Shown: piece after piece, positions 1-28,857 of the stretch
How the letters are laid out: each line of letters starts with the position of its first letter
Numbering within the stretch: position 1 is the first letter of the stretch
Virus record (IMG/VR): IMGVR_UViG_2585427793_000015
Span: 1-28,857 of that record
DNA from: a virus
Lineage: Duplodnaviria; Heunggongvirae; Uroviricota; Caudoviricetes
Length of the DNA stretch: 28,857 nucleotides
Strand: one strand, 5' to 3'
Translations under genes and position numbers: made by a program
The notes under the pieces: generated by a model
Databases searched by the model: none
What the model was told of the DNA's origin: nothing
Seen by the model: the letters and a program-made list of their open reading frames with translations, nothing else

Positions 1-975
1 TCATTCGGACGTGACCACAGCAAAATGCAGTCCCGGGTGATTAATCAATAACGGTTCACGGGGTCTGCTGGCTGTCTGCAACTGCATACTGTTAACTGGT
101 ACGGGGGAGCGGGTCCTGTATCCCGTCTGCAACTGTGCGCTGTTCATGGTCATGGGGTCCGTTGTCGGCAGACCTGAGTGCAATTGCGCCCTGCTGAGTA
201 CCAGTGGTTCTGCCGTCGGACGGGCGGCATAAAAGTTAATCCGGTTAATTGTCAGCGGCTTACCTGTCAGTGCCGGAACAAGTGCAAAATGCAGCCCTGC
301 ACAGTTAACCGTTAACGGTTCTTCTGGTTTATATCCGGCCTGAATCTGTATGCGATTAACGGATAATGGCGGACCGGACACAGCCTCATCGTTACCATCG
401 GTGTAAAAAAACTCATACCCTGTTCCACCCATGCGGTAATTTTTCAGGAGACATTCCAGCTCGCGGGTGCGTCCGCTGATTAATGGTGTCATGACATCAT
501 CAACACAGGTAAAACGCCCGGCGTCGCTGTCCTGAACCTCCACTTTCAGCAGCCAGCGATACCGCGCCGGATGCAGCGGGTACATGCAGTCGCGCAGGCA
601 GTGATGCGGCAGAACGGCCGTCACCTTGATGGTGAAGCCCAGCGCCGCAGCAGCGGCTTCAATCTGCCAGGTTGCCAGCCCACCCTTGCGGCGGTATTTC
701 TCCACCACGGCACGACGGCGGGCTTCCGTTGTGGTGGCGGCAATTCCGCATTCCGGCAGCGCCAGATACTGCTCCCACTCCGGCAGCAGCTGGAGCATGG
801 TTTCCGGGCGCATCTCCACATGCAGACGCGAGGCGTCGTATTCAATGCGGGTTAAACGCGCTGCAAGCGCCCTTAAAAAACGGTTTAAATCCGCGTCGTT
901 ATCACGCGGCCATGCTTTACCCCGTGGCATGACCTGTTGCAGTGCGGTCAGCCATTCCGTCACGCTGTGAGCCAT
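1..975 (-). CDS. Baseplate/tail protein, Mu gp48 (R)-like, with C-terminal tandem-repeat extension
   Basis: 324-aa ORF ending at the window edge (stop = revcomp of 1-3); position directly after the baseplate J-like gene as in Mu; C-terminal ~120 aa is about 7 imperfect ~17-aa repeats (PLTVN...QLQ.G). Confidence 0.55.
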   Translation of the reverse strand: MAHSVTEWLTALQQVMPRGKAWPRDNDADLNRFLRALAARLTRIEYDASRLHVEMRPETMLQLLPEWEQYLALPECGIAATTTEARRRAVVEKYRRKGGLATWQIEAAAAALGFTIKVTAVLPHHCLRDCMYPLHPARYRWLLKVEVQDSDAGRFTCVDDVMTPLISGRTRELECLLKNYRMGGTGYEFFYTDGNDEAVSGPPLSVNRIQIQAGYKPEEPLTVNCAGLHFALVPALTGKPLTINRINFYAARPTAEPLVLSRAQLHSGLPTTDPMTMNSAQLQTGYRTRSPVPVNSMQLQTASRPREPLLINHPGLHFAVVTSE

Positions 976-2036
976 GTCACCTCCCCGATGGTGATAAGCT
1001 CATCCACATCACTGGTGGTGTCTTCCCCGATGTTGAGAAAGTAATCTGTAATGCCGGATGTCATACCGATGGTCGTGCGCAGCGAGGACACCGGCAGCAT
1101 CTGACCAGGGGCCAGCGTTTTCTGTAATGCTGTCAGGTTTGCCCGGACGGCGTTCCTGTTCGCCTGGCCGTCCGGTGTCAGACGGATGGACAGGTCGACT
1201 TTCTTCAGCCTGACCTGAACCGGCCAGACCTCAATGCCGCCCGGTTTGCCCACCATAACCCCAGTGGCCGGGTGTTTGTGGCAGAACAGATACTGCTCCA
1301 TTGTCTTCAGGTCTTTGCGGGTCGGTACAATATCTTCACGGTCATCGTAAAGCCATGCCAGTCCGACCGTGCCGGGGCCGTGCCACGCATCCCACGCCCA
1401 CGCGCGGCTGACGCCAGCCACTTCGCGAGCCCAGATGACGTAATCATGCAGAGCACCGCCCACCGGGGGATTGCGACGCACATACAGCAGACGGTCCAGC
1501 AGCTCCGCGATGGATTCAGTGTCTGCGCCACCGGTGATGCCACCTTCAGCCACCACGCCTGCACTGGCCGTTCCGGGCAGCGGAGATAACAGGGTCAGCA
1601 CGGCACCGGCAGCAAGATTACCCGCCACCCCGGCTTCTTCAGCCTGCACAATGACGGTGACCTCGCCGTCCCGTACCTCACCGGATGTGAGCACCTGGTA
1701 CACCTGATTCGTGTCGGACTGCATCCGTGTTTCAGCCGGAAGGAGAGACTGACTGGTGAAGGTCACCGGCCCGCTGGCAAAGGTGGCCTGTTTGCGGATA
1801 ACCCCTTCATACGTTGCTGTTTTGATAATGGTTTCATCATCAGACGTGGCGGACGGGATTATCTGGTCCTTAATCCAGCTCTGATGGTCGTATAAATCCC
1901 GGACCTGACTGCTGAATGACACGTTCAGCGCCTGCTCAACACTGACAGGCGGCAGCTTTTGCAGGCCGAGTTCATACGCAATATCTTTTTCGCCGTCGGC
2001 AATCAGTTTGCCCAGCGTGGGGATTTCATACGGCAT
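960..2036 (-). CDS. Baseplate J-like protein (Mu gp47/W analog)
   Basis: 358-aa ORF; size and synteny between gp46-like and gp48-like genes; overlaps both neighbours as in tightly packed tail operons. Confidence 0.7.
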   Translation of the reverse strand: MPYEIPTLGKLIADGEKDIAYELGLQKLPPVSVEQALNVSFSSQVRDLYDHQSWIKDQIIPSATSDDETIIKTATYEGVIRKQATFASGPVTFTSQSLLPAETRMQSDTNQVYQVLTSGEVRDGEVTVIVQAEEAGVAGNLAAGAVLTLLSPLPGTASAGVVAEGGITGGADTESIAELLDRLLYVRRNPPVGGALHDYVIWAREVAGVSRAWAWDAWHGPGTVGLAWLYDDREDIVPTRKDLKTMEQYLFCHKHPATGVMVGKPGGIEVWPVQVRLKKVDLSIRLTPDGQANRNAVRANLTALQKTLAPGQMLPVSSLRTTIGMTSGITDYFLNIGEDTTSDVDELITIGEVTWLTA

Positions 2037-2478
2037 TAATGGTGGCCTCCCATCGACGGGGGATTTCGATTGTGAGCGTGGTTTTGTCCGGGCGGGTTAA
2101 CACCACCTGAAAGGCAATACAGTCAGGGACGATGATTCTGGCCGTGACAGTGGCGTTACGGGCGTAACCGGCCCGCAGCAGCGGTTGCATGGACAGCCGT
2201 GCGTAATCTTCCACGCGCAGGCGGACATCTTCCGTCAGCTTTTCACGCTCAAGCAGCCACAGGCGGGAACCCCACGAAAAATCGCTGTATGTGTCGCCCG
2301 GCCAGCCACGCGGGTCGCCGGAACCATCAGGGATGACATCATCGTCATCAGCGCGGGCATCGGTGAAAAGGCAGATAAGAACCTGAGTGACCAGCCCCTC
2401 ATCCCGTGAGAGGCCGTTATGGGTGACGGTGATGTCACCCCGTGAGAGCATGTTATTCCAGCGGATTCCTGTCGTCAT
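2026..2478 (-). CDS. Baseplate protein, Mu gp46 (V)-like
   Basis: 150-aa ORF in the conserved position between baseplate spike and baseplate J genes; 4-bp overlap with the upstream gene. Confidence 0.6.
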   Translation of the reverse strand: MTTGIRWNNMLSRGDITVTHNGLSRDEGLVTQVLICLFTDARADDDDVIPDGSGDPRGWPGDTYSDFSWGSRLWLLEREKLTEDVRLRVEDYARLSMQPLLRAGYARNATVTARIIVPDCIAFQVVLTRPDKTTLTIEIPRRWEATINAV

Positions 2479-3011
2479 ACGGGCGGTGATGTCTTCTCAT
2501 TGTCGCCGTCCTTATGAATATGATTGCTGAAAGATTTACCGTTGATGGTGACATCTTCAGTAAATTCACAGGGACCGACGAATTTCATTTGTTTACCGAT
2601 AATATTCAGCAATTCGTCGGCGGTGAGATTTACCGTTTTCCCTGAAACGTCTAATTGTTCCCCTGTTATTTCAATAACGCCGTTTTCCTTCAGGGTAATG
2701 TGTGATTTTCCGTCCCGGTGATACAGCCGGACGTCGCCGGGGGACAGGTCTTTAGGGCGACATCGCTTGTCCTCCACTGCGATGGCAACCAGCCCGTCAC
2801 GCCGTCCGCCAACGGCCAGCACTATGGCTTCAGAACCTTCCGGCGGAACGGAAGTAAAACCGTAATTCTGGAAGCGTTCCACGTCGTCATCGGTGGCATC
2901 TGCCAGCGTCTGGATTTGCAGGTTCTGCCGCTCCAGACTGTCAGACACCATGCGGACAATGGCACGGTCAACCATCAGCCGCAGACGGCGGGTAATTGCG
3001 CTTAATCCCAT
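2475..3011 (-). CDS. Baseplate assembly protein V / spike (Mu gp45-like)
   Basis: 178-aa ORF; pattern typical of phage baseplate V proteins (LAVGGRRDGLVAI...; C-terminal GKSF..H.H); synteny. Confidence 0.7.
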   Translation of the reverse strand: MGLSAITRRLRLMVDRAIVRMVSDSLERQNLQIQTLADATDDDVERFQNYGFTSVPPEGSEAIVLAVGGRRDGLVAIAVEDKRCRPKDLSPGDVRLYHRDGKSHITLKENGVIEITGEQLDVSGKTVNLTADELLNIIGKQMKFVGPCEFTEDVTINGKSFSNHIHKDGDNEKTSPPV

Positions 3012-4075
3012 GTGACCACCGCTTTTGCTGATTTCTTCGTTTTCACTTTCATTTCCGGCATGTCCAGTGATTCAGGCGGAACCAGCGCCAGAACCGTTAT
3101 CCGCCCCTGTGCACCATCCGTCCAGGTCACCCCGGATATCAACCAGGTGGTTTTCAGGTTCTGAATACTGTCGTCGATATCAACAAGGCGGTTGGTCTGC
3201 CACAGCGGGCCGCTGTCGCCCTGTTCGCGCCAGCCTGCCACCGTGATTTCCGTCGTGCGGGCCTCTCCCAGCATCCGGGCTTTGAACCATTCCCCGCGAA
3301 TGCTGGCTCCACCCACGGTCAGACTGTCTTCATTGACCAGAATGCGCGGGCGGTAACGGTTAATTTCCGGGTCTTCGGTGATGTACTGGCGACCGCCCAC
3401 CATCGAGGCAGGCTGGCTGTCCCACAGTTTGCCACCGGCACTGGTGGTGCCCTTGATGATGTACTGACTGTTACGCTCCCGCCAGCTGAAGCGCCCACGG
3501 GCGGCGAGGATATTTTTTCCCAGCACCAGTGAGACACCTGCGCGAACGGAAGAGGCGCGGGTGATAATCAGGTTACCCCCTCCGTCAGACGTCAGCAGAA
3601 CGCCGCGCTGTTTTGCCAGCCGGTCGAGCAGTTCAAAGCCCGTTTCACCCTGTTCCAGAACGACAGACGCAAACGCCTCCCCGGTCGGGGTTTCCGTGAT
3701 GACGGTTATCCCGAACGGGCGGCAGACATCAGCCGCCACCTGTTCAAGCCGCACGCCTTTCCATTTCCCGGACGAATGCACCACAGAGCAGTCCACCAGG
3801 TCACCGGTTTTGTCGCGCCCCATGACGCGAATCTCCACGTTTTCTGCGTCATAGCTGGGAATAAAATCATCGATATACCCCGTCAGCACGGTATCCGCAC
3901 CCAGCCTGACCGTGCAGGGTTGCCCCTCACGAATCACGCGCGGTGCCGCCGCTGACCAGCGGGTTGTCACACTGAGATCAAACTCACCGGCAATCGCCTT
4001 CAGGGAACGACTGACGGACATTTCCGTCCAGCCTTCCCACAATTTGCCGTCAACGGTAAGAATCACGGAGCCCAT
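3002..4075 (-). CDS. Baseplate hub / late tail protein (Mu gp44 P, P2 gpD-like)
   Basis: 357-aa ORF between the N-like and baseplate V genes; size and synteny. Confidence 0.65.
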   Translation of the reverse strand: MGSVILTVDGKLWEGWTEMSVSRSLKAIAGEFDLSVTTRWSAAAPRVIREGQPCTVRLGADTVLTGYIDDFIPSYDAENVEIRVMGRDKTGDLVDCSVVHSSGKWKGVRLEQVAADVCRPFGITVITETPTGEAFASVVLEQGETGFELLDRLAKQRGVLLTSDGGGNLIITRASSVRAGVSLVLGKNILAARGRFSWRERNSQYIIKGTTSAGGKLWDSQPASMVGGRQYITEDPEINRYRPRILVNEDSLTVGGASIRGEWFKARMLGEARTTEITVAGWREQGDSGPLWQTNRLVDIDDSIQNLKTTWLISGVTWTDGAQGRITVLALVPPESLDMPEMKVKTKKSAKAVVTWD

Positions 4076-5349
4076 CAGTCGGTAATCTCCACAGGTTGCG
4101 TTGGCAGTATGAATGACGGATGGCGCAGGCGGTTACGCTGCACGATTTCATCCCGTCGGCTGGTGTCACCATGCTCGCGCCATGCCAGCAATGCGGCAGA
4201 TGTGGTTGTGGTCAGCGTCACCTGCCGGGTTTCCGGCAGACGGGCGGCACGCTCGCGGGCATCCGTAATCACGGCCTGCCGTAAATCACGCAGCGTTCGC
4301 CACAATGCCCGCTGGTTATTTTCCACCGCCGCGACCGCCTGCTCATGCAGTTCAGCCGCCAGCGCGTCACCGGCAGATAATGCCGCATCACTGGTATCGA
4401 ACGTCATCGAGGCCACGGCACTGGCCTGTCCCAGCAGGGTTTCCAGCACAACCACCTGGCGGAAGTCGTCAATGTTCTTCTGCAGGCTGTCAGATACCGG
4501 CTGATAATCCGCTGACAGCCCGATGGCAAAGCCGATTTCACCGTCTGCCACGCTGCCGGGCTTCACGGTGATATCTTCCGGCAGTGCGCCAGTGGCAACC
4601 TGTCGGGCGCGCTCTCCGGCCCACTGGTTGCGTAATGTCGTGTAAACCGCCAGTGCTTCGGGTGATTCCGTCACCAGATCAACCACGCCGTCAATGAGCG
4701 AGGACAGCTCACTGACCAGACGACCCGGCGTGGCAATAATGGTTCCGGCCATCTCCTTAAAATGGTTCAGCCTGTCCATCCACTGATTCAGTGCCGTCGG
4801 TAACGTGGGCAGGTTGGCCACAAGGTTTTCCATATCGGCCAGAAAGCTGTCGGCCATCTCACCCAGCCCGTCAGGTGCACCGAACCAGTTGCCATCGTCA
4901 ATGGCCGCTTTTACCGCATCAATGCCCGTCAGCACTTCCTGCTGCGTGTTATCCGCCGCAGACGGGAACAGACGCTCGCCTGCCTCAAACACTTCAAATG
5001 TGACATACGCAATGCCGTCTTCCTCCGTGCTGAGGCGATGGGTGACCTTGCCAACCTGTACGGTCTGTATCCCGAACCACGGATGGATAAGCTCGCCGGG
5101 GCCGGGGGGATTGAGCGCATCTAAAAGGGCGTTTAAATCAGCCTGGAAGTTGCTACCCAACAGCTTCGCGTTAATCTGCTGTTGCCCCGGAACGGCCCCG
5201 TTATCATCCGTCCAGGCGGTTTCACGCCGGGGATAAGCACGGGGAATGGCACGACGGCCACCTGTGCCTTCCGTATCCACCAGAAAAAAAGGGACACCGC
5301 GAAACGAGGCGTCGCGCAGCCCGTCCCATTTGCCTTTGCTTGTTGTCAT
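4075..5349 (-). CDS. DNA circularization protein N-like (Mu gp43)
   Basis: 424-aa ORF immediately downstream of the tape measure gene (1-nt overlap); size and position as Mu N. Confidence 0.6.
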   Translation of the reverse strand: MTTSKGKWDGLRDASFRGVPFFLVDTEGTGGRRAIPRAYPRRETAWTDDNGAVPGQQQINAKLLGSNFQADLNALLDALNPPGPGELIHPWFGIQTVQVGKVTHRLSTEEDGIAYVTFEVFEAGERLFPSAADNTQQEVLTGIDAVKAAIDDGNWFGAPDGLGEMADSFLADMENLVANLPTLPTALNQWMDRLNHFKEMAGTIIATPGRLVSELSSLIDGVVDLVTESPEALAVYTTLRNQWAGERARQVATGALPEDITVKPGSVADGEIGFAIGLSADYQPVSDSLQKNIDDFRQVVVLETLLGQASAVASMTFDTSDAALSAGDALAAELHEQAVAAVENNQRALWRTLRDLRQAVITDARERAARLPETRQVTLTTTTSAALLAWREHGDTSRRDEIVQRNRLRHPSFILPTQPVEITD

Positions 5350-7205
5350 TACCCTTGCTCCACGCTGGTGACGCCAGCCTGCGCACTGAGTCTGACGCCG
5401 GGTTGATCCACTCTGACGCTTTTCACGCGGGCGTCACCTTCCACCACCACACGGATTTCCCCCTGCAATTGCTGCGGAAGGAAAGGATAATTCTGTGTGG
5501 GTTGCATACCTGCCCACGGTCGCGGGTCGGCAATGTTCTTGTCACCCAGTGAATTGAACCAGTCTGTTACCTTACGCCAGACGGATTCCAGTGCTTTCTG
5601 GTTGTCCTGGCTTTGTTGCGCGAACTCGCGCTCCCACGGGCTGGCGTCAGTGGCACCGGCAACGGATTTAGTGAGCGTGTCAACCTCGCCCGGCAGGGCG
5701 TGTTGCGTGGTCAGAAAATCGTAAAATTCCAGACCAGCAGCAATGATGCCTGCACCTTTACCTGCCTTTCCTCCACGGTTCCCCGGACCTTGTGGATTGC
5801 GGGAGTTACGGGGATTGCGCGATGAATCCGGCGCATCCGGCAGACCACCGGTATTACCCTTCATCCCGCCACTGCCCATATTGACCACATAAACCGGCAT
5901 CACACCGGAGCCGAAAACATCCGTAATGCCGCCGGGTATCCCTTTGCCTTTCTCTTTGGGATTCATGATGTCGTGAATGGTTTTACCGAACTGGTACGTC
6001 TTTCTGATGGCGATAATGCCACCCAGCGCGATCGCCATATACTTACCGACCTGCAACCAGTTCTGGACAGTGTTCTGGTCCACGCTGTTGAGCGCATCAG
6101 CCAGTTCCTGAACGGGCTTTGCCAGTTGTCCTTCAGCAAAACGTTGCCATTCGTTATTCAGTGATTGCATTGCAGCATTAAAGCCTTCGGCATTGGTCTG
6201 TGCGGCCTTTTGCGTGGAACCCAGATCAATCGTGCCGTAAATCATTTGTTCCATCAGTTGCCGGTTTTCAGGGTTGAGCAGCGCCTTAATCCCCTGCATC
6301 CCGGTCAGATCAAACACATCCTGAAGTTTCAGCGGGTCGTATTTGGCCCGTTTAAGGATTTCCATCATCAGCTCATAGGGCTTTTTGATGTCTTTTGTGC
6401 CTTTGACAAAAACGTCAATGCCGTTTTTTTTCAGGAACTCAATGTTCTTTTTGTCCGACAGGGAGGCATACATGGCCTGAATACTGGTTACCGTCTCATC
6501 AATGCTGCCTTTGTTTTTGGCGAACACCTGAGCAAATGCCCCCATCTGGGCAATGGCTTCCGGTCCCTGATCCTGAATGATGGAAAACAGTTTCGGGGCA
6601 GCGCGGGCAACATCGGCAACGCTGACAGACCCCACTGCGAACTGCGAATACAGCCTGTCCATCATGTTATTGACCGCATCAGCACCCCGAACGTTTTTTT
6701 CCCAGAACTGGGCCATCAGCCCGGCTGCAACCTGTCCGTCAACACCGAACGCCTGCATCATCAACCCCATGTTGCGGAGGTTGTCCACCACATACTGATA
6801 ATCACCGGTTTTCCCCAGAAGTTCGCTGGCCCCCTGACCAAGCGCAGAGGCATCAATACGAATATCTTTCTGGTTCGATACATCCCTGATTTTGTCGTGA
6901 AGCGTCTTTACCTGTTCAGTGGTTAACTGGGCATCCGTACCCATCCGGCGCATCTGCGCATCAAAATCGGCAACCTGTTTGATAGTAAGACTACTGCCAA
7001 GCCCGGCTATCATTGCCGTGTAGCGGTTACCCAGCACGTCGAGGCCACGTGTGGCAGATTCCGTAGTGGCTTTAACAAGGCGCATAGCCTTCTGATGGTT
7101 CCGGGCGAACTGCGACATGTTTGCGCCGTATTGCCGGGCTTTGGCGGTCAGGTTCCCGGCAAGGTTGATCATGATTTCCGTGCTGAGACGGTTACCTGTT
7201 GCCAT
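5349..7205 (-). CDS. Tail tape measure protein
   Basis: 618-aa ORF, Ala/Gly/Gln-rich with predicted helical segments and a glycine-rich C-terminus (GSGGMKGNTGG); follows the tail chaperone gene. Confidence 0.75.
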   Translation of the reverse strand: MATGNRLSTEIMINLAGNLTAKARQYGANMSQFARNHQKAMRLVKATTESATRGLDVLGNRYTAMIAGLGSSLTIKQVADFDAQMRRMGTDAQLTTEQVKTLHDKIRDVSNQKDIRIDASALGQGASELLGKTGDYQYVVDNLRNMGLMMQAFGVDGQVAAGLMAQFWEKNVRGADAVNNMMDRLYSQFAVGSVSVADVARAAPKLFSIIQDQGPEAIAQMGAFAQVFAKNKGSIDETVTSIQAMYASLSDKKNIEFLKKNGIDVFVKGTKDIKKPYELMMEILKRAKYDPLKLQDVFDLTGMQGIKALLNPENRQLMEQMIYGTIDLGSTQKAAQTNAEGFNAAMQSLNNEWQRFAEGQLAKPVQELADALNSVDQNTVQNWLQVGKYMAIALGGIIAIRKTYQFGKTIHDIMNPKEKGKGIPGGITDVFGSGVMPVYVVNMGSGGMKGNTGGLPDAPDSSRNPRNSRNPQGPGNRGGKAGKGAGIIAAGLEFYDFLTTQHALPGEVDTLTKSVAGATDASPWEREFAQQSQDNQKALESVWRKVTDWFNSLGDKNIADPRPWAGMQPTQNYPFLPQQLQGEIRVVVEGDARVKSVRVDQPGVRLSAQAGVTSVEQG

Positions 7206-7401
7206 GCTGTTTCTCCAGTTGCTTTATCAGGCGGAACAGCTGTCGCAGGGGCAGCTGTTCCAGGTACTGAATGCTGAATCGCGAAGACAGGTTAACCAGC
7301 AGGTTCATCAGTGCCGCCGCCAGCGGCATCAGTTCGCCCCCGCGTTGCCACCTCCTCAAGCATTTCATCCAGCGCAGCGGCTTTCGTGCTGATAAGTTCA
7401 A
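7192..7401 (-). CDS. Possible frameshift extension of the tail assembly chaperone (G/GT-type)
   Basis: Alternative-frame ORF overlapping the chaperone 3' end (7292-7401) and running into the tape measure start; a G5 run lies in the overlap. Not supportable as an independent gene. Confidence 0.3.
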   Translation of the reverse strand: MNLSARKPLRWMKCLRRWQRGGELMPLAAALMNLLVNLSSRFSIQYLEQLPLRQLFRLIKQLEKQHGNR

Positions 7402-7687
7402 GGTCTGCCGGGTGGAGCATTCGCAGCTGTTTCATGTCCAGCGGGCCGGGGATATTACCGATTGACGCAACCTGACGGCGCATCATCTCCAGCCCCATCA
7501 GCACTTCCGAGCAGTAAGCCACCGCCTTTCCGTTCCCGCCCATGACGACGCGTTCTGCGGCCAGTTGCGCATCAATCACGTCACTGGCGGTCAGTTCGCG
7601 CAGTTTCACGGTTTTATGCAGGGTTTCATCTGCCGTGCCTTTGCCGGTCAGAAGCCCGTGTTTCAGTTCAAATTCCATTGCGGCCAT
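7292..7687 (-). CDS. Tail assembly chaperone (Mu gp41-like)
   Basis: 131-aa acidic ORF between the tail tube and tape measure genes; start abuts the tube stop. Confidence 0.6.
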   Translation of the reverse strand: MAAMEFELKHGLLTGKGTADETLHKTVKLRELTASDVIDAQLAAERVVMGGNGKAVAYCSEVLMGLEMMRRQVASIGNIPGPLDMKQLRMLHPADLELISTKAAALDEMLEEVATRGRTDAAGGGTDEPAG

Positions 7688-7688
7688 G

Positions 7689-8045
7689 TCACACCTTCAC
7701 GCATTTTTCACCGATAAAGTTCGCACTGATGGTGCCGGAATCCTCGTCCAGCTCCGCCGGGTTATCCGTGGCTGAACCCGTCATCATGTAGTTCAGGCCG
7801 TTGTCGCCGTAGAACATCACCGTGACGTCTTCCCAGCTGCTGATTTCAATCACGTCCATATCCGCTGCTGCCGCAATGGTCACCTTGATGGACGGCGAGG
7901 CCATCTTGCTGGAGATGCCCCAGACCTTGCCGCCGCCCATATGCTGGGTGCGGCTGAAGCCGCCCGGATTCAGTATGGATTTCCCCTCGGTTTTAATTTC
8001 GCGGCCATTCACGCGAATGGTCGCCATGCCAAGAATTTTTGCCAT
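7689..8045 (-). CDS. Tail tube protein (Mu gp40 M-like)
   Basis: 118-aa ORF directly downstream of the sheath gene; size and synteny typical of contractile-tail tube proteins. Confidence 0.75.
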   Translation of the reverse strand: MAKILGMATIRVNGREIKTEGKSILNPGGFSRTQHMGGGKVWGISSKMASPSIKVTIAAAADMDVIEISSWEDVTVMFYGDNGLNYMMTGSATDNPAELDEDSGTISANFIGEKCVKV

Positions 8046-8054
8046 GCGGCCCCC

Positions 8055-9530
8055 TTAAAGTTTGAACTGAATCAGGCCTGCCAGCACACGCAGCTGGTTC
8101 ACCAGATTCGGGTGGCAGATAAAGTTCAGGCGGTTTTTATCACTGCTGTCGCGTGTCACCTGAAGCGTGTCCCTGTAATCGCTGAAGTTCTCCACAAGGC
8201 CCGCCGGGAGGAGTTCGGTCTGGCAGATATCCAGCAGCTCTGCGGTGCACAGCTTCGGCGTCATCACCGGCTGCCCCGCATCCAGCGAGTCCAGCACGTC
8301 ATCGTCCGCCAGCTTGTGGCGCGGATAACGGTTCGTGAAACGGTTCTTGATGATGTAACGGATACGGCCCAGCGTGGCGGGTGACTGCACATCCAGGTAC
8401 GACACATCCGCATCACCGTACTGATTAACCCGGTACATGGTGATTTCACGCTCGATGCAGACGTTATCCCCGGCGTCCACCATGTGCGTGGCAATGCCGT
8501 CATGCAGCAGCAGGTTACGTTCCGGCATATCCCAGCGAACATTACGCGCAGGCGGCAGAATGCCGGTCAGAACCAGCGTCTGAAGCGGACGCGCCGGGTC
8601 AATGGCAAGGTGATACGCTGCCGTTGCGCCGTATGACGCGGCCCACATCCACGCCGGGTGCGGTGACAGGTTGGTGCCGATACAGCTAATCAGCCAGTCA
8701 TTGCGGGTTTCACCAAACGTGCCGGTTTCCCCGTGCGTGCCACGAAACGCTGTCCACAGCTGCGCCTCCATCATTTTGAGCGGCCCCCAGCGATTCAGCA
8801 GTTCATCACGCAGGGTGTTCAGGCTTTTCGTGTCGGTGAACGGGGCGATGATATCGGTAAACCACTCCGGGCCGATGGCCGCAACGGCATCCGCCATTTC
8901 CGGTGTCCCGGTGCCGTCGGTAAACGCGGTTGCGGTCACCTTCACACCTGCCGGGAAGGCTTCACCGGTGTAGTAGTTCAGGCGAACGTCGGCACCGTTG
9001 CCGGTGACGCCGTGCCAGTTCACGGTCAGCTCCACGGTATCCGTGGCATCATCCTTCACCGCAGCGGCCACCTGCGTGGCAGGCTTTTTCGTCACCGCAT
9101 CAGCAATGGCTTTTGCAATGTTTTCCTTCGTAGCCCCGGCGCTCACGCTCACCTGAACGGACACACCGTTAATCAGCAGTGCCACCGTTCCGGCTTCAGT
9201 CGCTGTCCCCAGCACGGTCAGCGTGGCTTTTGCGGCAGCGCCTTCAGGCGCGGCAACCGGCATTGCCCAGGGTTCCGTGTACGTGTTGGCACGACGCAGC
9301 ATTTTGAGCATTTCAGCCAGCATCGACCCTTTGCCATAAAGCTGGTCTGCCTGGCTGTCACTGGTGATGCGGGTCAGTGACAGGGCGTCTGCGCTGCCGG
9401 ACGATACCGCATGGCCCATGACCAGAATTTTTCGGCCTTGCGCGGATGCACCATCCAGCGCCTGTGAATTGTCGATATCGATCCAGACAAGCGGGACGCG
9501 GATATCATCAGGAATTGAACCCAGCGACAT
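8055..9530 (-). CDS. Tail sheath protein (Mu gp39 L-like)
   Basis: ORF trimmed to Met24 (MSLGSIPDD...), which has an AAGAGGAAG ribosome-binding site 7 nt upstream; ~491 aa; followed by the tube gene. Confidence 0.85.
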   Translation of the reverse strand: MSLGSIPDDIRVPLVWIDIDNSQALDGASAQGRKILVMGHAVSSGSADALSLTRITSDSQADQLYGKGSMLAEMLKMLRRANTYTEPWAMPVAAPEGAAAKATLTVLGTATEAGTVALLINGVSVQVSVSAGATKENIAKAIADAVTKKPATQVAAAVKDDATDTVELTVNWHGVTGNGADVRLNYYTGEAFPAGVKVTATAFTDGTGTPEMADAVAAIGPEWFTDIIAPFTDTKSLNTLRDELLNRWGPLKMMEAQLWTAFRGTHGETGTFGETRNDWLISCIGTNLSPHPAWMWAASYGATAAYHLAIDPARPLQTLVLTGILPPARNVRWDMPERNLLLHDGIATHMVDAGDNVCIEREITMYRVNQYGDADVSYLDVQSPATLGRIRYIIKNRFTNRYPRHKLADDDVLDSLDAGQPVMTPKLCTAELLDICQTELLPAGLVENFSDYRDTLQVTRDSSDKNRLNFICHPNLVNQLRVLAGLIQFKL

Positions 9531-9534
9531 AGAT

Positions 9535-9753
9535 TTACTTCCTCTTTCGTTTCTGGTTTTTGGTTTCAGAACGGGATGTTTCTGCCGGAATATCAGCAAT
9601 CACCACATCCCCTTCGGCTTCACGACGTCGCCAGTACGCCCCGACGTCGAGACGTTCCCCTTCCGGGGATAAATGCGCGCCATCCGGTTTACGGACACGG
9701 ATGCTTTCCCGCGCTGGCTTAATCAGTTTCTGTTCCATCGTCACCCCGTACAT
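9535..9753 (-). CDS. Small hypothetical protein (Mu gp38 position)
   Basis: 72-aa ORF with a lysine-rich C-terminus; stop (9535-9537) lies 5 bp before the sheath start; overlaps the upstream gene 3' end. Confidence 0.4.
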   Translation of the reverse strand: MYGVTMEQKLIKPARESIRVRKPDGAHLSPEGERLDVGAYWRRREAEGDVVIADIPAETSRSETKNQKRKRK

Positions 9754-10330
9754 GGATCACGTCGTTAATCTCAGTATGTTCACCGCTACGCAGCGTTGTC
9801 CCGAGGCGCAGGAAGTCCGGGAGAGCGGCGAGATCAATCTCTTCATCCAGCTGAAATTCCTGCTCCCACGTCACCGCCCACATGGTGACGCCCAGCCCGT
9901 CGAGGCTGGCGGAGTAAATGTTGTCTGCCCGCACGTCAGCAGCCATGCGTTCAGCCCCCATGCCCGCTGTGGCATCTGACGACAGCAGACGTTTGATCAC
10001 CTTCCCGGCCAGCACTTCACAGCGCACGTCGCGGGAGTACCCCCACGAATCCGTCGCCATGATGTAAGCCACCCAGGTGACCAGACCGGACAGCCCGCCG
10101 CGCGGGTTAATATCCCGGACGCGCAGGGCAGCTACCCGGATACAGCCGGTGCGACCGGACAGATAGCGTTTCACTTCATCGGGGCTGTTGAACTGGCCGA
10201 TGTGACGCTCCACCACGTCGGCCCGGTCAGGGGTGTTTCCCTGAAGCGCTGTTTTCAGCCAGGCCACAATGCGCTCTGCGGCCGCAACTGTGCTCCCCGG
10301 TGTGCGCAGTTCAGGGCGTTGTTCTGTCAT
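9719..10330 (-). CDS. Head-tail joining/completion protein, Mu gp37-like
   Basis: 203-aa ORF, ATGA-type overlap with the upstream gene; synteny between head and sheath genes. Confidence 0.5.
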   Translation of the reverse strand: MTEQRPELRTPGSTVAAAERIVAWLKTALQGNTPDRADVVERHIGQFNSPDEVKRYLSGRTGCIRVAALRVRDINPRGGLSGLVTWVAYIMATDSWGYSRDVRCEVLAGKVIKRLLSSDATAGMGAERMAADVRADNIYSASLDGLGVTMWAVTWEQEFQLDEEIDLAALPDFLRLGTTLRSGEHTEINDVIHVRGDDGTETD

Positions 10331-10872
10331 GGCAGAACCTCCTTCCAGAAATGACTGATAACCTGTTGCAGCTCCTGCTGGTTGGCAGAAGACAGCCCCA
10401 GAAATTCACGTTGCGGAATGTTCATCATTCGGTTATGTGCGCCGACGGTCTGCCAGACCGGATATTTCAGCGCCCGCCCGAAACACTGCGAGATAAGCCG
10501 CTTGTGGGCGCTGACCGGCACACTGCCGGAAAAGCCGTCATTCATGATGCGGGCATAATCCAGCGGTGAACCGATACGCACCACGCGGTTTTCCACAATG
10601 TACTGGATACTCTCCAGTAGATGACCTTCACCGCGCAGCAGACTCTGGTTGCCGTGGCGGGGCTTTTTGTACCCGTCAGACCAGTCCGGCCAGCGTTCGC
10701 CACCCGGACTGGTTTTCTCATCGATGATGCGGCGGCGGGTCTGTGATTCCACCACCGCACCGATGCTTTCCAGCAGCTCTGCCTGCAATGAACCATCTGC
10801 CAGCTTTTCAACGGCACGGCGGATATCCTCCAGCCGCTGGTCACCGCTGACCTGTACAGAAATCCCCATCAC
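10327..10872 (-). CDS. Phage virion morphogenesis protein (Mu G / P2 S-like family)
   Basis: 181-aa ORF with an N-terminal pattern typical of virion morphogenesis/tail completion proteins (GDQRLEDIRRAVEKLAD...IGAVVESQTRRRI); sits among head-completion genes. Confidence 0.55.
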   Translation of the reverse strand: MMGISVQVSGDQRLEDIRRAVEKLADGSLQAELLESIGAVVESQTRRRIIDEKTSPGGERWPDWSDGYKKPRHGNQSLLRGEGHLLESIQYIVENRVVRIGSPLDYARIMNDGFSGSVPVSAHKRLISQCFGRALKYPVWQTVGAHNRMMNIPQREFLGLSSANQQELQQVISHFWKEVLP

Positions 10873-11306
10873 AGCCCCCCTTTCAGGTTGTTACGGGTGA
10901 ACAGCCGGGCATTGGCACCCACCACAATGATCTTCCCGTGGTCGGTTTCTGCCGGGGTGGCATACGTCGGCAGACCCAGGTCACGGGTGCCGTTCGCCAT
11001 CTCACGCAGGGTTTTAATGGCGTCGTCGTAGCGTTTCTGGATCAGCTCCGTGATTTGATTGTCACGCTCTGACAACCAGTAAAACGCCAGCGATACCGCC
11101 ACGCGTTGCAGCGGGCGCGGGATTTCCGTCACTCCCAGCGGCAGCGGGTAGCGGCGGGGCAGAAACGAATCAATTTCCGCTTCGGCATCACTGATGGCCT
11201 GACGGATTTTGTCTTCATCCAGTTCGTTGGTTTCCCGGTTAATCGCCATGTTCCAGACAAGATTGCCGTCCGCGCGTAACAGGTCTTCCTGCGTGATATA
11301 CCCCAT
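10869..11306 (-). CDS. Head completion/connector protein, Mu gp36-like (DUF1320-like)
   Basis: 145-aa ORF; 4-bp overlap with the downstream gene; synteny after the major head gene. Confidence 0.5.
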   Translation of the reverse strand: MGYITQEDLLRADGNLVWNMAINRETNELDEDKIRQAISDAEAEIDSFLPRRYPLPLGVTEIPRPLQRVAVSLAFYWLSERDNQITELIQKRYDDAIKTLREMANGTRDLGLPTYATPAETDHGKIIVVGANARLFTRNNLKGGL

Positions 11307-11617
11307 CAGCCTTTCTCCGCTTCCCGGACAATCAGATTCGGTTCAGCCATCAGGCGGGTGGCAACCGCAGCGGTCACCGCCACATCCTCACCGGCATGTG
11401 ACCAGAAACGGCCACAGCGCCAGAACCCGTTTTCAGACACGGCCCGGACGTTCAGCCGGACAGGGGCGTCACCCTGTACAGCAGCCGGGGCTTCAGCCGG
11501 ACGTGGTTCATTCGCCTGACCGTCAGCCACAATAACGTCTGCCAGCGGTGCCGGGTTTTCCTGTGCTGCGCTGTTCTTTGCGGCTTTCGCGCCTTTGGTT
11601 CCTGCTTTTTCACTCAT
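11306..11617 (-). CDS. Hypothetical head-associated protein (Mu gp35 position)
   Basis: 103-aa ORF with an Ala/Pro-rich N-terminus, immediately after the major head gene and its downstream hairpins. Confidence 0.45.
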   Translation of the reverse strand: MSEKAGTKGAKAAKNSAAQENPAPLADVIVADGQANEPRPAEAPAAVQGDAPVRLNVRAVSENGFWRCGRFWSHAGEDVAVTAAVATRLMAEPNLIVREAEKG

Positions 11618-11621
11618 GACT

Positions 11622-11670
11622 CTGCCTTTTAAAAGGCAGTTAAAAGGGCATTCACAGCGCCTTTTAACTG
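11622..11670 (-). terminator. Stem-loops downstream of the major head gene (attenuator-like)
   Basis: Perfect 18-bp palindrome CTGCCTTTTAAAAGGCAG (11622-11639) overlapping an inverted repeat CAGTTAAAAGG-N12-CCTTTTAACTG (11637-11670), in the 78-bp gap after the T stop; only a short T4 tract follows. Confidence 0.45.
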
Positions 11671-11695
11671 CGGGTTACAGATTACGGATGACGGG

Positions 11696-12598
11696 TTATG
11701 CCGGGGTGGTGATGAACGGACTGACCACGATGTCCACATCCTTGTACCAGATGTTGGAATCGCCGCCGTTAACCAGCATGGCGTCAATGATGCGCTTCGC
11801 GGCTGCACGGTTTTTCGGCCCCACCACAAGGGTGGTCGGGCGGATGCCCAGCGGTTCACCGTTGGTAGCCTTCATACCCAGCAGCAGATTGCTGGCCTTC
11901 TCGTAGTTCTCCGCTGTCAGTGCCGCACGGGAACCGACGGCGGTCTGCCAGAAGCCGAAGCCCGCATTGCAGCGACCGTCCACCCCGTAAAGGAACTCGT
12001 TATTCTTGAAGGTGTGCTCGCTGTTCAGATCATCCAGGGCTTCAAACTTAAAGGCGCGTCGCGTCTGCCAGATGATGGGTTTCAGTACCTGAGAATCATC
12101 AATCAGGAACCACGGTTCTCCCTGGTCTGATGCCGGGGTGCCGACAACGTTGCTGCAGGTGCCGTCGCCCAGCGGGTGGTCTTCATCAAAGAAGTTCTGA
12201 CCGTCAAAACACAGGGTGTTAAACCCGGCACACAGCAGGGGGTAACACAGCTTGTCCGGGAACTCCGACGTCTGGCGGCCATAGCGTTCAGCGATAATGC
12301 TGTACTGACCAATCTGATCGTCTTCAATGTGTTCGCGTTTAACGCGGATCGAACTTTCCCAGGTTTTGTTCGCAAGGGTGTAACCATAACCGTCCAGCGT
12401 TGCCATCTGACGGGCGCTGACCCATTCTTTAATCTCCGGTAAATCCTTCATCCAGCCGTAGGTATTGGAGGCGGACGAACTCGGGATTTCAGAGGCGATA
12501 CGCTGCCACTGTGGGGTGACACCACTCAGACCACGGGTATAAGCGGCGCTCAGACAGGTGGTCAGCGCGTGAAGGACTTCGGAAGTGACTGCTCCCAT
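11696..12598 (-). CDS. Major head subunit (Mu gpT-like)
   Basis: 300-aa ORF directly after the protease/scaffold gene (1-nt overlap); followed by stem-loops, as often seen after major capsid genes. Confidence 0.85.
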   Translation of the reverse strand: MGAVTSEVLHALTTCLSAAYTRGLSGVTPQWQRIASEIPSSSASNTYGWMKDLPEIKEWVSARQMATLDGYGYTLANKTWESSIRVKREHIEDDQIGQYSIIAERYGRQTSEFPDKLCYPLLCAGFNTLCFDGQNFFDEDHPLGDGTCSNVVGTPASDQGEPWFLIDDSQVLKPIIWQTRRAFKFEALDDLNSEHTFKNNEFLYGVDGRCNAGFGFWQTAVGSRAALTAENYEKASNLLLGMKATNGEPLGIRPTTLVVGPKNRAAAKRIIDAMLVNGGDSNIWYKDVDIVVSPFITTPA

Positions 12599-13560
12599 CA
12601 GTTATTCTCCTGTTTTGGTTTAGCGGCGAGGAACTCTTCCCCGGTAATACCCATGCTGCGGCACATCGCCAGTTCGGCGTCGGTCAGTGTCTGCACGGGT
12701 TTATCCTTGCCCTGGCTGGGCTTGTCGTTGTTCACCAGCGGCTGTGCACCTCTGGTGTACTCCGCAAACTGTTTGCGGCCTTCTTCCGTACGGCAGGTGG
12801 CAAGGAACATGTCACGGTTTGCCGGGGCCACTTTTCCGGCTTCGATGGCCGCATCCACAAGCGCTTCTGCTTCCTTCTCTTCCAGTTGCTGAAGGCGTTG
12901 TTCTGCGGTTTCGGCACGGTTCAGTGCCAGATTGTGGGTTTCCACCGGCACAAACTTCGTCAGGTCAGGTGTCTGTGCGCGGTTCAGCGCCACCTGTTCG
13001 TTCTCCTGAAGTTGTTTAATGGCAGCCACGGTATCGTCCACCGTGGCGGATTCAGCCAGCCCAAGCAGGCCGGTGATTTGCACAGGTACTGTCATCGGGT
13101 TTTTCTCCGTATTCAGTGCAGGAAAATCCAGGTTAGGTTTATTGGTCAGCCCGACGCTGGACAGGCGTGTCACCGCACCGTCCGCGTCAAAGAAAAACGC
13201 CGGGCTGTAATAGCGGTAGCGGCGCTCGCTCAGCATCCACCGGGCGGACTCACTCCAGACAACACGGCCTTCAATGGTGCTGCTGTCCGTCACCCGCAGT
13301 TCTTCCACCCAGCCATACGCCGGAGCATCTTCCCCCCGCGGGCCTTTAATTTCGGTGGCGTGTTCAATGTCCACCGGAATTTTGATGTCGGACGAACGGG
13401 CAACCACCTCATGTGGATTGCGGTTAATCCACGTCCGGCCATCGCGCCCGGTGAACTCACCCGCAGGGACGAGTTCAAGCCATTCCGGCAGTTGAGCGGG
13501 TGTCAGCTCATTGATGGGTTCTGGCAGGGAAAAACACAGCGCCAGCAGTTCCGGTTGCAT
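12598..13560 (-). CDS. Head maturation protease / scaffold (Mu gpI/Z-like)
   Basis: 320-aa ORF with an N-terminal Mu I protease-like region and a C-terminal coiled-coil-like scaffold region; precedes the major head gene. Confidence 0.8.
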   Translation of the reverse strand: MQPELLALCFSLPEPINELTPAQLPEWLELVPAGEFTGRDGRTWINRNPHEVVARSSDIKIPVDIEHATEIKGPRGEDAPAYGWVEELRVTDSSTIEGRVVWSESARWMLSERRYRYYSPAFFFDADGAVTRLSSVGLTNKPNLDFPALNTEKNPMTVPVQITGLLGLAESATVDDTVAAIKQLQENEQVALNRAQTPDLTKFVPVETHNLALNRAETAEQRLQQLEEKEAEALVDAAIEAGKVAPANRDMFLATCRTEEGRKQFAEYTRGAQPLVNNDKPSQGKDKPVQTLTDAELAMCRSMGITGEEFLAAKPKQENN

Positions 13561-13582
13561 GTCAGTCTCCGTCGTTTGGGGT

Positions 13583-13597
13583 TACTGACGGTCAGTA
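13583..13597 (-). promoter_or_regulatory. Palindrome TACTGAC-G-GTCAGTA in the protease I leader
   Basis: Perfect 7-bp arms, ~25 nt upstream of the I start codon. Confidence 0.35.
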
Positions 13598-13609
13598 TGC
13601 GGAAGGCAG

Positions 13610-13633
13610 AAAAAAAGCCGGATTTACCGGCTT
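13610..13633 (-). promoter_or_regulatory. Conserved dyad element AAGCCGG-N5-CCGGCTT plus T7 run, copy 2 (upstream of protease I)
   Basis: Near-identical ~40-bp sequence to copy 1 (CA.TGAAGCCGGTAAATCCGGCTTTTTTT.TGCCT.CG); centred ~64 bp upstream of the I start. Confidence 0.6.
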
Positions 13634-13656
13634 CACTGAAAACGGGAAGAATACCC

Positions 13657-13697
13657 CCTTCAAAACCCCTTCAAAAACGCCACAGCGCCTTCAAAAA
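13657..13697. repeat. Three direct repeats of CCTTCAAAA(A) in the F-I intergenic region
   Basis: Copies at 13657-13665, 13668-13677 and 13688-13697 within a 190-bp non-coding gap. Confidence 0.6.
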
Positions 13698-13750
13698 CGT
13701 CAGAATGCACATTCACGCCATCAGAATAAAAAACGCGTTTCTGATGCATT

Positions 13751-14539
13751 TCAGGGGGATTTACGGCGGGGGGGGTATTCACTGTCAAAACGGGCCTGTT
13801 TTGTCGCCAGCTGGCGCGCCAGCTCCTGCTCACGGTTTATGCCGGGATTGTAGTTCCAGCCCGGATCAATCCCTTCCGGCACATCTTCCTCTTCGCCCGT
13901 GCGTTTGTTCACCCAGCGGACAGTTCTGATTTCCGGCGCTTCGGTGTGAATGGTGCTCTGTGCCGCCAGTTGCGCATATTCACCACGGCTGACCTGACGG
14001 ATGGTGCATTTGCAGCCCCAGCCGTTAGGGGCAAAATGCGTCTGCCAGAACGGATGATCTACCGGCAGACACAGACGCGCCCATTTCACATGCTCCGCCC
14101 GGTGCTCGCGGGATGGCCCCAGCTCGTAAATCAGATACGGCATGGCCCGTTTTGTCCGCTGAATGCGTTCCCACTGGCCCGCTGCGCGGGCGGTGCGCAT
14201 GTTGGTATCAAAAATCGTGCGGAGGCGGCGGTCGCTGCCCAGCTGTACGGTGCGCGTTTCTCCTGTCAGCGGATCATCCATCTCCTGTACGCCCCACCAT
14301 CCGCGTTTTATCAGCAGCGGTTGCAGCGCCTCCCGGAACTCACTGAACGTCTGCCCGCTTTGCAGGGCGTCTTCCACAAGGGCTTTCACATCCGACAACA
14401 AATCCAGTTGCAGCATTTTTGCCACGGTGAAGCTGTTCCGGTGTTCTTCCCGCCACACATCCCGGTAATCAAAACCGGGGCGCAGCTTCTTCGCCTTCAG
14501 CCACGCCAGCGCCTCTTTCGGGATGAGGGTTTCACGCAT
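13751..14539 (-). CDS. Head morphogenesis protein, Mu F-like (SPP1 gp7 family)
   Basis: Start set to the internal ATG at 14539 (MRETLIPKE...), which overlaps the portal stop as ATGCGTGA; contains an NGWGCKCT motif characteristic of the Mu F / SPP1 gp7 family. Confidence 0.8.
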   Translation of the reverse strand: MRETLIPKEALAWLKAKKLRPGFDYRDVWREEHRNSFTVAKMLQLDLLSDVKALVEDALQSGQTFSEFREALQPLLIKRGWWGVQEMDDPLTGETRTVQLGSDRRLRTIFDTNMRTARAAGQWERIQRTKRAMPYLIYELGPSREHRAEHVKWARLCLPVDHPFWQTHFAPNGWGCKCTIRQVSRGEYAQLAAQSTIHTEAPEIRTVRWVNKRTGEEEDVPEGIDPGWNYNPGINREQELARQLATKQARFDSEYPPRRKSP

Positions 14540-16103
14540 GAGCAGTGTCTCCCAGTGCTCGCGCCTTAAAGCACACCTCTGCCAGTTGCAGGGCAAAGTC
14601 GTCCGCGTTCAGCGTTTCCTGAAGCTCAGGCAGGCGTTTCAGAAAGTCATCAAAACTGTCGCATTCCTGCGCCAGTGTCAGCACCGGGTTCGTGAACGCC
14701 TCGCCGGTTTTCTGCCAGTCACGCAGGGCATCATCCACCATCTGTGCCAGTTCGTCGGGGTGTTCCCGGTTCAGGGCGACGCGCTCACGGTTCATCGCCA
14801 TATCACCTGGCACCCCGGCGGACACCGGATGCAGAACATCAGCCCCGTCGTCCGGTTCAGCCAGGCCGAACCGGTCCCGCAGCTCCGATTCCTGAACCCG
14901 CAGCCCCCGGTCAATCAGCGGCACCAGAGCATCTGTCAGCGCCTTCAGATCTTCTGCTTCACTGATACGCAGAACAACGCGGGGATAGTGCGCCTGTGGC
15001 CCGTAGTTGGCCTCGATGTAGGGCCGCACCAGATATTCATTCAGCGTGTTAGCCAGCTGCCGCGCGTCCCAGCGCACAATGTCCATGCGCACCTGATTGT
15101 GCACGTCCGCCTGTGAACGCGAACTGCCGTTATCCGTGGTCATGGTCTGCCCCAGCACAGCCTTACTGATTTGCGCATCACACCATTCCGCCATTTCACG
15201 GAACAGTGCGCCGCCGTTATTCCGGCTGGCGGTTTCCTGCATCTCCAGTTGCATGGACTGCGGAATGGCACACCCGGCATCCGAGGCAATGGACGCAATC
15301 GCGTCAATCAGTACGCGGATTTGCTCCTCCGTGGCGTTGGGACCGTATTTCCCTACCGTAACCGGAATGCCGAACTTTTCCGCAAATGCCCACCAGTCGC
15401 GCACGGTAAAGGATTTCAGCATGTACATTACCGCCACCAGACGGGCCAGACCGTTACGCAGCGGCAGACCGGATTTCAGACGCGGCTGGTGAACAATGAA
15501 TTTTCCCGGTGTCAGCGGTACGCCATCCACCGGCTCATCGTCAGTCAGCAGGCGGAACTGGCGCAGCGTGGGCTTTTCGGCTTTCAGAAAACGGGGATCA
15601 ACCCACTCATAATCACGGGGCACCCAGTGGTTGTTGCGGGTGTTCCAGAGAATTTCACAGACCGCCACACCTTTTCCCAGCCCGTCGAGCAAGTCAAACA
15701 ACAGTTCGGGAATTTGCGGAGCGTCCATCAGCGCCCGGATGGCGTCCGCCAGCTGCACGTCGGCATCGTCATCACTGGCGGCAACCACCACCGGTTCGAT
15801 ACCGGCTACCGTCAGCTTGCGGGTGCGCAACACCGAAGCGTAATGCAAATCGCGTTCTTCCATCTCTTCGGCAAGGATAAAAAAATCACGTGTGATGCCG
15901 TCGGCGGCATTGCGCAGAATACCTGCCAGCCTGCCGGGATTCAGCCCGGAAGCGATACTGATGCCCGGCGAGGCCGAGCGCACCCCCGCCTGACGCGGAC
16001 GGGCCTGTACTTCATCGAGCCTCTCTTTTTTCAGCGTATCTTCCTCACCGGTTGCCGGGTTCAGCAGACGGCGAACGGCTCCGGCCAGTTGTTTCAGGTT
16101 CAC
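14532..16103 (-). CDS. Portal protein (Mu gp29 H-like)
   Basis: 523-aa ORF, ATGA overlap with the terminase large subunit stop; size and synteny. Confidence 0.8.
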   Translation of the reverse strand: MNLKQLAGAVRRLLNPATGEEDTLKKERLDEVQARPRQAGVRSASPGISIASGLNPGRLAGILRNAADGITRDFFILAEEMEERDLHYASVLRTRKLTVAGIEPVVVAASDDDADVQLADAIRALMDAPQIPELLFDLLDGLGKGVAVCEILWNTRNNHWVPRDYEWVDPRFLKAEKPTLRQFRLLTDDEPVDGVPLTPGKFIVHQPRLKSGLPLRNGLARLVAVMYMLKSFTVRDWWAFAEKFGIPVTVGKYGPNATEEQIRVLIDAIASIASDAGCAIPQSMQLEMQETASRNNGGALFREMAEWCDAQISKAVLGQTMTTDNGSSRSQADVHNQVRMDIVRWDARQLANTLNEYLVRPYIEANYGPQAHYPRVVLRISEAEDLKALTDALVPLIDRGLRVQESELRDRFGLAEPDDGADVLHPVSAGVPGDMAMNRERVALNREHPDELAQMVDDALRDWQKTGEAFTNPVLTLAQECDSFDDFLKRLPELQETLNADDFALQLAEVCFKARALGDTAHA

Positions 16104-17635
16104 AGTAAACCTCCCTCATTTTTCAGGCCGCGTGTCAGCTTCATCTGGCGGCGCGTGTTGCCTTCTTCCGGTTTCGCCGGGCGGTTCAGGCGGTGCAGCT
16201 CGTAACGGTGGCAGTCATCCTTACTGGCAAGGAAGCCCAGGAAAATGGCCACAGCGGCGTCGCCGTGACGCTTGCGGCCATCACTACCTTTAGTACGGGC
16301 ATCGTCAATGCCGGGAACACCACGCAGTAACTGAATGGCCCCGAGGTCATTGATCACGTCTTCATGCTTCGGAAGGATCAGCTCATCATCTTCAAACGCT
16401 GCACGGAAACGGGGCATGTTTTCGCGGTAGAACGCCACGGACAGCATCACCTGTTCCACCTCATCGCCGTACCGCTCCGCCGCCTGTTCTGCCAGATACT
16501 GACCATTCCCCCGTGCATCCATTTTGATACCGTCACGACGGGGCAGACGATCGCAAAGCCAGAACAGCACCTGCTCCTGCTGTTTAAACGGCACATTGCC
16601 AAGCTCAACCAGGAACGGCACCTCGCGGGTGGTGTCATCGTTCACCGTCACAGGGGCCAGTACGGTCAGGTCACCCGAACGCGCAAAGTCTTCCCCCAGA
16701 CAGTGGCGCAGGTTCTTCGGGAGTTTTTCCAGCTCGGGGCGCACCACCGTTTCCAGCCATTCCCGGATATCTGCCCGGCGCTGGCTTTCCGTCAGTGCGT
16801 TAAATTCCGGTGTGCCGGTAAAGCGCAACACTTTCCCGGTGCCACGGGCCGCACGTTCACGCAGTGAGCGGGGGATATACGTGCCGCCGCCGTTTTTCGG
16901 GACGCAGTAGTATTCCTCCAGGGCGTCTTCGCGGGTGGCGGTATTTCTCAGCAGACCTTCTTTCCATTCCGCCTCGGCCTCCGGTGACCACACCATGCCG
17001 CGCACCTGACAGATACGCCGGTACAGCCCGTCATTGCAGGCGTCATCCAGCGTGATGGTGTGAATGCGGTAATCCCGTTTTCCTGTGCGGCTTTCCTGAA
17101 TCAGCTGGTTAAACAGGTTGTCCACGCCGTCATGGGTGGAAATAAGGCGAATTTTGCCGCCCCATGTTTTCAGCGGCAGCACCGCCTTCAGCAGCTCGTC
17201 CAGTTTTTCATGGAACGCGGCCTCGTCGATGGTGACATTCCCCTGCATCCCGCGAATGTTGCTCGGGTTGCTGGACAGTGCCTTGACCTTAAAACCGCTG
17301 GCGAAGTACACGACGAACGTCAGAATGTCCTTGTCTTCGTCGGTGATCACTTCCTCGCAGATTTCTTCCGCTGCCGCATTAAACGCTTTCGCCCACATCG
17401 CCACGGCGTCGATAAATTCGCGGGCCATCTCCTTATTCGAACCGATATAAAAGTGATCGCGCCCGCCGAATTCCTTCTTCAGCGATGCCGTCAGTGCCGC
17501 ATCTGCCGCCTCCGCCCAGGTTAAACCGGTACGGCGGGGTTTCTCGGCAATTTTCAGGTCGGCATCATCCGCCACCCAACGTTTCTGATACGGCAGCAGA
17601 ACATCGGATTCACTGAACGTGTTCATCTGTGTCAT
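16100..17635 (-). CDS. Terminase large subunit (Mu gp28-like)
   Basis: 511-aa ORF upstream of and coupled to the portal gene; size and position. Confidence 0.8.
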   Translation of the reverse strand: MTQMNTFSESDVLLPYQKRWVADDADLKIAEKPRRTGLTWAEAADAALTASLKKEFGGRDHFYIGSNKEMAREFIDAVAMWAKAFNAAAEEICEEVITDEDKDILTFVVYFASGFKVKALSSNPSNIRGMQGNVTIDEAAFHEKLDELLKAVLPLKTWGGKIRLISTHDGVDNLFNQLIQESRTGKRDYRIHTITLDDACNDGLYRRICQVRGMVWSPEAEAEWKEGLLRNTATREDALEEYYCVPKNGGGTYIPRSLRERAARGTGKVLRFTGTPEFNALTESQRRADIREWLETVVRPELEKLPKNLRHCLGEDFARSGDLTVLAPVTVNDDTTREVPFLVELGNVPFKQQEQVLFWLCDRLPRRDGIKMDARGNGQYLAEQAAERYGDEVEQVMLSVAFYRENMPRFRAAFEDDELILPKHEDVINDLGAIQLLRGVPGIDDARTKGSDGRKRHGDAAVAIFLGFLASKDDCHRYELHRLNRPAKPEEGNTRRQMKLTRGLKNEGGLL

Positions 17636-18213
17636 GCGCTAATCCCCAGAAGTTCACGTTTGATGGTGTCAGCCGCACCACCTGACAGACCGCCCGTTCT
17701 GACCAGTTCTTCGGTTTTCTCTGCCATCTCCTGCGCAAACGCATCGCGGATCGCTTTCTCGCGTTTATGGCTGGGCATGGCTGCCGCTTCCAGACGCTGG
17801 GCAACCAGCGCCAGTTGGCCCAGCGCCTTCGGTGCAACGGGCTTGTCGTCTTCTGCCATCGACATGGACGTTTCAAAGGCCAGCGTTTTTACAAACTCCA
17901 TCAGCAGCTTGCCGACGTCTGATGTTGGCGCGGAACCCAGCTTTGCCGCCCAGACCTCGGCCATCTCGCGGGAGGCGCGGATTTTGGCCCCGACTTTTTC
18001 CATACGGCTGGCATAGCGGTTTAAGCCCGTCCGGCTTAACTGCATCTCTTCCGGCAGGTTGTGTTCGTCAATCAGGGCGTTGATGGCTTCGCGGATTTCT
18101 TCCTGCGTGTGCCGCTTTTCCCGCAGCATCTGATGTAACTGCTCCCGGATGCTGTCCGGGAGTAAATCCACTTTGGAAAGACGGCCACGGGTGGGGCGTT
18201 GTTCATTTTCCAT
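17632..18213 (-). CDS. Mu gp27-like protein (candidate terminase small subunit)
   Basis: 193-aa ORF, ATGA-coupled to the terminase large subunit; basic N-terminus (MENEQRPTRGRLSKVDLLPDSIREQL) consistent with a DNA-binding N-terminal domain. Confidence 0.55.
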   Translation of the reverse strand: MENEQRPTRGRLSKVDLLPDSIREQLHQMLREKRHTQEEIREAINALIDEHNLPEEMQLSRTGLNRYASRMEKVGAKIRASREMAEVWAAKLGSAPTSDVGKLLMEFVKTLAFETSMSMAEDDKPVAPKALGQLALVAQRLEAAAMPSHKREKAIRDAFAQEMAEKTEELVRTGGLSGGAADTIKRELLGISA

Positions 18214-18490
18214 CTTCAGACCTCTGCGTTTTCAGACCGGCGTATATTTCTTCACGAACGGACTGAATATCCTTACTTAACAGCTTCCACAGCCGCGCAC
18301 ATGCCGGTGATGATCGCAGGGCGCGTTTCATGGGGGTATCCGGTGCATCCGGGTTCCAGGGCTTTCCTGTCTGTTTTTCGTATGCACGGACAATGGCGTT
18401 TTGCTCAATATCTGCCAGCACAAGGCAGTACGCCAGTTGCCGCACGACGGCCCGTTCTCCGCGACTTAACGGCTTCAGTTTTCGGGCCAT
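18203..18490 (-). CDS. Hypothetical protein (Mu gp26 position)
   Basis: 95-aa ORF overlapping the gp27-like start by 11 bp. Confidence 0.45.
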   Translation of the reverse strand: MARKLKPLSRGERAVVRQLAYCLVLADIEQNAIVRAYEKQTGKPWNPDAPDTPMKRALRSSPACARLWKLLSKDIQSVREEIYAGLKTQRSEDGK

Positions 18491-18492
18491 GC

Positions 18493-18786
18493 TCAGTCCC
18501 TCGCACGGGGTTTTTTAACGCCCGGAACGCTGGACAGGCCGTTTGCCACATCCTCGCCGCTGCCGGTGATTTCAGCCACGTAACAGCCGCCCACATCAGA
18601 CAGACGAACCAGCCCCTGCTCGCGAAGCCATGCAAGCTGAGTGCGCACCACATCACGGGATACCTTATGACCGTAAGCCTGAAGGCAGGTCTGCAACACG
18701 GATTCATTCGCGCTGTCGCCACAGTCCAGCAGGGAACGCAGTAACACCAGACGACGGTCTTCAGTGAGGATCTCTTTCATCGCCAT
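18493..18786 (-). CDS. Hypothetical protein, possible winged-helix
   Basis: 97-aa ORF; the RTQLAWLREQGLV segment resembles a recognition helix/wing; 1-nt overlap with the upstream gene. Confidence 0.4.
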   Translation of the reverse strand: MAMKEILTEDRRLVLLRSLLDCGDSANESVLQTCLQAYGHKVSRDVVRTQLAWLREQGLVRLSDVGGCYVAEITGSGEDVANGLSSVPGVKKPRARD

Positions 18787-19091
18787 TAATTTTTTTCCTT
18801 TAACTCGTTCTCTAATAACAAATCGCTGATGCGGGATACCTGGCGGATGGATGGCCCCAGTTCTTTGATTTCTCCCCGCAGATTGCTGATATCCAGTTGC
18901 AGGCGGTGGAACTCATCACGGTCAGGTAAATGGTGTACCTGGCTTTCCATCACCGACACGCGGGAACGGAGTGAATCAAACTCTTCACGTTTGACGTAGG
19001 TTTTCGCCAGTATCAACTGAAGCAGGTTTATTCCTGTCATCAGCAATGCCCACAGAATGGGCCAGTTGGCTCTGATCATTTCCCAGGACAC
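18786..19091 (-). CDS. Membrane-anchored coiled-coil protein (i-spanin-like architecture)
   Basis: 101-aa ORF with an N-terminal hydrophobic segment (WPILWALLMTGINLLQLILA) followed by a charged helical region; architecture resembles type II inner-membrane spanin subunits. Confidence 0.4.
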   Translation of the reverse strand: MSWEMIRANWPILWALLMTGINLLQLILAKTYVKREEFDSLRSRVSVMESQVHHLPDRDEFHRLQLDISNLRGEIKELGPSIRQVSRISDLLLENELKEKN

Positions 19092-19303
19092 GTTTTCCTC
19101 CTGCGTTCCCGAATATGCTGACAGTCAATACAGGTCACCACATCCGGCAGCGCCGCAAGGCGTTGTGCCGGAATAACGTTCCCACAGTCATTGCAGCAGC
19201 CCCGACTATGGGGCGCTTCTTTTGTCCGCGTCTGCCAGGCGTTAACGACGCTCTGACGTTCGTTCATAACCACTTCACTGATGCGGTCGATTTCGTCGGT
19301 CAT
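19076..19303 (-). CDS. TraR/DksA-family C4 zinc-finger protein
   Basis: 75-aa ORF with a CxxC-N17-CxxC motif (CNDCG...CIDCQ), the hallmark of the TraR/DksA family. Confidence 0.75.
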   Translation of the reverse strand: MTDEIDRISEVVMNERQSVVNAWQTRTKEAPHSRGCCNDCGNVIPAQRLAALPDVVTCIDCQHIRERRRKTCPGK

Positions 19304-19908
19304 TTCGGCCCCGCAGAGATTTTGTGACGGCTCGATTTGCTGTACCGGGCAAAGCCGTCCATGGTTCTTACTCCGAGATAGCCCAGCGCCGGGGTAAGCA
19401 ACATCAGCGTGATATCCCAGTCCGGTGACGGCATATGCAGTGTGATACCTCTGGCACCGGCAATGGCTCCGGCAATCTGGCCACAGGAGAGCAACAGCAC
19501 ATAGGTCAGACTGCTGTAACAGGAAAGACGGGCCAGCAGCGGGCGCGTCTGGCGCACATAGCTGTCCGCAGCGTTGTCACCATTGCGGATGGTTTCCTGC
19601 TGTTCGTGATGCGCGGCCTGCTCGTCAGCCAGCACCAGCTTCTGCCGTTCCACCTCAAGCTGTTGTAACTGGACTTTCAGCGTTTCCAGTTGCATCAGTT
19701 GCTCCGGTGACAACGCCGTCAGTTGTTGTTCCAGAATGCGTTGCTGTTCGGTAACCGGCAGGCTTTCCCGGACGCTTTCCACCATACCGGCCACCGAGTC
19801 AGCGGCGGCAGATGTGCTACCACCAAACCAGCGCCCGACGGAACGAATCAGCCCCGGCCCGGCTTTCAGCAGAACAGAGGCGATGCCTGAAAGGGTTAAC
19901 GGATCCAC
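19300..19908 (-). CDS. Membrane protein with central coiled coil and C-terminal TM helices (3TM-holin-like)
   Basis: Start reassigned to GTG at 19908, which has a perfect GGAGG 6 nt upstream (TGGAGGTTTCCCGTG); N-terminal DPLTLSGIASVL segment, Gln/Glu-rich coiled coil, two C-terminal hydrophobic helices. Confidence 0.5.
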   Translation of the reverse strand: MDPLTLSGIASVLLKAGPGLIRSVGRWFGGSTSAAADSVAGMVESVRESLPVTEQQRILEQQLTALSPEQLMQLETLKVQLQQLEVERQKLVLADEQAAHHEQQETIRNGDNAADSYVRQTRPLLARLSCYSSLTYVLLLSCGQIAGAIAGARGITLHMPSPDWDITLMLLTPALGYLGVRTMDGFARYSKSSRHKISAGPK

Positions 19909-20321
19909 GGGAAACCTCCATACAGATAACGCTGAAGACAGAGCAGACCGCCGCAACTGCCACCACACAGCCAGAACACCGGATGCACCGGTGACATCAT
20001 CATCAGCGAGCCGAAGACGCAGCAGAAATATCCCAGCGCCCAGACCACCCATGACCACACGATGATGTGGCGACCAAAAGCCCGGTAACGGACCTCAGGC
20101 AGCAGGCGAAATGACGCATTCCCGAGGCTTGCGCTGTATGAAAACAACACCACCCCGGCAAAGGACAACAACATCAACACGAACGATCGCCAGCCACATA
20201 ACATGCTGATGATGAACATGCAGAGTGTCAGTCCGGCCAGCGGCCATGGCGTTCTCATCAGTCGGGAACAAATCAGCCAGTCACACGGTTTTAAAATTTT
20301 GTTCATTACCTTTTTCCACAT
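19896..20321 (-). CDS. Multi-pass small membrane protein (holin candidate)
   Basis: Start trimmed to an internal Met (MWKKVMNKIL); 3-4 predicted TM helices; start is uncertain (20321 or 20306). Confidence 0.45.
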   Translation of the reverse strand: MWKKVMNKILKPCDWLICSRLMRTPWPLAGLTLCMFIISMLCGWRSFVLMLLSFAGVVLFSYSASLGNASFRLLPEVRYRAFGRHIIVWSWVVWALGYFCCVFGSLMMMSPVHPVFWLCGGSCGGLLCLQRYLYGGFPWIR

Positions 20322-20532
20322 TGAATTTTTCCCTGTACTTCTGGCACTGCCAGAAAATGTCCCGTGTATCCACGGAGTTCCAGCCACGCATGTAGTAGCT
20401 GGCGTGTGTACCGTCATGACCGGTATAGTCCACCGGCTCTGGCGGCGGACCTCCGGCCATACGATGTAAAACCTCCTGACGCAGGCGGTCACGCCGCCCG
20501 GCTCTCAGCGAGGCATCCCAGCCTTTACCCAT
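20281..20532 (-). CDS. Hypothetical protein, coupled to the endolysin
   Basis: 83-aa ORF whose ATG lies 1 nt after the endolysin TGA (GGGGTGATATG); no TM segment. Confidence 0.4.
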   Translation of the reverse strand: MGKGWDASLRAGRRDRLRQEVLHRMAGGPPPEPVDYTGHDGTHASYYMRGWNSVDTRDIFWQCQKYREKFNVEKGNEQNFKTV

Positions 20533-20533
20533 A

Positions 20534-21130
20534 TCACCCCCGCGTGGCGGACATGATGCCTAAAGGGGTATCGATGATTTCCAGACAGGCGTCGGTCAGC
20601 TTTTCCATGCGGTTAAACCAGCCGTTCAGGTATTTACCCTGGGCGGGTTTTGACTTGATGATGTCGGCATAAAAGCGGGAACGACGGACAATGCAGCGGG
20701 CCAGCAACCAGTCCGGGGTGGACAGACTCACGGCCTTACGGGTACGCGGGCCGATGATGCCGTCAGCATCCACATCAGCGGCTTCCTGCAAAATCCTGAT
20801 AGCTTTTTTAACGCCATGCTGAACGGCTGCATCGAACACAAAGATCGCCACGCCATCAGGCCACTGATCACATCCGGCAGGCAGCCAGTAATCGCGCCAG
20901 TAAATCTGCGCGACCTGTTCGCGGGTTAAATCCCTGATGCGGGTATCCGGTTTACCGTCGCCGCTGACATCGGTTTTGCCGTCAATCACACCGTCGCGGC
21001 GGTCAGAAATGCCGTATTTGGTTTCGCCGCCACGGTCAGTGGGGTCATTGACATAGACGCCTTCGATATCGGGACGCTGAATAAAATTCAGCGCATGTTC
21101 AAAGGCCGGGGAGAATTTTTGATTTTCCAT
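20534..21130 (-). CDS. Endolysin, glycoside hydrolase family 108-like with peptidoglycan-binding C-terminal region
   Basis: 198-aa ORF with an N-terminal EGVYVNDPTDRGGETKYGIS motif (GH108 consensus EGGYVNDP.D.GG.T..GIT) and C-terminal DG.IGP.T pattern; first gene after the intergenic hairpin/T-run element. Confidence 0.8.
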   Translation of the reverse strand: MENQKFSPAFEHALNFIQRPDIEGVYVNDPTDRGGETKYGISDRRDGVIDGKTDVSGDGKPDTRIRDLTREQVAQIYWRDYWLPAGCDQWPDGVAIFVFDAAVQHGVKKAIRILQEAADVDADGIIGPRTRKAVSLSTPDWLLARCIVRRSRFYADIIKSKPAQGKYLNGWFNRMEKLTDACLEIIDTPLGIMSATRG

Positions 21131-21141
21131 AAAAGCACCTG

Positions 21142-21170
21142 TGAAGCAGATTTAAACGTGGTCTGCTTCA
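21142..21170 (-). promoter_or_regulatory. Inverted repeat TGAAGCAGA-N11-TCTGCTTCA in the endolysin leader
   Basis: Perfect 9-bp arms, 12-40 nt upstream of the endolysin ATG. Confidence 0.4.
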
Positions 21171-21185
21171 TAGTGCCGGAGGCAT

Positions 21186-21209
21186 AAAAAAAGCCGGATT
21201 TACCGGCTT
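21186..21209 (-). promoter_or_regulatory. Conserved dyad element AAGCCGG-N5-CCGGCTT plus T7 run, copy 1 (upstream of the endolysin)
   Basis: Perfect 7-bp inverted repeat with a 5-nt loop, followed on the minus strand by TTTTTTT; centred ~70 bp upstream of the endolysin ATG. Either a Rho-independent terminator closing the early operon or an activator site of a late promoter, or both. Confidence 0.6.
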
Positions 21210-21229
21210 CATTGAATTAAAAAAGATGA

Positions 21230-21709
21230 CTACTCATCACCTTTGATGGAGCAATCTATCATCATATTTTTCCCCATAGGGAGAAACTTTGTCTGAATGT
21301 GAAAGCCCAGAATCTTATACGTTAGTCCGTAACCTTTAACTTTTGCTGCGGAAGCCACCATGTCAATAACTCGTTCCTGCTGTTCTTCAGTTAATTGACC
21401 AATTACAGATTCAACAACCCGCGAACATGCAGCAAAGGAGGGCAGAGCGCCTACAGGATTATCATCAAAATCTTTTACAGTCGTCGTTGAACTAACGACC
21501 TTATTATTAATCATAAACAATCCAAACTTGCTGTGAGCAGTTTCGGTTCCACCGTTCTTAATTGAATCGCCCCCTTTAAGAGGCTTCCAGCTATTTAGTG
21601 CAATGAGGTCTTTTTCGGCCAGGCGTTTTTTGATTACCTCTTCAGAGGGCAGCTTTGCCGCATTAGCGCAAAATACGCTCAGTAAAAACATAAGAGGAAA
21701 GTATTTCAT
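21230..21709 (-). CDS. Secreted/periplasmic hypothetical protein (moron; occupies the position of Mu C)
   Basis: 159-aa ORF with a classic signal peptide (MKYFPLMFLLSVFCANA/AKLP); visibly AT-rich; start overlaps the mor stop as ATGA. Confidence 0.6.
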   Translation of the reverse strand: MKYFPLMFLLSVFCANAAKLPSEEVIKKRLAEKDLIALNSWKPLKGGDSIKNGGTETAHSKFGLFMINNKVVSSTTTVKDFDDNPVGALPSFAACSRVVESVIGQLTEEQQERVIDMVASAAKVKGYGLTYKILGFHIQTKFLPMGKNMMIDCSIKGDE

Positions 21710-22116
21710 GGCTCATCCTTAAATAGTTGCATTTGATATTTTCCACGCTCCAGCCTTCGCATTCTTTTGATGGCCTGATATACCGTTTTGTAGGTCACTT
21801 TGTAACGCTGCACCAACTCTGCTACGTTTTTTCCATCAAAATCACGCCAGATGCGCATGTCTCTGATCAGATTTTCCAGTATTTTCCCTTTCGGAACATA
21901 TACCTGAATCCCTCCGATATGATTGCAAATTGCCACTACCAGCTCAAGAGAGTGGGCAGGGTTAACACCAAGCCTTATCAGTTCCTGTCGCAGCAGAGCA
22001 TTCAGCTCTGAAAGTAGCGCCGGGTAAACATATTTTTCCTGATAATCGTGAAGATATTCCAGAACACTGTCGTCCCGGAAGTCTTCGAATAAATCCTGCT
22101 CTTTCATCTGTTTCAT
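21706..22116 (-). CDS. mor: Mor/C-family transcriptional activator
   Basis: 136-aa ORF with a C-terminal Mor/C-type HTH region (GGIQVYVPKG...IRDMRIWRDFDGKNVAELVQRYKVTYKTVYQAIKRM); ATGA-coupled to the gemA-like gene as in Mu. Confidence 0.8.
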   Translation of the reverse strand: MKQMKEQDLFEDFRDDSVLEYLHDYQEKYVYPALLSELNALLRQELIRLGVNPAHSLELVVAICNHIGGIQVYVPKGKILENLIRDMRIWRDFDGKNVAELVQRYKVTYKTVYQAIKRMRRLERGKYQMQLFKDEP

Positions 22117-22664
22117 ACAGCAATTCTCCCGCTGTTTCGTGCGCGGGCATACGCACTGGTCAGTGCATCATAGCCGCGCAGCTCCCGCCCGGTTTCGCTC
22201 ACAGGTAAAGGCACACCATGTCGGGCAAAGGCGTCCCGGATGCAGCGCATATGCCACTGTTTGAGCGTTTCGAGCACAACCTGCAACGATTCCCCGTGAC
22301 ACCAGGCCAGAGTGGAAACACCCTGACCGCCATTACGTCTGGCCGTCAGGCGTTCAACGTATTTGTCCAGCGCGGCGTCGCTGATATCGGAAACGAAACC
22401 ATCAAGAAACATCTGCTGCCAGATTTTGTAAATCTTCTCGCGTGGTGTGACATGCCCCTTAAAGCGACGGCGGGGATGTTTTTTCTGCTTCTTAAAACCG
22501 CGCTCTTTCATGGCATCGAGCACCTGTTCCAGTTGTGCGACGGACAGTTCGCGGCAACTGGTTTTGCCTGTGCACTGCACCAGAAAGGCGCGGTAAGTGT
22601 CATCGTCGAGTTGTAGATCACGCCGGGCGACATGAATTAATTTAATCAGGGATGTGCGACTCAT
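22113..22664 (-). CDS. gemA: GemA-like regulatory protein (Mu gp16 family)
   Basis: 183-aa ORF with N-terminal LIKLIHVARRDLQLDDDTYRAFL, typical of Mu gp16/GemA-like proteins; immediately upstream of mor. Confidence 0.7.
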   Translation of the reverse strand: MSRTSLIKLIHVARRDLQLDDDTYRAFLVQCTGKTSCRELSVAQLEQVLDAMKERGFKKQKKHPRRRFKGHVTPREKIYKIWQQMFLDGFVSDISDAALDKYVERLTARRNGGQGVSTLAWCHGESLQVVLETLKQWHMRCIRDAFARHGVPLPVSETGRELRGYDALTSAYARARNSGRIAV

Positions 22665-23064
22665 TTTGCCCCATCTCCTTCATGCAGTGTTTTTCCACCC
22701 ATGCCACACGACCAAGATTCAGGTGACACCTTTCAAACCTGCACTCTTCCTTGTAGTGCGCGCTGTCCTCATTGAAAGGCAATAATTCATCCAGTCCGTT
22801 CGCGATAAAATCTGTGCGCAATTGTTCTGCTGCATCTTCGCCGTATGCTCCGATGGATTCGAAATAACTATAAGCATTGCTACATAATCCAAAATACCGG
22901 ACAAATAATTCCCCCTCTGTTTCTGGTGCACCATTTTTTAACCACTGGTTATAGGCGACATAAAAATCATAAAGATGTTTTCTGGTAGTGACAGATGTGG
23001 ATTGAATTTCATTTTTCTCTGCGTTATTCATTTCGTAATACCTCTTCGCAATAAAAGATTTCAC
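22642..23064 (-). CDS. Hypothetical protein (AT-rich accessory gene)
   Basis: 140-aa ORF, visibly AT-rich, Tyr/Phe/Cys-containing; no recognisable motif. Confidence 0.5.
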   Translation of the reverse strand: MKSFIAKRYYEMNNAEKNEIQSTSVTTRKHLYDFYVAYNQWLKNGAPETEGELFVRYFGLCSNAYSYFESIGAYGEDAAEQLRTDFIANGLDELLPFNEDSAHYKEECRFERCHLNLGRVAWVEKHCMKEMGQNESHIPD

Positions 23065-23360
23065 TGGATGCCAACCGCTACCGGAGCCGGTGAATAATCA
23101 AGAATGAGATAGCGCAGGACGTGGTCGGTGATATTCCAGCCACTGGAGCCACAAATAAAACGTCCCAGCCGGATATCGATATACGCCATCACAAAACGGG
23201 GCATTCCCTGTTTGCACATCTCGTCGCCCACTTCTGCAACGATGTAAACCGACTCGCAGGTCAGTACGCCTGTCGCAAATTCTTTTGCCAGTGCCGGAAT
23301 AGCATTGCCTTCCAGCCAGGGCAAAGAGCGGCGGAACGCGCCATTGAGCATCATCAACAT
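23061..23360 (-). CDS. Hypothetical protein, possibly the C-terminal part of a frameshifted gene
   Basis: 99-aa ORF, ATGA-coupled to the downstream gene; frame stays open upstream to a stop at 23388-23390; see the overlapping 23098..23589 ORF. Confidence 0.4.
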   Translation of the reverse strand: MLMMLNGAFRRSLPWLEGNAIPALAKEFATGVLTCESVYIVAEVGDEMCKQGMPRFVMAYIDIRLGRFICGSSGWNITDHVLRYLILDYSPAPVAVGIQ

Positions 23361-23589
23361 CGGGATGTTCCGTTGTTGCGTTTCGTCTTACTGGCGGCGT
23401 CGGACGAGGGCGCGGAACGTCATAAAATCCGTTGCATTCTGTCAGCATTCCGGCATCAACCGCATCACGCAGGAAATACACCATTGACGAGGGAGGCATC
23501 TTCATTTTTTCAGCCAGAACGCCACAGGTCAGACGCCCGTAAGCCCGTAGTAATGTGCTGACACCGTTCAGAATTTTTGCATCAATCAT
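23098..23589 (-). CDS. ORF with a plausible N-terminal winged-helix-like domain (about 58 aa), then an Arg/Pro-rich tail that looks out of frame
   Basis: 163-aa ORF; residues 1-58 look like a real DNA-binding domain, the rest is low-complexity and overlaps the 99-aa ORF in another frame. Likely frameshift, pseudogene or sequencing error near 23390-23420. Confidence 0.3.
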   Translation of the reverse strand: MIDAKILNGVSTLLRAYGRLTCGVLAEKMKMPPSSMVYFLRDAVDAGMLTECNGFYDVPRPRPTPPVRRNATTEHPDVDDAQWRVPPLFALAGRQCYSGTGKRICDRRTDLRVGLHRCRSGRRDVQTGNAPFCDGVYRYPAGTFYLWLQWLEYHRPRPALSHS

Positions 23590-23687
23590 TTTTTATTTCT
23601 CAGATATCAGATTCAGGCGCGAGCAATCCCCTGACGCATCGCGCCATAATTAAAAGAGTGTGAATTAATTAAATATTAATGGTGGTA

Positions 23688-24212
23688 TTAAATACCGGCT
23701 TCCTGTTCAAATGGAATAATAGAAAAATCTTCAATGCCCGATTTAACTGTAATTCCGGCAACACCTGCGACCGCTTTCGGCTCCAGTAAAATCGCCTCCT
23801 TGTTGATTTCCTGTTTCGTGCGAATAAAACGTTGCAGGCCAAGACGCTCCAGCGTTTCCATTACCGCATCCACACCGCGAATACTTACTGATGGTGGGCG
23901 CTGACGCCATGACACATCACCGGTGACCAGGTTTGCCGTCTTCACCTTGCCGCCGTTCGTCAGTTCGTCACGGTTCGCTTCACACCATCCCTGAATGCCT
24001 TTTGAAAGGGTTTCAATACTGGTTTTAAGTGGCGCAATCTGTGAGGCGTATTTTTCTGTAATCTCGGCGATAGCGTCATTCATTTCCGTTTCAAGTCGTG
24101 CTGCTTCGCGTTGCAGGTCACCAATCCGGCGGATATCACATACCACGGCATCTCGGGATTGCGGAACATAAGTCGCTGCGGCGTTCCTGATTCGTTTTGC
24201 TGACTTAGCCAT
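23688..24212 (-). CDS. gam: Host-nuclease inhibitor Gam (Mu Gam / Ku-like)
   Basis: 174-aa ORF, the length of Mu Gam, with conserved-looking blocks (VPQSRDAVV.DIRRIGDLQREA.RLETEMNDAIAEITEK...GWCEANRDELTNGGKVKTANLVTGDVSWR); CAGGAGC ribosome-binding site upstream of the ATG. Confidence 0.9.
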   Translation of the reverse strand: MAKSAKRIRNAAATYVPQSRDAVVCDIRRIGDLQREAARLETEMNDAIAEITEKYASQIAPLKTSIETLSKGIQGWCEANRDELTNGGKVKTANLVTGDVSWRQRPPSVSIRGVDAVMETLERLGLQRFIRTKQEINKEAILLEPKAVAGVAGITVKSGIEDFSIIPFEQEAGI

Positions 24213-24232
24213 ATAAATAAAGCTCCTGTTAA

Positions 24233-24532
24233 TTAATATTCGCTGTATACAATACTGGATACAGCACGATTGCTTAATTCCATCTTTTGGGCAATGACAT
24301 GAATAGCCAGCCCTTCTTTATAAAGTTCACGACACAAATATTTGTCGCGCTCACTGATTTTGTATACACACAACGATATTCCGTACCTTCTGGCATGTGC
24401 CCGGAGAGCGGTTGTGGCAACGTTCAGTTTTTTCGCCATTTCCTCGACGGTCATTTTCCCGACACTGGCTTCGATAAATTCCCGGTCTTCGCGTGACCAG
24501 CGTTTACGATTGCACTTCATTCCGGTCACCAC
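24233..24532 (-). CDS. Small DNA-binding protein with two HTH-like segments (second one Mor/C-like)
   Basis: 99-aa ORF; MTVEEMAKKLNVATTALRAHARRYG and ERDKYLCRELYKEGLAIHVIAQKMELSNRAVSSIV, the latter loosely matching the RD..I...(F/Y)..G....(L/V)A...Y.(L/V)(S/T)...(I/V) pattern of the Mor/C C-terminus. Confidence 0.5.
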   Translation of the reverse strand: MVTGMKCNRKRWSREDREFIEASVGKMTVEEMAKKLNVATTALRAHARRYGISLCVYKISERDKYLCRELYKEGLAIHVIAQKMELSNRAVSSIVYSEY

Positions 24533-24952
24533 TCAGTACAACAGGGGGGCGCGCAGTGATGCCGGAATATGCCGCAGCGATAACTGAACCGCTTTCAGGG
24601 CAAGGGAAGAATACGTCCCCTGCGTCCAGCCATTCGCCATTCGCCGGTAATCGCGCCAGATGTTCTGCCACTGCTCCCGTGCGTCCGGGTCTGACGCGCT
24701 GATGTATTCGCGGTCCATGACGTATTCCCATAAATCCACATTGAAAGCATTGCCAAACGTAATGGCGCGGAATACCGCCTCTCCGCAATAACGCGCACAA
24801 ATGCTGTAATGGTCAAATGCAATCAGGTAAGTCTTTTCGCCATACCCCTCAACTTCGCGCGCGCAAATAAACTCGCGTAAGTCTCCGCCATTGTTATTAC
24901 GCATTTTGATTCGAATTAATGCCTGGATTTCGTTTCTGATTCTGGCGTTCAT
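24533..24952 (-). CDS. Hypothetical protein (early accessory region)
   Basis: 139-aa ORF with an AAAGGAA ribosome-binding site ~9 nt upstream of the ATG; abuts the downstream HTH gene with no gap. Confidence 0.5.
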   Translation of the reverse strand: MNARIRNEIQALIRIKMRNNNGGDLREFICAREVEGYGEKTYLIAFDHYSICARYCGEAVFRAITFGNAFNVDLWEYVMDREYISASDPDAREQWQNIWRDYRRMANGWTQGTYSSLALKAVQLSLRHIPASLRAPLLY

Positions 24953-24981
24953 TGTCAGCGTTCCTTTCAGTGACGTGTTCC

Positions 24982-25230
24982 TTAAACTGTCGTTGTTGTG
25001 ACACTGCCACCCGTGATGACGCCGTCATTTTTCAGAATTTCAATGGCCTCATGGGTTGACTCGCAAACAATATCCCGACTTTTTTCCAGAACCAGTAACG
25101 CTACCATGCCAGCGAGTGTACCTTTATCGCCGTCCAGCTCTGCACTGTGTTCTACGTTAATACTGGTACGTAAACGCTGCCCTTTAACTTCAGATGTCGC
25201 ATTTTTGATTTCGATAATGACTTTTGCCAT
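24982..25230 (-). CDS. Hypothetical protein (early accessory region)
   Basis: Start trimmed to Met19 (MAKVIIEIKN), preceded by GAGGAA 7 nt upstream; ~82 aa. Confidence 0.5.
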   Translation of the reverse strand: MAKVIIEIKNATSEVKGQRLRTSINVEHSAELDGDKGTLAGMVALLVLEKSRDIVCESTHEAIEILKNDGVITGGSVTTTTV

Positions 25231-25262
25231 TTTGTTATTCCTCACAAATAAATAAGCCGTTA

Positions 25263-25490
25263 TTAACGCCAGATAATCTGGCAACCATTAAGGCGGGCCG
25301 TCCATACGGAACGGGCAACCCCTGATTTATGCTCCATAATCCTGACAGCGTTTCTGACCAGCTCCGGTGGTGGGCAGGTAATTTCAAGCACCGGACGGGC
25401 CACGCCGAGATATGATTCATTTACGTGACTCCCGTGCGCCTGTAACCAGTTCTGCGCATCCGTTGCCATTTTTATATTTCGTGACATCAT
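25263..25490 (-). CDS. Small hypothetical protein directly after B (position of Mu kil)
   Basis: 75-aa ORF with an AAAGGA ribosome-binding site; positional analogy only, no sequence motif recognised. Confidence 0.4.
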
Positions 25491-25505
25491 GGTTTATGTC
25501 CTTTA

Positions 25506-26456
25506 CTACCAGTTCAGTAATTTAGGGTTGCTGTAAGCCTCCTTAAAAGCCGCCTTAATGTGACTTTTATTCAGGGATGAACCGGCACCTTTCGCCGCCA
25601 GCCACGCATGATTCAGTGTGTGAGTCAATACACGCAATCCCCCGGGCTTTTCGGCTACCCTCATCAGCAGGTCCAGCTCATCTTCCTGTGTTACTCCCCA
25701 TGCTTTGGCTACAGCCATCACATCAGTCTTTTTCACTTTGCGCAGTTGTTTTGTCATGGCAAAACGGCTGAACAGACGGGCCAGTTCATCAGTCCCACGA
25801 CGGGTGGCATCCGCCATCTGTTTCGGGTTGCCAATTAAAACCATCCCCACGCCAGTGGCATCCTGAATGGCGCGTAATTGCTCCAGACCATCCACACTTA
25901 AGTGATCAGCTTCATCAATAATCAGCAGGGGGTTAACACGTCCACTGGTTTCTTTTCCACCGCCCAGTTTTCTGCGAATGGCGCGGGTTATATTCCCCTT
26001 ATTTCTTCCCGGATTATTAATTTCCAGCGCATATGCTACTTCAAGGAGGCATTCCGTTACGCTCGAATGTGCCGGAGCAAGAGTCACCATCCAGGCATTA
26101 GCTGTTTTGCGGCAATATTCCCGGGCAGCAAAGGTTTTTCCGACACCCGGTACGCCAACAACGACACTGATAATCCCGAGTGAGCGCACTGTTTTAAACA
26201 GCTCATGCAAATCACAAAATGTCTGGGTCTTCACAACGCCGGGGGCACCTGACAAATTCTGCCCTTTCTGCCATACCCGATACCATTCCTGTAATTTGTC
26301 ATACATGCCTTCAACATTGCCTCTGTACTTTCCTTTGCGAAGATCAGAGAGAGTTGCCGGAGACATTCCGGCTTCATCAGCAATATCTTCCTGAGACTTG
26401 TCGCCCTCGTTAATCAAAGCGTTAATAGTGTTGAAAACATCATCAATATCAGTCAT
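25506..26456 (-). CDS. B: DNA transposition ATPase B (MuB-like, AAA+)
   Basis: 316-aa ORF with an N-terminal HTH region, Walker A (GVPGVGKT) and Walker B (LLIIDEADHL); GGAGG ribosome-binding site 8 nt upstream; follows the transposase gene. Confidence 0.9.
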   Translation of the reverse strand: MTDIDDVFNTINALINEGDKSQEDIADEAGMSPATLSDLRKGKYRGNVEGMYDKLQEWYRVWQKGQNLSGAPGVVKTQTFCDLHELFKTVRSLGIISVVVGVPGVGKTFAAREYCRKTANAWMVTLAPAHSSVTECLLEVAYALEINNPGRNKGNITRAIRRKLGGGKETSGRVNPLLIIDEADHLSVDGLEQLRAIQDATGVGMVLIGNPKQMADATRRGTDELARLFSRFAMTKQLRKVKKTDVMAVAKAWGVTQEDELDLLMRVAEKPGGLRVLTHTLNHAWLAAKGAGSSLNKSHIKAAFKEAYSNPKLLNW

Positions 26457-26500
26457 AGTATTTCCTCCATCATTACAGATTTACTTTGTTTTCCTTGTTT

Positions 26501-26530
26501 AACAGTCCGTTACCGCGGACTGTTTTTTAT
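26501..26530 (+). terminator. Plus-strand intrinsic-terminator-like hairpin in the A-B intergenic region
   Basis: AACAGTCCG-TTACCG-CGGACTGTT followed on the plus strand by TTTTAT (GTT TTTTAT); on the minus strand the same hairpin is not followed by a T-run. Confidence 0.45.
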
Positions 26531-28618
26531 TCAGGCCAGCGGATCATCTTCTTCCTGCATGGCAAAAAGTTTTTGCATCCCCAGCCTGAAATCGCGTTCA
26601 AATTCTTCGTCATGCTCTTCTTCATATTCCGGTTGCTGAACTGCCACCACATTACCAACCGGGCGATAAACATTATCCAGCCAGGGTTCGGCCTGTTTGT
26701 GTTCCAGAATCTGAATACCTTCATCTTCAGCATCACGAATTTTTTCCTCAGCACGTTTGCGCATTCCTTTAATACGCTGCTGCTGTTTGTGATATTCCGC
26801 ACTGACAGGGAAGGCTGCGCGTTTATTCCCGTTCCATATCGCCTCACAGATAAAGCTGTCGTCCTTACGTCGTACCGTAATTCGCTCGGCATCGTGAATG
26901 TCATAGCTGATAAGTACCTTACGGCCATGTTCATCACGCAGCTCTGGCGCGTAGTAAATATTGTTCAGCCACTGGATTTCGCAGCGTCTTACCGGACGCT
27001 CCACCATCGGGCGGAACATGTCGCGCAGCTCAAGATCACTCAGCCACTCAATTTCAGTGTCTTCTTCCGCTAAGCGTTTTTTTCTGAACTCTGCCGGGCT
27101 GTAATGCCGCCCGTTCGGTTTCATCGGCAGCTCAGAATGCGGGCGGTTGTTGTACCATTCCACGCCTTCACGAATAGCCTCGATAAGTTCCGCCCACGAT
27201 GGCAGCTCGCGCATTGCCGCTTTCTGGCGGTCGTTCAGTGGCTTGTCCTGTTGCAGGGTGTTAAACGCTGAACGCAGATCACGGTTAAGTACACGCAACG
27301 ATTCCCGGTCAGCACCTTTGCCAAAATAGGTGCGATACCTCCTGGCTATACGCATCGGCAGCGTCCGGTTCAGGCGTTCAATAATGCCGCGCCCCTGTGG
27401 ATTACCGGCAATACCGGTAGGGTGTTTAATCCCCAGACGGGGCAGAATCCCTACGACCTCTTTGTCCAGCATGTCAGCCGTTTCACCAGAACCGTTATCC
27501 GAGTAATACAGAAACGGTTTTCCGTGGTTGCGAATGCCATGCCGTATCGCTCCGGCAACAGCGAACACGTTCTCGGCAAGATCAAGACTCCAGCCAACCA
27601 CAAACCGGGTTCCACCGTCGATCACAAACGTGACTTCTGGTGAGAATGGACGTCCGTGGATCGGATGCGCACATTTCAGCTTCATACCGTGACCGTCACC
27701 AATCCAGACATAATTCACTGGCATAACTGTCCAGTCGCGGCGGGGGAACCCTTCAAGCTGACGGGATTCACTGCCGGTAACGCGTCCTTTTTGTTTCACC
27801 ACTTCCGGCAATTTCTTCATGGCATAACGAACCACATCGTAAGAAGGCATCACCTCCAGCATGTACGGTTCGTCTGCATGGCGACACTGCCATTCCGCGA
27901 CAAAATCCTCGTAGGCTTCTGACATAGGTCTGCCGTTAGCCTGGCGATACTGCGCCAGAAACTCAGGCAGCCAGCTGATTTCCTCGACTTTCACTTCGTC
28001 GCGTTTACCAGGTGCCAGTAACAGCAACCTTTCAGCGGCGTTTTGTGCTTTGTTAAATTCAGCTACCCAACGTTTGAGCGTAATTGCGCTCAGTGTTCGC
28101 TCTTTCCCTTTACGGGCATTAGCAGTAATGGCCAAAGATTCCAGACGTTCTTCCAGGTTACCCTGCGCTAACCGAGACACAATAAAACGTATAGCGCTGG
28201 CACAACTGAATCCCGGCTCCTGGCTGATTCGCAGAACTTCACAGACAAGAGCAATGCGCGCTTCTGCAACTTTACGTTGATTTTCCGTAAGCGCATTCAG
28301 ACGCTCTTCTACCAGTTGTGGCGAACCGCGATATGCCTCAACAGGCTGTACAACATTTTGTTTGCGTTCACGCTTTACAGGAGGCTGGGTAGTTATCTCC
28401 TGCGGTGCGGTTGCCATCAGTTGAGCTACATGGCGCTCACGTAACGCCCGCTGTGTAACCGGAGGGAGGCAGTCGATGCTGTATTCAATGGTTTTTGAAC
28501 CCGCACGTTTGCGCCTGAAATGCTCAGATGAGGCCAGTTTCCTTATGGAATACCGCACCCCTTGCGCAGTTCCCGGCATACCTGGTAGCCCTACAAGCTC
28601 ATTAACTGACACAAACAT
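26531..28618 (-). CDS. A: DDE transposase, MuA-like
   Basis: 695-aa ORF with an N-terminal DNA-binding region (LPGMPGTAQGVRYSIRKLA) and a central catalytic region; AAGGTGG ribosome-binding site; immediately downstream of ner. Confidence 0.9.
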   Translation of the reverse strand: MFVSVNELVGLPGMPGTAQGVRYSIRKLASSEHFRRKRAGSKTIEYSIDCLPPVTQRALRERHVAQLMATAPQEITTQPPVKRERKQNVVQPVEAYRGSPQLVEERLNALTENQRKVAEARIALVCEVLRISQEPGFSCASAIRFIVSRLAQGNLEERLESLAITANARKGKERTLSAITLKRWVAEFNKAQNAAERLLLLAPGKRDEVKVEEISWLPEFLAQYRQANGRPMSEAYEDFVAEWQCRHADEPYMLEVMPSYDVVRYAMKKLPEVVKQKGRVTGSESRQLEGFPRRDWTVMPVNYVWIGDGHGMKLKCAHPIHGRPFSPEVTFVIDGGTRFVVGWSLDLAENVFAVAGAIRHGIRNHGKPFLYYSDNGSGETADMLDKEVVGILPRLGIKHPTGIAGNPQGRGIIERLNRTLPMRIARRYRTYFGKGADRESLRVLNRDLRSAFNTLQQDKPLNDRQKAAMRELPSWAELIEAIREGVEWYNNRPHSELPMKPNGRHYSPAEFRKKRLAEEDTEIEWLSDLELRDMFRPMVERPVRRCEIQWLNNIYYAPELRDEHGRKVLISYDIHDAERITVRRKDDSFICEAIWNGNKRAAFPVSAEYHKQQQRIKGMRKRAEEKIRDAEDEGIQILEHKQAEPWLDNVYRPVGNVVAVQQPEYEEEHDEEFERDFRLGMQKLFAMQEEDDPLA

Positions 28619-28620
28619 TT

Positions 28621-28857
28621 TTATGCCACCTTACGAGCGTAACGGCTGGGCCAGATCTCCTCCGGCGCAACACCAATAGCATCAGCAATAATGCGCTCAT
28701 ATTTGGGGCATTTGCGGTACAGGGCATTCTTTAACGAATCCTGGTTTAAACCGGCTTCAATGGACAGAGCGCGTAAAGTAAAACCTTTTACATGCACCGC
28801 CGCGACAACATGCGCGGGGTGCCAGTCCTGCTTAACAACTTCATTTATAGACATCAT
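28621..28857 (-). CDS. ner: Ner-like DNA-binding regulator
   Basis: 78-aa ORF with Ner-family motifs (DWHPA.V.AA...G.TLRALS...G....L.NAL.R..PK.E.IIA.A.GV.PEEIWPSRY); start codon sits at the window edge. Confidence 0.8.
   Translation of the reverse strand: MMSINEVVKQDWHPAHVVAAVHVKGFTLRALSIEAGLNQDSLKNALYRKCPKYERIIADAIGVAPEEIWPSRYARKVA

Follow-up and report, generated by a model that had tools for sequence, protein, structure and literature searches.

Mu-like transposable phages are a well-known kind of phage, with Mu, D108 and SfMu in the genus Muvirus. The Yersinia phages vB_YpM_5 and vB_YpM_6 are cultured Mu-like phages (PMC10434027), and Sp18 is a Mu-like prophage of Escherichia coli O157:H7 Sakai (PMC2669165, PMC7430833). 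The element described here is a new member of this kind. The window, by which we mean the whole stretch of 28,857 nucleotides (28.9 kb) that was analyzed, is read as most of a temperate, transposable Mu-like myovirus prophage of E. coli, with a probability of about 0.92. It corresponds to the central 85% of an element of ~34.07 kb.

All long ORFs in the ORF list of the window are on the minus strand. The window edges coincide exactly with gene boundaries: the ATG of ner is at 28857, and the stop codon of a gp48-like gene is at 1. Read from right to left, the array is ner-A-B-kil...gam-gemA-mor-lysis-terminase-portal-F-I-T-sheath-tube-TMP-N-baseplate. Gene calls are based on Pfam, PHROG, and NCBIfam scans and on BLASTP against Mu, which returned a collinear set of matches for the window proteins. 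The single minus-strand array and these searches sustain the preliminary description of the locus as a Mu-like transposable prophage in inverted orientation, and every gene named there is backed by the scans. The collinearity with Mu claimed there holds for the overall order from ner to the baseplate, but there are small departures in gene content and position. In Mu, G is found between F and I, but the G-like gene of the window is flanked by the gp36 and gp37 homologs. The endolysin, of the GH108 type instead of Mu gp22, precedes the gp18 homolog. BLASTP against Mu found no homologs of Mu C, gp6, or gp12–15 in the window.

The early operon contains the following genes.

28621–28857, minus: ner, early negative regulator, first gene of the operon (Pfam HTH_35, 1.8e-25)
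26531–28618, minus: A, DDE transposase, 695 aa (Mu-transpos_C, 4.6e-18; HTH_Tnp_Mu_1, 1.6e-6; weak rve)
25506–26456, minus: B, AAA+ target-DNA activator, adjoining A (Phage-MuB_C, 2.9e-23; AAA_22, 3e-17)
25263–25490, minus: kil homolog (92% identity to Mu Kil)
24982–25284, minus: gp7 homolog (74% identity to Mu gp7)
24533–24952, minus: gp8 homolog (83% identity to Mu gp8)
24233–24532, minus: gp9 homolog, small HTH protein (90% identity to Mu gp9; HTH Pfam matches weak only)
23688–24212, minus: gam, predicted by analogy to bind DNA ends and inhibit host nucleases (Phage_Mu_Gam, 1.3e-43; 90% identity to Mu Gam)
23061–23589, minus: gp11 homolog, broken into two ORFs (halves 86–90% identical to the halves of Mu gp11)
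22642–23064, minus: ORF in place of Mu gp12–gp15 (phrog_6418 and phrog_2510, both unknown-function families)
22113–22664, minus: gemA homolog (Pfam GemA, 9e-33; 80% identity to Mu GemA)
21706–22116, minus: mor, transcription activator (Pfam Mor, 6.7e-30)
21230–21709, minus: 159-aa protein with an N-terminal signal peptide, last gene of the operon (phrog_38744, unknown-function family)

The homology of A, B, Gam, and Mor, on which the preliminary description depended, is significant for all four. The N-terminus of A matches the I-alpha domain of MuA (1TNS). D308 and D374 of A align with D269 and D336 of MuA, and the catalytic Glu of integrases has its counterpart in E414. Based on this alignment, the DDE triad is intact. 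The real start of the gp7 homolog is probably internal, at ~25230; PGAP annotates this gene as 249 nt in the complete copy of E. coli E300082 (L001). Compared with an intact 176-aa ORF in the same copy, the gp11 homolog of the window has a 2-bp deletion near 23342 (AC is missing), and this frameshift could be a sequencing error. We take gp11 to lie in the semi-essential, dispensable region of Mu. The ORF at 22642–23064 has no match in Mu by BLASTP, and none in NCBIfam or PADLOC.

The gene for the 159-aa protein overlaps mor by 4 nt. Its GC content is 41.5%, and that of the late region is 57.5%. The protein starts with MKYFPLMFLLSVFCANA, the signal peptide region, followed by AKLP. It is represented by only 6 clusters in 5.8e9 proteins. 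A search for similar folds gave no match, and the mean pLDDT of its AF2 model is 57. The gene is seen at the same position in L025, there beside a true Mu-type A.

The late genes begin with the lysis cassette and the packaging genes, followed by the head, tail, and baseplate genes.

20534–21130, minus: endolysin, GH108 with a peptidoglycan-binding domain (Glyco_hydro_108, 1.8e-23; PG_binding_3, 2.8e-17)
20281–20532, minus: gp18 homolog (69% identity to Mu gp18)
19896–20258, minus: holin-like gene, three TM (three hydrophobic segments; phrog_12596)
19300–19908, minus: 202-aa lysis-cassette protein (weak GTA_holin_3TM, 0.0019; phrog_1544)
19076–19303, minus: TraR/DksA-type zinc-finger protein (zf-dskA_traR, 1.9e-10)
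18786–19091, minus: gp25 homolog, one TM segment (DUF2730, 1.3e-30; 27% identity to Mu gp25)
18493–18786, minus: gp26 homolog (61% identity to Mu gp26)
18203–18490, minus: 95-aa ORF (phrog_8988, unknown-function family; no Mu match)
17632–18213, minus: small terminase subunit, gp27 homolog (Phage_Mu_Gp27, 6e-54; 47% identity to Mu gp27)
16100–17635, minus: large terminase subunit, gp28 homolog (Terminase_6N, 6e-8; 50% identity to Mu gp28)
14532–16103, minus: portal protein, gp29 homolog (Portal_Mu, 8.8e-105; 31% identity to Mu gp29)
13751–14596, minus: F (gp30), head morphogenesis (Phage_Mu_F, 6e-15; 35% identity to Mu gp30)
12598–13560, minus: I, head protease/scaffold (Mu-like_Pro, 5.8e-45; 27% identity to Mu I)
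11696–12598, minus: T, major head protein (Mu-like_gpT, 4.4e-111; 37% identity to Mu T)
11306–11617, minus: 103-aa ORF, assigned to gp35 by position only (phrog_10420)
10869–11306, minus: gp36 homolog, head-tail adaptor (Phage_Mu_Gp36, 4e-30; 32% identity to Mu gp36)
10327–10872, minus: virion-morphogenesis protein of the Mu G / P2 gpS family (Phage_tail_S, 1.4e-14)
9719–10330, minus: protein at the gp37 position (phrog_490, 3.7e-37)
9535–9753, minus: gp38 homolog (DUF2635, 1.1e-12)
8055–9599, minus: L, tail sheath (Phage_sheath_1, 7e-31; Phage_sheath_1C; 41% identity to Mu L)
7689–8045, minus: M, tail tube (Tail_tube, 5e-37; 28% identity to Mu M)
7292–7687 (region 7192–7687), minus: gp41 tail-assembly chaperone (Gp41_Mu, 1.2e-37)
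5349–7205, minus: tape measure protein (phrog_973 "tail length tape measure", 6.6e-137; weak match to Mu gp42)
4075–5349, minus: N, DNA-circularisation/tail protein (DNA_circ_N, 8e-27; 30% identity to Mu N)
3002–4075, minus: P (gp44), baseplate hub (Gp44-like_2nd, 2e-34; GpP-like_1st, 2e-29; 38% identity to Mu P)
2475–3011, minus: gp45, baseplate spike/assembly (Phage_Mu_Gp45, 1.7e-28; 39% identity to Mu gp45)
2026–2478, minus: gp46, baseplate wedge (Pfam GP46, 6e-32; 41% identity to Mu gp46)
960–2036, minus: gp47, baseplate J-like (37% identity to Mu gp47, 1.6e-66)
1–975, minus: gp48-like baseplate wedge (phrog_203, 9.6e-61, aa 1–199; 31% identity to Mu gp48)

The endolysin contains no hydrophobic segment of the TM or SAR type, and BLASTP against Mu gp22 gave no match. 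The gp18 ortholog in L025 matches Pfam Phage_Mu_gp18. The holin-like allele of the window is unlike those of E300082 and TD225-C4 (L004), and positions 19908–20318 align to neither. The 202-aa protein contains a coiled-coil region and one TM-like segment at the C-terminus. F is shorter than its Mu counterpart, the gp37-position protein has no BLASTP match to Mu gp37, and the gp48-like protein has ~125 extra aa at its C-terminus. In the ORF layout, an out-of-frame ORF (7192–7401) overlaps the gp41 chaperone and extends to the start of the tape measure gene.

Two intergenic regions are of interest for late regulation.

21162–21215, minus: Pm-like element 1 (putative Mor site AATGA-AGCCGG-TAAAT; hairpin and T-run at 21186–21210; -10-like CACTAT)
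13586–13750, minus: F-I intergenic region with Pm-like element 2, based on an exact 25-nt repeat and the alignment with Mu Pm

Pm-like element 2 contains the putative Mor site AGTGA-AGCCGG-TAAAT, a hairpin and T-run at 13610–13634, and the -10-like CATACT. Three GTTTT(T)GAAGG repeats lie upstream of it. The 25-nt element is present in two exact copies, while 0 are expected by chance. It aligns at the same spacing with Mu 9163–9233, annotated in Mu as "middle promoter, activated by Mor", and also with the Mu terminator at 9179–9200. The two Pm-like elements precede the lysis and head operons, which are the positions of Mu Plys and PI. This sequence comparison shows the two elements to be homologous to the Mor-dependent promoter of Mu. 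Element 1 can be read as a putative terminator of the early operon combined with a promoter of the lysis operon. The strong gyrase site of Mu is central, and the F-I region lies ~0.9 kb off the centre of this element; from this position and a weak similarity, the region might be considered a candidate gyrase site.

Mor shares 60% identity with its Mu namesake and 32% with Mu C. The separate Mor and C activators of the three-tier cascade of Mu were not found, as mor is the only gene of the Mor/C family in the element. The lineage appears to be without C, one of the gene switches of Mu.

The 25-nt elements could be intrinsic terminators and nothing else, with late transcription driven by another activator, such as the TraR/DksA-like protein, or by read-through. 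Each copy comes directly after a stop codon and carries a G+C-rich hairpin with a perfect 8-bp stem, which runs into seven T residues. The Mu counterpart is called a terminator by TransTermHP, and the putative Mor sites have inverted-repeat arms of lower symmetry than in Mu. However, sequence outside the hairpin is also conserved with Mu, on either flank: CA(G/A)T(G/A)A is found upstream, and the -10-like hexamer is exactly 10 nt past the T-run, as in Mu Pm. The location of both copies at the Plys and PI positions, and the lack of a C homolog to serve C-type promoters, also make a pure terminator role unlikely. Mor-dependent promoters are the preferred reading.

Both ends of the element are outside the window and were read in copies 99.4–99.8% identical to it. 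The complete copy in E. coli E300082 is 99.8% identical to the window, is 34,068 bp in length, and splits mhpA. The reconstructed empty mhpA site is the same as in intact genomes at 179/179 bases. The complete copy in TD225-C4 is 99.4% identical and splits rlmB. In these copies an HTH repressor-like gene starts 140 bp beyond ner and the attL terminus is ~958 bp past 28857, just where the preliminary description had placed the repressor and attL. Its prediction of the right end before position 1 agrees with the tail-fibre genes, com, mom, and attR, all within ~4.27 kb. At the right end, the E300082 copy has a Com/Mom module, with identities to Mu of 96.7% for mom and 72.6% for com. The invertible segment that the preliminary description had allowed for is absent from the complete copies: tblastn with Mu Gin found nothing in the E300082 copy, and no recombinase is annotated in the complete copies.

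It can also be supposed that this is a defective, grounded Mu-like remnant, formerly transposable and now chromosomal cargo with no phage output. In favour of this are the frameshift in the gp11 homolog of the window, a truncated tail-fibre pseudogene and the missing invertase in the complete copies, and the failure to find a cultured phage with this late module (the best portal match is 71%). However, A, B, mor, terminase, portal, protease, capsid, sheath, tube, TMP, and baseplate genes are all full-length ORFs, and gp11 is presumably dispensable, as in Mu. Besides, the near-identical copies at mhpA and rlmB imply recent movement. A remnant is quite improbable on these grounds, and a transposable prophage remains our reading.

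Ten independent E. coli insertions with this end type are located at ten sites in ten genomes, and mostly split genes. Exact 4-bp target duplications flank nine of them (TGCC, TATC, TTCG, TTAA, TCAC, GGCT, AACA, CTTA, and CGCG); the insertion in FDAARGOS_1059 has none. For six of these nine, the base before the duplication is not the same on the two sides, which rules out a 5-bp duplication. As a control, a Mu-type prophage was put through the same analysis and showed TG...CA ends with 5 bp duplicated (ATCTG). More than 12 contexts show termini of 5'-TATGAAGAGG...GCGCGCTTTA-3' when read in the Mu orientation. Instead of the Mu-type 5'-TG...CA-3' termini and 5-bp duplications that had been expected, the element thus has 5'-TA...TA-3' termini, and 4 bp are duplicated in all nine insertions with a duplication. 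Cultured phage vB_YpM_5 and an IMG/VR contig have these termini too; ~85 bp of unrelated, foreign DNA separates attR from attL in the vB_YpM_5 record, a possible hint of the variable host DNA that headful packaging of integrated copies would leave on virion ends. In 49 kb, 8 occurrences of the TTTGATAC repeat were counted where 1.2 are expected; six of them are at the two ends and point inward. The three repeats of this type within ~170 bp of each end are putative transposase-binding sites.

Integrase-type att sites, the outcome that would have spoken against the preliminary description, are absent; the ends are of the transposon type. Mu-type head and tail genes are known in non-transposing elements too, and the window itself shows no ends, but a non-transposing integrase-type temperate phage, tailocin, or gene-transfer-agent-like cluster with Mu-like structural genes has practically no probability left, being refuted by the junction data (ten different sites, 9/10 with target duplications); the presence of A, B, Ner, Gam, and Mor and the lack of an integrase in the window and in the annotation of the complete copies also speak against it.

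Neither a TA-end/4-bp variant nor a C-less two-tier programme was found described in the searchable literature. It can be tentatively proposed, at slightly under even odds, that the transposase lineage of the window, vB_YpM_5, and probably Sp18 is a variant of the Mu machine with TA-3' ends, target phosphates 4 bp apart, and a two-tier, Mor-only late programme without C.

By analogy with Mu, the repressor just outside the window would silence the early operon. Upon induction, ner, A, B, kil, gp7–9, gam, gp11, gemA, mor, and the gene for the small secreted protein would be transcribed. The DDE transposase A would bind the three repeats at each end and, with the AAA+ protein B, copy the element to new chromosomal sites. 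Next, the lysis/packaging operon and the head-protease/capsid/tail operon would each be switched on from a Pm-type promoter by the single Mor-family activator. A headful terminase would fill virions with Mu-type heads and contractile tails, and the GH108 endolysin and its holin-like partner would release them. We infer the regulatory cascade, packaging, and lysis steps from Mu, and the virion morphology is deduced likewise because the late module is absent from cultured phages.

The overall order from ner to the baseplate is common to the window and to Mu, D108, and SfMu. As proteins, kil, gp7–9, gam, gp11, and gemA are 74–92% identical to those of Mu, and the segment is 85–88% identical as DNA. 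The attL spacer is similar in sequence, both elements have three transposase-site repeats per end, and the Pm-type promoter/terminator element is common to both. However, the repeat sequence differs, the repressors are unrelated, and A, B, and Ner are 25%, 41%, and 47% identical. The late/structural proteins are 27–50% identical. Mu has TG...CA and 5 bp, whereas the window lineage has TA...TA and 4 bp. The latter is without C, the gin/G segment, gp6, and gp12–15 of Mu, and the GH108 endolysin replaces gp22. By megablast to Mu, D108, and SfMu, only window 22165–24979 aligns, ~10% of the query. The threshold of the genus Muvirus is ~70% nucleotide similarity in ICTV practice, and by DNA relatedness the element falls outside this genus.

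Among cultured phages, the late module is closest to those of Klebsiella phage Kp4866-3 and Vibrio phage Martha 12B12-like phages, with portal identities of 71% and 57%, respectively. The DNA of Kp4866-3, whose record is unannotated, is 72% identical over window 9790–15887, and its A is 57% identical. At these distances, they cannot be regarded as the same phage.

Sp18-type elements have A 77% and B 58% identical to those of the window, with an A C-terminus of the same style. They share GATAC-type end repeats, an attR end starting TATAGCG (fixed in 16/16 junctions), a 4-bp duplication in yegX, one Mor-family gene without C, and a late operon with TraR/DksA, DUF2730, and VpaChn25_0724 genes. 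Unlike the window lineage, their attL end is TG-type (TGTAACC...). Their early accessory, lysis (lysozyme and Rz/Rz1), and structural genes are other alleles of other sizes, and they carry a recombinase and an invertible fibre region in ~38.7 kb.

The c-ner-A region is 92–99% identical to vB_YpM_5: the repressor is 98.5%, Ner 98.7%, and A 92% identical, or 95.8% over the first 661 residues. The terminal sequences of vB_YpM_5, ...GCGCGCTTTA and TATGAAGAGG..., are the same as in the window lineage. In vB_YpM_5, the last ~28 residues of A are those of MuA, B is Mu-type, the late genes are all Mu-sized, and an invertase is carried, a module combination opposite to that of the window. Based on these sequence comparisons, the element is a mosaic of a vB_YpM_5-type c-ner-A, a B closest to Sp18, a Mu-type kil-gemA segment and mom, and late genes of a third type.

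The long ORFs of the window form a single dense array on the minus strand, and the window edges fall exactly on gene boundaries, with an ATG at 28857 and a stop at 1. All genes named in the preliminary description are supported by domain scans (Pfam, PHROG, and NCBIfam). The early matches are Ner (HTH_35), the DDE transposase A (Mu-transpos_C, HTH_Tnp_Mu_1, and a weak rve), its partner B (Phage-MuB_C and AAA), Gam, GemA, and Mor. Lysis and packaging are represented by a GH108 endolysin, gp25/DUF2730, gp27, and the large terminase, and the head by Portal_Mu, Mu F, protease I, the major head protein gpT, gp36, a G/gpS-family morphogenesis protein, and DUF2635. The tail matches are sheath, tube, gp41 chaperone, tape measure (PHROG), and DNA_circ_N (N); the baseplate proteins are P/gp44, gp45, gp46, gp47, and a gp48-like protein. 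In BLASTP against all Mu proteins, the matches are collinear along the window. A keeps the DDE triad (D308, D374, and E414) and has a MuA-like N-terminal domain. With A as the query, the matches of phmmer in PDB are limited to the I-alpha domain and to the cores of retroviral integrases; the structures of the MuA catalytic core are not reached.

Gene content, insertion sites, and end structure are as for transposable phages, and the reading of this DNA as a Mu-like transposable prophage is supported. In its transposase, partner ATPase, scattered insertions, and end repeats, the element shows the features that define transposable phages in the broad sense. The narrow definitions of Mu do not apply: TG...CA ends, a 5-bp duplication, C, and Gin are lacking, as is DNA similarity to Mu across the genome. 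It is a transposable phage, though its ends and duplication length differ from those of Mu, and it is a new mosaic within a well-known group, the Mu-like transposable phages. Mu-like prophages have a decades-long record in E. coli, and the element is already auto-annotated in RefSeq. The identification itself is routine, and its practical value lies in separating core genes from cargo. Surprise for a specialist is limited to two points: a duplication of 4 bp that goes with TA ends, and the putative Pm-type late promoters without C.

In a megablast search of 5,426 complete E. coli genomes, the first 25 kb of the window is present in 132, and at least 80% of it is covered in 46 of these. The best match (99.8%) is in strain E300082, where the whole element is 34,068 bp long and interrupts mhpA. 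Strain TD225-C4 carries the same element at 99.4% inside rlmB. A repressor and the left end had been predicted past 28857, and E300082 has there a divergent gene for a 194-aa HTH repressor, followed by the left end. The tail fibre and the right end predicted before position 1 are found in E300082; the complete copy has no invertase and no invertible segment. Before position 1 lie a 352-aa ORF, genes for the tail fibre and for fibre assembly, a truncated fibre pseudogene, com, and mom, and then the right end.

The window differs from E300082 by 59 substitutions and by the replacement of a ~411-bp segment (19908–20318), which encodes another allele of a three-TM holin-like gene and aligns with neither of the two 99.4–99.8% identical copies. 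The lysis cassette has thus undergone allelic replacement at this segment. The gp11 homolog (23061–23589), intact in both E300082 and TD225-C4, is frameshifted in the window by a 2-bp deletion near 23342 (GCGC[AC]CATTG in E300082, GCGCCATTG in the window). Either this is a sequencing error, or the mutation truly inactivates an early gene that is dispensable.

The genes without a Mu counterpart are one for a conserved 159-aa secreted protein after mor, a 140-aa ORF that replaces Mu gp12–15, the variable holin-like gene, and a TraR/DksA-type gene in the late operon. The lysis cassette contains a soluble GH108 endolysin, a gp18 homolog, the variable protein with three TM segments, and a coiled-coil protein with one. 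The 159-aa ORF (21230–21709; 41.5% GC) has a typical signal peptide and overlaps mor by 4 nt, and is translationally coupled to it. Its homologs make up only 6 clusters among 5.8 billion proteins. Its slot is constant, between mor and the GH108 endolysin of this late module, whatever the transposase type. Family scans, NCBIfam, and PADLOC give no match that would indicate its function; the AlphaFold model is poor (mean pLDDT 57), and Foldseek against PDB gives no match at E < 0.01. It can be speculated that the protein acts in superinfection exclusion or lysis control. The ORF is ruled out as the missing C activator by its signal peptide and by the lack of HTH or Mor-family similarity.

The gp41 chaperone gene shares its 3′ part with an out-of-frame ORF (7192–7401), which extends up to the start of the tape-measure gene. 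The arrangement at 7192–7687 is the usual layout for the programmed frameshift of tail-assembly chaperones, which is putative here. No tRNA and no Rfam family is found in the window. In the Sp18-type prophage of E. coli O157:H7 strain 7409 (locus L007), RefSeq has a 'tRNA-OTHER' feature at 26564–26644, with F on one side and the G-like gene on the other, whereas the corresponding place in the window has no tRNA. The distance from the gap between F and I (13561–13750) to the centre of the 34-kb element, the position of the strong gyrase site in Mu, is ~0.9 kb. Within the gap are three GTTTT(T)GAAGG repeats, along with a weakly matching counterpart (GGTATT...CCCGTTTT) of the gyrase-site region of Mu. 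Position and weak similarity suggest a putative strong gyrase site in this gap.

The similarity to Mu is strongly uneven along the element.

Identity of the genes of the element to Mu and to other Mu-like phages
kil, gp7–9, gam, gp11, and gemA: 74–92% (protein) and 85–88% (DNA) to Mu
mom and com (complete copy): 97% and 73% to Mu
Mor: 60% to Mu
Ner: 47% to Mu; 98.7% to vB_YpM_5
B: 41% to Mu; 58% to Sp18-type
A: 25% to Mu; 92% overall and 95.8% over the first 661 aa to vB_YpM_5; 77% to Sp18-type
Repressor: unrelated to that of Mu; 98.5% to vB_YpM_5
Structural proteins: 27–50% to Mu; portal 71% to Klebsiella phage Kp4866-3

The G+C content also changes by module: 57.5% in the late genes, 41–44% in mor and the next ORF, and 49–50% in the early region. 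Judged by these similarities, the closest relatives differ by module, being Mu, vB_YpM_5 (like vB_YpM_6, a cultured Yersinia phage; PMC10434027), Sp18 (a Mu-like prophage of E. coli O157:H7; PMC2669165), and Kp4866-3.

The prophage of E. coli O166:H15 JNE21-009 combines the late module of the window (98.8% identical) with a true Mu-type c-ner-A-B. In vB_YpM_5, c-ner-A of the window type is combined with Mu-type B and Mu-type late genes. The 3′ ends of A were compared between vB_YpM_5 (L006, MT374853.1; 7912–8023) and the window (26531–26640). The last ~28 residues of A from vB_YpM_5 are identical to those of MuA, while the remainder is of the window type, and its B is Mu-type. The window A has a C-terminus like that of Sp18 A, and the window B is Sp18-like. 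In Mu, the C-terminus of A contacts B. The recombination joint therefore falls inside the 3′ end of A. The A C-terminus always agrees in type with B, in the window as in vB_YpM_5, so this joint preserves the A-B pairing; recombination joints respect protein-protein interfaces. The O166:H15 prophage (NZ_AP041814.1, 1487890–1527737) lies inside the tail-fibre gene of another prophage; the annotations of phage records LC727881 and LC727895 likewise place Mu-like phages within Stx phages.

The whole element contains a single Mor/C-family gene and no C-like gene. A 25-nt sequence, GAAGCCGGTAAATCCGGCTTTTTTT, is present in two exact copies in the window. One directly follows the last early gene and is 56 nt ahead of the endolysin gene; the other directly follows F and is 50 nt ahead of protease gene I. 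In Mu, the sequence recurs with two substitutions directly after mor (9177–9195), where its GenBank annotation gives both a 'middle promoter, activated by Mor' (9163–9233) and a predicted terminator (9179–9200). The Mor site consists of two 5-bp inverted repeats flanking a G/C-rich hexamer, centred at −43.5 (PMC4390567). AGTAA-AGCCGG-TTAAT of Mu fits this layout, and the putative sites of the window are AGTGA/AATGA-AGCCGG-TAAAT. The −10-like hexamers, CATACT and CACTAT, lie as far downstream of the T-run as TATCCT does in Mu.

The 7-5-7 dyad AAGCCGG-N5-CCGGCTT is ruled out as the Mor site, as the published site is 5-6-5 with a G/C-rich spacer (PMC4390567). ARTGA-AGCCGG-TAAAT, which overlaps the dyad, is the better fit, and the dyad itself is the terminator hairpin. 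It is unlikely that the 25-nt elements are terminators only; the hairpin and the terminator predicted in Mu agree with such a role, and the Mor-site layout and the −10-like hexamers point to promoters. As both, each element would close one operon and open the next, and the Mor homolog would directly activate the lysis/packaging and head/tail operons. In Mu, the late promoters are not activated by Mor, and Pm is not activated by C (PMC4287176). Direct control by Mor would therefore be simpler, and a two-tier cascade without C can be inferred. Reuse of a Pm-type promoter before late operons suggests a way for the C tier to be lost from the Mu cascade or gained by it. Upstream of com (8660–8800 of L001, the complete copy in E300082; outside the window), the GATC cluster of Mu is kept and the C-binding segment is not, in agreement with the lack of C.

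Both end sequences of this type are seen in ten E. coli genomes, and all twenty junctions were read and analysed jointly. In the orientation of the window, the termini are 5'-TAAAGCGCGCAAAATCATTTGATAC ... GTATCAAAT(G/A)ATTTACCTCT(T/C)(C/T)ATA-3'. The end sequences are TATGAAGAGG... and ...GCGCGCTTTA. TG...CA termini and a 5-bp target duplication had been expected; instead, the ends are TA-type in the ten insertions, and nine of them, all at different sites, bear an exact 4-bp direct repeat.

Insertions with a 4-bp direct repeat (strain, site, repeat)
E300082, mhpA, TGCC
TD225-C4, rlmB, TATC
RM8082, epimerase gene, TTCG
S6, ydcV-patD spacer, TTAA
1290, ydcO, TCAC
WS1933D, glpT, GGCT
FDAARGOS_943, sslE, AACA
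JCKP02, mscM, CTTA
12A, kinase gene, CGCG

Six of the nine cannot be read as 5 bp, since the base that precedes the repeat is unlike on the two sides. The mhpA empty site, when rebuilt, agrees with intact genomes at 179 of 179 bases. The same analysis of the Mu-type O166:H15 prophage, as a control, gives TG...CA ends and the 5-bp repeat ATCTG. Asymmetric ends with 5-bp duplications, ATGCC in E300082 and ATATC in TD225-C4, are ruled out by the eight further insertions. The tenth copy, in FDAARGOS_1059 (NZ_CP066032.1, ~4019221 and 4056424), has intact ends and no repeat, with unrelated genes on either flank, both truncated: one for an SDR oxidoreductase and one for an ABC permease. This is what a chromosomal rearrangement (deletion or inversion) after insertion would leave.

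The same termini are seen in one IMG/VR contig and in the vB_YpM_5 record, in the latter with ~85 bp of unrelated DNA between them; a metagenome scan with the attL end gave no match. Insertions of the Sp18 type are present in about 220 E. coli genomes. All 16 independent attR junctions read for this type set the end as TATAGCG..., so the duplication at the yegX insertion is 4 bp, CGCG. The 49-kb locus contains eight occurrences of TTTGATAC, against 1.2 expected by chance. Six of the eight are within ~170 bp of the element ends, three per end and all pointing inward. This arrangement is that of L1–L3 and R1–R3 of Mu, whereas the putative recognition sequence differs.

The searchable literature contains no report of a 4-bp duplication in a Mu-like phage, which is not proof of novelty, and the SuMu and PluMu papers give no data on ends. 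Pipelines for transposable prophages that seek a 5- or 6-bp scar would misplace the ends of this lineage. One paper lists as known scars 5 bp in Mu and 6 bp in B3, and reports that Leptospira prophages have TA-TA ends (PMC8705779). The comparison shows that duplication length and terminal dinucleotide track the transposase type among otherwise recombining Mu-like phages: this lineage has 4 bp and TA, whereas Mu has 5 bp and TG/CA.

Follow-up and report, generated by a model that had tools for sequence, protein, structure and literature searches.

Why are two late transcription units of one prophage each preceded by nearly the same short element? The DNA analysed here (the window, 28,857 nt in full) is a Mu-like E. 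coli prophage. Because a 10 kb megablast against isolated phages returned only a single weak Klebsiella phage match, it has no close cultured relative. An earlier note, which had observed the near-identical element twice on the minus strand, proposed that it both ends upstream transcription and starts activator-dependent late transcription.

The repeated element and its hairpin

With the minus strand read, a repeat finder recovered the element as a direct repeat of 43 nt (39/43 identical), in agreement with this observation. The part common to both copies is TCA(G/A)TGAAGCCGGTAAATCCGGCTTTTTTT(C/A)TGCCT(T/C)C(C/G)GCA; the consensus given earlier was correct overall, apart from its last two bases, and its coordinates covered the repeat core only. 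The copies and the genes that follow them are located as below.

21174-21216, minus strand: repeat copy 1, preceded by the last early gene and followed by the endolysin gene
20534-21130, minus strand: GH108 endolysin gene (lys; Pfam, RefSeq annotation), first gene of the unit that copy 1 would drive
13598-13640, minus strand: repeat copy 2, preceded by F (head morphogenesis) and followed by the protease I gene
12598-13560, minus strand: Mu-like protease I gene (Pfam, RefSeq annotation), first gene of the unit that copy 2 would drive

The proposed scan for the dyad AAGCCGG-N5-CCGGCTT found exactly two occurrences in the window against 0.14 expected, and the hairpin centres lie 70 nt from the lys ATG (at 21130) and 64 nt from the I ATG (at 13560), which matches the 64-70 bp described before. 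Both copies also read as intrinsic terminators, as the note had stated, with an 8-bp stem (five G-C pairs), a 5-nt loop, a T7 run and a folding energy with a z-score of about -3. No Rfam family matched the whole window at gathering thresholds.

21186-21210, minus strand: predicted intrinsic terminator 1, GAAGCCGG / TAAAT / CCGGCTTT followed by T7 (21192-21186), -12.6 kcal/mol; the early (mor) operon would stop here
13610-13634, minus strand: predicted intrinsic terminator 2, the same hairpin and T7 (13616-13610), -12.6 kcal/mol; the lys-to-F operon would stop here

A single accessory ORF separates mor from copy 1 in this prophage. Copy 1 lies at a mosaic boundary, where the upstream gene varies among otherwise near-identical prophages.

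The element is not a dispersed host repeat or a generic host terminator scattered over many unrelated chromosomal sites, the outcome that the note had named as refuting. It was found in 51 of 5,426 complete E. coli genomes, always within this Mu-like prophage family, at two, four or six places per positive genome and at one in a diverged subtype. Among the 81 IMG/VR copies classified, 56 stand right after mor and 18 between F and the protease gene, while 3 could not be placed fully, one flank having no match; every IMG/VR copy with a recognisable upstream gene follows either mor or F.

Homology to the Mu middle promoter

By sequence, the repeated element is homologous to the Mor-dependent middle promoter of Mu, Pm, well studied by the Howe laboratory, and to the terminator that overlaps it; it is not new. 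The Pm sequence of Mu is ACAGTAAAGCCGGTTAATCCGGCTTTTTTT, and as read off the Mu record it is ACAGTAAAGCCGGTTAATCCGGCTTTTTTTACGTCCTCAATATCCT. In that record Pm is annotated at 9163-9233 and contains a terminator predicted by TransTermHP (9179-9200), directly behind mor; for the Mu early terminator, both name and mapping rest on this GenBank annotation, itself a prediction. A blastn search of a phage collection with the 61-nt element did not recover Mu Pm, probably owing to the short match and the low-complexity filter.

The Mor site has been described as 16 bp, with 5-bp inverted arms flanking a G/C-rich hexamer spacer (PMC4390567), and has been located at -51 to -36 in Mu (PMC4287176). We assigned the boxes from the descriptions of the Mor site in these later papers together with the Mu sequence, in which the site reads AGTAA-AGCCGG-TTAAT. 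The numbering was transferred from Mu Pm and reproduces the published -57G and -54A on the Mu sequence (PMC4390567). A 16-bp box with the G/C-rich hexamer was present at both copies, each followed by a candidate -10 hexamer.

21198-21213, minus strand: predicted Mor box 1, AATGA-AGCCGG-TAAAT, 13/16 identical to the Mu Pm site, centred at -43.5 from the predicted start
21170-21175, minus strand: predicted -10 CACTAT, 22 bp after box 1; predicted start A21162, 32-nt leader
13622-13637, minus strand: predicted Mor box 2, AGTGA-AGCCGG-TAAAT, 14/16 identical to the Mu Pm site
13594-13599, minus strand: predicted -10 CATACT, aligned with CAAACT in the annotated Mu PI segment; predicted start A13586, 26-nt leader

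Besides these box matches, both copies share with Pm the hairpin arms, the T7 run and the spacing from box to -10. Like Pm they lack a -35 hexamer and an extended -10 (TGn): CGG and CCG precede the hexamers, and TCCGGC occupies the -35 slot. Under the same numbering the Mu Pm -10 hexamer, TATCCT, falls at -13 to -8. Pm also shares the position right after mor, except that the prophage carries its accessory ORF between mor and copy 1. The loop that forms the right arm of the box is TAAAT in the prophage and TTAAT in Mu. Furthermore, Mu has one copy, which drives the middle operon (E18-E20 and C), whereas the two copies of the prophage would drive the endolysin and head operons directly.

A matrix trained without the window's own sites gave 36.1 bits for box 1 (lys) and 37.2 bits for box 2 (I), and the best score among 60 codon-block shuffles was 18.4 bits. 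Two features count against a Mor-dependent promoter, namely that the arms of the predicted boxes form a dyad of just 3/5 and that the -10 hexamers are weak, with 3-4 of 6 consensus matches. There is also a weaker third candidate:

2599-2643, minus strand: candidate Mor box AGGGA-AAACGG-TAAAT (2643-2628) within the baseplate gene gp45; TATTAT follows 23 bp downstream

Its 18.4 bits equal the best of the shuffles, and its conservation is confounded by coding sequence. A search for a Mor box before com/mom-like genes at the right end of the prophage found none.

The cognate activator is encoded in the early operon:

21706-22116, minus strand: mor orthologue (136 aa); the prophage has no other gene of the Mor/C family

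Its product shares 60% identity with Mu Mor (E 9e-58) and 32% with Mu C, matches Pfam PF08765 (E 6.7e-30), and has a helix-turn-helix region nearly the same as that of Mu Mor. No covariation of the TAAAT/TTAAT variants with residues of the Mor recognition helix was evident. Tblastn with Mu C over the whole prophage (L001 and L052; E <= 1) detected the mor orthologue only. Of the Mor/C-like activators that the note had in mind, the prophage thus encodes Mor but lacks C.

The note had likened the two positions to Mu Plys and PI. The positions are indeed syntenic, each in front of the corresponding gene (endolysin, protease I), and in Mu, too, a predicted terminator precedes each promoter and the activator site is centred at -43.5; the homologue, however, is the Mor-dependent Pm and not a C-dependent late promoter. 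Mu late promoters use the activator C and a box with the consensus TTAT-N5-6-ATAA (PMC12867686), whereas the prophage has neither. No such box centred at -43.5 was present at lys or I in the -52 to -34 region, which reads CAATGAAGCCGGTAAATCC at lys and CAGTGAAGCCGGTAAATCC at I. The spacer between F and I can be aligned to the Mu G-I spacer, including the annotated PI -10 region, and differs only in the activator-site region. The -10 region and leader are homologous to those of Mu PI, and a predicted Pm-type Mor box replaces the activator-site region. These predicted late promoters illustrate regulatory rewiring, in which an activator site was swapped and the core promoter kept.

Conservation and alternative readings

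We aligned 18 sites from E. coli, Kluyvera, Pluralibacter, Brenneria, Enterovibrio, Grimontia, a metagenome contig and Mu. Box positions 1, 5, 9, 11, 12 and 14-16, the next base, and A2 and T6 of the -10 were invariant, and an NANNNT hexamer lay 22-23 bp past the box in 18/18 sites. The right hairpin arm and the T-run were lost at the I-proximal site of E. coli ECONIH4, of L022 and of three Vibrionaceae loci; these five sites retain the box and the -10 with unchanged spacing. At the I site, common descent instead of selection could account for part of the box conservation. The lys-proximal element was not found in the Vibrionaceae relatives using the enterobacterial motif.

We consider it highly likely that each copy combines an intrinsic terminator with a Mor-dependent sigma-70 promoter, orthologous to Mu Pm and its overlapping early terminator. 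That each is an activator-dependent promoter for a Mor/C-family protein, as the note had put it, and of the sigma-70 type, is very probable, and the outline of the note, in which each element ends upstream transcription and starts late transcription, here Mor-dependent, is likely right by analogy with Mu.

It is unlikely that the copies act as terminators only, having been kept alike by common ancestry or by gene-conversion homogenisation, with the late operons driven elsewhere through read-through or other promoters. Both copies are textbook hairpins with T7, and compensatory stem changes at the I site of two relatives, Brenneria salicis and Pluralibacter gergoviae, made despite a decayed U-tract there, point to selection on pairing. 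Nevertheless, the five I-proximal relatives that lost the hairpin and U-tract kept the 16-bp box and a well-spaced -10, and the loop, TWAAT, is invariant although a terminator does not need it. In addition, the homologous promoter, Mu Pm, has been characterised by footprinting and mutagenesis, and a promoter scan found no consensus sigma-70 promoter upstream of lys or I.

Somewhat less likely still is the arrangement favoured in the note, in which the activator would bind at the hairpin dyad AAGCCGG-N5-CCGGCTT, centred at -43.5, with TATGAA and TACTGA as -10 hexamers and starts 20-25 nt ahead of the ATG. In its favour, the dyad has no mismatch, and dyads centred at -43.5 are what Mor/C proteins bind; moreover, the tetramers seen by cryo-EM span about 26 bp, so that some contact with the right arm would be possible. 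We tried this candidate and rejected it, since its centre fell at -37/-38, a misfit with -43.5, and the published description of the Mor site settled the mismatch. The centre of the predicted Mor box sits 5.5 bp upstream of the hairpin centre, which places the latter at -38 by Mu numbering, and the published 16-bp Mor dyad reaches only to -36, where the loop has its last base. The five related sites do without the right arm. TATGAA and TACTGA are not kept as NANNNT in relatives; across the 18 sites only CACTAT/CATACT, the hexamer 2-3 nt further upstream, keeps the invariant A2 and T6. The starts are predicted about 32 nt (lys) and 26 nt (I) before the ATG.

It is very improbable that we are dealing with a small mobile or recombinogenic repeat (REP/MITE-like or a mosaic junction) without a regulatory role. 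Copy 1 does stand at a mosaic boundary with a variable upstream gene, but the element occupies two fixed syntenic positions of Mu-like prophages and no other place in the 5,426 E. coli genomes, has neither flanking target duplications nor terminal repeats, and keeps a constant orientation relative to the genes.

Predicted late transcription and leader repeats

In the combined terminator and Mor-dependent promoter favoured here, Mor binding, the start sites and actual termination are transferred from Mu. Early transcription would run leftward (minus strand) through the transposase genes and mor and be halted at the first hairpin and T7. The Mor orthologue would then bind the 16-bp A(A/G)TGA-AGCCGG-TAAAT, in which the G/C-rich spacer doubles as the left arm of the hairpin and the right arm of the box as its loop. 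Centred at -43.5, Mor would recruit RNA polymerase to the -10 (CACTAT or CATACT) 22 bp downstream without a -35. Transcription would start near 21162 for lys through F and near 13586 for I, T and the head and tail genes beyond them, and the second hairpin and T7 would terminate the lys unit just ahead of the second start. Because the prophage lacks both a C gene and a middle operon, the cascade would have two steps (early, late) against three in Mu.

This model gives a probable basis for the timing of lytic genes in Mu-like prophages of a family common among E. coli and enterobacteria, with one Mor acting directly and no C step. It reveals no new mechanism and is largely an expected variant of known biology. 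It also offers a motif for annotating late promoters in such prophages, A-N3-A-N3-C-N-GTWAATC followed after 22-23 bp by NANNNT. Its predictions are transcription starts near 21162 and 13586, cross-activation by Mu Mor, and mutations that affect the box independently of the terminator.

Each predicted start is spanned by an inverted repeat.

21143-21169, minus strand: inverted repeat GAAGCAGA...TCTGCTTC, joining the promoter segment from -7 to +1 to the lys leader
13569-13591, minus strand: inverted repeat CCGTC...GACGG, joining the segment from -5 to -1 to the Shine-Dalgarno region of gene I

An inverted repeat in this position could mean that some transcripts begin further upstream. The repeat at lys pairs the -7 to +1 segment with the leader and can therefore form only in read-through RNA; the repeat at I covaries among relatives. 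As a tentative and not very probable extension, we suggest that two RNA structures may enclose the promoter and tie late-gene expression to the origin of the transcript, as a double insulator that would be conserved from Mu Pm to these late promoters. The first structure, the terminator hairpin, would end early or read-through transcripts. The second is the covarying inverted repeat. In transcripts that escape termination, its pairing of the -9 to +1 segment with the leader next to the ribosome-binding site would sequester the ribosome-binding region; transcripts started by Mor would lack the 5' arm of the repeat and be translated.

Translation of the IS10 transposase is subject to fold-back inhibition on read-through transcripts. 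The putative function proposed here differs in that the predicted effect on accessibility of the ribosome-binding site is clear for I-type leaders only. What the two systems have in common is a promoter segment, -9 to +1 at each of the predicted prophage promoters, that is complementary to the leader near the ribosome-binding site, such that only transcripts started upstream can form the hairpin.

The repeated element and its gene setting

Every gene of the prophage lies on the minus strand, and the window shares 99.7% identity with the Mu-like prophage in rlmB of E. coli TD225-C4. A minus-strand reading and a repeat finder gave a 43-nt direct repeat at 21174-21216 (copy 1 or lys copy, before the endolysin gene) and 13598-13640 (copy 2 or I copy, before the protease I gene), with 39/43 positions identical and the core GAAGCCGG-TAAAT-CCGGCTTT followed by T7. 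The two-copy element described in the earlier note is therefore real, and a scan for its dyad, AAGCCGG-N5-CCGGCTT, over the window found exactly two occurrences in 28.9 kb (0.14 expected). Its reading as a hairpin-plus-T7 intrinsic terminator was borne out by a terminator scan, which detected both copies (hairpins 1 and 2; folding energy -12.6 kcal/mol, z ~ -3).

Genes around the two copies
Early genes, minus strand: ner-like gene, transposase A, B, gam, gp16 and mor, in this order (mor, 21706-22116)
21230-21709, minus strand: ORF of 159 aa lacking a Pfam match; separates mor from copy 1
20534-21130, minus strand: GH108 endolysin gene, followed in the unit after copy 1 by terminase, portal and head-morphogenesis gene F
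12598-13560, minus strand: protease I gene, followed in the unit after copy 2 by major head protein T and the tail and baseplate genes

Mor and the Mu middle promoter

The gene at 21706-22116 encodes a 136-aa protein with a match to the Pfam Mor family. This protein shares 60% identity with Mu Mor (E 9e-58) and 32% with Mu C; in its helix-turn-helix segment, VTYKTVYQAIKRMRR, it is near Mu Mor (VTFNTVYKAIRRMRR) and unlike Mu C (LSQPQIYQIIARQRK). By tblastn with Mor and with C, it is the only Mor/C-family gene in the window and in the entire prophage, where no gene for C was found besides this mor orthologue. The simplest reading would be a two-step cascade in which Mor acts directly on the late operons. 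Residues 7-11 (QDLFE, near the N-terminus) and 128-132 (QMQLF, near the C-terminus) resemble beta-clamp-binding motifs, recently described for the Mor/C family (PMC12867686), and late transcription in this prophage may also be coupled to replication.

In the Mu genome (AF083977), the same sequence, ACAGTAAAGCCGGTTAATCCGGCTTTTTTTACGTCCTCAATATCCT, lies directly after mor; the record labels this stretch as middle promoter Pm (9163-9233, 'activated by Mor'), inside which TransTermHP predicts a terminator at 9179-9200. The Mor site is a 16-bp sequence with 5-bp inverted arms around a G/C-rich hexanucleotide (Ma & Howe, 2015, PMC4390567), located at -51 to -36 with its centre at -43.5 (Mo & Howe, 2014, PMC4287176). 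From this description and the Mu sequence, only AGTAA-AGCCGG-TTAAT can be the Mor site in Pm. The assignment puts +1 at position 925 of L050, a Mu sequence containing Pm; under this numbering the published -57G and -54A (PMC4390567) are G and A on the Mu sequence, the annotated Pm feature spans -62 to +10, and the -10 hexamer TATCCT lies at -13 to -8. This places the centre of the hairpin loop at -38, so that the Mor site and the terminator have separate symmetries that overlap: the left arm of the hairpin coincides with the G/C-rich hexanucleotide of the Mor site, and the loop with the site's right arm. Thus homology and geometry identify the element as a further instance of a promoter-terminator module that is already well characterised, here duplicated and rewired onto the late operons. 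Mor binding and the transcription start sites in the window are inferred by transfer from Mu.

Predicted promoters in the window (numbering transferred from Mu Pm)
21213-21198, minus strand: lys copy, predicted Mor box AATGA-AGCCGG-TAAAT
21175-21170, minus strand: lys copy, predicted -10 CACTAT
A21162, minus strand: lys copy, predicted start (leader, 32 nt)
13637-13622, minus strand: I copy, predicted Mor box AGTGA-AGCCGG-TAAAT
13599-13594, minus strand: I copy, predicted -10 CATACT
A13586, minus strand: I copy, predicted start (leader, 26 nt)

Like Pm, both predicted promoters lack a -35 hexamer and a TGn motif. With a position matrix trained without these sites, the I box scored 37.2 bits and the lys box 36.1 bits, while the best scores in codon-block shuffles of the window averaged 10.5 bits and reached at most 18.4 bits. 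The spacer between F and I aligns with the Mu G-I spacer, and the alignment extends over the -10 region (CATACT vs CAAACT) and the leader; at the place of the region annotated in Mu as the C-dependent late promoter PI, this phage has the Mor box.

A candidate third box, AGGGA-AAACGG-TAAAT (2643-2628, minus strand), with TATTAT 23 bp downstream (whole site 2599-2643), is located within gp45, a baseplate gene. Its borderline score of 18.4 bits matches the top value among 60 shuffles, and its conservation is hard to separate from the coding constraint on this stretch. The ECONIH4 orthologue retains the box in the TTAAT form, like ECONIH4's own boxes, and is without a clear -10. A weaker match (16.0 bits) occurs at 18479-18464.

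Conservation and distribution of the element

We aligned 18 sites, Mu Pm among them; the relatives were E. coli 06-00048 and ECONIH4, IMG/VR loci, and one genome each of Brenneria salicis, B. alni, Pluralibacter gergoviae, Kluyvera intermedia, Enterovibrio norvegicus, and Grimontia marina. Invariant in the box are positions 1, 5, 9, 11, 12, 14, 15, and 16, as is the C after it; in the -10 region, the A at hexamer position 2, the T at position 6, and the G on the hexamer's 3' side do not vary. The hexamer varies otherwise (CACTAT, CACCAT, CATGAT, CAAAAT, TAAATT, TATCCT, CATACT, CACACT, GACACT, and TATTCT), and it always lies 22 or 23 bp from the box. The lys-proximal copy has a perfect hairpin and T7-8 across all enterobacterial relatives examined. 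At the I-proximal copy, the window, Kluyvera, and B. alni have a complete terminator; in B. salicis (GAAGGCGG...CCGCCTT) and P. gergoviae (GAAACCGG...CCGGTTT) compensatory changes preserve the hairpin and the U-tract has decayed, and in ECONIH4, the related locus L022, and three Vibrionaceae loci the right arm and T-run are gone with the Mor box and -10 kept. The box and -10 are therefore the always-kept parts, and the terminator is kept where an operon needs ending (after mor) and is optional at I.

Such retention is expected if a promoter doubles as a terminator and is not expected of an element that only terminates, and by sequence comparison the element is very probably a combined terminator and Mor-dependent promoter. 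That the copies serve as terminators only is unlikely, given the sites that have lost the hairpin with the box intact and the invariant loop. Somewhat less likely still is the geometry of the earlier note, in which the hairpin dyad itself is the activator site centred near -43.5, since the Mu numbering puts the hairpin centre at -38 and the Mor dyad is separate. The -10 hexamers proposed there, TATGAA and TACTGA, are not conserved and are replaced by CACTAT and CATACT, and starts ~20-25 nt before the ATG give way to the longer predicted leaders. The note's interpretation thus holds in outline and fails in several specifics.

By blastn, the element is present in 51 of 5,426 complete E. coli genomes, at 2, 4, or 6 places per genome (1 in a diverged subtype) and always within this Mu-like prophage family; it is not a host terminator, and the commonness at unrelated host terminators that would have counted against the note was not seen. 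An exact-pattern scan of IMG/VR found at least 119 stretches, and 81 oriented copies among the matches listed were classed by flanking genes: 48 lie between mor and the GH108 endolysin gene, 17 in the F-protease I interval, 8 between mor and Mu-type middle genes, and 4 between mor and a Mu-type endolysin gene. Two more precede the GH108 endolysin gene with no recognisable match upstream, one follows F with none downstream, and one has neither flank recognisable. With synteny so fixed, a mobile repeat is a highly improbable explanation.

Leaders, proposed mechanism and neighbouring regions

In 13/13 promoters examined, the 10-nt segment from -9 to +1 is complementary to the part of the leader that adjoins the ribosome-binding site.

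Inverted repeats
21143-21169, minus strand: lys promoter
13569-13591, minus strand: I promoter, overlapping the Shine-Dalgarno GGAG of gene I
L050 918-949: Mu Pm

Arm-to-leader duplexes averaged -10.8 kcal/mol with their own leaders and -4.7 +/- 2.2 kcal/mol when mismatched, and RNAalifold, given nine I leaders, yielded a consensus of 7 pairs, 3 of which show compensatory changes. This hairpin can form solely in read-through RNA from upstream, and it may therefore silence translation of transcripts not begun at the Mor promoter. If RNA starts at +1, predicted Shine-Dalgarno-to-AUG accessibility rises from 0.35-0.55 to 0.61-0.76 in I-type leaders, a gain that is clear for these and not for lys-type leaders. 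The folding models suggest fold-back insulation against read-through.

In the proposed mechanism, hairpin 1 would end the early transcript, and Mor would occupy the boxes and recruit sigma-70 RNA polymerase as at Pm, where activation needs the C-terminal domains of alpha and sigma and a Mor tetramer is seen by cryo-EM in contact with both. Hairpin 2 would then end the lys unit, and the I unit would begin 24 nt past the end of its T-run; termination at both copies is predicted from the hairpins.

The gene between mor and copy 1 varies among otherwise near-identical prophages. The ORF found there in the window is missing in strain 06-00048, in which the stop codon of mor is 5 nt upstream of the box; ECONIH4, Kluyvera, and Pluralibacter have a small hydrophobic ORF instead. 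Copy 1 is thus the site of a mosaic junction. The F-I spacer (~13643-13750, minus strand) has, at 13658-13645, a weak second hairpin resembling a terminator. It also carries three GTTTT(T)GAAGG direct repeats (GTTTTTAAACG in relatives) and, farther upstream, a conserved block (TGTGATACGATGGCG in relatives). T-tract repeats upstream of copy 2, GTTTTTGAAGG, are homologous to Mu sequence immediately right of the annotated gyrase cut site, and from this alignment the spacer probably represents the right arm of a central strong gyrase site (SGS) of the Mu type. The SGS right arm carries repeat motifs, and the SGS of the O157 Sakai Mu-like prophage works in Mu (review, PMC10052514).

At the prophage right end, outside the window (L052 4180-4500), com-like and mom-like genes follow a GATC-site cluster, as in the Dam/OxyR-controlled mom region of Mu; no Mor box was detected upstream of these genes. 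The sequence ATTGAAGCCGGTTT(A/T)AACCAGGATTC, which has GAAGCCGGT in common with the Mor box without the rest of it, recurs in two different genes: the ner-like gene (28736-28758, minus strand) and, in several IMG/VR relatives, a place ~7.3 kb downstream of the protease start (e.g. L004 17229). It is probably the coding sequence of a helix-turn-helix peptide motif common to both genes.

Follow-up and report, generated by a model that had tools for sequence, protein, structure and literature searches.

Introduction

What is encoded in the one long non-coding interval that separates two late genes, F and I, of a Mu-like prophage of Escherichia coli? The window analyzed here, a 28,857-nucleotide stretch of this prophage, carries every gene on the minus strand, in the order Ner-like, transposase A, B, GemA, a Mor-family activator, a 159-amino-acid open reading frame, endolysin (lys, 20534-21130), terminase, portal, F, the gap, protease I, major head protein T, and tail genes. 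Read from the F stop to the I start, the gap runs from 13750 down to 13561 and is bordered by two genes:

13751-14596, minus strand: F gene, MuF-type minor head protein (Pfam Phage_Mu_F, PHROG 220)
12598-13560, minus strand: I gene, Mu-type head protease/scaffold, which opens the downstream late operon (Pfam Mu-like_Pro, PHROG 328)

An earlier note on this DNA had described the gap as the sole large non-coding interval among the late genes, had listed several repeats and palindromes in it, and had proposed that it is the counterpart of the central region of Mu that holds the late promoter PI and the strong gyrase site (SGS). No other spacer of the late region is as long as the gap (the sister prophage has 214 bp here; the next largest spacer is 86 bp), the listed motifs are all present where the note placed them, and both halves of the proposed correspondence hold at the level of sequence. 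We consider it likely from the comparisons presented below that the gap is a composite, in which a homologue of the Mu-type gyrase site and a Pm-type late promoter lie side by side.

Results and Discussion

Genomic context of the F-I spacer

Of 5426 complete E. coli genomes, 49 contain the region around the gap at 95% identity or more, each in no more than three copies. The prophage of strain TD225-C4 spans 33,780 bp and is inserted in rlmB with a GATAT duplication. The prophage ends could be delineated in L001 (4500-4700 and 38190-38279), where the target duplication in rlmB is GATAT and repeated ATTTGATAC motifs are present that are presumably transposase sites. The right end reads ...GCGCGCTTTA in L001, compared to ...CA in Mu.

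The length of the spacer differs between the window and its relatives because of a single codon. Comparison with L001 shows that relatives have a TAA stop at the site equivalent to 13775-13777, which is TAC in the window. This change extends F by eight codons (YPPRRKSP, 13751-13777) and leaves a spacer of 190 bp instead of 214 bp; judging from this comparison, 214 bp is the ancestral length. The homologue of Mu gene G is located elsewhere in the phage genome and not between F and I.

A probable Mor-type late promoter precedes gene I

The part of the gap nearest to I contains a promoter cassette, a second copy of which lies before the endolysin gene. The features involved are as follows:

13622-13637, minus strand: Mor-type activator site AGTGA-AGCCGG-TAAAT, at -51 to -36 by analogy with Pm
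13610-13634, minus strand: terminator-like hairpin GAAGCCGG-TAAAT-CCGGCTT followed by T7 (dG -12.8 kcal/mol, z -2.8)
13594-13599, minus strand: -10 hexamer CATACT, separated from the Mor site by 22 nt, the spacing of Mu Pm
21170-21213, minus strand: second promoter cassette, before the endolysin gene (AATGAAGCCGGTAAAT, hairpin/T7, 22 nt, CACTAT)
21706-22116, minus strand: Mor orthologue (Pfam Mor); the prophage has no other Mor/C-family gene

A dyad with a T-run (GAAGCCGGTAAATCCGGC-T7, 13634-13610) recurs exactly at 21210-21186. This element had been listed among the components of the putative gyrase region; its presence and recurrence are confirmed, and it belongs to the promoter cassette, with the form of a terminator, rather than to the gyrase site. 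In Mu, the Mor site occupies -51 to -36 and is built from a pair of 5-bp inverted repeats flanking a G/C-rich hexamer, with its center at -43.5 (PMC4287176, PMC4390567). Using the published -57G and -54A, we located the Mu site as AGTAA-AGCCGG-TTAAT, to which the 16-mer in the gap is identical at 14 of 16 positions. The spacer sequences are CAGTAAAGCCGGTTAATCCGGCTTTTTTT in Mu mor-E18, CAGTGAAGCCGGTAAATCCGGCTTTTTTT in the gap, and CAATGAAGCCGGTAAATCCGGCTTTTTTT before lys, and the gap cassette as a whole matches Mu Pm at approximately 27 of 29 positions. Exact copies of the Mor 16-mer occur in the prophage only in the gap and before lys.

Neither cassette has a strong -10 hexamer (CATACT in the gap, CACTAT before lys). 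There is no -35 hexamer, and a generic sigma-70 scan returned no -35/-10 pair at this location. By analogy with Pm, transcription is predicted to start near 13586. The -10 block, CCGCATACTGAC, matches CCGCAAACTGAC of Mu PI, and within it A.ACTG.C is invariant in an alignment of six phages that includes Mu PI. No C site (TTAT-N5-6-ATAA) is present at the gap; the aligned position in the six-phage alignment holds the Mor site. As far as sequence goes, the suggestion that PI lies here holds for the -10 block and not for the activator site, which is of the Mor/Pm type and not of the C type. We are highly confident in the assignment of a Mor-type promoter.

The cassette is invariant in 18 close relatives. 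More distantly related phages (L024, Kp4866-3, and ECONIH4) retain the Mor-type 16-mer and the -10 block and have lost the hairpin and T-run, indicating that the constant feature is the activator site. The hairpin has an 8-bp stem, a 5-nt loop, and U7 on the coding strand, which fits the form of an intrinsic terminator; the Mor-site spacer forms its left stem, and the right Mor half-site its loop. Across these phages, the hairpin is therefore an optional overlay on the activator site. The corresponding hairpin at Mu Pm is, we assume, the early terminator t9.2; a search for t9.2 found nothing. The marine relatives Shewanella MuM16-2 and Vibrio martha have a site of their own that is common to their lys and I spacers, and they follow the same logic with that site.

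[quoted passage not shown]

The promoter/terminator cassette is the best-supported part of the gap. The gap might be a terminator/promoter junction only, with the T-tract repeats upstream of the cassette serving as curved DNA that modulates the I promoter or persisting as inherited sequence without a present role, and in neither case having any particular connection with gyrase. The repeats, however, lie at -76 to -111, which is beyond the reach of Mor or an UP element, and mutations upstream of -57 in Mu Pm were without effect (PMC4390567).

The annotation of the Mu reference (NC_000929) places the gyrase cut at 17879/17880, inside the 196-bp G-I spacer. Alignment to the G-I/SGS region had been suggested in the earlier note, and it shows the two spacers to be collinear, with a global score of 127 (dinucleotide shuffles score 74 ± 7, and 0 of 500 score as high). 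[quoted passage not shown] This is the best match on either strand of the window (next best 37, mean 18.4, sd 3.9), and its score was equalled by none of 2000 shuffles of the gap. Alignments in the same register are obtained for Kp4866-3 (45/75) and L024 (40/75). The arm is free of indels in the six-phage alignment; the left flank of the gap has indels relative to Mu. The resulting assignments are the following:

13636-13710, minus strand: homologue of the Mu SGS right arm with four T-tracts, 45/75 ungapped identity to Mu
13657-13696, minus strand: three direct repeats that read (G)TTTT(T)GAAGG on the coding strand, with spacings of 20 and 11 bp
13703-13714, minus strand: predicted gyrase core GAAT/GTGC/ATTC (bars after GAAT and GTGC), placed by the register of the ungapped arm alignment

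The three direct repeats to which the earlier note drew attention are T-tracts 1-3 of this right arm. They contain CCTTCAAAA at 13657, 13668, and 13688, its only copies in the 28.9-kb window (chance expectation 0.25; three or more copies in 0 of 100 shuffles). Measured from the predicted axis, the T-tract centers are at +13.5, +33.5, +45, and +68, in agreement within 1.5 bp with the Mu offsets of +12, +33.5, +46.5, and +68. In an exploratory run with 27 parameter sets, the gap ranks first to third in the window for periodicity of A3/T3 tracts at 10.5-11 bp. It is not exceptional in the window for phasing of AA/TT or WW dinucleotides, so that only the tract-based measure stands out. The strongest AA/TT or WW periodicity at 10.5-11 bp is located at 11581-11683, in the spacer between T and the next gene, and at 25534-25617, near the start of gene B, rather than in the F-I gap.

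The position of the site also corresponds to that in Mu. Of the 33,780 bp of the prophage, 16.09 kb (47.6%) lie to the left of the predicted gyrase site, compared to 48.7% for the Mu cut, and the site adjoins gene I and its late promoter on their upstream side, as the Mu SGS does.

The core of the site is different in this respect. By the register of the right arm, the equivalent of the Mu cut falls between 13711 and 13710. Only 4 of the first 13 nt match Mu here; the sequence of the predicted core is not conserved, and it is where close relatives vary most. We also counted matches to a published 133-nt gyrase consensus, an uninformative proxy that gives z = 3.3 for the Mu SGS itself and 4.0-4.5 for unrelated coding DNA; by this measure the gap is outside the top 10. 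The unconserved core and the unremarkable proxy score can both be put in favor of a gap that is only a junction. The same can be said of the Mu replacement experiments, in which few of the substitutes tested for the SGS worked and most gyrase sites tried in its place failed to support Mu replication (review, PMC10052514).

The right arm is retained in different genetic contexts

The distribution of the arm among phages provides additional evidence on this point. A true Mu-type prophage in E. coli TUM9757 (L035 2470-2660) has F, G, and I genes of Mu size, and its G-I spacer combines a Mu-type core (ATAAAATCA) with an arm of the window type (95.7% identity over 46 nt) and a C-dependent PI of the Mu type. 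In this chimera, the window-type arm sits exactly at the position of the Mu SGS arm. The arm is thus a module at that position, whatever the flanking genes or promoter type, and the chimera suggests that it may have been exchanged between otherwise different Mu-like phages.

The arm motif GCGTTTTTRAASGNGNTTTRAASG is present in 84 IMG/VR contigs, mostly of 29-37 kb. In 60 of 77 sequences (76 of these contigs and the window), an I-type gene in the same orientation begins 44-207 nt downstream (median 132 nt). Of 57 distinct arms, 48 carry the first repeat in register; the search pattern had placed no constraint on this repeat. Six relatives (L042, L049, L054, L066, L069, and L073, all from IMG/VR) keep the arm and have other DNA, apparently an extra gene, before the expected I. 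A search of one genome per species with the I protein yielded only three distant loci.

In seven IMG/VR contigs of high GC content (L052, L058, L080, L082, L093, L101, and L111), the AT-rich GCGTTTTTAAACG.GGTTTAAACG is almost unchanged. No I-type gene was found in these contigs within 330 nt downstream with two queries.

These distributions speak against a junction alone. The register of the arm is free of indels across phages with Mor-type or C-type promoters, the arm is joined to a Mu-type core in TUM9757, and it is kept in the six relatives in which other DNA parts it from I. We consider it unlikely that the gap is a junction and nothing else. Common descent of the arm with the Mu SGS arm seems to us very likely. 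That the arm is also a working strong gyrase site is somewhat less certain and, by analogy with Mu, on balance probable.

The repeats, with the family consensus TTTTTRAASG, could instead be arrayed binding sites at which a sequence-specific protein organizes the prophage or regulates the late genes independently of gyrase. We know of no protein that binds the arm repeats; candidates would be nucleoid proteins of the host, for instance Fis or IHF, or one made by the phage itself. The conservation of the repeats exceeds that expected for generic A-tract phasing, with GCGTTTTTRAASGNGNTTTRAASG kept even in high-GC lineages, and domain formation by the Mu prophage requires IHF, Fis, and HU in addition to the SGS (PMC3820752). 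On the other hand, the Mu segment homologous to the repeats is the experimentally defined right arm of the gyrase site (PMC10052514, PMC6379681), the sequence of the repeats drifts between lineages (AAAC vs GAAG) while their spacing is kept, and they show no resemblance to the ATTTGATAC repeats of the prophage ends. We find this explanation improbable, and more so than that of a simple junction.

It is extremely improbable that the gap is the remnant of a decayed gene (for example, the 3' end of a lost G) or a small RNA or peptide gene: a block in its left flank, CATCAGAAACGCGT, matches the 3' end of Mu G, a 27-codon ATG open reading frame is present at 13749-13666 in the window, and a long plus-strand frame spans the gap, but G has its homologue elsewhere in the phage, the ATG is ACG in 18 of 18 relatives, and neither an Rfam family nor an internal sigma-70-like promoter was found in the gap. 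A small open reading frame or known RNA family was rejected on the basis of the ACG start in relatives and the empty Rfam result. The plus-strand frame, of 347 codons (12886-13929), runs antisense through I, the gap, and F, and was rejected as spurious because close relatives contain 1-nt indels in it.

Inverted repeats in the left flank and the I leader

Besides the terminator-like hairpin, the spacer includes the following inverted repeats:

13719-13746, minus strand: inverted repeat CATCAGAA-N12-TTCTGATG in the left flank, containing the block CATCAGAAACGCGT
13583-13597, minus strand: palindrome TACTGAC-C-GTCAGTA, overlapping the -10 hexamer and the predicted start
13569-13591, minus strand: CCGTC(G)-N12-(C)GACGG, a conserved inverted repeat that begins directly behind the -10 hexamer, ahead of the start codon

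The first two had been noted previously, and both are present; neither shows evidence of selection. The block within the post-F repeat is shared with Mu, where it reads CATCAGAAAACGCGT at the 3' end of gene G. The potential hairpin folds weakly in the window (z -1.2 to -1.7), lacks a fold signal across 50 distinct relatives (median z -0.21), and has uncompensated changes in two close relatives, L006 and L018. We rejected it as a conserved structure on these grounds, and the inverted repeat is probably not a selected hairpin. The TACTGAC palindrome is intact only in the window and L022. Since it is broken in 17 of 18 close relatives, which have G at 13586, we rejected it as an operator.

The substitution that breaks the palindrome lengthens the third repeat, CCGTCG/CGACGG, whose 3' arm overlaps the Shine-Dalgarno sequence GGAG (13567-13570). 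The median fold z of this repeat is -2.0 in 15 distinct relative segments, and pairing is retained in 79.5% of cells, compared to 9-51% for slid controls, with only two compensatory changes. RNAalifold predicted no pairs for eight I leaders, which is attributable to a shift in helix register between lineages. The 5' arm is upstream of the predicted transcription start and would be present only on read-through RNA; the repeat may therefore occlude the ribosome site only on read-through transcripts.

Regulatory cascade and proposed mechanism

The activator gene of this prophage is most similar to mor. Its product shares 60% identity with Mu Mor (E 9e-58), as against 32% with Mu C. No C gene was found in the prophage, according to the annotation of the sister prophage and the 32% identity to C of its sole Mor/C gene. 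The Mor orthologue is the presumed activator of both cassettes. Because the lys spacer (21170-21229) itself carries a Pm-type cassette, the phage appears to be without a middle operon and without a C gene, and with Mor and no C the cascade would run from early genes to Mor to late genes. The late genes thus look Mor-driven, in a two-step cascade. Such an arrangement would represent a rewiring of Mu-type regulation, as the promoter position before I is a C site in Mu and a Mor site here. For annotation purposes, the F-I spacer and the lys spacer can be labelled candidate Mor-dependent late promoters.

Two further observations concern the activator and its sites. The C-terminus of the Mor orthologue, ...KYQMQLFKDEP, is nearer to QPDLF of Mu C than to QPSLL of Mu Mor. 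QPDLF is the C-terminal clamp-binding motif of Mu C (PMC12867686), and the tail is suggestive of Mor acting as a late activator. A candidate third Mor-type site, AGGGAAAACGGTAAAT, with TATTAT after 23 nt, is present at 2599-2643 on the minus strand. The site falls within the baseplate-V gene, with the next gene about 120 nt further on, and could be the counterpart of PP, the third late promoter of Mu.

On the basis of these comparisons, which establish homology, register, copy number, geometry, location in the prophage, and occurrence among phages, we propose a mechanism in which gyrase binding and cleavage, activation by Mor, and termination are inferred. By analogy with Mu, the right arm of the gyrase-site homologue (the homologue as a whole being 13714-13636, minus strand) would wrap around a GyrA C-terminal domain, and gyrase would supercoil processively from the center of the prophage, bringing both ends together for replicative transposition. 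Gyrase at the center of Mu helps the prophage ends to synapse (PMC10052514, PMC3820752, PMC6379681). A Mor dimer would bind AGTGA-AGCCGG-TAAAT, centered at about -43.5, and recruit sigma-70 RNA polymerase to CATACT. Transcription of the I operon, which encodes head and tail proteins, would then start near 13586, with the promoter region extending over 13637-13586, and the second cassette would drive the operon from lysis to F. The hairpin with T7 that overlaps the Mor site would probably terminate the upstream operon. Further background on the SGS, Mor, and C is given in PMC2582627, beside PMC10052514, PMC3820752, PMC6379681, PMC4287176, and PMC4390567.

A broader interpretation, which we offer tentatively and regard as doubtful, is that the right arm is a discrete, portable module with the sequence-specific consensus GCGTTTTTRAASGNGNTTTRAASG and a third repeat 20 nt upstream, combined in this phage with late genes that run directly from duplicated Pm cassettes under a single Mor. 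If the arm is indeed portable and kept even in high-GC hosts, this would mean that its sequence is recognized, rather than its generic bendability, perhaps by the GyrA C-terminal domain or by a partner protein.

Comparison with known systems

No gyrase site stronger than the Mu SGS has been studied; it is the standard substrate in single-molecule and cryo-EM work on gyrase, and what makes its right arm special is still debated. Together with the gap, 57 distinct natural variants of the arm in an indel-free register provide a comparative set for the features that gyrase needs, and these variants are suited to the existing Mu replacement assay. The repeats can be annotated as a candidate central gyrase site.

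Like the Mu SGS, the site described here is central and directly upstream of I and its promoter, its arm faces I, and its four T-tracts are at matching distances from the axis, within an ungapped alignment of 45/75 identity. The differences from Mu are an unconserved core and cleavage sequence, a repeat unit of TTTTTGAAGG in place of TTTTTAAAAC, and a shorter left flank that follows F rather than G, because gene G sits elsewhere in this phage. Central gyrase sites of other Mu-like prophages follow the same principle, a gyrase site at the center of a transposable prophage; Oram and Pato (2004) reportedly studied such sites, the present lineage not being among those tested. The gyrase sites of pSC101, pBR322, and BIMEs have no sequence in common with the gap and did not substitute for the Mu SGS.

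The promoter shares with Mu Pm a 16-bp imperfect dyad (14/16), an overlapping hairpin with T7, a distance of 22 nt to a weak -10 hexamer, the lack of a -35 hexamer, and a cognate activator that is 60% identical to Mor. Unlike Mu Pm, which serves the middle operon that encodes C, the cassette is present here in at least two copies and would drive late operons, for lysis/packaging and for head/tail. With Mu PI it shares the position ahead of I and a homologous -10 block, CCGCA(A/T)ACTGAC, whereas the C site of PI is replaced by a Mor-type site in a prophage without a C gene. The SGS, Pm with Mor, and PI are all known already, and the locus is a further example of the Mu type. What distinguishes it from the known kind would be the placement of late operons on duplicated Pm cassettes and a right arm that is both conserved and exchangeable.

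Follow-up and report, generated by a model that had tools for sequence, protein, structure and literature searches.

How does a Mu-like prophage lyse its host with a soluble endolysin and no spanin gene? The question came from a 28,857-nucleotide stretch of DNA (the window), in which the initial annotation described a non-canonical lysis cassette made of an endolysin, several membrane proteins and a zinc-finger protein. We checked the ORFs of the window and found the six described genes intact and closely coupled on the minus strand (21130..18786; Table 1). Every gene of the lysis block matches a PHROG family at E ≤ 1e-19, and 32 E. coli genomes contain the block with a coverage of at least 80%, which argues that these are not chance ORFs. 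The prophage in the window carries equivalents of Mor, gp16, gp26, gp27 and the terminase, which makes it Mu-like. Prophages of this type are present in about 1% of complete E. coli genomes, and a complete 33.6-kb relative in strain TD225-C4 runs from the repressor through the tail fibres, with transposase and tail genes. We propose that the region is the lysis module that opens the late operon of a Mu-like transposable E. coli prophage, and that it works by a holin-endolysin mechanism; on balance, we consider this reading probable.

Table 1. Features of the lysis region, in order of transcription (aa, amino acids; TM, transmembrane)
Feature	Position	Strand	Basis and remarks
GC-rich hairpin and T-run (GAAGCCGGTAAATCCGGC-TTTTTTT)	21190..21210	-	Terminator scan; intrinsic terminator after the Mor/moron transcript
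Putative Mor-dependent (Pm-like) promoter and 5′ leader of the lysis operon	21131..21189	-	Alignment with the Mu Pm region
Soluble endolysin, GH108 muramidase (predicted) and PG_binding_3, 198 aa	20534..21130	-	Pfam, PHROG and PDB matches
Mu gp18 homolog, 83 aa, soluble	20281..20532	-	blastp against Mu gp18
4-TM membrane protein, 136 aa	19896..20306	-	PGAP call; phrog_12596, E=5e-44
Holin candidate, 202 aa	19300..19908	-	GTG start; phrog_1544, E=4e-57
TraR/DksA C4 zinc-finger protein, 75 aa	19076..19303	-	PF01258, E=1.9e-10; phrog_54
DUF2730 protein, 101 aa, homolog of Mu gp25 ("releasin")	18786..19091	-	PF10805; GTG start after AGGAGG
Mu gp26 homolog (VpaChn25_0724 family, winged-helix-like)	18493..18786	-	blastp; NF050184, 122 bits

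Putative promoter region, endolysin and accessory genes

Upstream of the module, the terminator hairpin aligns with a hairpin just upstream of Mu gene 18 (Mu segment 655-765), and the region also aligns with Klebsiella phage Kp4866-3. We take the Mu hairpin to be the Mor-binding dyad. The published Mu Pm primer sequence includes the same hairpin (Chamblee et al. 2022, PMC9239132). This alignment with Mu Pm, together with the presence of just one Mor/C-family gene along the full length of the related prophage, points to a putative Mor-dependent promoter, and the operon would be transcribed from such an activator-dependent promoter just downstream of the hairpin common to the Mu middle promoter region. 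A promoter scan of 21131..21189 found no sigma-70 consensus promoter, as expected if transcription depends on an activator.

The first product of the operon would be the endolysin. It had been assigned to GH108 from its N-terminal motif, rather than to the T4-lysozyme fold, and profile searches bear this out: the protein matches PF05838 (Glyco_hydro_108) with E=1.8e-23 and 83.3 bits against a gathering score of 21.2, PF09374 (PG_binding_3) with E=2.8e-17 and 63.1 bits against 24.6, and the endolysin family phrog_315 with E=3e-53. It also matches PDB 2IS5/2IKB (E=7e-20), in an alignment that includes the conserved EG.Y.N.P.D.GGET..GI motif; residues 23-41 (EGVYVNDPTDRGGETKYGI) form the motif E-G-x-Y-x-N-x-P-x-D-x-G-G-x-T-x-x-G-I in the alignment with 2IS5. 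According to the literature, the Glu of the GH108 motif is catalytic. From these matches we predict a muramidase. Hydropathy windows over all 198 residues revealed no signal, SAR or TM segment, nor any other hydrophobic segment, so the enzyme can get to the wall only through a lesion in the membrane. Until then, it would build up in the cytoplasm.

The next ORF had been described as coupled to the endolysin gene. Indeed, it starts 1 nt past the endolysin stop (TGA-T-ATG), and its 83-aa product is the equivalent of Mu gp18 (69% identity, E=1e-36 by blastp). Homologs lie in Shewanella (E=3e-12) and Vibrio (E=3e-7) modules. All database homologs are 64-90 aa long with precomputed PF26867, and none is fused to another domain. 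The 4-TM gene that follows sits inside a 198-aa ORF (20492..19896), of which PGAP (NCBI) picks the 136-aa form in near-identical prophages; an alternative ATG at 20258 would give 120 aa. The 4-TM protein resembles Mu gp19 in position, in size and in its arrangement of four TM helices, and both have a C-G-W-R-(A/S)-F motif closing TM1. The blastp match between them is weak (E=0.11 over 22 residues), and Mu gp19 belongs to a separate PHROG (4975); at most, the 4-TM protein is a positional counterpart that evolves fast. We picture the gp18-like and 4-TM proteins as carried-along equivalents of Mu middle genes, which would have no required role in lysis.

The zinc finger embedded in the module proved to be a TraR/DksA protein, as first described. 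It scores above the cut-off of TIGR02419 (61.8 versus 59.7 bits) and has four zinc-binding cysteines in a CxxC...CxxC arrangement (C36/C39 and C58/C61); its N-terminus, MTDEIDR, presumably resembles the acidic N-terminus of F-plasmid TraR. The ATG of the gene overlaps the stop of the preceding 202-aa gene (ATGA), and a traR gene occupies the same module position in Vibrio, Shewanella and Klebsiella. Co-expressed with its neighbors, the protein would probably act on host RNA polymerase and not as a lysis effector. Downstream, the module ends at the gp26 homolog (61% identity to Mu gp26, E=3e-41 by blastp), which is a boundary and no lysis gene.

The 202-aa membrane protein and the choice of a holin candidate

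The initial annotation pointed to a coiled-coil protein with C-terminal TM helices, a GTG start and a perfect GGAGG. We found the GGAGG 6 nt before a GTG at 19908, and PGAP agrees with this start, which gives a protein of 202 aa. The mechanical ORF list gives a 252-aa form, which does not correspond to the gene. The protein consists of an N-terminal hydrophobic Gly-rich helix, an acidic coiled coil, a conserved QETIRxGD..YVRxTRP motif and two C-terminal TM helices. Its own score against PF11351 (GTA_holin_3TM) is 19.5 bits, under the gathering score of 24.8. In its family, which forms 130 clusters at 50% identity, 32 of 69 members match PF11351 at E ≤ 0.01, the best at 8.4e-9. The AlphaFold model is all-helical (pLDDT 91.4), and the top structural match in BFVD is "Holin of 3TMs" (E=6.4e-8, probability 1.00). 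By hhalign, ICP1 ORF137, which we take to be TeaA (GP137), aligns onto the N-terminal WFGG region with 78% probability and E=1.8e-5, over about 50 residues only; hmmscan gave no direct match of ORF137 to PF11351. Through its homologs and the structure-based match, the 202-aa protein is a divergent relative of PF11351.

Within PF11351, lethal hole formation, collapse of the proton-motive force and triggering by energy poisons have been described only for ICP1 TeaA (Hays & Seed 2020). Like the PF11351 holins of RcGTA and ICP1, the 202-aa protein has three moderately hydrophobic segments (median hydropathy across its family 1.36, 1.44 and 1.52), a Gly-rich "WFGG" N-terminus and an endolysin for a neighbor; unlike them, it is longer than the 123-position profile and carries the additional acidic coiled coil. 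RcGTA also couples a PF11351-type holin with a GH108-type muramidase; weakly in line with this, the window endolysin matches NF040573, "holin-associated N-acetylmuramidase," with 72.6 bits, under the 240-bit cut-off. Homologs of the 202-aa protein lie directly after GH108, DUF5675, Amidase_2 and LD-endopeptidase endolysins in unrelated phages. With tblastn, we found matches in Mu-like phages with soluble endolysins and none in Mu, D108, SfMu or the Pseudomonas Mu-like phages, which have SAR endolysins. A family-wide positive-inside analysis predicts that an N-terminal domain of about 125 aa and the C-tail are cytoplasmic and that a loop of about 12 residues is periplasmic. Judged from its sequence and that of its relatives, this is the best holin candidate in the module. 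It would gather in the inner membrane and, when triggered, make the lesion that gives the endolysin access to the wall.

Could the 4-TM protein be the holin instead, with the 202-aa protein as an antiholin or other regulator? The former had been called a 3-4 TM holin-like protein; it has four hydrophobic segments and the small size typical of holins, its gene lies between the endolysin and the remaining membrane proteins, and E. coli, Klebsiella and Mu itself all keep a 4-TM gene here. However, the protein matched no holin family in Pfam, PHROG or curated profiles, and it has only 4 close homolog clusters, all from E. coli, with divergent alleles at the same site in strain TD225-C4 and in Klebsiella phage Kp4866-3. 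The gene is missing from the Vibrio and Shewanella modules that we examined, among them the otherwise identical soluble-endolysin module of plaque-derived Vibrio phages. Moreover, Mu gp19, which occupies the corresponding position, is non-lethal, cannot be triggered by DNP and is dispensable for lysis (Chamblee et al. 2022, PMC9239132). The 4-TM protein thus emerges as the weakest holin candidate, and we regard its being the holin as unlikely.

The DUF2730 protein and the missing spanin

The last gene of the block encodes a protein whose TM helix and coiled coil had suggested a spanin-like architecture. It proved to be a full-length DUF2730 protein: residues 4-98 cover positions 1-102 of the 102 in PF10805 (E=1.3e-30, 105.9 bits versus 24.9). 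It is 27% identical to Mu gp25 (E=5e-11 by blastp) and 39-40% identical to the Vibrio and Shewanella DUF2730 proteins. The TM helix spans residues 11-29; the N-terminal 9 residues have a net charge of 0, and five K/R follow the helix (KTYVKRE...). The predicted topology is N-out/C-in, with a helical, cytoplasmic C-domain. An i-spanin, by contrast, is inserted the other way (N-in/C-out, type II) and places its coiled coil in the periplasm. The resemblance to the two-component spanins (lambda Rz/Rz1, Mu gp23/gp23.1) is superficial and comes down to one N-terminal TM helix with a helical domain of about 70 residues behind it. The protein is predicted to face in the opposite direction, no lipoprotein gene lies within or beside its own gene, and it has no sequence similarity to Mu gp23. 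Cytoplasmic C-domains and N-out/C-in topology have been described for the DUF2730 family (Chamblee et al. 2022, PMC9239132), and a Mu gp25 relative would be tethered to the membrane with a domain in the cytoplasm. Because there is no SAR endolysin here to release, the protein is no "releasin" in the Mu sense, and the function of Mu gp25 is not simply transferable to a protein encoded with an endolysin that lacks a SAR segment.

A TAT-like mechanism has been put forward for DUF2730-type release (Chamblee et al. 2022, PMC9239132). Applied to the window, DUF2730 would be the primary export or release factor and would assemble or recruit a TAT-like channel for the folded GH108 endolysin, with the 202-aa protein as its partner and not as a classical holin. 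In transposable phages, DUF2730 always lies within five genes of the endolysin, whatever the endolysin type (Chamblee et al. 2022, PMC9239132), and here four genes separate it from the endolysin gene, in a prophage with Mor and gp16 (and, in the relative, a Mu transposase). A K/R-R motif at the membrane-cytoplasm junction is present here too (VKRE), and DUF2730 occurs together with the 202-aa gene in all examined Mu-like phages with soluble endolysins. However, Mu gp25 is not lethal when produced alone, nor does it make holes (Chamblee et al. 2022, PMC9239132). The 202-aa family, furthermore, adjoins endolysins in non-Mu phages without DUF2730, so the 202-aa protein can work without DUF2730. 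We consider the export reading improbable and keep the 202-aa protein as the holin candidate.

Neither kind of spanin subunit was found. The missing lipobox o-spanin had already been noted, and an all-frame lipobox scan, which recovered Mu gp23.1 as a positive control, detected no credible lipobox or spanin gene, two-component or unimolecular, in the window, the full TD225-C4-type prophage or a complete Vibrio relative of plaque origin. We discarded two strings that resembled a lipobox: an LLSC inside a TM helix of the 202-aa protein, and one in a 38-aa ORF (20119..20003) that is not conserved. There is no i-spanin either, the sole single-TM helical protein being DUF2730, with its predicted N-out/C-in topology. 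Near the 202-aa homologs of three unrelated phages, we found no spanin within 2.5 kb. Since no spanin is encoded, the outer membrane would rupture passively or through a further factor.

These same absences favor the notion that the 202-aa protein, or the pair it forms with DUF2730, stands in for spanins and acts on the outer membrane. So does Janthinobacterium phage Donnerlittchen, in which a separate holin-family gene (phrog_785) lies upstream of the endolysin and the 202-aa homolog takes the slot downstream; there, the homolog may serve as a second holin, as an antiholin or in another role, which also weighs against the holin reading of the 202-aa protein. However, the charge distribution assigns the N-terminal domain and the C-tail to the cytoplasm and only the loop of about 12 residues to the periplasm, so the protein cannot reach the outer membrane, and it lacks a lipobox. 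We find this role very unlikely. It is also highly improbable that the cassette is a decaying remnant of a cryptic prophage that has lost its spanin and whose genes no longer function. The prophage is known in E. coli solely in the integrated form, and the Shewanella relative MuM16-2 has been reported as apparently inactive, but no ORF is disrupted, the ribosome-binding sites are good and the starts coupled, the TD225-C4 prophage is complete, and Vibrio phages sequenced from plaques have the identical spanin-less gene order.

Relation to Mu and to Vibrio Mu-like phages

The closest known system is the lysis region gp18-gp26 of Mu, another transposable phage, in which the module also lies between Mor and the small terminase. 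Besides the homologs of gp18, gp25 and gp26, the window encodes one of gp27 (47% identity). Mu likewise has a 4-TM protein after gp18, a small CxxC...CxxC protein directly before the DUF2730 gene, and the same terminator hairpin after the Mor operon. Mu differs from the window in its SAR GH24 endolysin (gp22) and its pair of spanins of the Rz/Rz1 type (gp23/23.1); it has no holin, and it encodes a second activator, C, which has a promoter of its own, Plys. The window, for its part, has the soluble GH108 endolysin before gene 18, the PF11351-like membrane protein, a bona fide TraR where Mu has gp24, a single Mor/C-family gene, and no spanin. The suggestion that the genes might be standard Mu gp19-gp25 equivalents therefore holds in part: gp18, gp25 and gp26 have demonstrated equivalents, whereas gp24 and gp19 have positional analogues only.

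Vibrio Mu-like myophages (those of the Nahant collection, for example 1.028.O, MG592412; martha 12B12; vB-Vv-ZX4290) share the lysis gene order of the window: endolysin, gp18-like protein, protein of about 200 aa, TraR, DUF2730, gp26 and gp27. Identities are 39% for the protein of about 200 aa, 37% for TraR, 39% for DUF2730, 60% for gp26 and 56% for gp27. These phages likewise have no spanin in their modules. They differ in missing the 4-TM gene and a 95-aa gene, and martha and ZX4290 have a DUF5675 endolysin in place of GH108. What the window shows is a conserved prophage module of an ordinary sort and not a new kind of system. Calling it non-canonical was right insofar as it is built on a soluble GH108 enzyme and not on a T4/lambda-type lysozyme, but overstated, since this type of block is already catalogued: pairs of GH108 and DUF2730 in Mu-like phages are tabulated (Table S1 of Chamblee et al. 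2022, PMC9239132).

Mu lyses without a holin, its gp25 releasing the SAR endolysin, and the authors of that work asked what DUF2730 does in Mu-like phages with cytoplasmic endolysins (Chamblee et al. 2022, mBio, PMC9239132). The prophage described here unites a soluble GH108 endolysin, a candidate PF11351-like holin and DUF2730 without a spanin, and it brings the question of DUF2730 beside a soluble endolysin into E. coli, the most tractable host. Of the holin family to which the candidate is related, only the members in Vibrio phage ICP1 and in RcGTA have been proven. As a tentative possibility that we hold with considerable doubt, the Mu-like lineage of E. coli, Klebsiella and Vibrio and other carriers of PF11351-like proteins may lyse spanin-free, with DUF2730 as a cytoplasmic-face partner or antiholin ancestral to the Mu releasin, and with another factor or mechanism breaching the outer membrane. 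If this is true, the releasin of the Mu SAR endolysin would derive from a DUF2730 partner or antiholin of a holin with a large cytoplasmic domain. The module raises the questions of whether DUF2730 has a general role in endolysin release, whether enterobacteria harbor PF11351-like holins, and how the outer membrane is breached without spanins.

Gene block of the prophage and its counterparts in Mu

The window comes from a transposable, Mu-like E. coli prophage, and the genes lie on the minus strand. A megablast search of 5,426 complete E. coli genomes found the 3.6-kb region in 53, with a coverage of at least 80% in 32 of these. Strain TD225-C4 carries a related element that is a complete prophage of 33.6 kb, integrated in rlmB. 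This prophage contains a repressor, a Mu-type transposase, Gam, Mor, and terminase, head, and tail genes, and it ends with Com. The initial annotation described a GH108 endolysin followed by a short coupled ORF, several membrane proteins, and a TraR/DksA zinc finger, and every descriptive point is borne out by the gene layout at 22116..18786. The starts and stops of neighbouring lysis-block genes abut or overlap throughout, which fits a single operon. The GC content is 55-60% in the late region (window 1-21000) and 43-50% in the early/regulatory region (21000-27000); this sharp change between the prophage halves suggests a mosaic origin of both.

Features of the lysis block and its flanks, in order of transcription
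Feature	Position	Strand	Remarks
Mor-family activator	22116..21706	-	60% identical to Mu Mor, 32% to Mu C
Low-GC 159-aa secreted protein	21709..21230	-	
Strong hairpin with T-run	21210..21190	-	terminator scan
GH108 + PG_binding_3 endolysin	21130..20534	-	
83-aa ORF, Mu gp18 homolog	20532..20281	-	
4-TM protein	20306..19896	-	
202-aa protein	19908..19300	-	GTG start, GGAGG 5' of the start
TraR-family zinc finger	19303..19076	-	
DUF2730 protein	19091..18786	-	
Mu gp26 and gp27 homologs, then large terminase		-	3' of the DUF2730 gene
95-aa basic protein	18490..18203	-	between the gp26 and gp27 homologs

We compared the window proteins directly with the annotated Mu proteins by blastp. The 83-aa ORF is 69% identical to Mu gp18 (E=1e-36), and the DUF2730 protein is 27% identical to Mu gp25 (E=5e-11) and matches Pfam PF10805 over the full profile with 105.9 bits. 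The next two genes match Mu gp26 (61%) and gp27 (47%). The window lacks two features of Mu, the SAR endolysin (gp22) and the spanins gp23/gp23.1, and has two that Mu does not, a soluble endolysin of the GH108 type and the 202-aa membrane protein. The idea that these genes are standard equivalents of Mu gp19-gp25 holds only in part: it is supported for gp25 by blastp and Pfam, the gp24 correspondence is positional only, and the gp19 match is marginal. Mu gp24, encoded just before gp25, has a CxxC...CxxC arrangement. We dropped it as a TraR homolog, given a weak DksA_like match (E=0.019) and a different PHROG, and regard its correspondence with the TraR gene as one of position only.

The 4-TM protein matches Mu gp19 only marginally (E=0.11), and their PHROGs differ. 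The two agree in size, in their place after gp18, in having four hydrophobic segments, and in a first helix that ends with a C-G-W-R-(A/S)-F motif; this motif also occurs in the divergent alleles of TD225-C4 and the Klebsiella phage Kp4866-3. Among 5.8 billion proteins, homologs of the 4-TM protein form only four clusters, all from E. coli. E. coli prophages that are otherwise near-identical (99.9%) have a wholly different 4-TM allele and gp18-like C-terminus (window 19896-20340 versus TD225-C4 14951-15361), which accounts for the 89% megablast coverage in two pieces. In the TD225-C4 allele, TM1 ends with a good lipobox-like string (FLASC). Enterobacterial prophages alone carry the 4-TM gene and the 95-aa gene as additions to the module. 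The 95-aa product is strongly basic (about 19 K/R versus 11 D/E by hand count), belongs to phrog_8988, and has no Pfam match; it has a 91-aa counterpart in the Klebsiella phage and is absent from the Mu, Vibrio, and Shewanella modules.

By tblastn and blastp, the order endolysin, gp18-like protein, ~200-aa coil-TM protein, TraR, DUF2730, gp26, and gp27 was found in four relatives: Vibrio phage 1.028.O, Shewanella prophage MuM16-2 (held to be inactive by its authors), Kp4866-3, and Vibrio phage vB-Vv-ZX4290 (ZX4290). Their module proteins are 30-60% identical to those of the window. In ZX4290 and martha 12B12, the endolysin alone is swapped, with a DUF5675 protein in its place. This module type has been sequenced in phages before and is noted in the literature; the locus adds a new E. 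coli member to it and is not a new kind of system.

The 202-aa protein as a holin candidate

The 202-aa protein has no counterpart in Mu. An exhaustive HMMER search gathered its family into 130 clusters at 50% identity, and in a 69-member alignment R122, P123, and R181 are invariant. The conserved core, QxTIRxE..DxYVRxTRPxxARxS, is followed by two hydrophobic helices. Conservation extends to a hydrophobic, Gly-rich segment at the N-terminus. Against PF11351 (GTA_holin_3TM), the window protein reaches 19.5 bits, short of the 24.8-bit gathering score; the profile is matched at E<=0.01 by 32 of the 69 family members, the best at 8e-9. An AlphaFold model built on the family alignment is confident and all-helical (pLDDT 91.4). 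A fold search of the PDB with this model gave no match at E<=0.001; among viral models, it comes closest to a protein annotated as "Holin of 3TMs, for gene-transfer release" (E=6e-8). In a profile comparison, the N-terminal WFGG region of the family aligns with ICP1 ORF137 as a partial match (78% probability, E=1.8e-5). ORF137 has no direct PF11351 match by hmmscan, and we take it to be TeaA, GP137 of the published work. TeaA was put in PF11351 by remote homology and acts as a holin when expressed alone (Hays & Seed 2020). Charge counts across the family are +3 before TM1, -1 in the loop, +3 in the tail, and -6 in the coil, and these place the coiled coil and the tail, by prediction, in the cytoplasm.

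The strongest argument for a holin role is gene neighbourhood. Homologs of the 202-aa protein are encoded directly after a GH108 endolysin in Vibrio phage LP.1, an Amidase_2 in Vibrio phage 431E45.1, an LD-endopeptidase in Janthinobacterium phage Donnerlittchen, and a DUF5675 protein in ZX4290. Among Mu-like phages, they accompany soluble endolysins and do not occur in Mu, D108, SfMu, and the Pseudomonas phages, which have SAR endolysins. Because Donnerlittchen has a conventional holin-family gene of its own upstream, the homolog may in some phages be a second holin or a regulator. For the window protein, we favour a PF11351-like holin with moderate confidence.

Two other labels bear on this protein. 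In some genomes, PGAP calls it a "twin-arginine translocase TatA/TatE family subunit" (WP_032239570.1; locus L001, 2601-3209). We could not reproduce this, as NCBIfam gave no Tat family match at E<=0.1, and the label looks like a misannotation. The 284-position profile phrog_2121 matches gp18-like proteins, including Mu gp18, over positions 3-88 and the 200-aa holin-like proteins over 89-284, and the gp18-like and 202-aa ORFs lie in one shared reading frame. A gp18-holin fusion was rejected: the databases searched yielded no fused homolog of either protein, gp18-like proteins being 64-90 aa and the 202-aa family at most 230 aa long. In our view, the phrog_2121 chimera is an artefact of clustering, and the two ORFs share a frame by chance.

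The DUF2730 protein and the search for a spanin

Mu has no holin, and neither gp19 nor gp20 is one; the founding protein of DUF2730, gp25, is a cytoplasmic protein tethered to the membrane in type I (N-out, C-in) orientation, and release of the SAR endolysin depends on it (Chamblee et al. 2022, PMC9239132). In the window DUF2730 protein, residues 11-29 form a TM helix that follows an uncharged N-terminal stub and precedes a basic cluster, KTYVKRE; this predicted layout is that of gp25. The initial annotation saw a spanin-like architecture in this TM-plus-coiled-coil protein. This reading does not hold, as an i-spanin is oriented the other way round; the protein belongs to the DUF2730/releasin family. 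DUF2730 genes also occur in Mu-like phages with cytoplasmic endolysins, where their need in lysis was stated to be unknown, and Table S1 of the same study lists eleven plaque-sequenced Vibrio myophages that pair DUF2730 with a GH108 + PG_binding_3 endolysin (PMC9239132). The GH108 + DUF2730 combination of the window is catalogued but uncharacterised.

No outer-membrane lipoprotein spanin had been noticed in the sequence, and a lipobox scan in all frames, strict and relaxed, agrees with this. The scan recovered Mu gp23.1 as a positive control. It found no credible lipobox gene in the 28.9-kb window, in the whole TD225-C4 prophage, in the complete genomes of 1.028.O and MuM16-2, or within 2.5 kb of the 202-aa homologs in Donnerlittchen, LP.1, and 431E45.1. 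The PGAP annotation of the TD225-C4 prophage has no Rz/Rz1. Only two lipobox-like strings came up in the window, and both were ruled out as o-spanins. One, LLSC, lies inside the TM helix of the 202-aa protein, in an 85-aa product from an in-frame GTG at 19557; its lipid anchor and the next TM would be only about 25 residues apart, too few to span the periplasm. The second, ATSSC, is in a 38-aa ORF (20119..20003) inside the 4-TM gene, and the alleles of TD225-C4 and the Klebsiella phage have lost it.

Genuine lipoprotein genes occur elsewhere in ZX4290 (L015 707-1279; 190 aa, MLAGC) and LP.1 (L016 8164-8781; 205 aa, VTGC); they do not adjoin the lysis genes, and their products exceed the size of an o-spanin. 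In 431E45.1, which has no spanin nearby, an extremely basic 58-aa ORF (L014 2866-3042; MTKAKGKAKRVFNN...KKSKIK...) directly follows the holin-like gene. It might be a disruptin-like outer-membrane factor, or it may be just a nucleic-acid binder.

Transcription and a proposed route to lysis

The terminator hairpin GAAGCCGGTAAATCCGGC with its T-run, and the bases after it, align with the Mu hairpin between mor and gene 18, and the same element is also aligned in Kp4866-3 (window 21120-21240, minus strand; Mu locus L003 655-765; Kp4866-3 locus L011 1195-1325). In Mu, this intergenic region is the middle promoter (Pm) region, and a separate C/Plys tier exists. The complete TD225-C4 prophage has a single Mor/C-family gene. 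Together, the shared hairpin and the single activator gene suggest a two-tier transcription cascade in the window prophage versus the three-tier cascade of Mu. On this view, the Mor homolog would itself activate the lysis and late operon from a Pm-like promoter, with no C/Plys tier in between.

Between Mor and the terminator lies a 43% GC island encoding the 159-aa protein, which has a signal peptide (MKYFPLMFLLSVFCANA|AK). In MuM16-2 (149 aa), 1.028.O (150 aa), and Kp4866-3 (110 aa, multi-TM), non-homologous secreted or membrane proteins occupy this slot, which looks like a moron hot-spot co-transcribed with Mor. As a low-GC moron in so variable a slot, the 159-aa protein was rejected as an outer-membrane factor.

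The homologies, the gene order, and the absence of a spanin are observed here, and every function given below to a lysis-block protein is a proposal. Following Mor-dependent transcription, the soluble GH108 muramidase would build up in the cytoplasm, while the PF11351-like 202-aa protein would gather in the inner membrane, trigger, and release it. [quoted passage not shown] The gp18-like and 4-TM proteins would not be required for lysis. With this locus, both lysis without a spanin and the part played by DUF2730 next to a soluble endolysin could be approached in E. coli, a tractable host.

Follow-up and report, generated by a model that had tools for sequence, protein, structure and literature searches.

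A TraR-family zinc-finger gene in the endolysin-to-terminase block of a Mu-like transposable prophage of Escherichia coli

Background

What does a TraR/DksA-like zinc-finger gene do among the lysis and packaging genes of a phage? Members of the TraR family are small proteins with a zinc finger which plug into the RNA polymerase of bacteria and lower ribosome synthesis, and proteins of this type are an established route by which plasmids and phages reprogram host transcription without ppGpp. The question arises from a short minus-strand gene in the DNA analysed here, a window of 28,857 nucleotides which is an E. coli prophage of the transposable, Mu-like kind. A sequence-only reading of this window had assigned the gene to the TraR/DksA family and had suggested a modulator of host transcription that is expressed together with the late genes. 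Here we consider the identity of the protein, its conserved and deviating residues, its genomic setting and the functions that may explain its retention.

Results

The gene occupies positions 19076 to 19303 of the minus strand, including the stop codon, and encodes from an ATG start a protein of 75 aa, MTDEIDRISEVVMNERQSVVNAWQTRTKEAPHSRGCCNDCGNVIPAQRLAALPDVVTCIDCQHIRERRRKTCPGK. It was recognised from the list of open reading frames and from matches to PF01258, TIGR02419, phrog_54 and the F TraR chain 5w1s_M. The cysteine pattern described in the earlier reading, CxxC-N17-CxxC in a 75-aa protein, is present in the translation as C37-x2-C40, 17 residues and C58-x2-C61; this C4 zinc finger is encoded at 19121-19195 (minus strand), a segment that spans R48 (19160-19162) and L49. 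Membership in the TraR/DksA family is confirmed by two models that score above their curated thresholds, PF01258 of Pfam (41 bits, gathering score 24.9, E = 1.9e-10) and TIGR02419 of NCBIfam for the phage/plasmid TraR subfamily (61.8 bits, cut-off 59.7), the latter aligning residues 3-66 with profile positions 1-64 of 64. Likewise, residues 1-73 align with positions 1-72 of 75 of the phrog_54 profile (E = 5e-19), and the top sequence matches in the PDB are chains of F TraR, namely 5w1s_M (E = 2e-6, residues 2-70 against 2-70) and 6n57_M. The spacing of the zinc finger agrees with that of the family on alignment, with a cysteine numbering identical to that of F TraR. The protein thus belongs to the phage/plasmid TraR subfamily as a full-length member.

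Several other assignments were considered and rejected. DksA proper, a protein of about 150 aa with a coiled coil, is considerably longer, and the scores against both DksA equivalog models are far below their cut-offs (TIGR02420, 24.8 vs 115.5 bits; NF008045, 24.2 vs 289 bits). For YbiI, the chromosomal DksA/TraR paralog of E. coli, the score against the equivalog model NF008243 is 32.5 bits, where 96 are required. Other small phage zinc fingers, such as the P2 Ogr/Delta late activators and Mu Com, possess their own Pfam models, and PF01258 is the sole Pfam family found at E <= 0.01. The protein is already known: near-identical proteins carry the name "TraR/DksA C4-type zinc finger protein" at NCBI/PGAP. 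Since the TraR/DksA designation is in use there and in several published phage annotations, the protein is not novel, and its recognition here is an ordinary finding.

The AlphaFold2 model, which is of moderate confidence (pLDDT 73.6), comprises a helix at residues 3-27, a globular zinc domain and a second helix at residues 59-71 (19091-19129, minus strand), the equivalent of the C-helix of TraR. TraR itself is built from an N-helix (2-27), a globular domain (28-57) and a C-helix (58-73) (PMC6970531). Foldseek places 6n57_M, the TraR chain of a complex with RNA polymerase, first for this model, with a probability of 1.0 but a TM-score of only 0.48-0.50, and the 11 best matches are all TraR, DksA, YbiI or DksA2. 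The predicted fold would therefore hold the three elements of TraR, with one N-terminal helix in place of DksA's coiled coil.

Residue roles were taken from a 2019 eLife and a 2022 mBio paper. An alignment of 116 homologs (A1) shows no variation at C37, C40, R48 and C58 and a conservation of at least 90% at D3, D6, I44, P53, C61 and E66; the 75-aa protein keeps all of these, that is, D3, D6, R48, the four cysteines, I44, P53 and E66. Conservation extends into the C-terminal helix, where Q62 is found in 105 and E66 in 110 of 120 homologs. Near the N-terminus, codons 3-8 (19280-19297, minus strand) read DEIDRI, a motif of the DxxDxA type with isoleucine in place of alanine. D3 and D6, the residues required for activity (as R48 is for binding to the rim helices of RNA polymerase), form this motif together with A8 in F TraR, and the P2 protein Orf82, which carries DxxDxI, is functional but weaker in vitro, for which the loss of A8 has been suggested as the cause (PMC9239242). 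Both aspartates are present in the 75-aa protein and A8 is replaced, as in P2 Orf82: residue 8 is isoleucine in all 13 close relatives aligned at this site and alanine in 92 of 106 distant homologs.

A second departure concerns the residues of F TraR that contact the beta'Si3 insertion. Alanine substitution of E46, R49 or K50 in F TraR halved activation and largely spared both inhibition and binding (PMC6970531). The corresponding positions in the 75-aa protein are A46, L49 and A50, so that Arg-Arg at 48-49 of F TraR and of the four phage homologs compared becomes Arg-Leu. This is not peculiar to the present protein. Position 49 is leucine in 60 and arginine in 30 of 106 distant homologs, which indicates that the Si3-contact residues mark the experimentally tested subset and not the family as a whole. 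Judging from these residues, the A/L/A replacement combined with isoleucine at position 8, we would expect mainly inhibition, weak activation and a specific activity lower than that of F TraR.

The surroundings of the gene are stable. A search for related loci, based on a 10-sequence alignment, found it in the same slot in all 83 loci, in the order endolysin, membrane proteins, TraR, DUF2730, winged-helix protein, small and large terminase subunits. The TraR gene is a fixed component of an endolysin-to-terminase block in one lineage of Mu-like transposable phages. Its position between lysis and packaging genes, as first described, holds on closer analysis. On the lysis side lies the endolysin (20534-21130, minus strand), with GH108 and PG_binding_3 domains, the first gene of the inferred late unit; on the packaging side are a small terminase subunit of the Mu gp27 type (17632-18213, minus strand; PF11985, E = 6e-54) and the large terminase subunit (16100-17635, minus strand; PF03237), the latter also annotated by PGAP in a related locus, L001. 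Immediately upstream of the TraR gene, a coiled-coil and membrane protein is encoded on the minus strand at 19300-20058 as the longest open reading frame (phrog_1544, E = 4e-57), for which PGAP gives a 202-aa version in L001. This cistron is present in 83 of 83 loci and matches GTA_holin_3TM weakly, below threshold. Downstream follows the DUF2730 protein (18786-19091, minus strand; PF10805, E = 1.3e-30), likewise found in every one of the 83 loci, which belongs to the 'releasin' family of Mu gp25, a function described in PMC9239132. The next gene (18493-18786, minus strand) occupies the slot of Mu gp26 and encodes a VpaChn25_0724-family protein (NF050184, 122 bits; 81/83 loci). Proteins of this family are elsewhere annotated as winged-helix or ArsR-like.

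The coupling of the gene to its neighbours, which had also been claimed, is evident at both ends. The TraR start codon (ATG, 19303-19301) overlaps the upstream stop codon (TGA, 19302-19300) in an ATGA at 19300-19303 of the minus strand; each of the 83 related loci has this pair of codons overlapping or abutting, as ATGA in 69 cases. The TraR stop codon (19078-19076) lies inside the beginning of the DUF2730 gene, whose GTG start at 19091 gives an overlap of 16 nt (19076-19091, minus strand), annotated identically by PGAP in L001. An alternative DUF2730 start, ATG at 19079, would give a second ATGA overlap, here with the TraR stop codon.

An intrinsic-terminator-like hairpin with a T7 run (21190-21210, minus strand) is situated 59 nt upstream of the endolysin ATG; related prophages carry it unchanged, whether or not they have the orf159 insertion. 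It separates a Mor-containing operon from the unit that holds lys, TraR and the terminases. Beyond it lies the gene of a Mor/C-family late transcriptional activator (21706-22116, minus strand; phrog_532, E = 4e-40), named 'Mor transcription activator family protein' by PGAP in L001, and this protein presumably activates the unit to which the TraR gene belongs. Scanning of the endolysin-to-terminase stretch revealed no convincing terminator or promoter-like site between the genes, no sigma-70-like promoter was predicted near the TraR gene, and an Rfam scan of the whole window returned no RNA family. Given the conserved terminator upstream of lys, the overlapping cistrons and the lack of internal terminator or promoter-like sites, we infer, from gene order alone, that the TraR gene is expressed late. 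This presumed late-operon position is the only unusual feature of the gene. On the opposite strand, a 70-aa open reading frame antisense to the TraR gene (19115-19327, plus strand) and a hairpin at 19199-19214 (plus strand) were treated as chance occurrences: the minus-strand frame explains the conservation, and the scan gave 11 terminator-like sites against 7.4 expected.

Comparison among the relatives reveals that the gene is under purifying selection, with a median dN/dS of 0.26 and a maximum of 0.53 over 789 pairs. The reading frame is intact in 83 of 83 loci, with conserved active-site, zinc and rim-helix residues. At the same time, the TraR gene is the least conserved of the block, with 49-59% identity to relatives outside the E. 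coli type, compared with about 70-80% for the terminase and winged-helix proteins. Near-identical prophages reside in 53 complete E. coli genomes, and STEC388 and KFu019 are examples of strains with the prophage. The phage collection gave no match when searched by megablast with the 3.2-kb region; the element is known only from prophages in E. coli genomes and from IMG/VR contigs. Through these E. coli genomes the host can be assigned to the type with the proteobacterial Si1/Si3 insertions, and the RNA polymerase of E. coli carries both (PMC6970531).

Discussion

Taken by analogy with its characterised relatives, the gene probably encodes a functional TraR-type protein that binds host RNA polymerase via the secondary channel. 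The computational results agree throughout with the earlier reading of the gene. Its homologs F TraR and lambda Orf73 allow a sketch of the steps by which such a protein would act. Once the prophage is induced, its Mor-family activator would switch on the unit that starts past the conserved terminator upstream of lys, and translation coupled to that of the membrane-protein neighbours would yield the 75-aa protein. The fold would be organised around a single zinc ion with C37, C40, C58 and C61 as ligands, while R48 would dock the protein on the beta' rim helices. The N-terminal helix (3-27) would then enter the secondary channel, with D3 and D6 reaching the region of the active site, and the C-terminal helix (59-71) would touch the Si1 insertion of the beta lobe. 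Open complexes at the promoters of rRNA and ribosomal-protein genes would be destabilised without the need for ppGpp, and the resulting shutdown of host ribosome synthesis could release RNA polymerase and precursors, which would then serve the phage's late transcription and the making of virions.

The retention of a TraR-type gene in a late block can have other explanations. On the one hand, the protein may still bind RNA polymerase, with the tuning of the phage's own promoters as its selected role; it might favour Mor/C-dependent late promoters or coordinate the head and tail modules, and the shut-off of host ribosomal promoters would be secondary. The gene lies inside the Mor-dependent block, and for its equivalent in phage KS10, gp7, a coordination of the two head modules was proposed by those who described that genome (PMC2628397). 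However, A46, L49 and A50 stand where F TraR has the activation residues that contact beta'Si3, which argues against a strong activator, and we regard this role as unlikely. Alternatively, the lysis or packaging machinery might have taken over the TraR fold, with the protein acting mainly as a partner of the membrane/coiled-coil or the DUF2730 neighbour, for example in the timing of lysis, and with RNA polymerase binding secondary or lost. The overlapping cistrons join the gene to both neighbours in all 83 loci, and the adjacency reaches distant Vibrio and Shewanella Mu-like phages. Phage Mu itself has gp24 in the same slot, with the cysteine spacing but without D3, D6, R48 and the C-terminal helix, so the slot can persist without the RNA polymerase motifs; moreover, the TraR protein of VP882 complexes with QisA, a protein of the same operon (bioRxiv 10.64898/2026.07.27.740977). 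Yet growth arrest by VP882 still needs the RNA polymerase motif (same source), and Mu gp24 shows weak homology to the family (66% probability in hhalign, no Pfam match). Residues that matter for the RNA polymerase mechanism alone (D6, R48 and, in the C-helix, E66) are invariant or nearly so, both in the clade and in the wider family. A recruitment of this kind is quite improbable.

Decay or neutral retention of the gene, as a passenger without current function, can almost be dismissed. It is the least conserved gene of its block, and Mu gp24 may exemplify decay in the same slot, but the dN/dS values, none above 0.53, the intact frame in every related locus and the preserved active-site, zinc and rim-helix residues all speak against it. 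More speculatively, and at long odds, the TraR-type protein of the Mu-like lineage might be a fixed, translationally coupled part of the lysis cassette, through which lysis or packaging is timed according to the state of host RNA polymerase, possibly in a complex with a neighbour; Mu gp24 would then descend from it in degenerate form, with the partner-binding zinc ribbon retained and the RNA polymerase motifs lost. On this reading the protein would sit between a holin-like membrane protein and the DUF2730 releasin-family protein and would differ from its counterparts in lambda, P2 and VP882, which are early host-takeover factors.

The preferred reading, a TraR-type protein acting on host RNA polymerase, has little importance beyond correct annotation: it adds one more member to a family in which near-identical proteins are already rightly named in the databases. 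The modest point is that Mu-like phages keep the gene in their late block, in a Leu-49 version without the Si3 contact. This version bears on whether shutting off ribosome synthesis independently of ppGpp also helps late in infection, and on whether the beta'Si3 contact is dispensable to a phage.

Among the known systems, F TraR (73 aa; PDB 5W1S, 6N57/6N58) is the best PDB match by both sequence and fold, with the same N-helix, zinc globule and C-helix and the same cysteines 37, 40, 58 and 61. Identical residues further include D3, D6, G41, N42, I44, P45, R48, P53, V55, Q62, E66, R67, R69 and K70. However, overall identity is only about 30%, A8 is replaced by isoleucine and E46, R49 and K50 by A/L/A, and F TraR is encoded in a conjugative transfer operon, in contrast to the lysis/packaging block of a transposable prophage. 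E. coli DksA (151 aa), structures of which rank near the top of the fold search, has the C4 zinc-finger domain and the principle of the aspartate motif in common with it, but its long coiled coil is absent from the 75-aa protein.

Five phage homologs, lambda Orf73, P2 Orf82, VHML Orf8, VP882 Orf61 and Xenorhabdus bovienii Gp34, bind RNA polymerase, inhibit rRNA promoters (rrnB P1) and complement a dksA deletion (Gopalkrishnan et al. 2022, PMC9239242). Identity of the 75-aa protein to the four with recovered sequences is 25-32%. Size class, C4 finger and R48 are common to it and all five, the N-terminal aspartate pair is shared with the compared sequences except Gp34 (K3), and DxxDxI recurs in P2 Orf82; in contrast, the four compared have arginine at position 49 in place of leucine. 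Gp34, with its missing D3, was considered as a member of the Mu-like sub-clade with Lys/Arg at position 3 and rejected, as its identity to the 75-aa protein is only 25% and it ends in a C-terminal tail like those of P2 Orf82 and F TraR. Those tested homologs whose context is known are located in early, replication or lysis-lysogeny regions, whereas the present gene lies in the endolysin-to-terminase late block, and its biological role could therefore differ from theirs.

Closer in setting is Mu gp24, a hypothetical protein of 64 aa encoded directly upstream of gp25 (DUF2730). It shares CxxC-N17-CxxC but has ExxNxA for DxxDxA, without equivalents of D3, D6 and R48 and without the C-terminal helix. 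Searches of Pfam and NCBIfam gave no match above threshold and only the hhalign profile match mentioned above; gp24 was not accepted as a bona fide member of the family and is kept as a lead only. Its sequence suggests that it is probably not a working TraR.

Counterparts in the same slot, between lysis genes and the small terminase, are TraR/DksA genes of other Mu-like phages, known as annotations only, which encode proteins of 71-75 aa: gp7 of Burkholderia KS10, VPCG_00028 of Vibrio martha 12B12, p23 of Shewanella MuM16-2, and the genes of Vibrio ZX4290 and Klebsiella Kp4866-3. KS10, for which the annotation of the gp7 slot was published in 2008, is without an annotated DUF2730 neighbour. 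In the phages of Vibrio and Shewanella, DUF2730 follows immediately downstream of the gene, and in the unannotated record of Kp4866-3 the tblastn matches to the TraR and DUF2730 proteins abut. The 75-aa protein is 34-51% identical to the same-slot proteins of the Vibrio and Klebsiella phages.

The TraR gene and its product

The protein read from the sequence as a 75-aa CxxC-N17-CxxC member of the TraR/DksA group is encoded by an exact open reading frame of 228 nt (19076..19303) with an ATG start; it lies on the minus strand, which the sequence-only reading had not stated. Its 75 residues (MTDEIDRISEVVMNERQSVVNAWQTRTKEAPHSRGCCNDCGNVIPAQRLAALPDVVTCIDCQHIRERRRKTCPGK) contain C37-x2-C40 and C58-x2-C61 with 17 residues between the pairs, which is the spacing of the TraR family. 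A single Pfam family is matched, PF01258 (zf-dskA_traR; 41 bits against a gathering score of 24.9, E 1.9e-10), and the NCBIfam model TIGR02419, titled 'phage/conjugal plasmid C-4 type zinc finger protein, TraR family', is covered over its whole profile with 61.8 bits (cut-off 59.7); for the NCBIfam equivalog models of DksA and YbiI the protein stays far below the cut-offs. The Pfam and NCBIfam results rule out DksA, YbiI and phage zinc fingers of the Ogr/Delta or Com type. The match to phrog_54 of PHROGs ('DksA-like zinc-finger protein') runs end to end, and the best sequence match among solved structures is F-plasmid TraR (5w1s_M, E 2e-6, residues 2-70 on 2-70), with DksA and YbiI ranking after it.

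Searching 1.84 billion representative proteins gave 327 relatives at E <= 0.001, mostly of 65-80 aa and aligned from residue 1. Among 116 aligned homologs C37, C40, R48 and C58 are invariant, and 90% or more share D3, D6, I44, P53, C61 and E66. All of these residues are present in the window protein. The AlphaFold2 model built from this alignment (mean pLDDT 73.6) consists of a helix at 3-27, a non-helical zinc domain and a helix at 59-71, and cryo-EM of F TraR gave an N-helix at 2-27, a globular domain at 28-57 and a C-helix at 58-73 (PMC6970531). Foldseek against the PDB placed RNA polymerase-bound TraR (6n57_M) on top, with probability 1.0 and a TM of ~0.5, and DksA, TraR, YbiI or DksA2 on all of ranks 2-11. 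Profile scores above cut-off, size, zinc-finger spacing, R48, C-helix and fold all agree with the TraR subfamily; the third position of DxxDxA is ambiguous, A8 being Ile, and the Si3-contact residues, which are not family-wide, are absent.

The gene is a real member of the TraR family, and as a find it is ordinary: it adds one further member, correctly named in databases already. Its TraR/DksA identity was known from annotation and the mechanism from homologs; PGAP calls the gene 'TraR/DksA C4-type zinc finger protein' in E. coli prophages, and protein database entries 97% and 92% identical to it bear the same TraR/DksA name. Codons 36-37 (19193-19198, minus strand) encode Cys-Cys (C36 C37) where most close relatives have Phe-Cys; Cys-Cys before the first zinc ligand also occurs in lambda Orf73, and it is probably neutral.

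Gene neighbourhood and its conservation

The window is a Mu-like transposable prophage with its genes read on the minus strand. Mu-type transposases A (26531-28618) and B (25506-26456), named from the PGAP annotation of a collinear relative (L001), are followed by a gene resembling GemA (gp16), a Mor/C-family activator at 21706-22116 and the GH108 endolysin at 20534-21130. Between the endolysin and the TraR gene lie three small ORFs of the membrane or coiled-coil kind. Beyond TraR come DUF2730 (18786-19091), a member of the VpaChn25_0724 family (18493-18786), the small terminase of gp27 type (17632-18213), the large terminase (16100-17635) and, to the left of it, a DUF935 portal and then head and tail genes, all on the minus strand. 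The position between lysis and packaging genes claimed from the sequence is thus borne out, with the endolysin on one side and the terminases (16100-18213) on the other, and so is the coupling to the neighbours: the TraR ATG overlaps the upstream stop as ATGA (19303-19300), and the TraR stop falls within the start of DUF2730, which is either GTG 19091 (16-nt overlap) or the in-frame ATG 19079 (a second ATGA).

The three ORFs between endolysin and TraR (19300-20532, minus strand) overlap, and each matches a different part of a single 284-residue family, phrog_2121. They encode 83, up to 198 and up to 252 aa; the PGAP versions in a relative are shorter (83, 136 and 202 aa). The middle one seems to span the membrane several times, the last matches GTA_holin_3TM below threshold, and no spanin pair was recognised. 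DUF2730 is the family of the Mu gp25 'releasin', which is required to free the membrane-tethered endolysin of Mu (PMC9239132). Although DUF2730 is kept, the endolysin of the window (GH108 and PG_binding_3) does not begin with a hydrophobic SAR segment; the same puzzle was posed for DUF2730 proteins paired with cytoplasmic endolysins in the Mu lysis paper (PMC9239132).

Neighbouring window proteins were mapped onto 83 loci, comprising 80 IMG/VR contigs that encode a protein related to TraR of the window, one E. coli prophage and two Vibrio phages. In every one of them the TraR gene is flanked by DUF2730 and, upstream, by the counterpart of the membrane protein; the winged-helix gene (VpaChn25_0724 family), gp27 and the large terminase come next in 81, and the same endolysin lies upstream in 77. 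At all 83 loci the stop codon of the upstream ORF either overlaps or directly adjoins the TraR start, with ATGA at 69 of them, and TraR usually shares its 3' end with the start of DUF2730. Prophages with 93-96% identity across the full 3.2-kb region occur in E. coli chromosomes, and 53 of 5426 complete genomes contain a match. Annotated TraR/DksA genes directly upstream of DUF2730 are found in deposited Mu-like phages, among them Vibrio phages martha 12B12, 1.028.O and ZX4290 and Shewanella phage MuM16-2, and in the Burkholderia transposable phage KS10 (2008) a 74-aa dksA/traR gene, gp7, lies between endolysin and small terminase (PMC2628397).

Probable late expression

A strong terminator-like hairpin (21190-21210, minus strand) with an 8-bp stem and a seven-T run sits 59 nt upstream of the endolysin ATG. 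Hairpin and spacer (21131-21210, minus strand) are identical in four related prophages, and relatives share them unchanged whether or not an additional gene follows the Mor-family gene. The spacer carries TTTAAAT about 20 nt upstream of the AGGTG ribosome-binding site. A scan for sigma-70-like promoters from the endolysin to the large terminase found none, and the minus strand of this interval holds only two weak hairpins, both within ORFs, with a scan total close to the shuffled expectation. The gene order of phage Mu parallels the layout of the window around the Mor/C-family gene and lys; in Mu the middle operon ends after C, and a C-dependent lys promoter begins the late operon. The terminator upstream of lys, the empty promoter scan and the parallel with Mu together suggest that the TraR gene is most likely expressed with the late genes, as had been proposed.

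The spacer upstream of lys is a candidate Mor-dependent late promoter, and the inverted repeat at 21190-21210 could be both terminator and activator-binding site. A 159-aa ORF (21230-21709, minus strand) lies between the Mor-family gene and this conserved terminator; it has a signal-peptide-like N-terminus (MKYFPLMFLLSVFCANAA...) and is assigned to phrog_38744, which has no function on record. It was matched by tblastn in only six of the 83 loci, convincingly only in three, E. coli-type prophages with ~79-80% identity, and looks like a moron exploiting a pre-existing terminator.

Predicted function and its alternatives

F TraR needs no DNA to bind RNA polymerase; its N-helix reaches into the secondary channel and brings D3 and D6 close to the active site, its globular domain uses R48 to rest on the beta' rim helices and E46, R49 and K50 to contact beta'Si3, and its C-helix moves the beta lobe Si1 (PMC6970531; PMC9239242). 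All five phage homologs assayed, among them lambda Orf73 and P2 Orf82, bind RNA polymerase, inhibit rRNA and r-protein promoters and complement a dksA deletion (PMC9239242). The window protein is 25-32% identical to the four of these whose sequences were recovered from the supplement of PMC9239242, the tested homologs being 32-49% identical to F TraR (PMC9239242), and so stands slightly further out. Because D3, D6, R48 and the C-helix signature are kept, its function would most likely be theirs, namely ppGpp-independent inhibition of ribosomal promoters, here those of the host and in the late phase; the earlier interpretation as a TraR/DksA-type modulator of host transcription is supported.

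P2 Orf82 has the same DxxDxI as the window protein, and it binds RNA polymerase as well as TraR does, with lower in vitro activity (PMC9239242); position 8 is Ile in 13 of 13 close E. coli relatives aligned there, while distant homologs mostly carry Ala (92 of 106). The Si3 contacts E46/R49/K50 of F TraR correspond to A46/L49/A50. Alanine at E46, R49 or K50 of F TraR lowered activation at least about two-fold and left inhibition and binding largely intact (PMC6970531), and from A46/L49/A50 we would therefore predict a protein that inhibits but hardly activates. At position 49 Leu is the commoner state in the wider family (60 of 106 distant homologs), and the Arg-Arg pair of the literature is, on this alignment, a trait of the tested subset and not of the whole family. 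A sub-clade of Mu-like TraR proteins starts with MTKAFDRA or MTRAFDRA, with Lys or Arg for the nearly invariant D3, and retains D6, A8 and R48 (related loci L022, L024, L030, L036, L053-L056, L058-L060, L062-L065, L067, L069-L074, L077 and L081-L083; match at ~6001-6225 in full-flank loci). The tested X. bovienii Gp34 likewise has K3, yet is not closely related to this sub-clade.

On the one hand, the protein might target RNA polymerase to the benefit of the phage's own promoters, as F promoters are stimulated by F TraR; the absence of the activation contacts from the window protein argues against this. Alternatively, the TraR fold might have been co-opted to work together with the neighbouring lysis or packaging proteins, which would fit the tight and conserved cistron coupling, the complex of TraR and a partner described for VP882 (bioRxiv 10.64898/2026.07.27.740977) and Mu gp24, a protein in the same slot and with the same Cys spacing that is devoid of RNA polymerase motifs; across the clade, however, residues specific to RNA polymerase action show little or no variation. 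That TraR in the Mu-like clade belongs integrally to the lysis cassette and depends on a partner, Mu gp24 being a degenerate relative of it, seems to us unlikely. A neutral passenger is excluded, as the ORFs are intact and dN/dS has a median of 0.26 and a maximum of 0.53 (65 distinct coding sequences from related loci, 789 pairs).

Comparison with known systems

Where the genomic context of a tested phage TraR gene is known, it is a region of lysis-lysogeny, transcription regulation or replication (PMC9239242, 2022 mBio), and the searchable literature yielded no assay of a Mu-like, late-operon, Leu-49 TraR member. In phage Mu the slot of the TraR gene, directly upstream of gp25 (DUF2730), is taken by gp24, a 64-aa 'hypothetical protein' (3025-3219 of the Mu locus L084, NC_000929 11524-11718) with the CxxC-N17-CxxC spacing of the window protein. 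Gp24 has no match in Pfam and a profile match to the TraR family of only 66% probability, and may be a degenerate TraR relative; unlike the window protein, it has an ExxNxA N-terminus and lacks both an R48 equivalent and the C-terminal helix.

Follow-up and report, generated by a model that had tools for sequence, protein, structure and literature searches.

Four small genes between B and gam in a Mu-type Escherichia coli prophage match kil, E6 (gnarl2), E7 and E8 of phage Mu

Introduction

The semi-essential (SE) early region of phage Mu (kil, E5–E8 and gam; NC_000929 4315–6325, M64097) owes its name to the fact that it is dispensable for Mu growth. Its deletion abolishes the killing that follows infection by a replication-defective MuBam phage, and the region has been termed ‘largely uncharacterized’ (PMC3325207). 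Two of its small products have published host-directed phenotypes. Mu Kil kills the host and turns cells spherical, according to Waggoner et al. 1989 as cited in PMC3961180; Mup07 (gp7, the product of E6) is Gnarl2, which shifts O-antigen bands downward, shortening them, and alters how sensitive wild E. coli is to phages (Silas et al., Nat Commun 2025, PMC12373910). The band downshift, together with sensitisation to T5, whose plating rose 10^5–10^6-fold, was reported in strains ECOR1 and ECOR22 (PMC12373910), and the supplements of that paper confirm that the protein tested as orf63/gnarl2 is Mup07 (NP_050611.1). Our literature searches on Mup06–09, the NP_0506xx accessions, gp8/gp9 and the semi-essential region found a function for Mup07 only; for gp8 (E7) and gp9 (E8) the searchable literature reports none.

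Here we examine a related arrangement in a 28,857-nucleotide stretch of viral DNA (the window). An earlier note had read four small open reading frames (ORFs) between B and gam as uncharacterised anti-defence or host-modulating genes, one of which, of 99 aa, would be a second Mor/C-type activator inside the early operon; we now consider this reading very unlikely. Our analysis indicates that the locus is, very probably, the stretch nearest the promoter in the semi-essential early region of a transposable prophage of Mu type, with functions transferred from Mu.

Results

Four small ORFs are tightly packed between B and gam

The four ORFs lie on the minus strand and are flanked by two anchors on the same strand. 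Upstream, and outside the four-gene set, is B (25506..26456), which encodes a MuB-type AAA+ transposition protein of 316 aa; the annotation of the E. coli TD225-C4 prophage, which is 99.9% identical to the window, calls it an ‘AAA family ATPase’. Downstream is gam (23688..24212), whose product matches the host-nuclease inhibitor Mu Gam (PF07352, E=1.3e-43; 90.2% identity to Mu Gam). In Mu, the Gam protein guards DNA ends. Between them are ORFs of 75 aa (25263..25490), 82 aa from an ATG (24982..25230), 139 aa (24533..24952) and 99 aa from a GTG (24233..24532), together spanning only 24233–25490. The range 23590–25505 first drawn around them also includes gam and the 98-nt non-coding spacer between gam and gp11 (23590..23687, minus strand).

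The ORF sizes and close spacing described in the earlier note are confirmed. Gaps of 15, 32 and 29 nt separate B from the 75-aa ORF, that ORF from the 82-aa ORF and the latter from the 139-aa ORF; the stop codon of the 139-aa ORF directly abuts the GTG start of the 99-aa ORF, and 20 nt remain before gam. Good ribosome-binding sites, which had been attributed to all four, are present in three (AAGGA and GAGGA, each at 8 nt, and a second AAGGA at 9 nt). The 99-aa ORF has only a weak GGTGA, 5 nt before an internal ATG, and none before the GTG, so translational coupling may be needed. PGAP and most gene callers choose that ATG, at 24520, which gives a protein of 95 aa. For the 82-aa ORF, mechanical ORF calling yields a 100-aa frame opening at a TTG (24982–25284); its PHROG family match begins only at residue 19, the ATG, and 82 aa is thus the right length.

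Small size, the lack of a Pfam family for three of the ORFs and the weak ribosome-binding site of the 99-aa ORF might suggest that some are chance open frames rather than genes. We computed dN/dS against up to eight related loci. Values were 0.11–0.13 for the 75-aa ORF (leaving out one identical protein and one saturated comparison), 0.14–0.19 for the 82-aa ORF, 0.15–0.29 for the 139-aa ORF and 0.15–0.41 for the 99-aa ORF, all well under 1, against 0.04–0.11 for gam, and none of the four ORFs contains a stop or a gap in the relatives compared. Codon position 3 is the least conserved position in every gene (~23–64 related loci aligned per gene), and the PHROG matches are full-length, with E values from 1e-26 to 1e-86. 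All four ORFs are real genes under purifying selection; the dN/dS values and the codon-position pattern rule out the chance-frame explanation, which keeps next to no probability.

The genes correspond to Mu kil, E6, E7 and E8

Comparison with Mu gave each gene a name. The 75-aa product is 91.9% identical to Mu Kil over 74 aa and matches phrog_2743 (E=7e-42, positions 1–75 of 75); as in Mu, it is the first ORF downstream of B. The 82-aa product is 74.4% identical to Mup07 over 82 aa (phrog_10252, E=1.3e-37), the 139-aa product 82.7% identical to Mup08 over its full length (phrog_3690, E=8.2e-86, a family with no assigned function) and the 99-aa product 89.9% identical to Mup09 (phrog_323, E=1.7e-26). 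The Mu counterparts of all four are annotated in M64097 and NC_000929. By homology these genes are the Mu early genes kil, E6 (now gnarl2), E7 and E8, catalogued long ago, which makes the locus an ordinary copy of a known region.

The earlier note had called the genes unknown and had not recognised the 75-aa ORF as Kil, even though it listed kil among the functions of such regions; full-length orthology to kil, E6/gp7, E7/gp8 and E8/gp9 overturns that description. Homology thus names all four as Mu proteins, while their conservation as coding sequences is upheld. The suggestion that they modulate the host fares better: their place is the part of the early operon devoted to host takeover, and host-modulating phenotypes have been published for the Mu orthologues of at least two of them.

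The likeness to Mu extends to shared genes, gene order and strand relative to A and B; the four proteins are 74–92% identical to their full-length Mu orthologues, and nucleotide identity to Mu 4312–6938 is 85.6%. There are also differences. Gp6/E5 is the sole gene of the Mu set absent from the window, and gp7 is 5 residues shorter than in Mu, with a divergent C-terminus. The surrounding backbone is not that of Mu: B is 41% and Mor 60% identical, C is missing, and nothing in the late region matches Mu at the nucleotide level. Prophages 99.9% identical to the window occur in the RefSeq E. coli strains TD225-C4 and E300082, 92 of 5,426 RefSeq E. coli genomes contain a match to the DNA, and the four genes show zero differences from the TD225-C4 prophage.

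Gene content between kil and gp9 varies among relatives

To describe how the gene set varies, we surveyed 77 informative IMG/VR loci recovered through gp9. The interval from kil to gp9 has six different contents or architectures among them, the type seen in the window (gp7 and gp8, no gp6) occurring in 8. E8 is the more widespread gene, and E5, E6 and E7 vary between it and kil. This comparison shows the interval to be a variable cassette slot across relatives, probably prone to recombination, in which kil is the fixed anchor while gp6, gp8 and at least two alleles of gp7 are gained and lost. The idea of a four-gene island hence overstated the unity of the group: it combines an anchor (kil), a more widespread gene (E8) and a variable E5/E6/E7 cassette.

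The same survey raises the idea that Kil and gp9 work together, much like a toxin–antitoxin module, with gp9 as Kil's DNA-binding partner, its regulator or its antidote. All 77 loci have kil upstream of gp9, and the two are adjacent or overlapping in 29 divergent loci (40–55% identity, mostly of Klebsiella-phage type), as in locus L063, where kil occupies 3750–3989 and gp9 3968–4279. However, these loci were recovered through gp9. Of the 12 loci recovered in an unbiased search anchored on kil (one genome per species), only 4 have a gp9 homologue; the two genes need not occur together, and we reject gp9 as an obligate Kil partner. In addition, the intact SE region, gp9 included, still kills infected cells (PMC3325207). 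We consider a functional pair of any kind quite improbable. By transfer from Mu Kil, the kil product of the window would be a host-killing, cell-rounding protein.

Gp7 is the positional orthologue of Gnarl2; gp8 has no relatives outside Mu-type prophages

The 82-aa protein is the positional orthologue of Gnarl2, from the same PHROG family; its family was found only in Escherichia, Salmonella and Shigella, with a usual length of 87 aa. By analogy with Gnarl2, it may be a small non-enzymatic protein that alters O-antigen. However, 26% of residues differ between the two and the window protein has a shorter tail (82 versus 87 aa); with 74% identity and a different, shorter C-terminus, the phenotype may not transfer.

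Gp8 has no significant match in Pfam, NCBIfam, PADLOC or the PDB. A phmmer search of 1.84 billion representative proteins returned only its own family and fragments, with no relatives outside Mu-type prophages, which makes gp8/E7 an orphan confined to these elements. Among the hits, P0053, the one relative at ‘44%’, seems to be a frameshifted copy, and a repetitive 811-aa protein (P0058) looks like a chance match. The AlphaFold2 model, built from 13 close homologues, is unusable (pLDDT 44.9). We speculate that gp8 is a small non-enzymatic protein that would act by binding a host or phage partner.

Gp9 is predicted to be a generic tandem helix-turn-helix protein

The two helix-turn-helix (HTH) segments that the earlier note saw in the 99-aa protein are borne out by sub-threshold Pfam HTH matches at residues 9–53 and 60–94 and by an AlphaFold2 model (pLDDT 77.6) with six helices in two tri-helical units at 14–49 and 61–97. 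The orientation of the two units to each other is undefined in this model because its pTM is 0.44. The best structural matches are the IstA HTH, the GcrA DNA-binding domain, the Tc3 bipartite domain, Myb repeats and Cbp1; single units superpose on solved HTH structures at 0.9–1.6 Å rmsd. Among whole-chain matches, Tc3 transposase (1u78), Sulfolobus Cbp1 (2lvs) and Myb R2R3/Cef1 rank at the top, and like them gp9 is predicted to have two three-helix HTH units joined by a short linker; Cbp1 is also its best PDB and NCBIfam sequence match, below threshold. However, no whole-chain match to these bipartite or tandem domains is significant (best Foldseek E 0.059; 14–20% identity), and unlike bipartite HTH domains that form part of a larger enzyme, gp9 is a free-standing protein of ~95 aa. 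The model thus points to a generic tandem-HTH protein, predicted to bind DNA, perhaps through two linked HTH units on adjacent sites in the manner of Tc3 or Cbp1; such a protein could act as an accessory early DNA-binding or regulatory factor. A repeat search of 21000–28857 gave short chance-type matches only, with no candidate repeated operator for gp9.

We then weighed membership in the Mor/C family (PF08765; PDB 1rr7), to which the second HTH had been likened. Like these activators, gp9 is a small DNA-binding protein of a phage, and its C-terminal HTH falls into the same broad class. Its second HTH (residues 57–96) weakly matches phrog_836, ‘late transcriptional activator’ (E=0.0014), a family that the window's genuine Mor (21706–22116) matches at 1.2e-10, and both proteins match the generic Pfam models HTH_23 and HTH_28. 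Between mor and the lysozyme gene this prophage lacks C, which would leave a role for a second activator. Direct comparisons contradict the idea. Gp9 has no match to the Pfam Mor domain at E<=1, whereas the window Mor scores 6.7e-30 in the same search; hhalign against aligned Mor and C proteins gives a probability of 0.43% over 17 columns, within HTH 1 and not HTH 2; BLASTP against Mor/C gives E=1.4; and 1rr7 ranks far down the fold-search lists, so that a Mor-like overall fold is not seen. The architecture also differs, that of gp9 being HTH-HTH. The resemblance of the second HTH to Mor/C therefore does not survive, and we reject gp9 as a member of this family.

A different possibility is that gp9 serves as an accessory factor in transposition, a stand-alone bipartite domain like that of a transposase, which would bind the enhancer or the ends of Mu and modulate transposition. 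However, gp9 has no sequence relationship to the MuA of the window (hhalign probability 0.2%), and the idea that it is a truncated copy of the MuA end-binding domain was rejected when no similarity was found. Moreover, GcrA, Myb repeats, sigma region 4 and small terminase match gp9 equally well, which marks the fold as generic, and the region is not required for Mu growth. We regard a transposition role as improbable and retain the generic tandem-HTH description.

The early genes are consistent with one transcript, followed by a conserved spacer

Sites resembling sigma-70 promoters and intrinsic terminators occur at chance frequency; the coding strand has no terminator-like sites and one promoter-like site, which lies outside the island. 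Because such sites are not in excess and the genes are tightly spaced or abutting, a single operon is indicated. The order kil, gp7/E6 (gnarl2), gp8/E7, gp9/E8 and then gam is that of Mu, on the same strand as ner-A-B, and the four genes and gam are most likely carried on the same long early transcript as ner-A-B.

Downstream of gam, the spacer is highly conserved in an alignment of ~54 loci: at 23610–23690, identity per 10-nt bin is 84–99.6%, with 7 of 8 bins at or above 93%, compared with 76% at gam third codon positions. It contains ATTAAT-N5-ATTAAT, which is unique in the window (0.02 expected). A GGCGCGA/TCGCGCC hairpin in the spacer is no more stable than shuffled sequence (folding energy z=-1.2), loop differences in SfMu and Tongde are not clean covariation, and Rfam has no family anywhere in the window. 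Beyond the spacer, gp11 has an apparent 2-bp deletion at window position 23341.

Discussion

Our results amount to a routine re-identification, in an E. coli prophage, of early genes from the semi-essential region of Mu, and the Mor/C idea for gp9 can be dropped. What the four genes do would be carried over, by analogy, from their Mu orthologues. Part of what remains useful is that two genes of a classic model phage, E7 and E8, still lack an assigned function. One could imagine that gp9/E8 is a dedicated DNA-binding regulator of the early operon, with the gam–gp11 spacer or host promoters as target, and/or that a host defence or envelope pathway has a new inhibitor in gp8/E7; we consider this unlikely, if somewhat less so than the alternatives above. 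Because the slot has already yielded gnarl2, the other genes that occupy it make reasonable candidates for roles at the host envelope or in counter-defence. If the regulator or inhibitor reading were true, the kil-to-gp9 slot would supply new counter-defence proteins in addition to gnarl2.

Four named Mu genes lie between B and gam

The early end of a Mu-type transposable prophage, encoded on the minus strand, makes up the right-hand third of the window. A ner-like gene (28621–28857) is followed by the A transposase gene (26531–28618), B (25506–26456), four small ORFs of 75, 82, 139 and 99 amino acids (25263–25490, 24982–25230, 24533–24952 and 24233–24532) and gam (23688–24212), with the four ORFs present exactly as an earlier note on this DNA had listed them; the interval 23590–25505, in which they had been placed, also takes in gam and the gam–gp11 spacer. 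Over 23075–25491 the DNA is 85.6% identical to phage Mu (4312–6938) and 87.5% identical to SfMu, and each ORF matches a Mu protein over its full length: Kil (75 aa, 91.9% identity; PHROG match E = 7e-42), gp7, formerly E6 (82 aa, 74.4%; phrog_10252, 1.3e-37), gp8, formerly E7 (139 aa, 82.7%; phrog_3690, 8.2e-86) and gp9, formerly E8 (99 aa, 89.9%; phrog_323, 1.7e-26). Their order is that of Mu, with only gp6 (E5) missing between kil and gp7. When 5,426 complete E. coli genomes were searched, 92 had a match to the region; the E. coli TD225-C4 and E300082 prophages are 99.9% identical to the window over 3.5 kb, and the four genes show zero differences from TD225-C4. RefSeq labels all four ‘hypothetical protein’. 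The region is thus not new sequence, its genes having been catalogued since the Mu left-end sequence M64097. Contrary to what had been claimed, the four genes are not unknown: homology searches assign each to a named Mu protein, and half have names and phenotypes.

All four ORFs are real genes. Across up to eight relatives (Mu, D108, SfMu, Yersinia phage Tongde, three E. coli prophages and a Klebsiella phage), dN/dS is 0.11–0.13 for kil, 0.14–0.19 for the 82-aa ORF, 0.15–0.29 for the 139-aa ORF and 0.15–0.41 for the 99-aa ORF, compared with 0.04–0.11 for gam and 0.14–0.30 for B in the same analysis, and no stops or indels occur in any of the four. When ~23–64 related loci per gene are aligned, the third codon position is the least conserved in all four (0.96, 0.95 and 0.78 identity by codon position in kil). 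Conservation as coding sequence (dN/dS 0.11–0.41) is therefore borne out, as is the tight spacing (0–32 nt), with gaps of 15, 32, 29, 0 and 20 nt from B through kil, gp7, gp8 and gp9 to gam. Good ribosome-binding sites had been ascribed to all; three ORFs have AAGGA or GAGGA 8–9 nt 5′ of the ATG, but before the 99-aa ORF there is no more than a weak GGTGA. The GTG of this ORF (PGAP chooses an ATG at 24520, giving 95 aa) adjoins the stop codon that closes the 139-aa ORF, and this abutment and the weak site suggest translational coupling. Promoter-like and terminator-like sites show no excess, and terminator-like sites are absent from the coding strand. Together with orthology, gene order and constraint, this fits a transcript shared with A and B, which the early promoter would drive.

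gp9 is a predicted tandem HTH protein outside the Mor/C family

The two HTH-like segments previously noted in the 99-aa protein are real, as borne out by sub-threshold Pfam matches at residues 9–53 (HTH_Tnp_1, RWP-RK, Sigma70_r4_2) and 60–94 (GerE, HTH_23, Sigma70_r4), and by an AlphaFold2 model from an alignment of 18 homologues (pLDDT 77.6, pTM 0.44). With helices at 14–23, 29–36 and 40–49 and at 61–72, 77–83 and 88–97, gp9 is predicted to form two tri-helical units joined by a flexible linker. In a Foldseek search of the PDB, the top match was the bipartite domain of Tc3 transposase (E = 0.059), and next came Cbp1, a CRISPR-repeat-binding protein, and domains of the AraC type; in a viral structure library, many uncharacterised phage proteins of ~100 aa share the architecture (best E 1.5e-5). 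By fold search, the model falls among generic HTH proteins. gp9 has no similarity to MuA.

The suggestion that this protein is Mor/C-like is refuted. gp9 has no match to PF08765, a family that the window’s true Mor matches at 6.7e-30; against a Mor/C alignment hhalign gives a probability of 0.4%, and BLASTP finds no match. We therefore rejected gp9 as a Mor/C member. The sole trace of that family is a match of the second HTH to the PHROG ‘late transcriptional activator’ (E = 0.0014), and many other generic HTH families score equally well.

In a gp9 homologue from Pluralibacter gergoviae (P0023, 153 aa), the first unit, which is Myb-like, has an additional copy at the N-terminus. Its three HTH units point to evolution of the gp9 family by unit duplication, as in Cbp1-type multi-HTH proteins.

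The kil-to-gp9 interval is a cassette slot

Among 80 IMG/VR loci recovered via gp9, the upstream region is present in 77, and the contents of the kil–gp9 interval are of six kinds. The interval is empty in 29 loci, a divergent, mostly Klebsiella-phage-like group in which kil and gp9 abut or overlap. It holds gp6, D108-type gp7 and gp8 in 16, gp6, Mu-type gp7 and gp8 in 10, D108-type gp7 and gp8 in nine, Mu-type gp7 and gp8 in eight (the window’s type) and D108-type gp7 alone in five. Because kil lies upstream of gp9 in 77/77 loci, a functional pairing of the two looked attractive; however, when the search was instead anchored on kil, with one genome per species, gp9 was present in only 4 of 12 real loci. 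The pairing is thus not obligate, and a functional pair is very improbable. Rather, kil is the anchor of the slot, gp9 a fairly widespread optional gene, and gp6, gp7 and gp8 a hypervariable cassette. The gp7 position is allelic across relatives: beside a Mu-type form (gnarl2) there is a D108-type form, in which no similarity to the Mu type can be detected, and a third that shares only ~40% identity with the D108 type.

gp8 is a constrained orphan. It has no match in Pfam, NCBIfam, PADLOC or the PDB; in 5.8 billion proteins searched by word index, its only relatives were at least 72% identical and came from Escherichia and Salmonella, and exhaustive phmmer against 1.84 billion representatives returned 10 proteins, comprising the same family, its fragments, one apparently frameshifted copy and one repetitive chance match. 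Its structure prediction (pLDDT 44.9) is unusable.

Flanking sequences and the mosaic prophage

After gam, a 2-bp deletion at 23341 breaks the minus-strand gp11 homologue (23061–23589; PF25754 Gp11_C, phrog_1949) into two overlapping frames; there the window reads GCGGAACGCG--CCATTG and the 99.9%-identical TD225-C4 prophage, with an intact 531-bp gp11, reads GCGGAACGCGCACCATTG. As the site is not homopolymeric, gp11 is here either a genuine pseudogene or the product of an assembly error. The non-coding gam–gp11 spacer (23590–23687) is conserved above its flanking genes: across ~54 loci, identity per 10-nt bin over 23610–23690 is 84–99.6%, with seven of eight bins at or above 93%, compared with 76% at gam third codon positions. 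Within it are ATTAAT-N5-ATTAAT, which occurs nowhere else in the window (0.02 occurrences expected), and a hairpin, GGCGCGA...TCGCGCC, with no T-run after it and no significant folding energy; the spacer has no Rfam match. It could serve for protein binding, RNA processing or pausing.

A minus-strand 140-aa ORF (22642–23064) stands between gp11 and gemA (22113–22664, minus), where Mu has gp12–gp15. It belongs to phrog_6418 and phrog_2510, families of unknown function, has no match in Pfam, NCBIfam or PADLOC, and recurs in ~12 related viral loci at 59–79% identity. After mor (21706–22116, minus) come a 159-aa ORF (21230–21709) whose N-terminus resembles a signal peptide and, next, a GH108-type lysozyme gene (20534–21130). 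No C (late activator) gene lies within 20534–22116, which resembles the reported Mu-like phages without C (PMC4553209); in a related viral locus, L063, an endolysin likewise follows soon after mor.

The prophage is a mosaic, 1–21000 differing from 21000–28857. The kil–gp11 module is 85–87% identical to Mu DNA, and protein identity to Mu is 41% for B, 60% for Mor and ~37% for A over its sole aligned stretch (residues 1–59). GC content is 0.55–0.61 in the late region and 0.46–0.49 in the early region; by megablast the late region has no match to Mu, its sole match being a short stretch of 72% identity to Klebsiella phage Kp4866-3. In the A–B spacer, a strong terminator-like hairpin (26501–26524, plus strand; 10-bp stem, then TTTTATT) lies antisense to the early operon, and would halt transcription entering the operon from the B side.

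Functions of the Mu orthologues

The Mu semi-essential region has been called largely uncharacterised overall, and once it is deleted, replication-defective MuBam phage no longer kill the cells they infect (PMC3820752, PMC3325207). Expression of Mu kil, according to Waggoner et al. 1989 as cited in PMC3961180, kills E. coli and yields spherical cells, not filaments; the PHROG label ‘septation inhibition’ was taken over from the unrelated Kil proteins of lambda and Rac. Mu E6 (Mup07, NP_050611.1) is orf63, or gnarl2 (Silas et al., Nat Commun 2025, PMC12373910). In the wild E. coli strains ECOR1 and ECOR22, its expression moved O-antigen bands downward and raised T5 infection 10^5–10^6-fold; those authors did not identify the direct target of Gnarl2 (PMC12373910). 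For E7 and E8, we found no report in the searchable literature.

In the literature on these orthologues, Kil blocks cell elongation and kills the host, Gnarl2 remodels the O-antigen, which may exclude superinfection or prevent progeny from binding to debris, and Gam protects DNA ends. gp9 may bind DNA through its two linked HTH units, and gp8 may act by protein binding. It was from exactly such an ‘accessory region’ as the kil–gp9 slot that gnarl2 had been chosen. The region is already catalogued; what it still offers is the cassette behaviour of the slot, along with the functions of E7 and E8.
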